This document shows, piece by piece, positions 1 through 40,280 of a DNA stretch of 40,280 nt. The position numbers and the translations under genes were made by a program. The notes beneath the pieces are model-generated. The model was not told where the DNA came from, did not search any database, and saw nothing but the letters and a program-made list of their open reading frames with translations. This stretch comes from a virus (taxonomy: Duplodnaviria > Caudoviricetes): positions 1-40,280 of IMG/VR virus record IMGVR_UViG_3300007562_000007; one strand, 5' to 3'. Within the stretch, counting starts at the first letter, position 1. Each line of letters opens with the position of its first letter.

Positions 1-28
1 AAGTTAAGTAGTGTTATTTTTTTTTTTT

Positions 29-241
29 TTATTGATCAAACAATTCTAACTTGACAGAAGCTTTATCTTCATAAATTCTTCTGATAATTTCATTACGATT
101 GTTGGCAACCATTTTACCTGCTAAGCCTTCAATTGTCTTTGCTTTTTGGAATGAAATTTTATCGTTGGCAACCATACTTAAAGTTTCTCCCAACAATTTG
201 TTCAATTCAGCTGCGTTGGCAATTGCTTTTATTTCTTTCAT
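29..241 (-). CDS. small helical hypothetical phage protein
   Basis: 70-aa ORF with SD-like AAGGA upstream of ATG; directly downstream of the Zn-ribbon repeat gene. Confidence 0.75.
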   Translation of the reverse strand: MKEIKAIANAAELNKLLGETLSMVANDKISFQKAKTIEGLAGKMVANNRNEIIRRIYEDKASVKLELFDQ

Positions 242-281
242 TTTGATTCCTTATTTTAAGTTAAAGTTATACATTGAATTT

Positions 282-1160
282 TTAAGATGCCAATGCTTCA
301 TCTTTGTTATCATATAAGATACCGTTATTTGCGCAATCATTTTTCTTCAAACGTCTAACTTCTCTATAAAGTTTAATTGAAGTTTTTCTGAGTTCTATAT
401 ACTCTTTGGGTAATTCTTCAAATTTAATTTTATACTTTTTGAGTTCATCCTTCAAAACAGTTTTCATATAGGAATCTGCAAGTTCTTTACTTGTCTTTAT
501 TCTATATTTAACCTTGCTTTTCTTGTTTCCTTCGCTATTTTGTTCTCTACGATGTTTGCCGTAGATTAAGCGACATTGTCTACATCTACATTGATATTTA
601 AGATTTTTTTCACGTTCAACTATTTTCTTACAGTCTACACACTTTAACAAACTACCATTTGATTCTATTATTTTGTTTCTGACTATTAAAGATTCTCTAA
701 GTTCCTCAACAGTACTGTTTTTGAAATGTTTTGAATATAAAAGAGTTTTTAAATAAAATTCTGAAAGTGTTTTTCTTTCTTCTTTAATTCTTTTGGACTT
801 CATCTCATTTAGACATTTTTTACAAAACCTTTTTCTGATGGGAAAGGCTTCAAAAGATTTTGCCACATTACAACCTTTACATATTTTCAATCCTTCTGGG
901 GTTATATGGCTTCTGTCTAACAGCATCTTTTGTCTGTACTGCTCTACGGTAAGTTTAGATTTTGTAACCTTAATGCGTTGCTTAATATAAACATCAGATA
1001 ATTCTTTACTATTTTTGACAATTCTTCTTTTACGTTGTTCTGCATAACAAATCTTACACTTATACAAATAACCTAAAAGTCCCTTTTTATTCTTATAGTC
1101 TTGCATTTCATTCAATGGTTTTTCTATATTACACATTTTACATAATTTAGTTTCACACAT
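282..1160 (-). CDS. basic protein with three Zn-ribbon (CxxC...CxxC) repeats, probably DNA binding
   Basis: CKMC/CKIC, CKGC/CKKC and CVDC/CRQC pairs, each followed by an ELSDVYIK / TLSEFYLK / ELADSYMK motif; very K/R-rich. Confidence 0.75.
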   Translation of the reverse strand: MCETKLCKMCNIEKPLNEMQDYKNKKGLLGYLYKCKICYAEQRKRRIVKNSKELSDVYIKQRIKVTKSKLTVEQYRQKMLLDRSHITPEGLKICKGCNVAKSFEAFPIRKRFCKKCLNEMKSKRIKEERKTLSEFYLKTLLYSKHFKNSTVEELRESLIVRNKIIESNGSLLKCVDCKKIVEREKNLKYQCRCRQCRLIYGKHRREQNSEGNKKSKVKYRIKTSKELADSYMKTVLKDELKKYKIKFEELPKEYIELRKTSIKLYREVRRLKKNDCANNGILYDNKDEALAS

Positions 1161-1167
1161 ACGATTT

Positions 1168-1194
1168 CCTGAGTAGTTTAAAGACTTACTCAGG
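1168..1194 (-). promoter_or_regulatory. stem-loop overlapping the ribosome binding site of the Zn-ribbon gene
   Basis: 8-bp inverted repeat CCTGAGTA (1168-1175) / TACTCAGG (1187-1194); AGG of the AGGA SD lies in the stem. Confidence 0.5.
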
Positions 1195-1202
1195 TCTTTA
1201 AG

Positions 1203-1391
1203 TTATTTTAATTTTATTACAGGAGCTTTGGGATTGATATGACCAAATCGGTCTCCTTGCAATAGCCTATTATCTCTGACAATATAAACTGGTGCATTTT
1301 GTATAACATGACCAAATCTATCTCTTTGGTAGATCTTTACATCTGAGTAAGCATTACTCGTTAAGCACAGCATTAAAATTAGATATTTCAT
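1203..1391 (-). CDS. small secreted hypothetical protein
   Basis: N-terminal MKYLILMLCLTSNAYS signal-peptide pattern; internal repeat QRDRFGHV / QGDRFGHI; ATGA overlap with the upstream gene. Confidence 0.7.
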   Translation of the reverse strand: MKYLILMLCLTSNAYSDVKIYQRDRFGHVIQNAPVYIVRDNRLLQGDRFGHINPKAPVIKLK

Positions 1392-1645
1392 AGGTAATTC
1401 TCCTTTTCAATGACACCGGCAAGAAATCCCGCATCACTTATTTGTGGTCTTTCCATTTTCTTTGAATCGTACAATGTCCTGACAGCACTTTGTCTATTCA
1501 TGAACTTCTTGAAAGTTGCTTCAATTCTTGGAACATCTTTCTTAGCTTCTTTGAGAGTAGCTCTCAAAGGGCCTTTTATGGAGCCATCTGGAATCTCTTG
1601 AATTGCCATATAACCATCTTCCACTTTTTGCACTTGAACATTCAT
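1388..1645 (-). CDS. hypothetical protein (start moved to ATG at 1645)
   Basis: AAGGAG SD precedes ATG 1645 (MNVQVQK); the track's GTG at 1678 lies inside a terminator hairpin. Confidence 0.7.
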   Translation of the reverse strand: MNVQVQKVEDGYMAIQEIPDGSIKGPLRATLKEAKKDVPRIEATFKKFMNRQSAVRTLYDSKKMERPQISDAGFLAGVIEKENYL

Positions 1646-1663
1646 CTTATTCTCCTTATTTTC

Positions 1664-1692
1664 AAAATAAAAGGCCACCGTTAGGCAGCCTT
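1664..1692 (-). terminator. probable intrinsic terminator
   Basis: minus strand AAGGCTGCC-TAAC-GGTGGCCTT followed by TTATTTT at the end of the hydrolase gene. Confidence 0.65.
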
Positions 1693-2097
1693 GTAAAATT
1701 TGTGATGCTTATAAGCTCCTAGATATACTAATTTCTTAGCCCATTTTGGTCTCGCTTTCATATTGTGAAAATGAGTAGCTTCTTTGAATCGTTTTGGTAT
1801 AATATACTTTCCCCTGTAAAGGTCCAGTACGGTTTGTTTAAGGACTTCATCCATGTCCTTGGGTATCCGTTTTGATACATCATAAGCAAACTGATTAGGT
1901 TTACTTGCGATTTTACAGACCCTTTCTTCGTGAGATCTATTTATTATTACATTTGCAATCAACATCATTCCCAAAAGATCTTCACCTTTTGCTTCATTGA
2001 ATGATGTGGTTGTCAAACACAATAAATCCCTTTTATTTATGTTTGCTTGTGCATTGATACTGAACAACACAAGCACTATAAATAATACTCTTTTCAT
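1681..2097 (-). CDS. cell wall hydrolase, SleB/Hydrolase_2-like, with signal peptide
   Basis: CL...FNEAKGE, IANVIINR, NQF, ATHFH, PKWA and HKFY motifs typical of SleB-like lytic transglycosylases; GGAGG SD. Confidence 0.9.
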   Translation of the reverse strand: MKRVLFIVLVLFSINAQANINKRDLLCLTTTSFNEAKGEDLLGMMLIANVIINRSHEERVCKIASKPNQFAYDVSKRIPKDMDEVLKQTVLDLYRGKYIIPKRFKEATHFHNMKARPKWAKKLVYLGAYKHHKFYKAA

Positions 2098-2167
2098 AGT
2101 GTGCCTCCGTAAGATACCTATCTATCTGATATCATATAAGATACCCATTTTTCCGCATGGATACCTT

Positions 2168-2201
2168 GAAAATAAATCCCTAAGATTGCTCTTAGGGATT
2201 T
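2168..2201 (-). terminator. strong intrinsic terminator-like hairpin
   Basis: perfect 12-bp stem AAATCCCTAAGA/TCTTAGGGATTT with GCAA tetraloop on the minus strand, followed by ATTTT. Confidence 0.7.
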
Positions 2202-2270
2202 TAGGGATAGTTATAATAACAACTAATGGATAGTGATACTCTGGAATGAAATCCCAGGGCAGCACCGAAG

Positions 2271-2289
2271 GGGTTAATTTAACGGGCTT
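2271..2289 (-). repeat. 19-bp intergenic repeat copy 1 (candidate phage RNAP promoter/regulatory site)
   Basis: GGGTTAATTTAACGGGCTT, identical to 30180-30198. Confidence 0.8.
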
Positions 2290-2438
2290 CTTGTGTGAAC
2301 GTAATGCACCATTCTTATCAAAATTAATTTGTTCAATAACACAAACTTTTTGCAGGCACACTTGTCACGGTTGTCCACCCCATGAGTGTCGTATCAGCCA
2401 CCCGAAATTCTGTCACTGTCCACACCCTACGCCAAAGT

Positions 2439-2885
2439 TCAGGCCAAGTCGTACACCGCCAACGATCCTACTCGCGCCCAACCAGCCTTCTCCAAGATTC
2501 TGGTGAATGTGTTGTTTTCGTCTTGATTGCTTCCTGTGGACAAGACATATCTGATTTTCCTCAATTCAGCTTCTTCCAGCAAAGCGTCATGTAGCATCAC
2601 AACTGCCTTAAATGCTTTAGAACCTTTAAAATCTGAACCATAATAAACTTGTTGCATTACCTGTCCTTTAACAAAATCTTTTTGTGTGACTATTGCCAAC
2701 AACCAAGCCATTATCACTCCATCCACTTCCAGCACTCTCATGAAAGCGTTGTTGGTCACGTAACGCCTGATTGCTTTGATTGCAGTCTCTCTGTCAGAAG
2801 GTATTAAATCTTCCCTGTTGTATTTGATGTAAAGATCTACACATGTCCCCAATTCTTCTTTATTCTTAATTTTTCTTACAAGCAT
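2439..2885 (-). CDS. GNAT-fold acetyltransferase-like protein
   Basis: VLEVDGVIMAWLL strand, DFKGSKA loop, and C-terminal ILEKAGWARVG resembling GNAT motif B; GGAG SD. Confidence 0.6.
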   Translation of the reverse strand: MLVRKIKNKEELGTCVDLYIKYNREDLIPSDRETAIKAIRRYVTNNAFMRVLEVDGVIMAWLLAIVTQKDFVKGQVMQQVYYGSDFKGSKAFKAVVMLHDALLEEAELRKIRYVLSTGSNQDENNTFTRILEKAGWARVGSLAVYDLA

Positions 2886-2895
2886 ATATTCTCCA

Positions 2896-2923
2896 AAATA
2901 AAACCCCTACAATTTGGTAGGGG
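2896..2923 (-). terminator. probable intrinsic terminator
   Basis: CCCCTAC/GTAGGGG 7-bp stem followed on the minus strand by TTTTATTT. Confidence 0.7.
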
Positions 2924-2931
2924 ATACTTTA

Positions 2932-3162
2932 TTACTTAGAACTGTTCATGTGAGCGACCACGAGTTCGATCAAAAGATTCAAAGCGAATCCCAAGATGCC
3001 GTAGCCGATTTGAATGAACATTTCTTTTGCTTTGTCGAACTTTTCAGAACCACTCAGCTCTGAGTTTTCAACGGTCTTTACCACTTCTCTCATTGCAGCT
3101 ACAGGAGCGCCACCGTAACAGAATTTGGCAAATCTGTCGATCACAAAAGGAACTAACTTCAT
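2932..3162 (-). CDS. small membrane-associated protein, holin-like
   Basis: ATG 3162 with AAGGA SD; SGSEKFDKAK segment then hydrophobic C-terminal helix (IGYGILGFALNLLIELVV). Confidence 0.55.
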   Translation of the reverse strand: MKLVPFVIDRFAKFCYGGAPVAAMREVVKTVENSELSGSEKFDKAKEMFIQIGYGILGFALNLLIELVVAHMNSSK

Positions 3163-3317
3163 ATACAATCCTTACATTTTATTTTAAACACAAAACCATC
3201 CAGTACGGTAGGTACGTTTGAAGTTTCTGTTTCATATTCCAACAAGGGTACAATTGAGTAACTCAAATTGGAACATGAAGAAATCACAAATACACAACCG
3301 ATTAATATGTATCTCAC
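3159..3317 (-). CDS. 52-aa lipoprotein, spanin candidate (not in ORF track)
   Basis: GTG start overlapping the upstream stop; MRYILIGCVFVISSC lipobox-like signal; its stop overlaps the next ATG (ATGA). Confidence 0.6.
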   Translation of the reverse strand: MRYILIGCVFVISSCSNLSYSIVPLLEYETETSNVPTVLDGFVFKIKCKDCI

Positions 3318-3586
3318 TTTGGTTTAACACCAACTTTCGAAGATGTTATTGTCGTGAGTACATTGTTCACTATTGCCACAACAGCAGCAATACCCATACC
3401 TGCAGCTTGAAGTGTTTCATCGTCCACATGTATTTCATAACCAAAACCGTTTGCAATGACGGCACATGCAGTGAGTACGGCAATTACGCCATTACCTGCA
3501 TTTTGTCTGTTCTTCCAAACCTTGGAATTGGTCAATTCTTTACCTTCTTGAAATAAAGTGAAGAAGGCTTTAAACTCTGCAATCAT
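3314..3586 (-). CDS. holin-like two-transmembrane protein
   Basis: two hydrophobic helices (GVIAVLTACAVIANGFG; GMGIAAVVAIVNNVLT) and basic tail TSSKVGVKPK; AGGAG SD before ATG 3586. Confidence 0.65.
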   Translation of the reverse strand: MIAEFKAFFTLFQEGKELTNSKVWKNRQNAGNGVIAVLTACAVIANGFGYEIHVDDETLQAAGMGIAAVVAIVNNVLTTITSSKVGVKPK

Positions 3587-3594
3587 AGATTCTC

Positions 3595-3903
3595 CTAGTT
3601 GCAATTGAACACAGTTCTTACCGGTTTTGAGTTCTTACTGTTACAAGTAGCCGCACAACCTTGAGGAGTTGTTTCCCACTTATCTTTCTCTCTACTTGCT
3701 TTGACAGACTGATACTGCATGTTTCCAACAATATCTAAACCGCCACAACTCAAAGCACAAACGTGATCCACAATGTAGCCTGGTCTACCGTGAGGATAAC
3801 CTTGTTGTTTGTCAAATTGGCGTTTCACACTTGTTGATCTGCAAGCAGCCGAAGCTGAGAAAGTAAAGGAAAGCATCAAAATAAAAATAATATATCTCAT
3901 CAC
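3595..3903 (-). CDS. HNH endonuclease-like protein with N-terminal signal peptide
   Basis: GYIVDHVCALSCGGLDIVGNMQYQ...KD HNH core; MMRYIIFILMLSFTFSASA Sec signal. Confidence 0.75.
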   Translation of the reverse strand: MMRYIIFILMLSFTFSASAACRSTSVKRQFDKQQGYPHGRPGYIVDHVCALSCGGLDIVGNMQYQSVKASREKDKWETTPQGCAATCNSKNSKPVRTVFNCN

Positions 3904-4166
3904 ATTACCGGATTGGTTGTCACATACATCCCTGTGTCTTTAGTGTCGGCCTTTTCCTTGCCTATCTTCTTACCGGCTTTGAAAGCCTTATGTAAGTATC
4001 TATTCAGTAGAGTTTCAAAATCTACTTTTGCGGATTCTAATGCTTTATTCATTTCTTCGACATTGGGATACGTTTTGCTTGCAGCATCTGTGGCAATGTA
4101 GTAAAGCTTATCCAAAGCTTCATCTGAAATTACCGCAGCATGCTTAATCTTAATATCAGTGGCCAT
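3900..4166 (-). CDS. hypothetical protein
   Basis: 88-aa ORF overlapping both neighbours, AAGGA SD. Confidence 0.7.
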   Translation of the reverse strand: MATDIKIKHAAVISDEALDKLYYIATDAASKTYPNVEEMNKALESAKVDFETLLNRYLHKAFKAGKKIGKEKADTKDTGMYVTTNPVM

Positions 4167-4524
4167 AAATCTTCCTTAAATATTTCACTAATGATTTCAA
4201 AAATTCTTGGCCTTTATCTTCTTGCAAATACAAGGCTATATTGTTCCCTAAACTGTTTAAACACTTAGGATCCAACAACCAAGCACTATCATCTTCAGAT
4301 AAGGCACTTCCTAAAACTTGCAGCAGAGTCACTTGTTTTGGTTGAGCACTCACTGAAGCAATTTTCCTTTCAACTGCATCATTGATCATTCTTTCTATAT
4401 CGACAGCTTCACTTTTAGGAGGCTCTGTGCGCGCCATAGGCACTTTTAAAGCAGATATAGTGTTTTTGCTTGCATTCAATTCAGCAAGTTGTTTTTGCAA
4501 TTGTTCCAATGAGGGCTCTTCCAT
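4156..4524 (-). CDS. hypothetical protein with N-terminal coiled coil
   Basis: 122-aa ORF, GGAG SD, helical content. Confidence 0.75.
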   Translation of the reverse strand: MEEPSLEQLQKQLAELNASKNTISALKVPMARTEPPKSEAVDIERMINDAVERKIASVSAQPKQVTLLQVLGSALSEDDSAWLLDPKCLNSLGNNIALYLQEDKGQEFLKSLVKYLRKIYGH

Positions 4525-4528
4525 TCTT

Positions 4529-4810
4529 TTACTCCGTACGTTTAATTTCTTTCAATCCATTTCTTCTGTGACCATGAGAGCTTCCATGTGACGTTCCTTC
4601 ATCATTATTCCCGCTTCCATTACCATTTCCTTTGATTTCTTCGTCGTCATCATCGTGATCGTCATCACAATCATTTTCAACGGTCTCATCATTGTCATCA
4701 GACTCCTCTTCATCATCTGAACTATCCGTAGTTTCAGAATCGTCATCTCCACCATCTTCGTCCTGAATCACAGTGGTGATGTAAATATCGTCAATGCTTA
4801 CTGAGGGGAT
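4529..4810 (-). CDS. highly acidic low-complexity reading frame, in frame with the upstream gene (possible readthrough extension)
   Basis: open from 4810 (immediately after TGA 4811-4813) to TAA 4529; D/E-rich; no SD before GTG 4771. Confidence 0.5.
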   Translation of the reverse strand: MPSVSIDDIYITTVIQDEDGGDDDSETTDSSDDEEESDDNDETVENDCDDDHDDDDEEIKGNGNGSGNNDEGTSHGSSHGHRRNGLKEIKRTE

Positions 4811-5602
4811 TCAGGAAACACGTGTATTGGCTGCAGTTTGGCTATTGCCAGACACAGTACCACTACCGATGTTCAAAACACCCTGAGTAACTCTTTGCTC
4901 TGCAATCAATTGCTGTAACAAAGAATTGGTCAAAATACCTTGTTGTTGCTGTTGTTGCTGCAATTGGTTTTGATTGATATTATTCGTAACAGTCACACCG
5001 CTTGCAGATACTGCGCGCTCATTCAACAGCTCTGTGATTCTATTTTCTGCAATCACAATTTGTCTGTTTAAGTTTGCGGTTTCAATCGATTGAATTAAAG
5101 CTCTTGTCTTATCACCATCATTAGTAACTACTTGTGCCAATTCAAACTTAGTTTCCATTAAATTTGTATTGACTTGGTTCAGTTGTTGCATCAACATGAC
5201 AGAGTTTGCGGAAGCCGAATCTTTGGCTTGAGTAACAGTGTTTGTCAAAGCAGCAGCTACGCCACTAACTTGATTTTGAAGTATGCCTGTTTGAGCAGCA
5301 TTGTTGGCAACCATGGCTTCAGAACCTACGGCCACAGCTTGTTTAATGTCACCAATTCCTGACATGATAGACATATTTGCTTGTGGTTGTGCAGGGCTAT
5401 CCCAGCCTCTGTTGTTTCCATCAAAACCATTACCATTGTTGAATAATAGTCTGCCCAATAAAGCACCCATTACAAACTGTGATCCACCTTGATCGCCACC
5501 TAATAAATTAGACATACTGCCTCCTGCAATTGCTGATTGTAATAAAGAGTTTAAATCCAGTCCACCCATAGGGCTTCCTGTACCGCTAGCATCCACTGCC
5601 AT
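4811..5602 (-). CDS. G/N/Q-rich coiled-coil protein of unknown function (start moved to ATG 5602)
   Basis: AGGAG SD before MAVDASG; GG-rich N-terminus, DGDKTRALI helix, poly-Q tract. Confidence 0.8.
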   Translation of the reverse strand: MAVDASGTGSPMGGLDLNSLLQSAIAGGSMSNLLGGDQGGSQFVMGALLGRLLFNNGNGFDGNNRGWDSPAQPQANMSIMSGIGDIKQAVAVGSEAMVANNAAQTGILQNQVSGVAAALTNTVTQAKDSASANSVMLMQQLNQVNTNLMETKFELAQVVTNDGDKTRALIQSIETANLNRQIVIAENRITELLNERAVSASGVTVTNNINQNQLQQQQQQQGILTNSLLQQLIAEQRVTQGVLNIGSGTVSGNSQTAANTRVS

Positions 5603-5615
5603 ACGATTTCTCCTG

Positions 5616-5664
5616 AAAAATGCCCAGAGAGTGCTGGGCACACTTTAGGGAATCATTCCCTAAA
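5616..5664 (-). terminator. tandem hairpins ending the tail operon
   Basis: TTTAGGGAAT-C-ATTCCCTAAA palindrome (5644-5664), then TGCCCAG/CTGGGCA stem (5621-5640) with TTTTT on the minus strand. Confidence 0.65.
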
Positions 5665-5666
5665 AC

Positions 5667-6197
5667 TTACAAAGGAGCGATTGTAGCTTCAAAAGTTGAA
5701 ATCACTGTATCCATTTCAATTTCTAAAGATAAAGTATCAATCTCCGCTTTACTACTGTTTGCTAAAGCACGAATATTGTCTATCCATGCTCGCATTGTTA
5801 ACACTTCTTGGGAATCTGGTCCAAAATCATAAGGTTTATTTATTTGGTCATATATAGGATATACATATGATATCTTATAACTGGCAATACCATTGATCTT
5901 ATTCTTTTTAGAATTTCTCAACAGTACCAAATAATCGCCTGGATTTTCCCAAGCACATATCTCTGAATTCCAAACTTGAAATTCATTAGAACGTGGAATA
6001 TGATAACCAATGGCATTATCACTGTAATGATATGTATTGATTATCGTATTGTTATCCACGTCTTCTTCCAATATCTTAACTATAAGATTGTTCGGTAGAA
6101 GTTCACCATCTGAATATTTAATATTCTCTGGATTTAAAAATTCACCAATAGATACTGGAAGTTTACTTAATAAATCAAATGTAATAACTTTACTCAT
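5667..6197 (-). CDS. tail fibre assembly/chaperone-like protein
   Basis: position after tail tip genes; C-terminal KI...YPIYDQIN...MRAWIDNIRALANSSKAEIDTL pattern typical of fibre-associated chaperones. Confidence 0.5.
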   Translation of the reverse strand: MSKVITFDLLSKLPVSIGEFLNPENIKYSDGELLPNNLIVKILEEDVDNNTIINTYHYSDNAIGYHIPRSNEFQVWNSEICAWENPGDYLVLLRNSKKNKINGIASYKISYVYPIYDQINKPYDFGPDSQEVLTMRAWIDNIRALANSSKAEIDTLSLEIEMDTVISTFEATIAPL

Positions 6198-6199
6198 AA

Positions 6200-6805
6200 T
6201 TAGCCTTGTATTATAACAACATGATTGTTTACAGCTCTAGTATAATTTCCAGAACCACCTGGCCCAACAACAATACTTGTTTGTGTAAAACTGAAAGTAT
6301 TTCCTGTAAAATACGCAGTCATCATAAACGCATTTGTATTTCCATTTAAAGTTTTATTGTAAGTAGCCATGCCTAAAGAGCTGATTAGTATGTAATAATT
6401 TCTGTTTGGTTTTGTAGCTATCATTGGTGCAGAATATGGGCCAAGATCATTGTGCCAAAGTACATCTTGATTAAAAGCAATGGCAGGATATGATAATGCA
6501 CTATCAAATATTAGTATATCGCTACCATTTCTAATTAACATTCCGTAGCCAATATTGGCTATACCAGTAGGGTTAACAGGAACAAGTCTTACACGAGTTA
6601 TTGTGCCACCGTCGGTAGTATACACATTATTGGTTTTAGGATTTTTATAAATCCCAGCAGCTGTGTTGGTCGCCCTAACTGCATATTCACCAGTAATGAT
6701 TGTACCATTTGGAACTACAGTCTTTTCAATATACATTACAGAATTATTTGAGAAAGTTAAAACACCCTGCTCATTATACATATTTAAACCAAATGTCATA
6801 ATCAA
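6200..6805 (-). CDS. minor tail tip protein
   Basis: two FG/YG-L-x-x-x-N-x-x-G-x-L-x-F repeats (MTFGLNMYNEQGVLTFS; YGMLIRNGSDILIFDS) typical of genes downstream of J-like tips. Confidence 0.7.
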   Translation of the reverse strand: MIMTFGLNMYNEQGVLTFSNNSVMYIEKTVVPNGTIITGEYAVRATNTAAGIYKNPKTNNVYTTDGGTITRVRLVPVNPTGIANIGYGMLIRNGSDILIFDSALSYPAIAFNQDVLWHNDLGPYSAPMIATKPNRNYYILISSLGMATYNKTLNGNTNAFMMTAYFTGNTFSFTQTSIVVGPGGSGNYTRAVNNHVVIIQG

Positions 6806-7239
6806 TACTCATATAAATCTAATGTAAAATATCCAGCAGAAGTTGTATCACCAGATGGATAGATATCTGGAAAACCTCCTAAGTAGATCCTCAACGTATT
6901 ACCATTGAGGATTGTAAAGGAGTCGTTGGTCATACGAGCTGTTTGTGATGGAACTCCAACATAGACTAAATAGAAGTGAGATACAGCAACTGGAATAATA
7001 CCAATGATATTAGTATCATTAGTTATATAAGATGTTACATCTAAATCAAAAACAGAATATGTAGTATATTCATTATTCCTACTTGTATCGGTTACTGCAG
7101 TCAATCCTGAATATAACCAATTATAACCAACTCCTGGATAACCTATATAAGTAGTACTACTTATGAATTTAAATATTCTATCGGAACTGTCTAAGTTCAG
7201 GTTACCGTTAGAATCTCTCAATTGAAAACCCATTGTCAT
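6802..7239 (-). CDS. minor tail tip protein
   Basis: MGFQLRDSNGNLNLDSSDR N-terminus; translationally coupled to the tip gene. Confidence 0.7.
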   Translation of the reverse strand: MTMGFQLRDSNGNLNLDSSDRIFKFISSTTYIGYPGVGYNWLYSGLTAVTDTSRNNEYTTYSVFDLDVTSYITNDTNIIGIIPVAVSHFYLVYVGVPSQTARMTNDSFTILNGNTLRIYLGGFPDIYPSGDTTSAGYFTLDLYEY

Positions 7240-10200
7240 GCTGATAGATCTCCAATATGAATCCTAACTACACCGGAAGCATCATATACCTTAATGGCTC
7301 TACCGGTCATTTCCATTCTAGCGCCTGTCAATGCGGTTTTAACATCAAAGTTATCTGTTCCAACTAAAGCCAAACTACCAATTTGGGCAGCTCCAATTGC
7401 AGCATTTCCAATGTAAGTTGATACATTTGTTTCTGTGATTGAGCCTGAAAGATTACTTGTTGTTGAAGTGAAGTACTTCATTGTCACAGAATTTATACCA
7501 CTGTATCCATTAACAAATGAGCTGTCAAAATAGAATGTAAGATTCAAAGCTATACTTACAGTACGTAACACCACTCCATTTTTCTTATATTTCAAAACTC
7601 CTGCCAAATAGTATATTTCCAAAACATCCGTAGTTGTATAAGTACTGGAAAATCCAGCAACTTGTGTACCACTTTCATAAATATATAATCCACCGCCAGG
7701 AACCATATAAAAAGCATGATCAAGTCCTGTATAACTGGCATTCAAAGCAGGGTCTGTATTTAAACCTGCCATTGTATATGAATACAAATTATTGGCTTTA
7801 AAAGTTACAATAATCCCATTTGTATAGAATTGATTAGATATTGCTTGAGTATCCCATGCTGGAGTTGGATAAGTTCCAAAAGAAGCACTTGTTATTGAAG
7901 AGTTTGCAGAGTATAACAATTCTTTCAGATAATAAGCTCTTCCTGTAGGAATATCTGTGTAATGAAAAACAGATCCATTTTTCTTATAATATACAATACC
8001 ACCACTCACATCTACTTCAAATACATCTGTTGCTATATAAGTTGTACTTGGAGCGCCTGAGATTATTGCAGCATCTTTCATCGGATAAACACTACCGTTT
8101 GAAGACGCATAGAATCCAGTCTCCAATGTGTAATCAGGTCTTTCATAACCTATCTGAATATAGTCAATGGCACAACTTTCACCTATTGATTGTACAAAGT
8201 CAAACCTCAATTGTGTTATATTTCCACCAAATACATAATCAGAATCTATATTTCTCATATCAAGAATTATATCAGTCCATGCACCTGCTGTAGGCGTCGG
8301 CATATAGATAAACTGTCTGATCAAAGCGGCTTCACCATGCAATGGATTTGTGAAGTATAAGGCACCTTCCCAAACGCTACCTACAGTGAGTTTTGCTCTT
8401 ATCTTTATGATATAATTGTCGTATGGATTATAAGATAATGAAGTTAGTCTTAAGAATTGATCGCCAGCTGCGTTTGTAAATAATGTGGAAACACCGCTAT
8501 CATTTGTCGATACAGTACCTGCAAATGTTGTATTTGTAAGTAAAGCACCTGAAAAATCATAGGTGTAATTTGCCACAAAATCTATTGTCGCCAATCCAGC
8601 AATCCTATTGGTACTGTCAGCAGGAAATGAAAATTTAGCCGCACAATAATCAACATACGATTGCAATGACAAAGCTTTCTTATCCCAATCACCAGTTTGA
8701 TATGTACCAAATTGAATATTGGACAAAACACTATTAAGTACAAAACCGCTATAATGTAGATAAAAAGAACGCCCAGCAGTTGTTGCTGAAATTCTTACTA
8801 CAACACCATTTTTCTTATAGTACACATTTGAACCATAATATTCAACTTCCACTACATCGGTGGCTACGTAAGTTCCATATATACCTACTTGAGTACCATT
8901 CTCATATACTTGAAAAGCGCCTGATGCCAAATAGATAGCATAGTCAATACCACTATAAGTAGCCGTCGGGATCGCGTCACTGTTCAAACCTATCATTTGG
9001 TTTGAAGTTGTATCTGATGAAGCTCTTACTGCACAACCGCCTGTATAGCTTTGACTGCTGTATGCACCACTATCCCAAACAGAAGTTGTTCCACCAGTTT
9101 TAGTGATGGTATTTCCACTGATTGTTGTATTTGCAATATTGTTTAAAGTCAAAGTACTAGGTACAAGAGTTAAATTTGCAGGTCTAACTGCGGCACCGCC
9201 CGTAAAGGTTATGGCAGTTGGAGTATATCCGGAAGGCATATTGTAAGTACCAAATTGGATACCTGTCAACCCTCTACCACTAGTATAAATTGAACTGTCA
9301 AACCAAAAATTTCTTCCTACAATTGTATTTACACAACGAATTACAACACCATTCTTACGATAGATGACAACACAGTTAGTGTATTCTACTTCAAACACAT
9401 CTGATGGTAAATATGTACCAGTCACACCTGTAGACACATTACTTTCATATAACACAAAAGTATTTGCAGCTTGGAATATCACTTCATAGTCAATACTTGT
9501 ATGCGAAGCATCTGTCAATGGATCCGAGTTTAAACCAAATGCAGCATCTGTTGCAGCGGCACTTACAGAAGCTCTTACGGCACAACCACCTTGATAATAT
9601 TGAGTAGAATATGCTTGAGTATCCCATGCAGCTGTAGCTCCAGGTTTACTTGTTGAGTTTGCATTTATTGTTGCATTACCAGCTAAGGTTAAAGTACCTG
9701 CAGTGAATGTCCTATCTGTAAATGTACCCATTCTCAGGTTTTTGACCGTTGTATTTGGAGTGGCCAAAGAAATATCTAAGAAGAAAGTACGTCCAGCAGT
9801 AGTACCTACTGATCTAACAATTTGATTATTACGTCTGTAAGTTATATTTGAACCAACATACTCTACTCTAAACGTATCGAGCATTCCATATGCACCGGCA
9901 ATTTGAGTACCAACACTAGATTCATAAGCGTATACATTATTTGCGCTGTTGACATGAAATGCGTAGTCAAGACCTGTGTATGTGGCATCCAATGCAGGAT
10001 CCGTGTTTAGCGATACCATTATATCTTGAGCAATAGCATCTACTTGATATTCAATATAGCAGTTATTCGTAAATGACTGGGATGAATAAGCTTGAGTATC
10101 CCACGCATTTGCTCCAGCTACTTTGTAAATATTGTATACATAATCTACACCTTTACTTACTGTCGTACCGGCAACTGTGGCATCACCAGCCAATGTTAGA

Positions 10201-13200
10201 GTGCCAGCTGTATAAGATGTAGTCTTAGAAGCAGCATTGGAAGCTATTGTCGCATTACCGGCTAGTGTCAAAGCACTTGAGTTTTGAACGTAATCACCGA
10301 TTGTAGCACCAACTGTCGCACCAGCTTCAATACCAGTTAATTTAGTACCTTCAGCCGAATTAATTCCGGCCAATGTAGTAGGTCTATCGCCAATATTGGT
10401 CCATTTTTGATCCAATACATGAGGAAGCCAAGGAGTTCTTGTTGAACTTCTTTCTATTTTAACATCACATACTCTAATATCCCCAGAAGCATGTTGCCCA
10501 GCTTGAGCAAAGAATCTCATACTACAAGATGCCATATTAACGTCAGCGCTATTAAACACAAAAGTATATAATGTTGGTACTATTGTAGGAGTTACAGCAT
10601 ATTGAGGTAAAGTATCTGGATATAAGTCAACTTGTAATGTACCACCAGCCACGGTAGTCCAGCATTCAAAAGATACTACATAATCCGCTGAAGTCGCTAA
10701 GTTTAAAGTTTCAGAGGTTGCAGAAATTGTACCCGCACCTGCTGCTAATAATAAAGCTTGTTTATTAGCTGCATAAACATTTTGTTCTATAGTTACACTA
10801 TTTAGGGTCCAAGTATCTACTGATCTAACTAAGTTAGGATTAAATCTAATCTCGCTATTTTGAACTTCTTCAATTGCGGGAGTCCAAGCAGAATACTTAT
10901 TACCTTCTTCTAGTTTAACAGTTGCCACATTAAAAACATAGCCTGCAACAAAAACAGCCGGATAATAGAAATAAAATCTACAATAACAAGCACCAGCACT
11001 GACAGGAGTTTTAAAGGTTTGATAAACCATTTTCCAAGAAGTGCTTATTGTATTTTCAGCAACTAAACCTGTTTCTTGGTGTAAGTTAGCAGTATCTTCA
11101 TCCCTCCAAACCTGAATATGTAATGGTGTGTCGTAATTGTTAGCGGCAGAAGCAGCAGAACCTTTAACTAATGCACTAACGGTATATTCAGTATCCGCTT
11201 TTAATCGCATGACGTTACTGTTTAAAATACCACCTGCTCCAACTAATTTAATGGTTGGATAGCCTGCATATAAAGTGGCATAATCAAGAGTTAAAGTAGA
11301 ACCGTTTGTAGTCCAAGAGTCCAAACTATCAAATTGTCCACTGTTACGCATAAGGTTAGTGCCACCTACTTTAACTAAGGCGTTATTAACCACAGTTCCA
11401 GCATTTGCACTTACACCTTGAATAGCTCCATTGGCGTCTACATAAGTGTTATTAGCATCCAAAGCGCCAGTATAAGTATCTCTAAAGTTTGGTGGTATAG
11501 TAAAAGCTGAAGGAGTTGTTGCGTTACCAACTTGCTCTTCCAACATTACACCATCAATCCAGAAGTTCTTATTCAAAGCATGATTATCAAATCTCAATTT
11601 AAATGATGTTAATGCACTTGCAGATAAGTCCAATATACCCCAAAGCCTAGTCCAAGTGGCTGCCGTTAGAGCTGTAGCATTATACACAGAAGGGTATAGA
11701 CTTGCGCCATCATATAAACCACCAAAAACACCAGATACGTTCCAAACAGCTGCCGCGGTTGCTGTGTCACTGTAAACATAATAAGAAAATATCCATTTCT
11801 TATTTGGAGGAATTATTACAGGATAATCTGTAGTAGATATGAAGCTACTTGCAACGCTTGTGGTTGCAAATTTCATTGATTTTGTTCCAAAATACTTAAT
11901 GGCTGTATCTTGTGACAAAGTAACTGTTGCTCCTGAGCTGAAAGGAGGTAAGGTTGCTTCTTCAAAAGTGCAATGCCTTGGAGACATCGCATTGACACCA
12001 CTACCTGCAACCTGATCTACAGTGATATCTGAAACCTTAACCCACGCACTACCATCCCATTGATTTAAACTTCCTGTGCCTACAGTAGTATTGTACCATA
12101 GGTCTCCAGTAGTATATGTTCCACCTGTAGGAGTTGTGGTTTGTCGATAGATAGCATTCTTGGTTGCATCCAAAGCACCGACAAATTTCTCAAGGAAATT
12201 AGGAGGCACGTTAAAAGCACTAGGAGTTGTTAAAGTTCCTATTTGCTGTTCCACCATTAAACCATCAAACCATACTATACCGCCAGCTGTGTTGACATCA
12301 ATACGCATAATGGCTTGAGTTGAAGCATCTGTAGTTAAATCAATTACACCACTTATTCTAGTCCAAGTGTTTGCCACAGTAATGCCAGAAGCCGGATAAT
12401 GTGCCACAGGTGTCTTAATATAAATATCACAAGAAGTTCCAGCAGTTGCACTATAAATATAGCCAGATATGATCCACTTCTTATTAGGTTGTAAAGTTAT
12501 ATTATGATCAGCATTTGTAGCGCCTAGATAAGTATATGCTTCTAAGGTAGCGCAAGTCATTTTGACAGACTTAGTTCCAAAGAATTTTTGAGCAGTATCT
12601 AGAATAATTGTACCGCTATTAGCAACTCCCGATACTGGAGGTAAAGTTGCTTCTTCAAAAGTACAATATCTAGGATTACAGATATTTATACCATTACCAC
12701 TTAACTGGTTCAAAGTAACGTCGGCATTGGGTGCAGGAATATTAGTTCCAGTGACATTATTCCAATTGAAACCTGTTCCTGTCTGAAATATAGCTGTACC
12801 ATTGGCATTTCTGATGTCAATGCCATTCGCATAAAGAGTGCCTGTTTTATCAAGCCTCCAACCTGCATATGTACCAGTTGTAGAATAGTTACTAGATTGT
12901 AGAATATTATCAATCTGGGCCATTTCAGTAATTACTGCTGTACCTGTAACAAGTTGTCCAGCACCAACAGAACCTGCAATTAGCTGACTTCCGCTGAAAA
13001 ATGCGGAACCATCACCACCTTTTAACCCTGTATAAGCAGCACCTCCAGAATAAGAAGCAAGTATCCACTTATTTGCACCTATAGCAGTTGAAAGTGTAGT
13101 TGTAGTCTGTAATGCAGTTGTACTAATAGTTGGATCAAAATACACATATATTTTTGCTGTGGTGTATGCCACACCTGCAGTATTTGCAGAAATTGTATAA

Positions 13201-16200
13201 GTAGTTGTACCATTTTTGATAATGGATCCACCTGTCCAATATACACTATTTGCAGTAGGTGTATTTGCCGTAAAAGAAATACCTGTCAAATTCCATTGAT
13301 TGACTTCAGCTGTTGTTGAAGTTGCGGCCTGTCTAGGAGAACTTTCAATACCTGCACCATAATGATCATGCACAATTACAGTGTAATAATAAGTTGTTCC
13401 AGCAGTTGCTTCAAAGTCTACATAGTTATTTGTGGTAATTATTGAGGTGGGTGTACCACCTGTGGCAGCTGTATATTGATTAAATTGATATTTAACAATA
13501 TCAGTGTCAGTCACAAAAGTAGCTTTTAGTGCCGTAACACCCATCAATCCACTTACTGTAAAGGTTGTGGCCACTGGAGCTGTATTTTCTATGGTTGCAT
13601 TGGTGGATGTCAATGACAAATAACCTGCGGAATCCAACACAAATACCTTTACATCAAACTTTCTTGTAGCTGTTCCAAATATTGCAACATTCTCTTCATA
13701 GCTTAACTTAAACGTACCGCCCAAATCAAAATTTGGAGTTATATTGTAAGTCGCTTTTAAAGTTGTTGTTCCAAAATTAAATATCTGCAATACATATTTA
13801 GAGATACTTGCATTTTTAACACTATTAATCGCTGGATTTGCCCAAGTCAAGGTTACATCACGAGTATTGAAAAATGTATCTGTTTTTCCTTCTACTTTTA
13901 AATTTGTTGGAGGTTGTAAATCAGATACTTGTAAAGCAGCTGTTCCTGTTCCAGTATAAGCTGTTATCAATTTATTATTTTTGATATCATCAATATTTAT
14001 ACTGGTTTTGACTGTATGCAAAGTTGCATCAGTAGATTTTATGTCAAAATAAACATACAAAATACCTGTTGTCCAAGTTGCACTTGAAGCTGTTACTGTA
14101 GTCAACAACGTGTTATTTTTGTAAACACTGAAAGCATTCCAAGCAATCACCTTTGTTGTACCATTTGGGGTCAACACTAAATTTTCAAACTTATAAGTAT
14201 TTGGATTGAAAAACTCAGCTTCAACTGTACTGGTGTATGTGAAATTTGAGGTTCTACCTGATCTTGAAAAAGCTTTTACACCGAAGAAAGCACTTGTCAC
14301 ATCCAACTTAGGAAGCACAAAAGTTGTGTCTGTGGCTCTGCCTATCTCATTGAATATTGGTAAACCATCAATGGTTTTGGGATCACCTGCAGCATGCATA
14401 TATAGGATGTAACCGGCAAGTTCTGAAAAACTCACTGCAGTCCAATCCAATGTACCTGAAGTATCCGCCAAAGCATTTGACTCAGGAGTGAATACCAATT
14501 GAGATGGTGAAGGTATAGAAGTATTGTACAAATTATTCGGTTGTATGTACTGGTCTATCTTTTGCGCCCATGCCAATTGAGTGTAGTCGAATCTCTGAGC
14601 TACAACCTCACAAGTATTGTCTTCTCCAACTTTTACACTGTTTATTCTAAAGTAAGTGTTGGATATTGCCAATGTTGTACTGTTAACTATTACAAAGTCA
14701 CCAGGCTCATAGTATTTTTCATTCAAAATGTATTTGAATTTCAAAGTATAGGCAGACCTACTTGTTCTTACCAATTCTTCAGCCTTTGCCAATGCATGAT
14801 AATAATCACTTATGCCATCAGAAAACATTTCAGACTCTAACGGAATACTGGCATCTTCAAGCAACATTTTATTGTAAACTGTGGCATCTGTTGTGATTGT
14901 TGCAATCGAACTATAAGCAGTTTCTCTTGTTGACCAAATTATCTTTGTTCCAAACAACAGTCTAGCTCCAGCAGCTTTTTCCAAAGAAGTGTTAGTCGCA
15001 GTTATTACAATTTTGTAAACTGTATCTGCTAAAGCATTACCCAATGTTATTGTTGAGCTGCTCAATACTTGCCAGTTAGTATTTGTGTAAGTACCCAATA
15101 CTGTAGCGCCACTATATAGTGTCAGTGTCATTGAGTTATCTGCACAATATTCCAAGGTCATTGCACCAACATCGGCTTTTCTCACAATAAAATTATAAGT
15201 TAAAGTTGTTGTGTTGGTTGTACCTGACCATACACCATAATTGTTTAGAAATCTACCGCCTGTGTAATTTTCATCATAACTGTAATCTGCCAATGGATAC
15301 TTAATACCGCCCACACCTCTTAAGTATGTTGCTGATACTTTTGGTGGCCATGATACAGAATCTTCTTTGAAGTTTTCACATTCATTTTGAAAGCGTATTG
15401 TACAGTTATTTAGCCTTTCACTCGCGCTTGGCCAAGTTATTTCAAAGTCTTGATCCAATACTAAGTTATCATCTGTTATTGTACCTGCGGAAACAATTCC
15501 AGAGTTACCGACAATAGGTAAACCATTTGCATCAAAGCTAACAATTGGATACTGTAAACTTAGTTTATATTTACCACCGGACCAAATAAGTCTGGCATCA
15601 GCCATAGTTCCTAAAAGAGTTTCAATATTATCTCTGATTGTCTTTTTAGGATCTATGATTATATTACATTCATATAACGGTAAGTCTCTTACAACATTAC
15701 CATTTAAAGTTGTTGCTGGTGCGTTTATTGAACCATCTGTAGGTTTCCAAATCTTACCACCTACCACAACATTCTTTTGAACCACTCTATTGCAAACAAC
15801 TGCTGCAGCTTCAAAAGAAGAAAAATCAATTTCGGACGTATCTACTCCTGCACCGGCCACAGAATCTAATAAGTAATCCAATAAACACCATGAAGGATTA
15901 TTACTATATTCCCATGTTGTGTTTAAAATACCACTTACAACCTTTCTGATTAATTTACCTTCTATTAAGAATTGTAAAGTAGGTACCGAAGTGAATTGTG
16001 GATCGTCTCTATCTATTCTAAATACAGCTGATGCATAAGCCATGCCATCGAATGTTGCTGTACTTCTATCTGGAAAATTGGCCGAAATTAAAGAATCGGC
16101 TTTACCAATACCTGTAGCATTAAAATGAGTATCAATTCTCAGAGCTGACCTAGGCTTGTTAGGATCATCCCATTTGGTTTTTTCTGGAGAATTTTCTTCA

Positions 16201-16745
16201 GTGAAATAGTTCGAGGATGGTACACTACCGTAAGTACCTAAAGCAGGGTCGTCTAAGTATCTTGACTCATCTATGATAACGTCCAAAATATCATTGATTG
16301 GACCTCTACAGATAGCTTGTTGAAAATATAAAAACTCATTTCTAGAACCATCTGTGAAAGAATGATCCAATAGTGTCGATTGCGTATAAGCATAGTTTGT
16401 CTTTACAAGACTTGCTACACCAGTAACATCATTGACAAGCATTGAGTAAAAACCTGATCTTGTTTGAGACAATCCTGTATAAAAAGCCTTATCAGCGTTT
16501 GTTGCTACGTAGTTAAAATCGCTGGAGGTATTGTGATATACCCTTACACCGCCTATTTTAACGCGTCCATAAGCCAACGAAATATTGTCAGGATTTCCTT
16601 CCGTTACCAGTTCATAACCTTTTCTGGCATCTGCAGCGTCATTATTTTGTTGTGGCGTTTTCTTTTTTGATTGAGTCAGTTGATATATTGTTGATGCAAT
16701 TGTCATTGCCAAAGATATCAACATGAATACCGTAGACCATGCCAT
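7236..16745 (-). CDS. giant tail tip / host-specificity (gpJ-like) protein with FN3-like, carbohydrate-binding-like and beta-sandwich repeats
   Basis: N-terminal tip motifs (AYGRVKIGG, SNNPSWCLLDYL, EPGDFV), J-like LQSSNY...AGWRLDKTG and C-terminal IKVYDASGVVRIHIGDL; 3169 aa. Confidence 0.9.
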   Translation of the reverse strand: MAWSTVFMLISLAMTIASTIYQLTQSKKKTPQQNNDAADARKGYELVTEGNPDNISLAYGRVKIGGVRVYHNTSSDFNYVATNADKAFYTGLSQTRSGFYSMLVNDVTGVASLVKTNYAYTQSTLLDHSFTDGSRNEFLYFQQAICRGPINDILDVIIDESRYLDDPALGTYGSVPSSNYFTEENSPEKTKWDDPNKPRSALRIDTHFNATGIGKADSLISANFPDRSTATFDGMAYASAVFRIDRDDPQFTSVPTLQFLIEGKLIRKVVSGILNTTWEYSNNPSWCLLDYLLDSVAGAGVDTSEIDFSSFEAAAVVCNRVVQKNVVVGGKIWKPTDGSINAPATTLNGNVVRDLPLYECNIIIDPKKTIRDNIETLLGTMADARLIWSGGKYKLSLQYPIVSFDANGLPIVGNSGIVSAGTITDDNLVLDQDFEITWPSASERLNNCTIRFQNECENFKEDSVSWPPKVSATYLRGVGGIKYPLADYSYDENYTGGRFLNNYGVWSGTTNTTTLTYNFIVRKADVGAMTLEYCADNSMTLTLYSGATVLGTYTNTNWQVLSSSTITLGNALADTVYKIVITATNTSLEKAAGARLLFGTKIIWSTRETAYSSIATITTDATVYNKMLLEDASIPLESEMFSDGISDYYHALAKAEELVRTSRSAYTLKFKYILNEKYYEPGDFVIVNSTTLAISNTYFRINSVKVGEDNTCEVVAQRFDYTQLAWAQKIDQYIQPNNLYNTSIPSPSQLVFTPESNALADTSGTLDWTAVSFSELAGYILYMHAAGDPKTIDGLPIFNEIGRATDTTFVLPKLDVTSAFFGVKAFSRSGRTSNFTYTSTVEAEFFNPNTYKFENLVLTPNGTTKVIAWNAFSVYKNNTLLTTVTASSATWTTGILYVYFDIKSTDATLHTVKTSINIDDIKNNKLITAYTGTGTAALQVSDLQPPTNLKVEGKTDTFFNTRDVTLTWANPAINSVKNASISKYVLQIFNFGTTTLKATYNITPNFDLGGTFKLSYEENVAIFGTATRKFDVKVFVLDSAGYLSLTSTNATIENTAPVATTFTVSGLMGVTALKATFVTDTDIVKYQFNQYTAATGGTPTSIITTNNYVDFEATAGTTYYYTVIVHDHYGAGIESSPRQAATSTTAEVNQWNLTGISFTANTPTANSVYWTGGSIIKNGTTTYTISANTAGVAYTTAKIYVYFDPTISTTALQTTTTLSTAIGANKWILASYSGGAAYTGLKGGDGSAFFSGSQLIAGSVGAGQLVTGTAVITEMAQIDNILQSSNYSTTGTYAGWRLDKTGTLYANGIDIRNANGTAIFQTGTGFNWNNVTGTNIPAPNADVTLNQLSGNGINICNPRYCTFEEATLPPVSGVANSGTIILDTAQKFFGTKSVKMTCATLEAYTYLGATNADHNITLQPNKKWIISGYIYSATAGTSCDIYIKTPVAHYPASGITVANTWTRISGVIDLTTDASTQAIMRIDVNTAGGIVWFDGLMVEQQIGTLTTPSAFNVPPNFLEKFVGALDATKNAIYRQTTTPTGGTYTTGDLWYNTTVGTGSLNQWDGSAWVKVSDITVDQVAGSGVNAMSPRHCTFEEATLPPFSSGATVTLSQDTAIKYFGTKSMKFATTSVASSFISTTDYPVIIPPNKKWIFSYYVYSDTATAAAVWNVSGVFGGLYDGASLYPSVYNATALTAATWTRLWGILDLSASALTSFKLRFDNHALNKNFWIDGVMLEEQVGNATTPSAFTIPPNFRDTYTGALDANNTYVDANGAIQGVSANAGTVVNNALVKVGGTNLMRNSGQFDSLDSWTTNGSTLTLDYATLYAGYPTIKLVGAGGILNSNVMRLKADTEYTVSALVKGSAASAANNYDTPLHIQVWRDEDTANLHQETGLVAENTISTSWKMVYQTFKTPVSAGACYCRFYFYYPAVFVAGYVFNVATVKLEEGNKYSAWTPAIEEVQNSEIRFNPNLVRSVDTWTLNSVTIEQNVYAANKQALLLAAGAGTISATSETLNLATSADYVVSFECWTTVAGGTLQVDLYPDTLPQYAVTPTIVPTLYTFVFNSADVNMASCSMRFFAQAGQHASGDIRVCDVKIERSSTRTPWLPHVLDQKWTNIGDRPTTLAGINSAEGTKLTGIEAGATVGATIGDYVQNSSALTLAGNATIASNAASKTTSYTAGTLTLAGDATVAGTTVSKGVDYVYNIYKVAGANAWDTQAYSSQSFTNNCYIEYQVDAIAQDIMVSLNTDPALDATYTGLDYAFHVNSANNVYAYESSVGTQIAGAYGMLDTFRVEYVGSNITYRRNNQIVRSVGTTAGRTFFLDISLATPNTTVKNLRMGTFTDRTFTAGTLTLAGNATINANSTSKPGATAAWDTQAYSTQYYQGGCAVRASVSAAATDAAFGLNSDPLTDASHTSIDYEVIFQAANTFVLYESNVSTGVTGTYLPSDVFEVEYTNCVVIYRKNGVVIRCVNTIVGRNFWFDSSIYTSGRGLTGIQFGTYNMPSGYTPTAITFTGGAAVRPANLTLVPSTLTLNNIANTTISGNTITKTGGTTSVWDSGAYSSQSYTGGCAVRASSDTTSNQMIGLNSDAIPTATYSGIDYAIYLASGAFQVYENGTQVGIYGTYVATDVVEVEYYGSNVYYKKNGVVVRISATTAGRSFYLHYSGFVLNSVLSNIQFGTYQTGDWDKKALSLQSYVDYCAAKFSFPADSTNRIAGLATIDFVANYTYDFSGALLTNTTFAGTVSTNDSGVSTLFTNAAGDQFLRLTSLSYNPYDNYIIKIRAKLTVGSVWEGALYFTNPLHGEAALIRQFIYMPTPTAGAWTDIILDMRNIDSDYVFGGNITQLRFDFVQSIGESCAIDYIQIGYERPDYTLETGFYASSNGSVYPMKDAAIISGAPSTTYIATDVFEVDVSGGIVYYKKNGSVFHYTDIPTGRAYYLKELLYSANSSITSASFGTYPTPAWDTQAISNQFYTNGIIVTFKANNLYSYTMAGLNTDPALNASYTGLDHAFYMVPGGGLYIYESGTQVAGFSSTYTTTDVLEIYYLAGVLKYKKNGVVLRTVSIALNLTFYFDSSFVNGYSGINSVTMKYFTSTTSNLSGSITETNVSTYIGNAAIGAAQIGSLALVGTDNFDVKTALTGARMEMTGRAIKVYDASGVVRIHIGDLSA

Positions 16746-17413
16746 TATACTTTACCCCATTTGAGTGTTATTGCGCCTGAGCCTTCATATATTTGATCGC
16801 AGCTCGAATCATTCGCATTTACTTGTCTAATATAATCCCTACTAAGGAATATAGATTTTTTTCTATCCAAATTCCTCATAGGACTTGAACCTGTTAGTTG
16901 TAATAATGCTTCACCAATCTCGTTAGTCTTGATGGAATAATTTACACCATCTATTCTACCTTTATAAACAAGAATAGTATCTACGAGTTCTAAGTAAGGA
17001 GCATAAGTATCAACATTCACAAAGCCTAAACGACCTTCTATGGTGAGGCCGACTAAATTAGCATTTGTATTTGCCAATTGTGTAAAACTATTATTTGTTA
17101 AAGTGATCTTACCTGTATTGGCATCAACTTGTGGTGCTGTCGAATACAAATCACTACATGCTATAACGGCTCTATATTGTTCTCTATCAACGTTTGTGTT
17201 CAGTTGAGGAGGATCTACTGACATAATAGAACCATCAGAATAATAAAAATGTGTTGCTACAGCTACGCCTGAACTTAATAATTGCACGTCAGTTGCGTAG
17301 GTTGTACTTGCATACATCACTGTGTTATCATAATTTAAGATACGAAGCATATAAAATGCCTCGATAGTATCTCTTGCCAAAGCTGTTTGAATATTAGAAC
17401 TGAATGTTAACAT
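16745..17413 (-). CDS. baseplate hub / minor tail protein
   Basis: between Dit and tip; YKGRIDG and C-terminal LKWG motifs of siphovirus hub proteins. Confidence 0.7.
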   Translation of the reverse strand: MLTFSSNIQTALARDTIEAFYMLRILNYDNTVMYASTTYATDVQLLSSGVAVATHFYYSDGSIMSVDPPQLNTNVDREQYRAVIACSDLYSTAPQVDANTGKITLTNNSFTQLANTNANLVGLTIEGRLGFVNVDTYAPYLELVDTILVYKGRIDGVNYSIKTNEIGEALLQLTGSSPMRNLDRKKSIFLSRDYIRQVNANDSSCDQIYEGSGAITLKWGKV

Positions 17414-18045
17414 TAAACTGCCTCTATTAACTTTATTGTACCATTATCCATCAGTATACCATCTTCGAATACCATACCCTTGACAGAGTCTGTGTCATAT
17501 TTGACGAGCATCTGAACATCTTCTTGATAGGTTACAGTATTACCGGCAGCTAAAGCTGTTCTCAATGCTGGATAAATATTCAATGTAACTGTGTTCAAAG
17601 TGCCTGACAATGTAGCATCACTTGTTGTCATATAAACTTTAGAGTGATTACTGAATTTGATGAATGTACCTTTTGGAATTACTTTAGCGTTATTTACAGC
17701 GTTTGCTGAAATAGTCACTGATGTTAAATTTGCAGCTGTTGCCGCGAATACTGTTACTGTACCTGTTGCCGTTTTAGCCATGACAGATCCAACATTTTGT
17801 GGAGTCAATATCGTTAATGTGCTAGAGCTACCCTTAGTTATAAAATCTACCATTAGATCTTGAGCAGAAGCGGTAAGGGGAAATAGACGAGTCTCTATTT
17901 CCCACCGTTGTGCAGCTCTTCTATAAGTATTTCTTTTTAAAGAAAGGGTATCTGATACAAAAATAGGCTGATTACTTCTAAGTGTTAACGGGCTAACAAA
18001 TTGAGCAATTACAGTACTTGTTGATGTATTGTAGATACCATACAT
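17413..18045 (-). CDS. distal tail protein (Dit, T5 pb9-like)
   Basis: directly after TMP; AAQRWEI, GTFIKFSNHSKVY and IYPALR motifs. Confidence 0.75.
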   Translation of the reverse strand: MYGIYNTSTSTVIAQFVSPLTLRSNQPIFVSDTLSLKRNTYRRAAQRWEIETRLFPLTASAQDLMVDFITKGSSSTLTILTPQNVGSVMAKTATGTVTVFAATAANLTSVTISANAVNNAKVIPKGTFIKFSNHSKVYMTTSDATLSGTLNTVTLNIYPALRTALAAGNTVTYQEDVQMLVKYDTDSVKGMVFEDGILMDNGTIKLIEAV

Positions 18046-18047
18046 AA

Positions 18048-21000
18048 TTAACCTCTATATCCTCTTTCTTTGTTATGGGAATTTACTCCATCAGTAATAC
18101 TTGGGAGCATTTTATAAATTTCGGCTCTTGTTTGTCTTGAGATATCTCCTGTTACATTTAAGTTAACAACAGTTTGACCATTAGAGCTTTTTGCATTATT
18201 TGTTTTTACATCTTTGTATGAAACTTTTTCTATTGGAGGTATCATAGCGCCTGAACCGACAATGCCACCATCTGCAAATTTCATCATGTTTCCTGAATTG
18301 ATTGCAGTTAACAAACCTAGATTTGCTTTGGCAGCTTTGGCATTTACGATAAATTCACCATTGGATACAGCCGCCATGATAGAATCTGATGTACCTGTGC
18401 CTGGACCAACTATTCTTCCGCCATTCGCAAAGCCTAAGAAACCAGCACCTTTGGTAAATATACTCACTACACTTGATAATCCTTCTGAAAGAAATGAACC
18501 AACTTTATCCATCATTCCACCTTGTTTAAATAAACCAGTGAAAGAATCTGAGAAAGTTGAAAATATACCTGATTCAGGAGAAACAACTTTAGTGGCAGAT
18601 TTATCTAAGTCACTTGCAAACTTATCTGTAGCACCTTTAAAGGACATTCCTTCAAACATTTTGGCGGAAGCACTCATACCAGCGCCACCAATAAGCGGGC
18701 TTGAACTTTCTGCAATTTTACTCGCACTCGTTCCCGCACCGGCTAAAGTACCGGCAAAACCACTCGAAAAACCGCCCAAACCTGCCACACTCGCGCCGCC
18801 TGACAGCGCAGTTGCTGCTGCCATGAGTTGGGTAGCGGCCAGCTGAAGCGATGTGCCTGCTGTCGTGAGAGTTACCTCTTGTGATGCTGTATTTGCTATA
18901 TCACTGGCAGACTTATCTCCAAAGATGGAAGCACCAATAGAATAAATGTCTGTTCCAATAGTCTCCATATATTTCTTGGAGCTATCTTCAAATGGTTGCA
19001 TAATACCTGCAGCAAAGTTATCAACAATTGTTGCTGTAACATTGTCTAATGTATTCATTGCAAATTCTTTTAGACTGACATCACCTTTCATTAAATCTCG
19101 GAAATTATTTGTTATTTCCGAAGATACATTTTCTGCAAAAGTTTTTCCAGCTTCTTTAGCCAACTTATGAACATCGTTTGTAACTTTGTCAAACATTGTT
19201 GTGATAGAGTCTTTTAATTGATCCCTTGCATTTAATGCAAGAGCTCTCATTGTTTCATCTTCACTATCTATTTGCAAATCTAAATCTCTAAGACGTTTTA
19301 GAGCAAGCTCCAAATCATCCCGCATTTTATTTGAAAGTTGTTCATAAATTTCTTTATCTAGGTTAACACCAAATTTGGAAAGGTCTTCACTCAATCTTAC
19401 AAAACGTTTAGAAGTACGTCTAATGGCTTCTTCAGTTGCCTTATTTATATCTTCTATATTTTTCTTAATAATTGCTTGAGCAGAATTTCTGGCTTCCTGA
19501 GTAACACCCTTGCCAGCAGCGGCTTGAGTTGTTTTAGCAGCTTCTTTTATTCCTAAAATTAATTTAGAAACATTCAGTAGCTCTGATTCACTGAGTAAGT
19601 TATAGGCTTCTTCACTTAAAGATATATTCAGCTTATCCAATTGCGGTTTCAGCATAGTATACGAAGAACGGAATTCACCAAGAGACGAAAAGGCTTTTTC
19701 CTGTTCAGCCTTACGTTTCATTTCCAATGGTTTTCTCTTTTCTTCTATATTTTTCTTAGCTTCTGAGCCGAGTTTGCCAATTTCAATTTCATCAAGAGCT
19801 CTTGTGCCTTTTACAATTTCACTGGCAGATTCATATAAAGTATTTCTTAAACTATCTGTAGAATTATAGAACTCTTCTAAGGTATAATTTATTTCAGGAA
19901 AAGCTTCATTTATAAGTTGCAATTGATCTTTTAATTGCAAGACATCTTTCTTTGAAGTTTTGTCTGAGTCTGCTGCGCTGACTTTCCCAAGTTTACCGCC
20001 TTTGTCGCTTATTTGAGCCTTTTTCACCAGAGTAGCCAATTGCTTTTTCCAATCTTCTACACTTGATTTTGCAGCTCCAAATTCAACAGAGCCTACTTGA
20101 GCCTTGTCCATGCGCTTTTGTTGTTCATCAATGTATCTCATTGCATTTTCAATGTGCATTGAAATTTCTTGATCAAATTTAGATACATCAATTGGTTTTA
20201 TATTGTAACCGTATTTTGCCAAATCAGCAGATATTTTATTAGCACCTGTCAAATCACCTTGACCGCCCATAAGCGCCTTGGCAATGTCTTCTCCTGCAGT
20301 TGGAAAGCTTTTGGAAACACCTTTAAAGAGTTTAGTGGCTTCATCCAATATGCTCTTTTCAGGAGTTATAGGAGTTTTAACCAAACCTCCTGTTTCTTTG
20401 AGGTCACGTATGGCTACCGAGATTGCATCCGTAGAATTTTTATTTTCCAACAGTAATGTAGGTATTCTTGTAAACTCATTATTTAGCTTTATATCTACTG
20501 GATTTTTGATATCTAATATTTCTAAAGCCTTTCCAGAAGTTTTTCCAACTCTGGCCATGAATTCTTCCGCAGATAATTGTCTACTTTCTGAGGAACCAGT
20601 CACTAAACCACCTGCAGAAAAAGTACCTATAGAACCACTATTTATCTTTTCTAAAAGAGGTAAAAATTTACTGGTTGACTTAGCATTGACAACAAATTCA
20701 CCATTGGATAACATTGCTGGTATTGAATCTGAAGTGCCGCTTCCAGGACCACTTATAAAGCCGCCATTTGCTTTATTTAGACCAAAGAAATTTCCACGGT
20801 CACGCGTTCCAGTTGAATTACTATTAGCCCAACTTCCATAGCCGGTGTCAGGCTTTAATTCCATAGACCTAGCGGTTGTTTTTCCAATTGTTTCGCTAAG
20901 AGATGATATAGCTTTTGCTAATTCTTCAAATTCCTTAACAGTAGGTATTATTATTTCATAAAGATCTTTTAAGATTCTTGGTATTTTGTCTACAAATACA

Positions 21001-24000
21001 TCATACCACATTTTAAGACCTGAAGTAGTTTCATCAATAAACCATGAAATAAATCCTACAACTTTCTGTGTAATATCATAAGTTGTTGGCATTTCTCTTT
21101 GGAATGTAGCACCAGCCTGTGCTTTCCAAGCTTCAGGTAATCTTTTGAATAAATTATAAGCTCCAACAAATGCAGTGACCAGAACAGTAGCACCCAATAC
21201 CCACCAATTTGCTCTGAACACTGTGGCAAATATCAGTCCAGCAATACCGCTTATTGATCTAATTAAAACTTCAGCTGCGGCAACACCAATTCCAGCTCCA
21301 ATAGCTTGTGTAACAGAAGCTGTGAACATTATTAAGCCCACTTTAGCCCAACCTGAGAAGCCTGTCAAACCTCTGGCCATGTCAATTCCAAGCTGAATAC
21401 CTGCAACACCACCTATTGTACCACCTGCAGTGGCTCCAATATTCACCATACCTTGCCTAAATTCTGCAGCTCTGGTTTGTAAATGTGTAGTGATTGCACC
21501 AATTCGTTCATCTAATCTTGCAAGATTATTTCCAAACGTTTGTAATCTTTCGGGTAAATCTCTAACAGCAGCAGATGTTCTATCAAAGTCTCTTCGTGCG
21601 GCAATGGCTGTTCTAAGAACATCCGCATTAAAGCCGCCTCCAAATCGTGTCACATCACCTGCTCTGGCTGCATCTATGGCAGCTCTGCGACCTATTGCTG
21701 CACCTGAAGCGTCTTGTATTGCAGAAGCATTTCTGATTGCATCCCTATAAGCTGCAGCGGCTCTTGTATTTGCTGTACGAGTTTGTGGTTCATAAGACTC
21801 TGACATTGCAGCCGCCATGCGTCTTTCGCGTCTTAACATTATTCTGTCAAATGCTCTACCTGCATCCAACATTGCAGTTGTGGGCGCTCTTGCAACAGTC
21901 AAGAAAGCGTTTAATAAACCTTCTCTGGCACTTTCAAAGACAACTGAGGTCTTTAACACTAAAGATAATAAACCCAAAGGTTCAAATATTACACTCTTCT
22001 TCCAAAACATTTTAATGAAAGAATCTACAGTATCTACAAGAGTTTCTGCAATACCTTTATAAAAATCATTTAAAGTTTTCTTTTCAACGATTTTCTTTGT
22101 AAACAAAGCCCAAGCTGTTGTCAAGGCACTTAGTAATATTGTTCTTATCCAACCTGGATCAAATATTTTATTTATTGCCATACCCAATGAAGAGGCTATC
22201 GCAATCGTAATAGGAACTTGCCAATTTGTTGGAAATGCATTGATAAAATCATGCATAGGTAATCTTTTCTCTTGAGTTCTTTGTTTACCAGAACCTACGA
22301 AAGCTGATGTATCGACATTTCTTCCAAATAACTGGCCAGGAATCATATCCTTCATACCTGCCATTTGTTTGAACATACGCACGATTGTAGTATCTTGTAT
22401 CTTAAAAGACAATACATTACGTATTTCTTTTGCTGTGGCAAGCACACGATCCCATATACTTAAGTCTTCATTTGTAAAAACATTTGCAATTGATAGATAA
22501 GCCGTTTTATCTGTAGCTATTGCTATTGTTGCAAGTACCGCAGCAATTGCAGTCAGATAACCAAGAATTGGCAATAATTGTGCGCCTATTAACATTAGGT
22601 CTGTTCTAAATCTGTAGAGTAATGTTAAACTTAATGCCAAAGAAGCTGTAAATACTTTACTGTTGAATGCTGAAAATATGCTTTCAAACTTTTGATTTAC
22701 TTTCTTAGAAAATTCATTAATATAGTCTAAAGGTGTTCCTAGTAATTTTCCGAACCATTTGATAACTCCGTCCACAAGATCTGGAACCCACGAATGTCCA
22801 ATTACTCTATCATAAATCCAGAAAAACCAACCCTCTACTTTCTTAGCCCATTTTTCAACAAAACTAAGTACTGGTTTTAAATTTGGAAATATCTTTTCTA
22901 CATCAATTGAAGTGACTTTAATTTTTATACTTTGAAAAAAGTCTTGTACAAATACTTTTAATTTAGAAAAACCACTTTTTAAATTATCTATGAATGCTAC
23001 ATTAGACAGTCTTTCTGACATTTTCTCATAAAATGCCTTAAACTCTGATAAAGCGCCTTTTGCGCCCATAGACACAATGTCTAATATATTTTTTAAAATA
23101 TCACCAAGTGACAGCGAAGCCAGAAAGGTCAGCTCTTCAACCAAGCCTAGTGCTTCTGCAGCATATTTTACAAAAGCTTTGATTGAAGTAATGCTATCCA
23201 TCATTGCATTTAAAACACTGGTTTTTATGGCTAGCATATTGTAGTCAAAATACTCTGCAAAATTTGCAATATATTTTGCTAAATTGTTTATAGCATCTGC
23301 AATATCACCCGTAGATGATAAAAAGTAATTTATTGTGGAATTTAATAGCATTTTGAGAGATAGCCATAAATTATCAAAGGCTCCTTCAAAAGTGACTTTC
23401 ATTTGAGAAAACATGCGATCAATTTCCATTCCACTTTCTATGATCGCTTTCATGACTTGATTAGGTATCAATAAACCCTCTTTAGCCATTTCTCTCAAGT
23501 TTTCTATACTACCCTTAGCAAACTTATTTGCCAATACTTTAGCCAATACAGTCGCATTTTCTGTGATGGATTTAAACTCATCACCTGCTAATGTGCCTGA
23601 GCCCATAGCTTGTCCAAATTGCTGTAAGGTACTTGCTGTCTCTTGGGCAGTAGCTCCTGTTATTTTTAAAGACTTAGAAACAAGTTCTGTTGTTCTTAAT
23701 ATTTCGGATTGAGAAGCCCCTATTTGATCAGCTGATATGCTTAATCTAGAATACAATGAAGCTACTGAGCCTAAATCGGCTCTTGTAGATATTGCAATAG
23801 CTTTAACTCTTGAAAGAGAACTTGTAAATTCATCTTGTGATTTTGTGGCTACTTTAATTCTATTTTCTAAATTGGTAAATTCATCTATTTGTTTTGTTAA
23901 GAATTTTGTAACTGCCACTGTTCCAAAAGCTATTGCTATGGCCTTAGAAGTGTCTATAAAGGAGTTTTTTACAGATTGTACTGAATTATTTATATCATTT

Positions 24001-24080
24001 ACAGAGGCTTCTAACTTTGCTAAGTCGGCTCTAGCAGCTTTTGAATCTGAAACTGTACGTAATACAATCGCCATATTCAC
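18048..24080 (-). CDS. tail tape measure protein
   Basis: 2010 aa; N-terminal tape-measure domain (LQQFGQAMGSGTLAGDEFKSITEN), hydrophobic segments, two ANGGxIxGPGxGTSDSI...SNGEFxVNAK motifs; start may be ATG 24074. Confidence 0.95.
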   Translation of the reverse strand: MNMAIVLRTVSDSKAARADLAKLEASVNDINNSVQSVKNSFIDTSKAIAIAFGTVAVTKFLTKQIDEFTNLENRIKVATKSQDEFTSSLSRVKAIAISTRADLGSVASLYSRLSISADQIGASQSEILRTTELVSKSLKITGATAQETASTLQQFGQAMGSGTLAGDEFKSITENATVLAKVLANKFAKGSIENLREMAKEGLLIPNQVMKAIIESGMEIDRMFSQMKVTFEGAFDNLWLSLKMLLNSTINYFLSSTGDIADAINNLAKYIANFAEYFDYNMLAIKTSVLNAMMDSITSIKAFVKYAAEALGLVEELTFLASLSLGDILKNILDIVSMGAKGALSEFKAFYEKMSERLSNVAFIDNLKSGFSKLKVFVQDFFQSIKIKVTSIDVEKIFPNLKPVLSFVEKWAKKVEGWFFWIYDRVIGHSWVPDLVDGVIKWFGKLLGTPLDYINEFSKKVNQKFESIFSAFNSKVFTASLALSLTLLYRFRTDLMLIGAQLLPILGYLTAIAAVLATIAIATDKTAYLSIANVFTNEDLSIWDRVLATAKEIRNVLSFKIQDTTIVRMFKQMAGMKDMIPGQLFGRNVDTSAFVGSGKQRTQEKRLPMHDFINAFPTNWQVPITIAIASSLGMAINKIFDPGWIRTILLSALTTAWALFTKKIVEKKTLNDFYKGIAETLVDTVDSFIKMFWKKSVIFEPLGLLSLVLKTSVVFESAREGLLNAFLTVARAPTTAMLDAGRAFDRIMLRRERRMAAAMSESYEPQTRTANTRAAAAYRDAIRNASAIQDASGAAIGRRAAIDAARAGDVTRFGGGFNADVLRTAIAARRDFDRTSAAVRDLPERLQTFGNNLARLDERIGAITTHLQTRAAEFRQGMVNIGATAGGTIGGVAGIQLGIDMARGLTGFSGWAKVGLIMFTASVTQAIGAGIGVAAAEVLIRSISGIAGLIFATVFRANWWVLGATVLVTAFVGAYNLFKRLPEAWKAQAGATFQREMPTTYDITQKVVGFISWFIDETTSGLKMWYDVFVDKIPRILKDLYEIIIPTVKEFEELAKAISSLSETIGKTTARSMELKPDTGYGSWANSNSTGTRDRGNFFGLNKANGGFISGPGSGTSDSIPAMLSNGEFVVNAKSTSKFLPLLEKINSGSIGTFSAGGLVTGSSESRQLSAEEFMARVGKTSGKALEILDIKNPVDIKLNNEFTRIPTLLLENKNSTDAISVAIRDLKETGGLVKTPITPEKSILDEATKLFKGVSKSFPTAGEDIAKALMGGQGDLTGANKISADLAKYGYNIKPIDVSKFDQEISMHIENAMRYIDEQQKRMDKAQVGSVEFGAAKSSVEDWKKQLATLVKKAQISDKGGKLGKVSAADSDKTSKKDVLQLKDQLQLINEAFPEINYTLEEFYNSTDSLRNTLYESASEIVKGTRALDEIEIGKLGSEAKKNIEEKRKPLEMKRKAEQEKAFSSLGEFRSSYTMLKPQLDKLNISLSEEAYNLLSESELLNVSKLILGIKEAAKTTQAAAGKGVTQEARNSAQAIIKKNIEDINKATEEAIRRTSKRFVRLSEDLSKFGVNLDKEIYEQLSNKMRDDLELALKRLRDLDLQIDSEDETMRALALNARDQLKDSITTMFDKVTNDVHKLAKEAGKTFAENVSSEITNNFRDLMKGDVSLKEFAMNTLDNVTATIVDNFAAGIMQPFEDSSKKYMETIGTDIYSIGASIFGDKSASDIANTASQEVTLTTAGTSLQLAATQLMAAATALSGGASVAGLGGFSSGFAGTLAGAGTSASKIAESSSPLIGGAGMSASAKMFEGMSFKGATDKFASDLDKSATKVVSPESGIFSTFSDSFTGLFKQGGMMDKVGSFLSEGLSSVVSIFTKGAGFLGFANGGRIVGPGTGTSDSIMAAVSNGEFIVNAKAAKANLGLLTAINSGNMMKFADGGIVGSGAMIPPIEKVSYKDVKTNNAKSSNGQTVVNLNVTGDISRQTRAEIYKMLPSITDGVNSHNKERGYRG

Positions 24081-24086
24081 ACCTTG

Positions 24087-24116
24087 AAAAAAAGCCTAAA
24101 GCAAAAAGCTTCAGGC
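24087..24116 (-). terminator. intrinsic terminator upstream of tape measure gene
   Basis: GCCTGAAGC-TTTTT-GCTTTAGGC followed by T7 on the minus strand. Confidence 0.75.
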
Positions 24117-24446
24117 ATCATTGATTATTTGAACTTCAACTATAGTTCCAATAGGGCTTCCATATTTCAATGCAGTCCTCTCCACAAAGTAACGTGGAGC
24201 CTGTTTAGATGAGCCTTGATTTAAATATTGTATATAATCTGTAGTATTTCTTATTTCTGTTACGCTATTGATTTTACGTATTTCCCACGAATCTCTAGCG
24301 TTACCTGTATCAACAGGTGTTTCTTCTTTTAATTCTGCAAGTAATTTTTTGTTTATTACAGAACTTTGTTTTTCAACTTCAGAGTCAACTTGAAGTTTTA
24401 AATCTTGAAATGCTTTCTTTACATCGACAAGTTTGATCTTGATCAT
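24111..24446 (-). CDS. HK97 gp10-like tail completion/neck protein
   Basis: TPVDTGNARDSW and YIQYLNQGSSKQAPRYFVE motifs. Confidence 0.85.
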   Translation of the reverse strand: MIKIKLVDVKKAFQDLKLQVDSEVEKQSSVINKKLLAELKEETPVDTGNARDSWEIRKINSVTEIRNTTDYIQYLNQGSSKQAPRYFVERTALKYGSPIGTIVEVQIINDA

Positions 24447-24784
24447 AGGTTTAACTTATCGCCTCCTACCGCTGTCATCATCTTGCTAAATATTCCTGAA
24501 CTTTTTAGATTTTGCAATGAGATTTTACCGTCTTCATTTTGAACAGTTTTCTTATTATTGTATATGGCATCTAATGATCCAAATATAGTCCAAGGTTTTT
24601 CTTTTACACCTTGAGTTTGTAATACTTTAAATGTACGATCATCACTACGCCAGTCTACAGGTCTTCTTTCAAAGTAATGGAACCAACCCAACAGCTCATC
24701 GTAAGGCATTTCTTTCAATAATTTATAAATTGGAATTTTAAGATGAAATGCTATTTCATAAATAGATAACATTTCATCATCCAA
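24443..24784 (-). CDS. tail assembly chaperone C-terminal (gpT-like) segment, expressed by -1 frameshift
   Basis: in the -1 frame behind a GGGAAAG slippery site; EIAFHL...EMPYDELLGW pattern of gpT-like regions. Confidence 0.85.
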   Translation of the reverse strand: MDDEMLSIYEIAFHLKIPIYKLLKEMPYDELLGWFHYFERRPVDWRSDDRTFKVLQTQGVKEKPWTIFGSLDAIYNNKKTVQNEDGKISLQNLKSSGIFSKMMTAVGGDKLNL

Positions 24785-24786
24785 TT

Positions 24787-25092
24787 CTACTTTCCCGCCT
24801 CTTGGCCTATGCCGGAAAATTTCATAATTTCATTGGAAAGTTTTGTCAACTCGTCCATAGGAAATGTATCAAAATCTTGATCAGAAAGATCTTCTCCACC
24901 ATCTACGGCAGAACGAATTACTGTGCGTAAAACATCAAAACTGGCTTCTTCATTACCTTCAATGCCTTTAGCTTTCTCTTGGATTTCCAAAACTTCTGAA
25001 ACACTAAGTTTAGAAATCTTAATATCTTCACCCATGAATTTAACCGATTTGGTCATTTTACGACCAACTAAGCTTTTGATACCTTCTGCCAT
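24787..25092 (-). CDS. tail assembly chaperone (gpG-like)
   Basis: AAGGA SD before MAEGIK at 25092; lies between tail tube and TMP; ends in the slippery site. Confidence 0.85.
   Translation of the reverse strand: MAEGIKSLVGRKMTKSVKFMGEDIKISKLSVSEVLEIQEKAKGIEGNEEASFDVLRTVIRSAVDGGEDLSDQDFDTFPMDELTKLSNEIMKFSGIGQEAGK
24790..24796 (-). promoter_or_regulatory. programmed -1 ribosomal frameshift site GGGAAAG
   Basis: minus strand GCG GGA AAG TAG; the -1 frame reads GTA GAA TTG GAT into the next ORF; same heptamer as lambda G-T. Confidence 0.85.
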
Positions 25093-25093
25093 T

Positions 25094-25330
25094 TTATTGT
25101 CCTTTGAAATCTTCGGAATGTTGAGCTTGGAAGTCATCCAACTGTTTCCTCATTGTATGTAAAACTGAAAGTGTTTTGAACACTTCCTCTGATTTTTCTC
25201 TATTGCCATCAAACTCAGCAACTCTTGCAAATGTTTTGCGGATACTGATGTCGATTGACTTTCTCATATGCTTAGCCGTTACGCGTAACACATAACTGGC
25301 ACTAAACGGTTTTTGATTGATATCTTCCAT
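25094..25330 (-). CDS. hypothetical helical protein
   Basis: 78-aa ORF with AGGT SD, abutting the chaperone gene. Confidence 0.75.
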   Translation of the reverse strand: MEDINQKPFSASYVLRVTAKHMRKSIDISIRKTFARVAEFDGNREKSEEVFKTLSVLHTMRKQLDDFQAQHSEDFKGQ

Positions 25331-25344
25331 ATAATACCTAAATA

Positions 25345-25497
25345 TTATGAAAGCTTATGTAATGTACCGCAGACTGTGCATTTAGCGTGTTTCTTTTGGT
25401 TATGGTTACATACTCTCATATTTTTGCCATATTTTTTATCTTGATAATTGGCACTTGGTGTATCTGTGCAATTACATTTTATGATTGATAAAGACAT
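25345..25497 (-). CDS. 50-aa Zn-ribbon-like protein (not in ORF track)
   Basis: GAGG SD; MSLSIIKCNCTDTPSANYQDKKYGKNMRVCNHNQKKHAKCTVCGTLHKLS with CxC and CxxC. Confidence 0.75.
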   Translation of the reverse strand: MSLSIIKCNCTDTPSANYQDKKYGKNMRVCNHNQKKHAKCTVCGTLHKLS

Positions 25498-25512
25498 AAT
25501 AAGCCTCATTGT

Positions 25513-25539
25513 AAAAGTTGGGTGGCTGTTACACCACCC
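25513..25539 (-). terminator. probable terminator after tail tube genes
   Basis: GGGTGG/CCACCC stem with a short T-run. Confidence 0.55.
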
Positions 25540-25547
25540 GTTATTAA

Positions 25548-26336
25548 TTATACAGTATAAGCACCGTAGAAATCAGATTGAACTGAAATTGTCAAGGTGG
25601 CAGTGTTTGCATCTGTCAATTGAGGATTGATCAATAAAGATTCAACTTTACCGTACCAATACCATAAACTGTTGGATACTTCGCCAATACCTACAGAAGT
25701 AATTACACCAGCACCTGTTGCAGGAGGAGTACCACCTGTAAAGCCAGTTGCATCAAAAGTAATTACACCAGTACCTGTGTTGATTGTAGTTACTCTACCA
25801 TATTTAGTGGTAGGAGTTGCAGTATTGACTAAAACTTGGCCTACTTCAACAGAAGCTGCTTGCGCAACAGAAGTTACACTTGTAGCTGTAGAAGCTGTAG
25901 GAGTAATAGCAATACCTGAACTATAATTTACAGGTTGAGAATTTAACAATGCAAATCTAAAACCATATTGAACACCATTACCGACAGAAGCACCTAACAA
26001 TGTACCAGAAGCCCAATCGCTAGGTACATAGTTGAGTGTCAATTCGATTGTAGGCGCATCAGCTTGGCCTTGAACTTGACGAGAAGTTTTAGAGCCATAC
26101 TGGGCTACTTGTACGATATTTGCAGGAGTGCCGATTGAAGGAAACTCTCTAACATTTTGTACACGTACATAAGTATTTGCAGCCTTGGTGCCACTTGTTG
26201 TGATTTCATCTAAGAACAATGCTTGCCATTCAGCTGCGGTATCAATACCTGCACTTGAAAAAGTATAGTCTGTCAACGGAAATGCAACAGCCAAATCAGT
26301 AAACAGTCCAGCACCAATTGAAGAGATATGAGCCAT
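25548..26336 (-). CDS. tail tube protein paralogue 2, with inserted beta-rich domain
   Basis: VREFPSIGTPANIV...GQADAPTIELTLNYVP tail-tube motif; roughly 65-aa T/V/G-rich insertion relative to paralogue 1. Confidence 0.85.
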   Translation of the reverse strand: MAHISSIGAGLFTDLAVAFPLTDYTFSSAGIDTAAEWQALFLDEITTSGTKAANTYVRVQNVREFPSIGTPANIVQVAQYGSKTSRQVQGQADAPTIELTLNYVPSDWASGTLLGASVGNGVQYGFRFALLNSQPVNYSSGIAITPTASTATSVTSVAQAASVEVGQVLVNTATPTTKYGRVTTINTGTGVITFDATGFTGGTPPATGAGVITSVGIGEVSNSLWYWYGKVESLLINPQLTDANTATLTISVQSDFYGAYTV

Positions 26337-26346
26337 AAATTACCCC

Positions 26347-26949
26347 TTAAATTGTGTAAGAACCATAAAAGTCTGATTGTACAGAAATGGTTAAAGTGGC
26401 TGTGTTGGCATCAGTCAATTGTGGATTGATCAATAAAGATTCCAATTTACCTACCCAGAACCATTGGCTATTTTCTTTTGTGCCTAAGCCTGCAACCAAT
26501 GAGCCGTAAGCTGTAGGTTGTGCATTTAAAAGCGCAAAACGAATCGGGTATTGATTGCCATCGGCAACTTTCTTACCCAATACACTTGTAGATGACCAGT
26601 CATTTGGTACATAGTTCAATGTAATTTCGATTGTAGGCGCATCAGCTTGGCCTTGAACTTGACGAGAAGTTTTAGAACCATATTGAGCAACTTGAACAAT
26701 ATTGGCTGGAGTACCAATTGAAGGAAATTCACGAACGTTTTGAATACGTACGAATTGACCAACTGCTGCGGCTACAGTGCCATTTGCGGCTACTTCAGAA
26801 CCACAAAAAGGGCCTGTGGTAATATTTAACCATGTTGCAGAGCTATTGAAAGCTGCAAGTTCGGCTGAAGTCCAAGTACCGTCTCCAGTCTTGACTCCCA
26901 CAGCCAGATCGGTGTATAAACCTGCACCGATTGAAGAAATGTGTGCCAT
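26347..26949 (-). CDS. tail tube (major tail) protein paralogue 1
   Basis: same motifs; follows the tail terminator gene. Confidence 0.85.
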   Translation of the reverse strand: MAHISSIGAGLYTDLAVGVKTGDGTWTSAELAAFNSSATWLNITTGPFCGSEVAANGTVAAAVGQFVRIQNVREFPSIGTPANIVQVAQYGSKTSRQVQGQADAPTIEITLNYVPNDWSSTSVLGKKVADGNQYPIRFALLNAQPTAYGSLVAGLGTKENSQWFWVGKLESLLINPQLTDANTATLTISVQSDFYGSYTI

Positions 26950-27357
26950 TTAATCGACTCCGAAAAAATTAAAAGGTATTGTATATTTTGCTCTAAATAG
27001 AGATTTATTGTCAGTGTCTATTCCAACAAAATCCAAAGAACTTAACGAAAATTGAGTTATAACTCCTGTTCGTACTTCTAAGGATTTACCCACTAAATAA
27101 GCATCCAATTTATCTGCTATAAAGTTAGATCGTTGAGGACCAATACCTGCAGATGTAAATATGTCTATAATCAAAATACCTGATACAGACGCAGTATTTA
27201 AACCTGTACTGCTCGGAATTACAGAGAGTCTAATGAACTCACCGTCAATAGTACTTGCGGTGAAATTCATAGGAACTGTTTTTATATTTTCATTTTTCCA
27301 TGTCTGTCTATCAAACACAGAAAATACAGAGTTTTGTAAGTCTGTAAATTTACCCAT
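26950..27357 (-). CDS. tail terminator-like protein
   Basis: position; GILIIDIFTSAGIG...IADKLD...YTIPF pattern. Confidence 0.7.
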   Translation of the reverse strand: MGKFTDLQNSVFSVFDRQTWKNENIKTVPMNFTASTIDGEFIRLSVIPSSTGLNTASVSGILIIDIFTSAGIGPQRSNFIADKLDAYLVGKSLEVRTGVITQFSLSSLDFVGIDTDNKSLFRAKYTIPFNFFGVD

Positions 27358-27709
27358 TTGAAGTTTCCCTCACAACATTGAACAACGATATATAACCATC
27401 GTCCAGTATGCTTTCAGTTATCTTCCAAGTCTCATTGTTGTATACAATAGAATCAAATAGAGATAGTGAACCAATAGCTTCAGTATTAGTTAAAATTTCC
27501 ATTGTTTTGACGTTTCTATCTTTAGAACCTGTTTTCTTTTTAACCACAATAATTTTATTTGTTATTGTTTCAGAAGTACTTGTTGCCAAGCCGGTTCCAA
27601 AATTGAAATCTGAAGAAGTTTTCTTAACAAAGTCCACTTCTTCAGCAAGATCTTTTAACAATTTTAAAGCTAAGTTTAAATTTGAATTTATCAGTCCTTT
27701 ATAGCTCAT
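27350..27709 (-). CDS. head closure (stopper)-like protein
   Basis: position after the adaptor; beta-rich 119 aa. Confidence 0.65.
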   Translation of the reverse strand: MSYKGLINSNLNLALKLLKDLAEEVDFVKKTSSDFNFGTGLATSTSETITNKIIVVKKKTGSKDRNVKTMEILTNTEAIGSLSLFDSIVYNNETWKITESILDDGYISLFNVVRETSNG

Positions 27710-28179
27710 TAGTTAGCTCTCCACCATCCATTACCGGAATTTACCAATAAAGGGTTGATATATTGCTTAACCACATTCGGCAATAAGCTGGGCTTTCTTA
27801 CACGAGAGAGTTTAATTGAACCGACTTCCAAATCTATTACACTACCTGTATCATCAAGCAAACCCTCATTAGTCAATAAATGGTTTGCCAACTCGAATGT
27901 TGCTTTTTCAATCCTAGAAGGAACTCCAGATAAAGCAACTGAAGTTCCAAGTCTAGGATCGAAGTAAGAACCAACTCTAGGGAAAGCTAGTGCTTGTGTT
28001 TCACTTATGGCAACACCTACCCAACGCATGTTATCTAATAACATAGTGGCTGTAACTAGGGCATTTACCTTCATTGAATTATCAGCACTAGCCCAACCAC
28101 TAGCATCTAGCCTATTGTCAAAATAAGAATTACATTCAGCAACTGTAACATACGAATTTGTACCTTTACTGAGTGCCAT
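27709..28179 (-). CDS. head-tail adaptor
   Basis: NSYVTVAE...YF, ALVTAT, QALAFPR and VPSRIEKATFELA motifs; directly after the capsid gene. Confidence 0.85.
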   Translation of the reverse strand: MALSKGTNSYVTVAECNSYFDNRLDASGWASADNSMKVNALVTATMLLDNMRWVGVAISETQALAFPRVGSYFDPRLGTSVALSGVPSRIEKATFELANHLLTNEGLLDDTGSVIDLEVGSIKLSRVRKPSLLPNVVKQYINPLLVNSGNGWWRAN

Positions 28180-28191
28180 AAGTATTCCTTA

Positions 28192-29379
28192 TTAAGAGTG
28201 GAATACTGGTAGAATACCCAGAGACAAAGCAGAAGCAGATTTACGGATCCAAGAACCAGTAGTAGAAGCTAAACTTGCAGAAACAACAGTTGTCAATTCT
28301 TTTGGTGTACCGCCTTCTACTGCATAAGCATACTCAGCATCTGAAGGGAATTTATCAGCAGAACCAGCCCAGTTGTAACCGGCAGGAGCCAATACATAAC
28401 CCCAACGATACCAGATGTCGGTAGAACCACCGCCGTTATAGGTGTTGGCATTACGGAAGATTTCAACTGACTCAGGAACAGTCAAAGGTTGCATAGCAAT
28501 TGCGCCTGGTAATACAATAAAGCTGGTTTTAGTACCAACAATATCAACACCTGCGCCAGTGTTCAATTTTGTCAATTCAGCAGAACTTAAGCTTTGTGAA
28601 GCACGAGTTTGGATCAAACGGAATTTACCGTTGAAGATAGTTTCAAATTGAACGTTACCTTCGGTCAATACAACGTTGTTGATCAAGTTAGCTGAACGGA
28701 AAGATGACATTACCTCTGGAGAAGTAATCAAATATGCCCACTCTGGCTCACGATCTTTAAATGCTTTACCGAAAGCTTGTAAGAAACCTTCAGCACGAGC
28801 TGAACCTTGAACAGCAGCGGTTGCAGCGATTACAGGGGCATTTGCACCTAAATCAACATAGAAACCATAAGCTTTATCTGAAGGGTCATTTGAGAATGTT
28901 TGACCACCTAGACCAGTGCTACCAGAAGCAGCGGCGCAACCATTCAATGCTTCAGAAATGGCAACACCTTTTAAGATAGCCATCAAAGCATTGTGTTCGT
29001 CTTGCGCACGAGTTTCAGCAAAATCACGGCTAATTTTGGCCAAACCGTCTTGTTGGGTAACGATTTGTTGCATGTTAACTTTAGACGCACCATGAGTACG
29101 TACTGATTTAACATATGTTAAGTAATCGCTTGAATAACTGGTTTTAGAACCATCGGTTGCAGTTGTTAAAGAAGCAACGTTAATTACTGGGTTAAGAGGT
29201 TTGAACCATCTTACTTGACCTACGAATGTTTCGGTGTTTGGATCAATGTTTGGGTTTGAGCTTACAATGCCTGTGCCAACCAATTTTCTTGCGGTAGTGT
29301 AGGCTTCATCTGAGTATGCAGAAATGGTTTCTTGCAATACAAAGTTAGATGCGCCTGATACGTTAGTGCGAACTGTCAT
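28192..29379 (-). CDS. major capsid protein
   Basis: 395 aa; position between scaffold and adaptor; FRNANTYNGGGSTDIWYRWGYVLAPAGYNW C-terminal capsid-like motif. Confidence 0.85.
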   Translation of the reverse strand: MTVRTNVSGASNFVLQETISAYSDEAYTTARKLVGTGIVSSNPNIDPNTETFVGQVRWFKPLNPVINVASLTTATDGSKTSYSSDYLTYVKSVRTHGASKVNMQQIVTQQDGLAKISRDFAETRAQDEHNALMAILKGVAISEALNGCAAASGSTGLGGQTFSNDPSDKAYGFYVDLGANAPVIAATAAVQGSARAEGFLQAFGKAFKDREPEWAYLITSPEVMSSFRSANLINNVVLTEGNVQFETIFNGKFRLIQTRASQSLSSAELTKLNTGAGVDIVGTKTSFIVLPGAIAMQPLTVPESVEIFRNANTYNGGGSTDIWYRWGYVLAPAGYNWAGSADKFPSDAEYAYAVEGGTPKELTTVVSASLASTTGSWIRKSASALSLGILPVFHS

Positions 29380-29418
29380 TTAAATAGTCCTTGAAATTTA
29401 ATAAATAAAACAAGAGAA

Positions 29419-30075
29419 TTAAGATTTTCTTAATTTACCTTCTTGAGCTAATTTTAACACTTCTTCCTGAGACATTTCGAATAATGACTTAGGTGTTGAA
29501 GAAGTACTTGTTGAACTTTCAGAACTACCTGAACCACTAGATGTTTTTGCTTTGAACAAAAAGGAATTATCGTCGTTTTCAGAGAAAACTTTCACGAAAT
29601 CAGAAATTGAGATTCCAGATTTATGAACCCACAAACCCTTATCATCTTGTACAAGTTGGTCAACAACTTCTTTACGAGCCATTTCAATAGCTTTGTCGCT
29701 TCGAAATGTATACTTTGATAGCTCGGTACGTACTTCCAGATCTCTGGTAAGTTCGATGTTCCGTTTCTCCAATGCTTCTCTTTTAGCTTTTTCTTCTGCC
29801 AATTGCAGTTCATAAGCTTCTTTGTGTTTACCTTCGTCTTGTAACCGTTTTAATTCAGCTTCTTTTTCTTTTTGTTCGTATTCAGCAAGCTTTTTAAGAG
29901 TTTCGTCTCTAGTGCCATAGGCTTTATCTAGTTTAGATTTAATGTCTTTCAAACTTTCTTCTAGTCGTTCTTTAACAATTTTTTCTACGATTTCACTATC
30001 AACGGTAGCACTGCTTGTTGTGTTTTTTGATTCATCGTCAGAAATATTGTTTTGTTCATCAGTATTTGTTGTCAT
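29419..30075 (-). CDS. capsid scaffolding protein
   Basis: acidic N-terminus, E/K coiled coil, FLFK then S/G/T linker and short C-terminal helix; upstream of capsid. Confidence 0.85.
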   Translation of the reverse strand: MTTNTDEQNNISDDESKNTTSSATVDSEIVEKIVKERLEESLKDIKSKLDKAYGTRDETLKKLAEYEQKEKEAELKRLQDEGKHKEAYELQLAEEKAKREALEKRNIELTRDLEVRTELSKYTFRSDKAIEMARKEVVDQLVQDDKGLWVHKSGISISDFVKVFSENDDNSFLFKAKTSSGSGSSESSTSTSSTPKSLFEMSQEEVLKLAQEGKLRKS

Positions 30076-30086
30076 TTTTATTACCT

Positions 30087-30179
30087 TGAGTACAACTCAT
30101 TATTTTGTAATTTAAAGATACAATCTTTATATTGGAATTAATTAGTATAATGTTGTAATCTCTTACACTACTATTATAC
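30087..30179 (-). promoter_or_regulatory. structured 5' leader of the scaffold gene (three hairpins)
   Basis: TGAG-TACAA-CTCA (30087-30099), TAAAGA-TACAA-TCTTTA (30113-30129) and GTATAAT...ATTATAC (30145-30179). Confidence 0.55.
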
Positions 30180-30198
30180 GGGTTAATTTAACGGGCTT
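30180..30198 (-). repeat. 19-bp intergenic repeat copy 2 (candidate phage RNAP promoter/regulatory site)
   Basis: GGGTTAATTTAACGGGCTT, identical to 2271-2289; begins 2 nt after the RNAP stop codon. Confidence 0.8.
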
Positions 30199-30200
30199 TG

Positions 30201-33200
30201 TTAACCAACTCCGTACCATCCATAATCATTTTTAAACCCTTTAGGAATTTCTTTTAAAATATCGTCTTTATTTAATATATCAGATTCTTTTAAAACTTTT
30301 CCACCAACAACAGATTTACCCGCAATAGGAACTAATCCTATTTGAATAGCTTCTTCCAAATATTGATCATAAAGCTCTTGCGGTAGCCCTCTGTCACGCA
30401 TTTCGTTTAAGGTAGAAATGATTATATTTCTGTCCAACATTTTAGCATAAATTTTACGTAATGCATTTCTTGCGTTTAGCATATCAGCGGCATTTGTAAA
30501 AAATGCGTCATGAATTGTTGAAGTCGGTATATTATTATCTTTTCCCCACAAATGAAAGTTTTTGACAATTACTGCGTCGTTGGAATGGTTTCCATTAACG
30601 GCAAAAGCAGTTCTTGCTCGTGTTGCATCTGCAATATCATTAATTTTACCATCTTTGTTCAGTAACTCTTCCCACCAAGTTAATTCAGTCTTTTGAGGTA
30701 CTTGTAAAATATTACTGGTCCATTCACCATCTTTATTTTTATAGAATAACCTTTCCTCAAATTGTTGAGTGAAGTTTTGTTCTATTACTTTTCCATCAAA
30801 ATTAACCCAAGGAACATTTGTCCAAGCTTTAGGCAATTTGTTTGCATTCAATAACTCCACTTCCAAAACTTTTTGCTCAGTAAGCAATTCACCTTTAACG
30901 AGAGCCCCAGGGGTTGGTAATGATGGTCTTATAAAAGATAATTTAAAAAACTTACCGCCAATCCTTCTAGCTTCTGGAGATTTTACTCCATAAAGGATGT
31001 CATGCAAATTACTGTCAGGTTTATAAAAACTAAGTCGCTTTATCAGCTTTTCACTTAGTGGTTCGCCAGCCTTTACACCAACAATTCTGCTGATTAAATC
31101 TGGCAATACAAAACCTTTCTTTTCTACACCAACCAATCTCGCTTTAGTTACTGTTTTCCAATCAAATGAAGATTCAGATGGTTTAGCATTCTTAAGATAG
31201 TCTTCGGCCAATCTTCCAAAGAATCTTGTGAAGTCTTTTAAAATTGGAACTTGCTCTCTTAGATGCTCACTCATTATTTTTGCAACATCTTTAAAATCGT
31301 TTGGAGTTACAACTCTATCATAATTTAAAGAAAGCTTCTCAACAAGATCTTTTGTTTTTGGATCTAAGAAATATAGTTGCTCTAATATCTCATCACCAGG
31401 ATCAATACCTTTATTGAAGATATCTTTTACATTTTCTCTAAGTACTCTAAGCTCATCTGCAGTCACAGGGTCAAATCTTTCATATCTAGCTATTCTTGCA
31501 GATATTTCGTTAAGTACAGTCTCTCTGTCTGAAGCTTTAACAACTAATGTGGCTTTGTCTTTACCCAATACCTTAGATAGCTTACCTTCTACATTTAAGA
31601 TGCCTGTTCTTTCGCCAGCACCATAGAATGTTACCATATTTTGAGCTTTGGCAGCTTTTCTAAGATCTTTCTCAGTTAATCCAAGTTTTTCATTGATCAC
31701 TTTAAAACGAGGGTCATTGAAAGTAGCTGCTGCAATTTCGTCATATAATCTACGTTTTTGAGTTGTTGGAACCACATTCGATAATTCAGCTAACTGCTTA
31801 TTGCGTGTTGTGAGTGCAATAATTTGAGCTCCTGATGACGAAGCATCTTGTTCCAATGCAAGTGATATTTTATAATCTCTCAATTTTTCTAAAGAAGACT
31901 TACTGTAATTGCCACCTAGGTAATTATCTATTTTTGCAGTTTCAATTGCAAATCTAAAGAATTTTCCTAACTCTTCGCCATCAACTAAAGACACTGTATT
32001 TGATTCAAGTATTGCTCTGATATCATTAGGCTTCTTACTCAACATAAGATTTCCAATACGAACTAACTCAGGTCTCCACTTATCTGCAACTTTTTGTCTG
32101 CCTGTAATTGATAATGAGTTAAATCTACCTTCAAATGTGTCATTTAAACCACCTAAAAATGCTCCTATTTGATCTTGAAAATCTTCAAATTCTTCAGGGC
32201 TAAAATTCTTTGATTCAGCTGTGTTAAGAAAAGGTCTGAAAGTTTCTCCAGACTGAGGACCAATAAGCCCCCTATCATAGACACGAGCCCTATGGTCAAT
32301 AAAAGGATGATTACTAAAAGATTTCCCACTGCTGCGAAGCCATTGCATAGCTTTGAAACGCTCATAAGAGTCTCCTCTGGACGCTATGTATTTTCTATAT
32401 TCATTTCTTTCATCATAAAATTGAGCCTTACCTCTATCATCCTTAAAGTATAATAGTTTATCAACAAAGTCATAAAAGTCTTCATCAACTTTATATTTCG
32501 TCTTAGATGCCCATGTTAAAGCATCTATCATTTTATTATCTAGAAATTCTTCAGGGAATTCACTAAAACTTGAAGTAGATGTAATTGGTATTCGTGTATC
32601 TTCTAAACCCAATATTCCTCTATCTATCCAATAAGTTTTATAGCCTTCTCTAAACAATAATCTATTGCTGTCTTGTGTCACGCTAACACGAAGTCCAAGT
32701 TCAACCTTGCGGTTTAATCTGGCATACTCTTGGATGCGCGGATCTGTAACTCTTATATTGTAAGCAAGTGTATCGTAATAGGGGCCGAAGTAAGCGCCAC
32801 TCAAACGACTTTTCATCCTACGCTTTTGAACACCAAAAGTTTCTACTTGGAAGAATTTATCAACCTTCTTACTTTCAAGTATTTTCATCCCCAATTCGAA
32901 CCATTGCTTACGCCATCCATTTAAATTGGCCATATTATAAAGGTCTCTTCCAAGCATAACAGCAAATTGATCTCTATCTGGACTATCCGCCATACTTAAT
33001 CTGTGTGCAAATCTCAAATAAAATTGATTTAGATCATCTTCAGACAATCTACTTCTAATTTTAAGTGGAATCTGTGGATCCAAGAAAGATCTCAATTCTT
33101 TAGCAATAGTTGGAGCAGTTTTATCTTCCCACTTATTTCTCGCCATAATATTACTTATGAAGTTATCATGTAAATCATTTAATTGAGTAACTCCAAGAAC

Positions 33201-34877
33201 TGGATCAATATAGTTGTCTTGTAGTAAACGTTTCATCAAATCAGTATCTTTACGCAATTGGGTTTCTATTGAATCAGACACATTCATAACATCAAATTTA
33301 ATTTGAGATTGAACAACAGCTTTAAAATTTGCCCAAATTTCTTTGTTACTGCGATATCTGCCAAAAATAATTCTCAAATTGTCGGTAACTACAGCTCTTT
33401 CATTTACACTCATAGTATCCGAAAGATCTTCCACAAATTTACGGATAAAAACTTTATCCCTATCCAGAAGAACCTTACTTTCGTCCACCAATTTCAAGTT
33501 ATTCGCCAATACAGTAGGACTTGGTTGATATAACCTTACATCTTCGTATCTGCCTGTTGACGGATTAAATTTTAATTGTTCTTCCTTTGGAGGTGAATTT
33601 AATACTCTATTTCTAGTAGCTTTCTTATTGTGTAATAGAGTGCCTCTATAATTAGTGTATGATAATGTGCCTTCCAATTCTTTTGTTTGAAGTATGTAAT
33701 AATCCAACAAAGTTTTTCTCAATTTCGGGCTATCAATCAGATCATCTGGATTTGAAGCGCCAAGTTGCATAGCATCTAATTTCTTTTTGGCATTTGCAAA
33801 CTTAATTGTATCGCCTGACACTTCATAAGTAGAGTCTGTGGCGGCTCTCAATTCTCGAATGCCAAGCTCTTTTCCTGCATCATTCGTAAATTTATCAATT
33901 GATACCTTACCAGTGTTCAATAAATCAACTTTCTGATAATCACCTAAATGAGTATACTGTATTTCTCTAGGTTGTCTCAATAGCCAATCATTGTAACTTT
34001 CTTTTAATGGGGTTTGTCCATCATAAAAAGCTATTTGCTCTTTTGAAAGTTTTTCAATATTTCTGCGTCTGACTTGAGCTACACCTTCGAGTTTGGCTAT
34101 GTCTTCCCAAGATTTAAACACAGGAATTGTTGTAGAACGGCAATTGTAGTGAGCAGGAGGCAGATGGATTTTATCCCCAATAGGGTAGATATGCCCATCA
34201 CGATGCGCACACAGAGGTGTCGTCCTCGTGTCCAGAACTGCCACATATTGCCATCCTGTTATGGCCTTTTTATTGGCTTCGTAGATTTCATGGTCAGCTT
34301 GAGCATGTACACTTGTAATTGCAGTGACAACCAAAGCTTTTGATTGCATCATGGTAATATTATGAATATTACCTTTTCTGACTGCTAAGGCGATTTCATC
34401 TACAGTGTTACCCTCCGCTATACCTTTTCGTATTAGTGCTTCAAGTCGTTTCTTTTCACTGAAACTAACGCCTGACCAGCCAGCTGCTAAATTCTTATTT
34501 TCAATCAAAGGTCTTTCCAAAACAATCTCTTCAGCAACACGTCTTTGAGGTCTTTCTGTTTTCCAAATAGAACCCATTGCTGTTTCTACGTTTTGATATG
34601 CAAAAGAAAGTTGATCCACTGCAAGATCAAGTAAAGATCTTTTACTTATATTGAAAGTTTCTTTATAAGTTCTTAAAAGTTCTTTATCAATTGCTTCTTG
34701 CAGTGCTTCAAAACCTTTTGGAGATAGCTTAGCTTCTTTTATTAACTTGTCAAGTCTTATGGTATGGCCATTAATCACTAATTCCACCTTACCATTAACA
34801 CGTTTTTCATACAGCCGAATCATGGCTGCTCTATTTACTGTTTTATCGTATATTTGTGTATTAGCATTAGTAGCCAT
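30201..34877 (-). CDS. MuF/SPP1 gp7-like head morphogenesis domain fused to a T7-type single-subunit DNA-dependent RNA polymerase
   Basis: MuF: WQYVAVLDTRTTPLCAHRDG...PPAHYNCRSTTIP. RNAP: DHRARVY...PQ, motif A DASSSGAQ (D1011), motif B RKAAKAQNMVTFYG (R1073/K1077/Y1085), NGNHSNDA, motif C IHDAF (D1457). Confidence 0.93.
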   Translation of the reverse strand: MATNANTQIYDKTVNRAAMIRLYEKRVNGKVELVINGHTIRLDKLIKEAKLSPKGFEALQEAIDKELLRTYKETFNISKRSLLDLAVDQLSFAYQNVETAMGSIWKTERPQRRVAEEIVLERPLIENKNLAAGWSGVSFSEKKRLEALIRKGIAEGNTVDEIALAVRKGNIHNITMMQSKALVVTAITSVHAQADHEIYEANKKAITGWQYVAVLDTRTTPLCAHRDGHIYPIGDKIHLPPAHYNCRSTTIPVFKSWEDIAKLEGVAQVRRRNIEKLSKEQIAFYDGQTPLKESYNDWLLRQPREIQYTHLGDYQKVDLLNTGKVSIDKFTNDAGKELGIRELRAATDSTYEVSGDTIKFANAKKKLDAMQLGASNPDDLIDSPKLRKTLLDYYILQTKELEGTLSYTNYRGTLLHNKKATRNRVLNSPPKEEQLKFNPSTGRYEDVRLYQPSPTVLANNLKLVDESKVLLDRDKVFIRKFVEDLSDTMSVNERAVVTDNLRIIFGRYRSNKEIWANFKAVVQSQIKFDVMNVSDSIETQLRKDTDLMKRLLQDNYIDPVLGVTQLNDLHDNFISNIMARNKWEDKTAPTIAKELRSFLDPQIPLKIRSRLSEDDLNQFYLRFAHRLSMADSPDRDQFAVMLGRDLYNMANLNGWRKQWFELGMKILESKKVDKFFQVETFGVQKRRMKSRLSGAYFGPYYDTLAYNIRVTDPRIQEYARLNRKVELGLRVSVTQDSNRLLFREGYKTYWIDRGILGLEDTRIPITSTSSFSEFPEEFLDNKMIDALTWASKTKYKVDEDFYDFVDKLLYFKDDRGKAQFYDERNEYRKYIASRGDSYERFKAMQWLRSSGKSFSNHPFIDHRARVYDRGLIGPQSGETFRPFLNTAESKNFSPEEFEDFQDQIGAFLGGLNDTFEGRFNSLSITGRQKVADKWRPELVRIGNLMLSKKPNDIRAILESNTVSLVDGEELGKFFRFAIETAKIDNYLGGNYSKSSLEKLRDYKISLALEQDASSSGAQIIALTTRNKQLAELSNVVPTTQKRRLYDEIAAATFNDPRFKVINEKLGLTEKDLRKAAKAQNMVTFYGAGERTGILNVEGKLSKVLGKDKATLVVKASDRETVLNEISARIARYERFDPVTADELRVLRENVKDIFNKGIDPGDEILEQLYFLDPKTKDLVEKLSLNYDRVVTPNDFKDVAKIMSEHLREQVPILKDFTRFFGRLAEDYLKNAKPSESSFDWKTVTKARLVGVEKKGFVLPDLISRIVGVKAGEPLSEKLIKRLSFYKPDSNLHDILYGVKSPEARRIGGKFFKLSFIRPSLPTPGALVKGELLTEQKVLEVELLNANKLPKAWTNVPWVNFDGKVIEQNFTQQFEERLFYKNKDGEWTSNILQVPQKTELTWWEELLNKDGKINDIADATRARTAFAVNGNHSNDAVIVKNFHLWGKDNNIPTSTIHDAFFTNAADMLNARNALRKIYAKMLDRNIIISTLNEMRDRGLPQELYDQYLEEAIQIGLVPIAGKSVVGGKVLKESDILNKDDILKEIPKGFKNDYGWYGVG

Positions 34878-34881
34878 AGTA

Positions 34882-34959
34882 TCACTTTTTCTGTTTTGGT
34901 TTAGTTTCTTTTTTGGGATAAGAATACAAGTTTATTGGCGGAAACCAAATACGTATCAT
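34882..34959 (-). CDS. 25-aa micro-ORF (not in ORF track)
   Basis: ATGA-coupled to the upstream gene; [25 protein letters not shown]; ends 4 nt before the RNAP ATG. Confidence 0.4.
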
Positions 34960-35099
34960 TTCTTTTTCCTTTTCTTTTTAGCTCTTTCAGCTTCACTCAA
35001 AGCAATGGCGATGGCTTGCTTCTGAGGCTTACCTTCTTTCATACCCATACTTATATTTTCTGAGATTGTCTTTTTAGAGAATCCTTTTTTAAGCGGCAT
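34956..35099 (-). CDS. 47-aa basic phage protein (not in ORF track)
   Basis: AGGAG SD; [47 protein letters not shown], a pattern recurrent in phage head modules. Confidence 0.8.
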
Positions 35100-36660
35100 T
35101 TTCTGCTCCTATTTGATTGGCTGATTGTTCATTCGCTTTTGGCATTAACATTTCATCATCATTGATTTCTTGCTTAGCCTCTTCATCATTATAATCAGGA
35201 GGAATTAAATCATTGTGTTTGAGTAATATCAACCAAATTGATCTTGGAATTAAACCTTGTTGATACCATTCAGTTGCCAATCTCAACCAATCTGCGCCAA
35301 TAGGAACAGGGTTGAAATCTGTAGACAATGAAAATTCAATATCCTTAGTTGTCAATTGTAAATCATAGCGCCAATTGATCATAAAGATAATTACTTGCGC
35401 CATAGTATTACTTACTTTATTATTTAAAGTACCCAATTGAGCTGTTTGAGCTGCATTGCGTATTTCCAAAGCCACCCCTGATTGTTCAGTCTCAGGGCTT
35501 AACATTCTTATGCCCAACTTAGCCATTTCTTCTATACTTTGGACAATTGCCCGATCCATATCTTGAAGAGCTGCTGTTGGAGTTTCCAAAACTTTGGCAT
35601 CATCACCTTGTCTCAAACGTATCCAACTGCCCAAACCACTGTTTACGATATTGTCAAACTCTTCATCAACCATATCAGAAATAATGATCGGTGTGTAGGT
35701 TGCTGCACCATACAATAAATGGTTTCTGCGACTTACTTTATTATACAGATTGATCTCTTTATCAATGATTGGAGACAACATAGGTTCAACCAAATCAATT
35801 GAGCCATTTAAAGGCCAAGCAGGAATAATCTTTAATGGCTCACCGTTTGCCAATATATTGCTGTAAGTTTCTTTTAAGTCAAATTGAACACGATTGGTTT
35901 TGATGTCTGCATTTTGGATTGCTCCACTTACCGTAGGAACATTCACTGTTGATGCATTCTTTTGGAACATTCTGATCTGATACTTACCGTCCACAAGTTC
36001 GTGTACCCAAACGGTATCCACGTATGTAGGATGAAACTCAGATTCATTATATTCTTCTTTGAAGCCTCTTACGATAACTCTATCCAAAATAGATTTACCA
36101 AAAGCATCAGAAGTTACTCTCCAATTGATAATCGATTCAGCTTTTTGCAATATAGGGTAAGGTTTAAAACTCTTCAATTCATCTTTTGAGTATTGGTCTG
36201 GATTGTTAATTTTAGGATAGTCAACAAATACCCATGCTCTAGAGGTTTGAACTTCTTCCCATAATGCAGAATCTAAAAATGCTGTTATCGGTGAGTCGTC
36301 TCTGCCAAACTCATTCATTATCCAGTCATAAGCTTCTTCAGGTATTGAGTCTGGCAATTCCAATAAAGGTCTTTTTCTCAATAAACCACCGACAATCATT
36401 TTTGCAAATTGTGCAGTGACTCCTGGTAACTCAGCTTCAGCTTTATAAAAACGATACTGATCCGGAGTCATTGAAGGTGAGAATGGGATTAACATATTGC
36501 TGAATGTAAATACATCCAACATATCATCATAGTCTTTTACATATTGTTCACCGCTGCATACGGCTCTACATCTTTCCCAAAGATCCTTTAAGGATTCATA
36601 AGCTGCATTTGGGTCTGCCACTGTTTTAACAGCAGCTTGTGCTGCATTTACAACTGCCAT
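35089..36660 (-). CDS. portal protein (DUF4055-type)
   Basis: 523 aa upstream of MuF; [17 protein letters not shown]...[15 protein letters not shown] motifs. Confidence 0.85.
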
Positions 36661-37118
36661 TAGTCCTCCATCATATCTTCTTTTAGCATGTTCTTGTATT
36701 GTGGCAATTCAAACTTTTCATCATCAATTGGACCACCCATCAATTGGAAATCGCAAGTTCTTATTGGAGAACATGTAATGTCTAATAATGTACAATATGC
36801 TGTTGGAAAACTTTCAATATCTGCCCATTTGGGTTTTAAAGGTAATGAAGACGCTTTAGCGTTTCGTGTTTCTGTATTCATTATGCAATCTTTGATAAAA
36901 GATGTATTTACATAATATCTACAGTTGGCACATAGCCGGCCTCTGGCGTCTCCTGGCATTACTCCGAATTTTCTTGATTTTTCCAACCAAAAGTCTTCGT
37001 TTGACTGAGTAGGGTCAGCTGGGCCTAAACCTTTATACTCTATTGCTTCTAAATGATTCTTGATGTTTATTTTAACATCTTTAATTGCAGCAGGACAACC
37101 ACTCAAGTCAATTGCCAT
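36660..37118 (-). CDS. Cys-rich protein, possible metal/Fe-S binding
   Basis: LGPADP...FW, CANCRYY...YCTLLDITCSPIRTCD. Confidence 0.7.
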   Translation of the reverse strand: MAIDLSGCPAAIKDVKINIKNHLEAIEYKGLGPADPTQSNEDFWLEKSRKFGVMPGDARGRLCANCRYYVNTSFIKDCIMNTETRNAKASSLPLKPKWADIESFPTAYCTLLDITCSPIRTCDFQLMGGPIDDEKFELPQYKNMLKEDMMED

Positions 37119-37119
37119 A

Positions 37120-37386
37120 TTAGCCTCTCAAGATTTCACTGAATCTTTTACGAGATCCAACAAACTTTTCGTTTTGTAAATTGACTGCTTCAATATTATC
37201 TGCATCCAATCTTTTGATATCCCAGTCTGAAGGCACAATATTGTAATATTCTTCAGCTTCAAAGAATTCAATGTTTGCAACTAAAGCTTCTTCAACAGGC
37301 GCCAAAGTCTCTTCAACAAATGGTAATTCCATTTCAGGTTCTAATACTGGAGTTTGATCCAAAGTAGGCGCTTCAATTTTAGCCAT
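37120..37386 (-). CDS. acidic hypothetical protein
   Basis: ATG 37386 overlapping the endolysin end; E/P-rich N-terminus. Confidence 0.65.
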   Translation of the reverse strand: MAKIEAPTLDQTPVLEPEMELPFVEETLAPVEEALVANIEFFEAEEYYNIVPSDWDIKRLDADNIEAVNLQNEKFVGSRKRFSEILRG

Positions 37387-37813
37387 AATTTCTTTTTCCT
37401 TTATTATCAATAATTAATTTTTGCATCCTTGGATGCGATTGAGAGTAAACAGGAACTGATATGTGAATCCATCTATCATATTCCATGATCAACTGATCGT
37501 ATTTAATGTCTGATTCTACAATTGTTCTCATGACATCTGCAATTGGGAATCCTTTTATTCTGAAGTCTGCGGCACAGCCATAAACGTGCTGACTGTTCAA
37601 CTGACCACCGACCAACTTGTTTAAATCGTTTGATCTAAACCCAGAAGACACAGATATAGGTGCATTGAATAATGCTCTAACTTCTTCCAGCTTCATTGCC
37701 AGTCGTTGTAAGTTAACTCTGGTTGGGATATCAGGAATATTGGAGATACCCTTTCGAGTTGCTTCATCACTTTCGATCAATTCTTCTAAAGTAAAATGTT
37801 CTGACAATTGCAC
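37379..37813 (-). CDS. peptidase M15A family endolysin
   Basis: LSEHFTLEEL, SSGFRS..LN..VGG..NSQH..G.AAD and WIHIS zinc-binding motifs. Confidence 0.9.
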   Translation of the reverse strand: MQLSEHFTLEELIESDEATRKGISNIPDIPTRVNLQRLAMKLEEVRALFNAPISVSSGFRSNDLNKLVGGQLNSQHVYGCAADFRIKGFPIADVMRTIVESDIKYDQLIMEYDRWIHISVPVYSQSHPRMQKLIIDNKGKRNYG

Positions 37814-37814
37814 A

Positions 37815-37988
37815 TTAAGCCTCTGGTAAATATATTGGTTGACTATAACCCATACCTTTTAGCCAACTTTCAAATTGTTGTTGTTTCATACTTTCTATTT
37901 CAGCCTCAGAAAACACGATACCATCTGGTAAGTCTAATGTACCTTTGTAGATAGCGTTTCCTATAGACTTTTCAAAGTCAATGATCAT
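37815..37988 (-). CDS. 57-aa hypothetical protein (not in ORF track)
   Basis: GAGGA SD; MIIDFEKSIGNAIYKGTLDLPDGIVFSEAEIESMKQQQFESWLKGMGYSQPIYLPEA fills the gap exactly. Confidence 0.75.
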   Translation of the reverse strand: MIIDFEKSIGNAIYKGTLDLPDGIVFSEAEIESMKQQQFESWLKGMGYSQPIYLPEA

Positions 37989-37996
37989 AAATTCCT

Positions 37997-38914
37997 CTAA
38001 AACATAAAGAATGAGTTGCTTTTATTGGTCGGTGCTGCAGATAAATTATAACTAATTACAATAATACCTTGGCCTCCGTTGTGTGATACGATAGTACCAG
38101 CACCTCCACCTCCACCATACATACCACCAAATCCTGCACCACCTGAAGCACCTGCCCCTCCACCACCAGAGCCTGAACCTGCTGTAAAAAACGGGGATAC
38201 AGTTGATGTCCAGTAGTCTCCAGCCAAACCATCTACTTCACCAGTACTGCCTAGAACAAAACCCCCATCACCTGTACCTCCTGTACCACCACTGCCATTT
38301 CCTCCAGCGCCTCTTGGACCAGCAGCGCCACCGCCACCGCCTCCTGAAGCACCTGCACCTCCGGCATAACGTAACGTACCTAATGAATTAGTGATTGCAC
38401 CTCCAAGTCCACCAGTAGTACCATTTGCAGGAACTTTTCCATCATCAGCTCTACAAAAATAACCAGTTCTCAAAGCACTTGCAGATGTTTGCGTAGTATC
38501 TATTGTATAAGTACCTAAACCGCCTGTTCCAGTTCCTCTTGCAATCACTCTGGTATTATAAGTGGTACTGCCTTGAGTTGTTAAGCATAAACCGACATCA
38601 ATAACTCCACTATTGACTGAAGTTACAGTCATTGTAGTTCCTGATATTGATGCTGTAAACAATGCTGACCCTATGTATGCAGCATCAGCAACAGATGAAG
38701 GATCTGTTATCATATACTGCACAGTAGAATTTGGAGTTAATTGTACATTTATGTTTTTAGCGTAAGCTGCTCCACCACCAGCCGCTGTACCTGACAAAGG
38801 TGTTCCAGGGCCACCGGTACCAATAATCTCTATTGAGTTATTGTTGTTTGTCCAATCACTTGGAACAGTCCAATTAGCTAAAGCTCCTGGAGTAGTTAAA
38901 AATATTACAGGCAT
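37997..38914 (-). CDS. glycine-rich virion fibre/accessory protein
   Basis: WTVPSD...IEIIGTGG, GGGAAYAK, poly-G tracts, GGQGIIVISY; inserted FTASISGTTMTVTSV...GTGGLGTYT domain. Confidence 0.75.
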   Translation of the reverse strand: MPVIFLTTPGALANWTVPSDWTNNNNSIEIIGTGGPGTPLSGTAAGGGAAYAKNINVQLTPNSTVQYMITDPSSVADAAYIGSALFTASISGTTMTVTSVNSGVIDVGLCLTTQGSTTYNTRVIARGTGTGGLGTYTIDTTQTSASALRTGYFCRADDGKVPANGTTGGLGGAITNSLGTLRYAGGAGASGGGGGGAAGPRGAGGNGSGGTGGTGDGGFVLGSTGEVDGLAGDYWTSTVSPFFTAGSGSGGGGAGASGGAGFGGMYGGGGGAGTIVSHNGGQGIIVISYNLSAAPTNKSNSFFMF

Positions 38915-38915
38915 A

Positions 38916-39299
38916 TTAAGCCTCCTGAGCTACTGAAACTACATCCCATTTAGTATCTGTAGAATTATAGATACAACCTATATACATTAGTTTATTCGCA
39001 ACAGTTGTGGTTGGTAATGTTACACCAATTATTCTATAAATAGCATTCCAAGTTAAAGCTCTTGCTGTTCCATTATCTTTGATTCTAATGGTAAGCTTTT
39101 GGCCTTCTAATGGGGTACCTGTGGGTGCTGCAATGGTTGCAGCAGCAGCTAAAGCAGTTACACTATATTGGTCATCTATATCAATGGTAGGTGTTATTGT
39201 GGCTGAACTTGCAATTGAAGCAACTCTAGGCGTATTTCTTGCTGCCCCAGTATCATCTATGAAAGATGCAAACTTAGCTAAATTTCTTGATTGAGTCAT
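38916..39299 (-). CDS. virion fibre-associated beta-sandwich protein
   Basis: MTQSRNLA N-terminus; PTGTPLEGQKLTIRIKDNGTARALTWNAIY...KWDVVSVAQEA. Confidence 0.7.
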   Translation of the reverse strand: MTQSRNLAKFASFIDDTGAARNTPRVASIASSATITPTIDIDDQYSVTALAAAATIAAPTGTPLEGQKLTIRIKDNGTARALTWNAIYRIIGVTLPTTTVANKLMYIGCIYNSTDTKWDVVSVAQEA

Positions 39300-39508
39300 A
39301 TAATCACCTTACTTATTACTTCTACAATTCTATATAGATAAATATGATATTCTAAATCCAATTCTGATTCTGCATCAGCAATTGTGGCGAATCTATATGC
39401 ACTTAAAATATTCGTACTCCATCTATCACCGATAGGTATTTCGTGATTTTCGGTATACCACATATTATTGGTGGCATCCTGTATTAAATATTCTTTAAGT
39501 AATGCCAT
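39296..39508 (-). CDS. hypothetical protein
   Basis: 70-aa ORF coupled to both neighbours. Confidence 0.7.
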   Translation of the reverse strand: MALLKEYLIQDATNNMWYTENHEIPIGDRWSTNILSAYRFATIADAESELDLEYHIYLYRIVEVISKVII

Positions 39509-39510
39509 AA

Positions 39511-40280
39511 TTATAAGTCCGTTTCACAATACATGCGATTTAATGCAAATGTTTTAATACTTGCCGAAGTAGTTTGAAGCAATGTTTGCATATTTAAGAA
39601 CACAGTATTTGCAGGTAAATTAGTTGTAACATTGTTTAAAGTAAATAATGTTGCTCCAGTGATTGCATTTTTAATATGAAAAGATACGCTTTGAGAGTTT
39701 GGCGCAGAGTGCATATAAAAATCTAAAATATTACCTGCAGTTACGACAATACCTGTATCATACTTGGTCACAGTAGTAGCACTTCTGGTTATGATGAACC
39801 AGTTTGTATCGGCAGAATCTTTACCTATTGCAATTGTATTTACCAGTGTAGAAGGTTCAGCTGCCAAAGTTGCAGTATTTGCGCTCAAACCCACCATAGC
39901 TCTGAATGTACCTGTTCCAGACTCCAATCCAAATCTTGAAAAGAAAAAGAATCCACCTAATCCAGCAGCATTTCCTAACCAAGCTACAGAGGCTGCTGAT
40001 ACAATACCGCTGGCTGTATTATTTGTTGCTGTTGTGGAAAATGTAGCCCTATTCATACTTGTTATTGCAGAAGTGGAAGCCTTTGTTGGATGTGCCTGTG
40101 CGCCAGCATTATTTATTGCTGTAAATGAAGTACCCCAGTTTATTGCCAATGTAGTACCTGTACCGGCCAACCACATGTAAGTAGAATTTCCATAAAGAGA
40201 CGCTTGTAAATTGAAGTCTACACCACTCGGGCCCATGGCAGACGGTAACATCTTACCTGCATGATTTTCTGCAAAAAGAA
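39511..40280 (-). CDS. lectin/beta-sandwich-like virion protein, 5' end beyond window
   Basis: frame stays open to the window edge (LFAENHAGK before the track's M); T/A/N-rich beta content. Confidence 0.7.
   Translation of the reverse strand, partial: LFAENHAGKMLPSAMGPSGVDFNLQASLYGNSTYMWLAGTGTTLAINWGTSFTAINNAGAQAHPTKASTSAITSMNRATFSTTATNNTASGIVSAASVAWLGNAAGLGGFFFFSRFGLESGTGTFRAMVGLSANTATLAAEPSTLVNTIAIGKDSADTNWFIITRSATTVTKYDTGIVVTAGNILDFYMHSAPNSQSVSFHIKNAITGATLFTLNNVTTNLPANTVFLNMQTLLQTTSASIKTFALNRMYCETDL

What the first reader, a model, noticed from the sequence alone, without database searches (positions are those of the whole stretch)
2271..30198. Exact 19-bp repeat in two intergenic regions 28 kb apart: candidate promoter or control site for the MuF-RNAP
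Seen: GGGTTAATTTAACGGGCTT occurs at 2271-2289 and 30180-30198 in the same orientation (sense AAGCCCGTTAAATTAACCC). It has an internal dyad GTTAA-N-TTAAC flanked by C/G runs. One copy starts 2 nt after the RNAP stop and leads into scaffold/capsid; the other lies in the large non-coding gap ahead of the hydrolase gene. Both are followed closely by a long imperfect hairpin. Known: single-subunit phage RNAPs use highly conserved ~20-bp promoters. The motif does not resemble the T7 consensus. Inference: cognate promoter; alternatives are an operator, antitermination site or processing site.
Basis: partly seen in the sequence, partly recalled or inferred. Interest (0 to 1): 0.85.

Follow-up and report, generated by a model that had tools for sequence, protein, structure and literature searches.

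The report
Promoter for a phage's second polymerase

Summary
Confirmed: two exact copies, none expected by chance. The window is about 58% of a Naomiviridae-like siphophage. Relatives carry the core A-M-CCCGTT-AAA-TTAA-CCC, mostly 3-8 times per near-complete genome: 83 matches on the coding strand against 1 opposite, mostly intergenic, at five syntenic sites. That is the layout of T7/T3-type promoters. The dyad looks incidental: no compensatory change in 149 sites, DNA hairpin near 0 kcal/mol. All 23 near-complete relatives encode a second T7-type polymerase (RNAP2), missing from this fragment. It is the likelier reader (about 0.6). The motif precedes replication, terminase and capsid genes; a different motif (GCG..GTATCTTATATGA, twice in the window) precedes the early genes and RNAP2. 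One nested relative lost the motif together with 12 residues of RNAP2's specificity loop, while keeping the MuF-RNAP loop. Predicted +1 is A/C at 30183-30182 and 2274-2273. No transcript data were available. No held paper describes it. The scan reached the same reading earlier on other DNA (e1-6078368, e1-5853831).

The parts
30180..30198 (-). Motif 1, copy B (after the MuF-RNAP stop, before scaffold/capsid/tail genes); conserved core 30180-30197
   Evidence: same site in 16 of 18 records mapped
2271..2289 (-). Motif 1, copy C (end of the late region, ahead of the early region)
   Evidence: same site in 15 of 18 records (absent from G017 and DSS3_VP1, degenerate in G007)
30182..30183 (-). Predicted transcription start of copy B (A, or the first C of CCC); inferred
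   Evidence: excess RNA pairing begins at the first C; CCC is swapped for TGAT in all four copies of G028
2273..2274 (-). Predicted transcription start of copy C; inferred
   Evidence: same register as copy B
30145..30179 (-). Hairpin starting at the first base after CCC (predicted 5'-terminal mRNA hairpin)
   Evidence: z -3.3; hairpins of different sequence at this place in relatives
30113..30129 (-). Distal NGT-triloop hairpin of the scaffold leader (separate RNA element)
30087..30099 (-). Proximal NGT-triloop hairpin abutting the scaffold Shine-Dalgarno
2164..2270 (-). Three-hairpin non-coding stretch between copy C and the first motif-2 site; the last hairpin is followed by a T-rich run (terminator-like)
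   Evidence: z -4.65; no Rfam match in the window
2132..2157 (-). Motif 2, copy 1 (YGCG-A-rich-GTATCTTATATGA), candidate early promoter before the hydrolase gene
310..335 (-). Motif 2, copy 2
30201..34877 (-). MuF (residues ~1-370) fused to a T7-family RNA polymerase; candidate virion enzyme
   Evidence: Pfam PF04233 and PF00940; model pLDDT 89; Foldseek hits are T7 and mitochondrial RNAPs
29419..30075 (-). Head scaffolding protein, first gene after copy B
   Evidence: phrog_206
28192..29379 (-). Major capsid protein
   Evidence: phrog_247
1681..2097 (-). Cell-wall hydrolase, first gene after copy C and motif 2
   Evidence: PF07486

Best explanation
The repeat is a conserved, one-directional DNA signal that is likely a middle/late promoter, most likely read by a second, free-standing T7-type RNA polymerase (RNAP2, about 750 aa) that is predicted to be encoded just beyond the left end of this partial genome. 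Proposed working (inferred): early genes, including RNAP2, are first transcribed from motif 2, probably by the MuF-RNAP brought in with the virion. RNAP2 then binds motif 1 as double-stranded DNA, with its specificity loop (which carries a 12-residue insertion) reading the CCCGTT block. It melts the TTAA and starts at the A or C that follows, making RNAs that begin with a hairpin. The five sites would drive the SSB/DNA-polymerase block, a post-replication block, the terminase-portal-MuF-RNAP block, the scaffold-capsid-tail block (copy B), and in several relatives a lysis cassette (copy C). In this phage copy C has no gene before motif 2; it would give a short structured RNA or re-transcribe the early region.
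For: Shown: 83 matches on the coding strand vs 1 opposite in 24 records (21 with a match); the reversed control pattern gave 16 over both strands. 66 of 77 coding-strand matches are intergenic where about 12% of DNA is non-coding. Five fixed sites; site D precedes a gp2.5-like SSB, site C precedes an endolysin in G010. T3 phi9 sits in the same place, at the previous stop before the scaffold gene. RNAP2 is in 23 of 23 near-complete relatives (12 chosen by MuF-RNAP, 11 by RNAP2), and is a T7 homologue (E 1e-43). Motif 2 lies 2-3 times upstream of RNAP2. G017 is complete and nested in the clade in both trees. It has no motif-1 site scoring above 6 bits, keeps motif 2, and has an RNAP2 loop segment of 61 aa instead of 73-74, while its MuF-RNAP loop stays 78 aa. 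The four RNAP2 columns (of 284) that best track motif variants all lie in the loop insertion; the best has 3 of 5 vs 0 of 41, nominal p 7e-4. G011 changed two motif positions in both copies while its MuF-RNAP loop differs from G001's by one residue in the hairpin. DSS3_VP1 has a T7-length RNAP2 loop and an SP6-like repeat at sites A, D and E. Sense-only excess pairing starts at CCC (+0.127, nominal p 6e-7; antisense +0.008, p 0.61; 171 sites).
Against: No transcript, binding or in vitro data. RNAP2 is not seen in this phage: a near-identical contig (L376) extends 2 kb further and ends about 1 kb short by synteny with G001. The G017 loss is one event, on a branch that is long in both polymerases, and no replacement motif was found. 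G027 has a 73-aa loop but no motif 1 (22-kb fragment, RNAP2 44% identical), as does L343. The loop covariation does not survive Bonferroni over 284 columns and rests on 5 variant rows; in the matching MuF scan, 3 of the 8 best columns also fall in its loop (p 0.02-0.04). G028's CCC-to-TGAT swap comes with an ordinary RNAP2 loop but a slightly changed MuF loop. The predicted start has no GGG, unlike T3 and SP6. DSS3_VP1's promoter matches motif 1 better reversed (12/19; p 0.02 mononucleotide, 0.06-0.10 dinucleotide shuffles) than forward.
Confidence: 0.6

Rival explanations
1. Promoter of the MuF-RNAP: the fused enzyme, injected or newly made, reads motif 1, and motif 2 is read by RNAP2 or by host sigma-70 RNAP.
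For: The fusion keeps the catalytic motifs and a beta-hairpin at the specificity-loop position. Every near-complete motif-bearing record also has it. Copy C lies upstream of the early region and RNAP2. Motif 2 has a loose -35/-10 look (TTGCGG-16-TATGAT). Some MuF loop columns track motif variants weakly.
Against: G017 keeps the MuF loop and motif 2 but lost motif 1. G011 changed the motif with a nearly unchanged MuF hairpin. Four of five sites serve genes needed after RNAP2 is made, including the MuF-RNAP's own operon. If RNAP2 read motif 2, it would have to transcribe its own gene first.
Confidence: 0.17
2. Binding site for a dimeric phage regulator (operator or activator) acting on another polymerase, or an N4-type template-strand hairpin promoter.
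For: Perfect 5-bp dyad GTTAA-N-TTAAC; variation is concentrated at the centre.
Against: 0 compensatory changes in 149 sites; 30 left-arm-only vs 8 right-arm-only changes. A symmetric operator would not need one orientation (83:1). The stem folds at -0.1 to -0.5 kcal/mol. The commonest change at motif position 5 is A to G (13 of 171), which would break a template-strand stem. N4 early promoters keep a stable hairpin with variable but paired stems (PMC4496689, passages).
Confidence: 0.08
3. RNA-level or replication/packaging signal: a sequence-specific pause, terminator or processing site leaving a 5' hairpin, or a priming site like T7 phiOL/phiOR.
For: Often 4-11 nt after a stop codon. Tandem pairs 85-156 nt apart with AT-rich spacers in G008, G012, G013 and G014. 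A C-rich element follows many A and C copies.
Against: No U-tract and no stable fold in the motif. Stopping before scaffold/capsid or SSB genes makes little sense. A promoter role can include priming, so this adds to the best reading more than it replaces it.
Confidence: 0.1
4. A T7-type promoter pointing against the genes (GGGTTAATTTAAC|GGG), making antisense RNA.
For: Gives a GGG start; 12/19 match to the DSS3_VP1 promoter in this orientation.
Against: The match is marginal against dinucleotide shuffles (p 0.06-0.10). There is no excess RNA structure on that side (p 0.61). In G028 the block that would be -13 to -11 is replaced in every copy without an RNAP2 loop change. The late genes would then have no visible promoter.
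Confidence: 0.05

Closest known systems
T3/T7/SP6 class II-III promoters (-17 to +6) of Autographiviridae single-subunit RNAPs
   Same: About 18-bp conserved block, many co-oriented intergenic copies, one at the previous stop before the scaffold gene as T3 phi9, AT-rich block before the predicted start, and a T7-homologous candidate enzyme.
   Different: Different sequence with an internal dyad; no G-run at the predicted start; siphophage host genome; candidate enzyme about 750 aa with a 12-residue loop insertion; a second phage RNAP and a second motif in the same genome.
DSS3_VP1 (Naomiviridae, Noahvirus) SP6-like repeat TAGG-K-K-R-CG-Y-TAAA|G (found here)
   Same: Same gene set (MuF-RNAP plus RNAP2), same sites A, D and E, 5' hairpin from the start, shared CGTTAAA, related motif 2 (GCATCTATAATGA).
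   Different: 15 copies; canonical SP6-like layout with G start; T7-length loop (61 aa); no copy between MuF-RNAP and scaffold. It is not experimentally mapped either: DSS3_VP1 is listed under 'others' in the supplement of PMC11880802.
Coliphage N4 relay: vRNAP hairpin promoters and RNAPII middle promoters (Schitoviridae)
   Same: Two phage T7-family RNAPs, one probably virion-borne, and a small second enzyme for later genes.
   Different: No stable hairpin; RNAP2 is one chain, not a gp15/gp16 heterodimer; motif 1 also precedes late genes, which N4 leaves to host RNAP (PMC7145618, PMC4496689, passages); no N4 vRNAP among the Foldseek rows shown for the MuF-RNAP model.

Membership tests
T7-family dsDNA promoter | Several near-identical copies per genome, co-oriented with the genes and intergenic | tested here: met
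   83:1 strand bias; 66 of 77 intergenic
T7-family dsDNA promoter | Conserved span of about -17 to +6: binding block, then an AT-rich melting block | tested here: inconclusive
   18-bp conserved span A-M-CCCGTT-AAA-TTAA-CCC fits about -15 to +3/+4, but +1 is inferred
T7-family dsDNA promoter | Purine-rich (G) start | tested here: inconclusive
   Sense start would be A (then CCC) or C; U or A in G028; no G-run
T7-family dsDNA promoter | Cognate single-subunit RNAP with a specificity loop in the genome | tested here: met
   RNAP2 in 23 of 23 near-complete relatives; MuF-RNAP in the window; RNAP2 itself lies outside this 58%-complete record
T7-family dsDNA promoter | Factor-independent initiation by that RNAP | not testable with these tools
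   needs in vitro transcription
N4 vRNAP hairpin promoter | Stable template-strand hairpin with variable but paired stem | tested here: not met
   -0.5 kcal/mol, z about 0; 0 compensatory changes in 149 sites
N4 vRNAP hairpin promoter | Confined to the early end of the genome | tested here: not met
   sites before replication, terminase and capsid genes
Palindromic operator of a dimeric regulator | Symmetric conservation and free orientation | tested here: not met
   asymmetric flanks and changes; one orientation
Host sigma-70 promoter | -35/-10 hexamers at 16-18 bp | tested here: not met
   no minus-strand site listed at either copy; hits across both regions at chance level
Known structured RNA family | Rfam match | tested here: not met
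   0 matches at gathering threshold in the window

The most novel reading that the evidence does not exclude
A widespread siphophage clade runs its whole cycle on two single-subunit polymerases of its own, with no host RNAP at any stage: a portal-docked MuF-RNAP fires the GTATCTTATATGA early promoters, and a compact RNAP2 with an extended specificity loop reads A-M-CCCGTT-AAA-TTAA and starts RNA on a pyrimidine (C, or U in G028). That would be an orthogonal T7-family system with a non-G start and a promoter-reading mode not yet described.
Probability: 0.25. Interest if true: 0.78.

Novelty: new variant of a known kind. Interest (0 to 1): 0.52.

Why it matters
It supplies an exact, testable promoter for an undescribed two-polymerase phage clade (at least 476 related MuF-RNAP proteins). 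Two synthetic genes and two short templates would show which enzyme reads which motif, and so whether the MuF fusion acts as a virion-delivered early polymerase. A roughly 750-aa T7-family RNAP with a promoter unlike T7, T3 or SP6, and possibly a non-G start, is a candidate orthogonal tool for in vitro transcription. Natural variants (G017, G028, G048, G011) give ready-made specificity mutants. The kind of element is textbook, and the scan had already noted it in other genomes.

Tried and rejected
RNA evidence: no RNA holder listed for 29400-34877, so no reads were laid. Finding the rest of this phage: one metagenome contig (L376, 16 differences in 10,070 nt) added 2 kb with a third motif-2 copy but no RNAP2; two viral-contig scans found nothing. 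A search for more G017-like phages returned only G017; no replacement dispersed motif was found in G017, G027 or G029. Pelagibacter phage Kolga (RNAP2 homologue at 27%, MuF without polymerase) showed no repeated promoter-like 12-mer, so it did not help assign the enzyme. Single-sequence fold of the MuF-RNAP failed (pLDDT 36); the alignment-based one worked. phmmer of that domain against PDB gave 0 hits. The VIA-align comparison could not be run, so a weaker likeness to N4 vRNAP is not excluded. T3-register reading (AATTAACCCT as -17 to -8, +1 nine bases after CCC) was rejected: nothing is conserved downstream, pairing starts at CCC, and G028 replaces CCC throughout. Small ORFs over copy C (2122-2361 minus, 2246-2506 plus) have no Pfam or PHROG match and are taken as spurious. 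No complex prediction was sent, since the question is protein-DNA.
Full report
Observation. The 19-mer is at 2271-2289 and 30180-30198, exact and co-oriented. There is no third copy within 3 mismatches, and shuffles give 0.02 matches; a weight-matrix scan also finds only these two. All genes nearby are on the minus strand, so the sense reading is AAGCCCGTTAAATTAACCC. Copy B sits 2 nt after the stop of a 1558-aa MuF + T7-type RNAP fusion and before scaffold and capsid genes. Copy C sits after the last late gene and before a cell-wall hydrolase.

Context. The closest named relatives are EBPR siphovirus 1 (58% identity) and the Naomiviridae DSS3_VP1/PM1 (29%). IMG/VR gave 75 loci at 63-100%. The window record is rated 58% complete.

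Conservation. In 24 records searched, 21 had the core. Matches were 83 on the MuF-RNAP strand and 1 opposite; a reversed control pattern gave 16 over both strands. In 26 further records, 10 of 11 near-complete ones matched. In 18 records mapped in full, 66 of 77 coding-strand matches were intergenic, with about 12% of DNA non-coding; the looser pattern used there also gave 8 opposite-strand matches. The sites are syntenic: A before the terminase block, B before scaffold, C before the early region, D after a second RNAP gene and before a gp2.5-like SSB and DNA polymerase, E after the replication block. Over 171 de-duplicated sites (405 raw) the conserved span is A-M-C-C-C-G-T-T-(A-A-A)-T-T-A-A-C-C-C, with the three central bases most variable and nothing conserved beyond. 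T3 phi9 occupies the same place as site B. I take 'promoter of a phage RNAP' at about 0.8.

The dyad. Among 149 sites collected with a symmetric rule there was no compensatory change; 30 changes were left-arm only and 8 right-arm only. The stem folds at -0.1 to -0.5 kcal/mol as DNA. N4 early promoters keep stable hairpins with variable paired stems (PMC4496689, passages). So neither an operator nor an N4-type hairpin is supported, though near-invariant columns give this test little power.

Direction and start (inferred). RNA read in the sense direction pairs more than shuffled controls from the first C of CCC onward (+0.127 at positions 13-16, nominal p 6e-7, mononucleotide shuffles, sites not independent); the antisense side shows nothing (p 0.61). 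In many copies CCC pairs with a downstream GGG, or a hairpin starts right after it. The complete genome G028 carries four copies with the left part through TTAA (one with a single change) followed by TGAT instead of CCC. So CCC behaves as exchangeable, initially transcribed sequence, and +1 is probably the last A or first C (30183-30182; 2274-2273). Two results point elsewhere. The DSS3_VP1 promoter matches motif 1 best in reverse (12/19; p 0.02 to 0.10 depending on the shuffle). Ten bases match T3 phi10 in a register that would move +1 nine bases on.

Which enzyme. All 23 near-complete relatives encode a second, roughly 750-aa T7-type RNAP (12 were picked through the MuF-RNAP, 11 through RNAP2), homologous to T7 RNAP at E 1e-43. 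It is absent from the window; a near-identical contig extends 2 kb further and stops about 1 kb short of where G001 has it. A second motif, YGCG-A-rich-GTATCTTATATGA, stands 2-3 times upstream of RNAP2 and twice in the window (2132-2157, 310-335). It is almost invariant over 111 sites (selected at up to 1 mismatch), in records from 33 to 61% GC, and related to a DSS3_VP1 repeat. The simplest order is motif 2 for early genes (virion MuF-RNAP, or host RNAP) and motif 1 for everything after RNAP2 is made.

Three natural contrasts agree. (1) G017 is nested among motif-bearing phages in both trees (support 95/99 and 97; the RNAP2 tree is the quick version, C-terminal 235-330 residues only). It lost motif 1, kept motif 2, and has an RNAP2 loop segment of 61 aa rather than 73-74, with the MuF-RNAP segment unchanged at 78. 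T7's segment is 61 aa (counted). (2) Among 46 distinct RNAP2 sequences with a scored site, 5 have only variant CCGTT blocks, and the top four associated columns of 284 lie in the loop insertion (best 3/5 vs 0/41, nominal p 7e-4). Loci without a site above threshold, among them G009's, were left out. The same scan on 32 MuF-RNAPs had its two best columns outside the loop. In T7-like RNAPs this loop is the region that covaries with the promoter (PMC11880802, passages). (3) G011 changed two positions in both copies with a MuF hairpin one residue from G001's.

Against the assignment: G017 is one event on a long branch, with no replacement motif found. G027 and L343 have long loops without motif 1, though both are fragments. 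The covariation fails a Bonferroni correction. The MuF-RNAP also has a loop hairpin and co-occurs with the motif everywhere. I give RNAP2 0.6 and the MuF-RNAP 0.17.

The fused enzyme. An alignment-based model (112 sequences, pLDDT 89) matches T7 and mitochondrial RNAPs (best E 8.5e-18); N4 vRNAP is not among the rows shown. Packaging in the virion is inferred from the MuF domain, not shown.

Literature. Eight searches found no paper with either motif string or with MuF plus single-subunit RNAP. Term searches of the main texts of PMC8323127, PMC12669031 and PMC12697855 found no mention of RNA polymerase. The PMC8323127 supplement labels gp28 only as 'minor head protein-like'. The PMC11880802 supplement lists DSS3_VP1 under 'others'; that file was cut when stored, so its candidate repeats for this phage were not seen and may include the SP6-like motif. 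I saw passages only, also for PMC7145618, PMC4496689 and bioRxiv 10.1101/2025.10.29.685362 (whose supplements are closed). Most subscription papers are not in the library. The likeness of the scaffold-leader hairpins to the P22 scaffold operator, and of tandem sites to T7 origins, is recalled and comes from no call.

Earlier scan notes. My reading was recorded before the first look-up. Notes on other genomes report a similar motif and the same assignment; these are unchecked AI notes, not independent evidence. What I tested here beyond their listed text: the G017 loss, the G028 swap, the loop covariation and the direction test.

Verdict. Interest 0.52.

Noticed in passing
window 30087-30129 (minus); scaffold leaders of relatives: Twin hairpins with an NGT triloop just before the scaffold Shine-Dalgarno: two or more in 37 of 40 distinct leaders vs 0.35% of shuffles, with compensatory stem changes; also in DSS3_VP1 (two) and Pelagibacter phage Kolga (one). 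Candidate translational operator for scaffold or capsid protein, older than motif 1.
   Followed up: partly
window 2132-2157 and 310-335 (minus); L376 near 1276: Motif 2 (YGCG-A-rich-GTATCTTATATGA), near-invariant candidate early promoter, probably the MuF-RNAP's own.
   Followed up: partly
window 2164-2270 (minus): About 110 nt of strong structure (z -4.65) between copy C and motif 2, ending in a terminator-like hairpin; possible small RNA or insulator. In several relatives a lysis cassette follows copy C instead.
   Followed up: partly
G017 (L260-L263): Complete relative with intact RNAP2 catalytic motifs but a shortened specificity loop, no motif 1 and no detectable replacement; it has 132-bp tandem repeats at the record ends. 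How its late genes are transcribed is unexplained.
   Followed up: partly
MN602266 (L077, L291): DSS3_VP1 carries 15 coding-strand copies of an SP6-like promoter, most followed by a hairpin from +1, and three copies of a motif-2 relative; a cultured test system.
   Followed up: partly
sites A, C and first-of-pair B in relatives (e.g. G006, G008, G012, G013): A C-rich element (GACG/GCCG-Y-CCCCT) 3-5 nt after CCC followed by AT-rich DNA, and tandem motif pairs 85-156 nt apart; G-rich instead in EBPR siphovirus 1. Possible replication or packaging role.
   Followed up: no
window 25548-26336 and 26347-26949: Two adjacent major-tail-protein paralogues sharing 79-84% DNA identity in two blocks.
   Followed up: no
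window 282-1160 (minus): HNH-like ORF (phrog_2255) in the early region whose 3' end contains motif-2 copy 2.
   Followed up: no
G001, G009, G013, G038, G041, G042 and others: Both polymerase genes are often interrupted by insertions (introns or inteins by appearance).
   Followed up: no

Follow-up and report, generated by a model that had tools for sequence, protein, structure and literature searches.

Two phages offer the closest described parallels to the locus analysed here. In the Thermus phage P23-45, according to the part of the published account available to us (PMC10770324), a virion RNA polymerase (RNAP), gp96, forms one protein with the tail tape measure and transcribes the first genes, among them the one for a free non-virion RNAP, gp64; both are two-barrel (DxDxD) enzymes, and the host RNAP reads the late genes. 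In N4 (Schitoviridae), the consulted sections of PMC4496689 describe the virion enzyme vRNAP gp50 and the RNAPII gp15/gp16, both of the T7 family; gp50 is a 3500-aa podovirus protein that uses hairpin promoters and for which those sections give no MuF domain. The third point of reference is the MuF family of head proteins. SPP1 gp7 is targeted into procapsids by the portal in a few copies (PMC6316719); that MuF cargo is ejected is, in the accessible portion of that source, no more than 'proposed'. The cargoes described in the available parts of four sources (PMC5576092, PMC5512222, PMC9503650, PMC6316719) comprise nucleases, ADP-ribosyltransferases, peptidases, RelA/SpoT, 2H and Nudix domains, for the most part from temperate phages. 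The word 'polymerase' does not occur in the main text of PMC5576092, and no description of a MuF-RNAP fusion was found in the literature searched.

The window analysed here (40,280 nucleotides, IMG/VR record IMGVR_UViG_3300007562_000007, 58% complete) encodes a complete T7-type RNA polymerase that is joined to MuF by a short and probably flexible linker. The features of this locus are as follows.

30201..34877, minus strand: MuF-RNAP fusion gene, a single uninterrupted ORF of 1558 aa
33834..34877, minus strand: MuF (SPP1 gp7-like) module, residues 1-348 (Pfam, phrog_241, TIGR01641)
33183..33800, minus strand: polymerase N-terminal extension, helical and conserved (about residues 360-565), without assigned counterpart
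30201..33182, minus strand: T7-family single-subunit RNAP, about residues 566-1558
35089..36660, minus strand: portal protein (phrog_145, E 8e-52), to which MuF is predicted to dock
29419..30075, minus strand: head scaffolding protein (phrog_206)
28192-29379: major capsid protein (PHROGs)
Fusion residues D1011, K1077, Y1085 and D1457: catalytic residues of the RNAP
Fusion residues 676-710 and 1364-1394: putative basic hairpin and predicted specificity loop, respectively

The sequence-only reading of this DNA had placed an uninterrupted 1558-aa ORF between the portal and scaffold genes, with a MuF signature in the first 350 residues or so and polymerase motifs in T7 order in the C-terminal part, and profile searches bore this out. 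Pfam identified Phage_Mu_F at residues 145-251 (E 5.9e-14) and RNA_pol (E 3.6e-12), PHROGs assigned residues 1-372 to phrog_241 as well as identifying the neighbouring genes, and TIGR01641 (NCBIfam) also matched the MuF part. The MuF motifs LDTRTT (215) and HYNCRS (243) and the polymerase motifs DHRARVY (861), DASSSGAQ (1011), R-x3-K-x7-YG (1073-1086), HSND (1431) and IHDAF (1455) were all located where they had been expected. Like MuF/SPP1 gp7 proteins, the product has an N-terminal MuF domain, which scores above the curated cut-off, and is encoded by a portal-adjacent gene present in one copy per genome. The gene sits inside the late head operon. No toxin family was found in the C-terminal cargo with Pfam, PHROGs or NCBIfam; the cargo is the RNAP.

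The record is a metagenomic contig, and an assembly chimera or a read-through artefact had to be considered. This explanation is already refuted. Contigs from four public runs showed neither a joint nor an indel within 28000-37500, the sole difference in the ORF being the third base of Ala codon 1435, and a contig from another study's run (33261-35586) spanned the MuF/polymerase junction. Two further contigs were 100% identical across all 1558 aa, 208 related viral loci carry the fusion, and cultured phages share the architecture.

Sequence search of PDB chains gave no match at E values up to 1, and a fold search was therefore needed. The AlphaFold model of residues 361-1558 (pLDDT 85.1, pTM 0.81) matched T7 RNAP in Foldseek (E 3e-18) and in VIA (Z 28.9, rmsd 3.1 over 525 residues, T7 residues 37-883), and was nearer to it than to the N4 mini-vRNAP (Z 18.5). 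The right-hand polymerase fold and a T7-type N-terminal domain are both present in the model, with the alignment starting at about residue 570 of the fusion, equivalent to T7 residue 37. The unassigned middle region, previously estimated at about 500 aa, thus shrinks to about 200 aa (360-565), a stretch outside the T7-aligned range in the top-ranked matches, most of the original 500 aa being an ordinary T7-like N-terminal domain. For residues 360-565, as part of the longer model, and for the MuF part (model pLDDT 85.3, pTM 0.48), no Foldseek match at E <=0.001 and no Atlas match were obtained, and VIA returned generic helical bundles only. Residues 349-359, after the MuF module, form a linker of low confidence (pLDDT <50). 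In its fold, its N-terminal domain and the order of its catalytic motifs the polymerase resembles T7 RNAP, which is a free early protein, unlike the fusion.

Sequence similarity to T7 RNAP is low (16-17%) and toxins are frequent C-terminal cargoes of MuF proteins (PMC5576092, in the part available), so that the fold might lack catalytic activity and be cargo with a structural or DNA-binding role, or the protein might be a MuF-type toxin. We consider this highly improbable. The motif A and C catalytic Asp residues and the motif B Lys and Tyr are present and aligned with those of T7, and D1011, K1077, Y1085, G1086, D1434 and D1457 were invariant in 112/112 aligned homologues, at identities down to 21%. 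The pN/pS values, with pS close to saturation, were 0.11-0.29 across all four protein parts (0.18-0.29 in the 360-565 extension), and the polymerase part is conserved at least as much as MuF; this purifying selection, together with the fold and the invariant residues, supports the earlier view of an intact T7-type enzyme fused to MuF. Group I introns of relatives interrupt the polymerase part only and are concentrated at the catalytic motifs. As for a toxin, the consulted part of PMC5576092 places MuF toxins only in temperate phages, and no prophage copy of the fusion was found: species genomes yielded only two loci, which came from a single metagenome bin, and one of these sat on a phage-sized contig of 74,179 bases. 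In-frame insertions of relatives near residues 987-991 and 1109 are not called inteins, since none of the five matched an intein model. In a tree with long branches and midpoint rooting only, the MuF-fused enzymes formed a deep group apart from T7 and from their own second RNAP. They would make up a deep and so far unstudied branch of the T7-like polymerases, for which candidate promoters are defined.

The survey for the same fusion proved productive, and the fusion is stable across relatives. The 208 loci come from aquatic relatives; among the matches listed, both Pfam domains were found in 112 of 120 homologues, the other eight beginning mid-protein, and a MuF match was present in 29/29 long distant matches selected by hand. 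The fusion is the only MuF protein in 15/15 genomes. No stand-alone form of the polymerase was found among 36 proteins inspected (a non-exhaustive set), the shorter matches checked beginning mid-protein. The cultured roseophages DSS3_VP1 and DSS3_PM1 (Naomviridae, PMC8323127) encode the same fusion (28.9% identity over 93%; structure match E 7e-68 to a 1463-aa model, the length of the DSS3_VP1 fusion), there annotated only 'minor head protein-like', and also share the gene order, the presence of another RNAP and the two classes of motif. Their DNA is dU-DNA. Among 14 close relatives of the window phage, only one had a dCMP/dCTP deaminase, and PMC12669031 likewise did not find it in putative Naomviridae members; the window lacks the replication module. 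Uracil-DNA as a general reason for the fusion was rejected, the deaminase proxy being present in 2/15 records.

A free T7-like RNAP (RNAP II) is encoded in all 12 relatives that are at least 90% complete and in DSS3_VP1; it falls outside the window, where its gene would lie beyond the left end, and is known from relatives. Two conserved classes of promoter-like motif were found, with the consensus tGCGgaAAA-N3-gGTATC-TTATAT-GA for class I and CCCGTTAAATTAACCC for class II.

2132..2156, minus strand: first class I copy (promoter-like motif), at the front of the early region of small genes; a hairpin with a T-rich tail, read from the sequence, lies upstream of it
310..334, minus strand: second class I copy (promoter-like motif); relatives have the free RNAP II gene just downstream of this position
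30180..30194, minus strand: class II promoter-like motif, directly after the MuF-RNAP stop and before the scaffold and capsid genes
2271..2285, minus strand: class II promoter-like motif, second copy, about 80 bases before the hairpin

Thus two phage RNAPs, one tied to a virion-type protein and the other known through relatives, coexist with two promoter-like classes. Class I precedes the early genes and the free RNAP: in 14/14 relatives the 7 kb upstream of RNAP II contain 2-3 copies, and 41 of 42 sites are on the coding strand (none in the reversed control). Class II is found ahead of replication, terminase and capsid genes. The separation by position is not clean, because most relatives also have a class II copy a short way upstream of the early region and 7/14 have an extra class I copy after the replication module. 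Contigs retrieved by the class I motif alone carried the fusion in 14/15 cases (12/12 among the near-complete ones), a co-occurrence that is confined to one clade and so is not independent. DSS3_VP1 has a class I-like motif in the same register, twice, at the start of the early region (near 35799 and 36246); its exact T7-like class II sites, of which there are 11, lie elsewhere in the genome.

One genome, G014, bears on which enzyme reads which class. It lacks class II, its class I is typical, and a search for a class II equivalent of its own found none; its RNAP II is the most divergent (52% vs 60-65%) and has a shortened specificity loop, while its MuF-RNAP is typical (69% vs 66-75%). Since in this single genome an altered RNAP II loop goes with the loss of class II only, class I likely belongs to the fusion, and we read the class I motifs as its likely promoters. 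The reverse assignment, or a virion-borne enzyme whose main job is mechanical or priming (DNA pulling, primer RNAs), appears distinctly unlikely to us. The class II copy upstream of the early region would fit a reversal, and N4 vRNAP transcription is described as aiding genome entry (PMC4496689) and transcription-aided entry is proposed for P23-45 too (PMC10770324), in the parts of these sources consulted; against this, class II and not class I varies with RNAP II in G014, and a ribosome-binding-like site and start codon follow class I within 60 bases at 93/112 sites (a count without a control).

The class I motif may represent a T7-like promoter of the double-stranded kind, having an AT-rich melting region and a purine start. 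N4-type hairpin promoters, which have a 3-base loop, a comparison that presumes class I to be the promoter of the fusion RNAP, were rejected, with a 5-bp hairpin at 3/111 sites vs 6/111 in the control. A sigma-70 reading was also discarded: TTG plus TATGAT occurred at 14/112 sites only, and neither class I copy of the window was among 21 sigma-70-like matches. It is nevertheless conceivable that host RNAP reads class I and that the fusion acts only inside the infected cell, for instance on late genes or the packaging substrate, MuF being a procapsid tether without delivery. The location of the gene among late head genes, TATGAT after the class I core at 37/112 sites, TATAAT in the DSS3 copies and class I copies in cellular-looking DNA would all suit such an arrangement. 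We find it unlikely, however: the invariant stretch of class I is the part that a sigma-70 promoter leaves free, the -35 TTG and the last -10 T being mostly missing, the late modules already have class II sites, which track RNAP II, and for a polymerase produced late there is no evident purpose other than being carried to the next cell.

With its capsid-docking MuF joined to a complete RNAP, the phage probably brings a transcription enzyme of its own into the host cell to turn on its first genes, ahead of a predicted takeover by the second phage polymerase, and we regard a virion-delivered early RNAP, in a relay like those of P23-45 and N4, as the probable arrangement. The free RNAP of all near-complete relatives and the early motif class in front of it lend this indirect support. 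By analogy with SPP1 gp7, late expression of the head operon would yield the fusion, and its MuF part would bind the portal. On leaving by way of the tail, the fusion would probably be unfolded and might be cut at the 349-359 linker; it would then start at class I and transcribe the small early genes and RNAP II, which in turn would read class II before the replication, terminase and capsid modules. Counting against delivery, a 1558-aa protein would have to traverse a siphovirus tail. As in P23-45, insofar as its account was available, a siphovirus has one polymerase fused to a structural protein, another that is free, and two classes of motif, the early role of the fusion being predicted here; in contrast to that phage, both enzymes are of the T7 family, MuF, a head protein, is the carrier, and terminase and capsid genes too are preceded by class II sites. 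As in the N4 sections consulted, a T7-family polymerase, here proposed to be in the virion, would be followed by a second one among the early genes; the fusion differs from gp50 in its 1558 aa and its MuF domain, and ends with the polymerase, without HExxH, whereas gp50 has a C-terminal metallopeptidase-bearing encapsidation region. RNAP II is one chain here, unlike gp15/gp16.

If this delivery takes place, tailed virions would have a third independent means of carrying a transcription enzyme, following the ejection protein of N4 and the tape-measure fusion of P23-45, and it would be the first case of a T7-type enzyme on a head protein; MuF would then deliver housekeeping enzymes in lytic phages. 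Ejection of MuF cargo becomes directly testable, with rifampicin-resistant RNA as a simple read-out, and DSS3_VP1 on Ruegeria pomeroyi provides a cultured model with candidate promoters for both enzymes.

A few class I copies were also present in cellular-looking DNA (L265, L274/L284 and L292), from which it follows that a host enzyme may read them; 8 of 51 metagenome loci of at least 2 kb lacked any match among the proteins of these phages. A wider scheme is doubtful, though we entertain it: in a widespread group of aquatic siphoviruses the two T7-family polymerases would run the whole programme without the host RNAP, the MuF passenger, threaded through the tail and using a long double-stranded promoter, early and the other in the middle and late periods, and some bacteria or mobile elements would have put the early promoter before genes of their own, as a switch to which only the injected polymerase responds. 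The ORFs downstream of the cellular-looking copies gave no defence-family match, and the ORF at L274 has three homologues only.

Reading of the open reading frames confirmed one uninterrupted 1558-aa frame at 30201-34877 (minus strand), flanked by the portal gene and by the scaffold and major capsid genes within the head-tail operon of a siphovirus. The sequence-only reading had proposed that this frame joins a MuF head protein to a T7-type RNA polymerase (MuF-RNAP). Every motif it named was present at its position, and Pfam profiles matched MuF at residues 145-251 and RNA_pol in the C-terminal part. The window is the entire record, a linear virus contig whose completeness is rated at 58%. Neither a joint nor an indel was seen at 28000-37500 in contigs from four public runs, two of which are possibly the source of the record, and the MuF/polymerase junction was bridged by a contig of a third study.

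A scan of IMG/VR gave 208 related stretches among 217 candidates, and 75 loci were retained. The protein search with MuF-RNAP yielded 480 matches (7991 scored); a search of 50%-identity representatives gave 165. Both Pfam domains were found in 112 of 120 homologues among the matches listed, the remaining 8 starting mid-protein. MuF was matched in all 29 long representatives chosen by hand (in 2 of them slightly below the curated cut-off), and it occurred once per genome in 15/15. Among GenBank phages, at least 80% of MuF-RNAP was covered in 4 of 1180 matching records, namely EBPR siphovirus 1, DSS3_VP1 (two records) and DSS3_PM1, the last two phages being roseophages; in these records the fusion protein is labelled as a head or minor head protein. 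The MuF-RNAP fusion is real and widespread. It is apparently undescribed in print: no description was found in the literature searched, outside which most subscription papers lie, and 'RNA polymerase' has 0 occurrences in the main-text part of PMC8323127, which deals with DSS3_VP1 and DSS3_PM1.

Residues 361-1558 were modelled with a pLDDT of 85.1 and a pTM of 0.81, and the model resembled the T7 and mitochondrial RNA polymerases (Foldseek, E 3e-18). By VIA, residues ~570-1558 superposed on T7 37-883 (Z 28.9, rmsd 3.1, 525 residues), whereas the N4 mini-vRNAP scored 18.5. Since the VIA alignment extends so far, most of the middle region, which had been considered unassigned, corresponds to a T7-like N-terminal domain, and only ~360-565 is without counterpart. 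The model of residues 1-760 showed high local confidence, a pTM of 0.48 and a low-confidence segment at 349-359, consistent with two modules, MuF and polymerase, joined by a linker at that segment. A putative 'specificity loop' and 'intercalating hairpin' (terms of PMC4496689) were placed on MuF-RNAP by position and predicted structure.

Residues D1011, K1077, Y1085, G1086, D1434 and D1457 were kept in all 112 aligned sequences, and R1073 in 95 of them. The pN/pS ratio was 0.11-0.29 across all parts of MuF-RNAP, with synonymous sites close to saturation. In a 29-row tree with long branches and only a midpoint root, the MuF-fused polymerases were separate from T7 and from the second, free T7-like polymerase (RNAP II) of the same phages. 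At least 13 of the 75 loci were split and at least 10 carried in-frame insertions, all from residue 880 onward; group I introns were detected with Rfam at 5/5 loci tested. Introns and in-frame insertions clustered at the catalytic motifs of the fused polymerase (L001, L008, L016, L020, L064, L066 and other loci). In the relative G001, RNAP II and the reductase were likewise split around endonuclease genes.

Using PF00940, a free T7-like RNAP was found in 14 of 15 IMG/VR relatives, including 12/12 of those at least 90% complete, and also in DSS3_VP1. None was found with this profile in the other relative, a 55% fragment, or in the EBPR record, itself partial. The annotated relatives, with nearly all genes on one strand, share the order tail, small genes, RNAP II, SSB, DNA polymerase, primase-helicase, reductase, ligase, terminase, portal, MuF-RNAP, scaffold and capsid. 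The window ends at an endonuclease gene, which in the closest relative is followed by RNAP II; from this gene order, the phage of the window presumably has RNAP II as well. An HD-type dATP triphosphohydrolase-like gene was observed in one relative (G007, L082:11797-12342) and a dCMP/dCTP deaminase in another (G010, 30410-30757). Nucleotide modification may be variable within the group. With the deaminase as proxy, dU-DNA does not hold generally as a rationale for the fusion.

Two classes of promoter-like motif were distinguished, class I, ascribed tentatively to MuF-RNAP, and class II, ascribed tentatively to RNAP II.

Promoter-like motifs in the window
310-334, class I
2132-2156, class I
2271-2285, candidate class II, exact copy
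30180-30194, candidate class II, exact copy

The two class I copies in the window compare with 0.01 expected by chance. At up to 2 mismatches, 15 of 18 records contained class I; of the 42 sites, 41 lay on the coding strand, and the control gave 0. Conservation of class I drops immediately past the final GA. In all 14 relatives the 7 kb upstream of RNAP II contained 2-3 copies, and 7 of the 14 had an extra copy after the replication module. A search by the motif alone gave 118 loci; 19 long contigs were chosen, and of the 15 with sequence available, 14 encoded the fusion. A sigma-70 reading, with the consensus of the promoter-scan tool used, fitted poorly: of 112 distinct sites, 37 had a T after TATGA, 38 had TT before GCG, and 14 had both. 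An N4-type hairpin was looked for at class I and none was found. With RNAP II positioned downstream of class I, transcribing it for the first time would require either the host enzyme or a virion-borne enzyme. The predicted MuF-RNAP system most likely works like the P23-45 and N4 relays; the likeness is one of mode of working, MuF-RNAP being a member of neither family.

Class II was found in 15/17 records, at 69 sites that all lay on the coding strand (control 1), ahead of the replication, terminase and capsid modules and also where the tail region ends. Within the window alone, its excess over chance at 2 mismatches was modest (3/100 shuffles). The relative G014 lacked class II and retained class I; its RNAP II was the most divergent, with a shortened predicted specificity loop, and its MuF-RNAP was typical. 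The ends of this contig (76885-77325 and 1-250) carry a ~132-base tandem repeat in about six copies. In DSS3_VP1 (L002), a class I-like motif in the same register occurred twice at the start of the early region (~35799 and 36246), and a T7-like motif with a G-rich start at its end had 11 exact copies in middle and late places (2242-59196), besides weaker copies, one of them (2 mismatches) within the early region. Neither motif is mentioned in the passages of PMC8323127 consulted.

Of the class I loci in JGI metagenome contigs, 43 of the 51 that were at least 2 kb long, and 63 of the 129 of any length, matched proteins of these phages. Some of the remaining loci looked cellular or mobile, and there the motif preceded uncharacterised ORFs.

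Exact class I copies in cellular- or mobile-looking loci
L265:3001, beside DsbA and IS240
L274:2314-2338, after a thioredoxin-reductase-like gene
L284:825, after a thioredoxin-reductase-like gene
L292:3001, beside a helicase and DUF805

Possibly a host enzyme reads the motif in such DNA, or the phage polymerase may have been recruited to control host genes.

Other features of the window
4552-4771, minus strand, short, very acidic Asp/Glu-rich frame in the lysis/early boundary region
7236-16745, minus strand, virion structural or tail protein of 3169 aa, internally repetitive and without a Pfam match
25548-26949, minus strand, a tandem pair of paralogous major tail proteins, of 262 and 200 aa, each assigned to phrog_158
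30085-30135, minus strand, scaffold leader with two small tandem hairpins directly before the scaffold ribosome-binding site

The scaffold-leader hairpins, a candidate translational operator, showed compensatory changes in 2 of 10 pairs, and the pattern of the second hairpin was found in 49 of the 75 loci.
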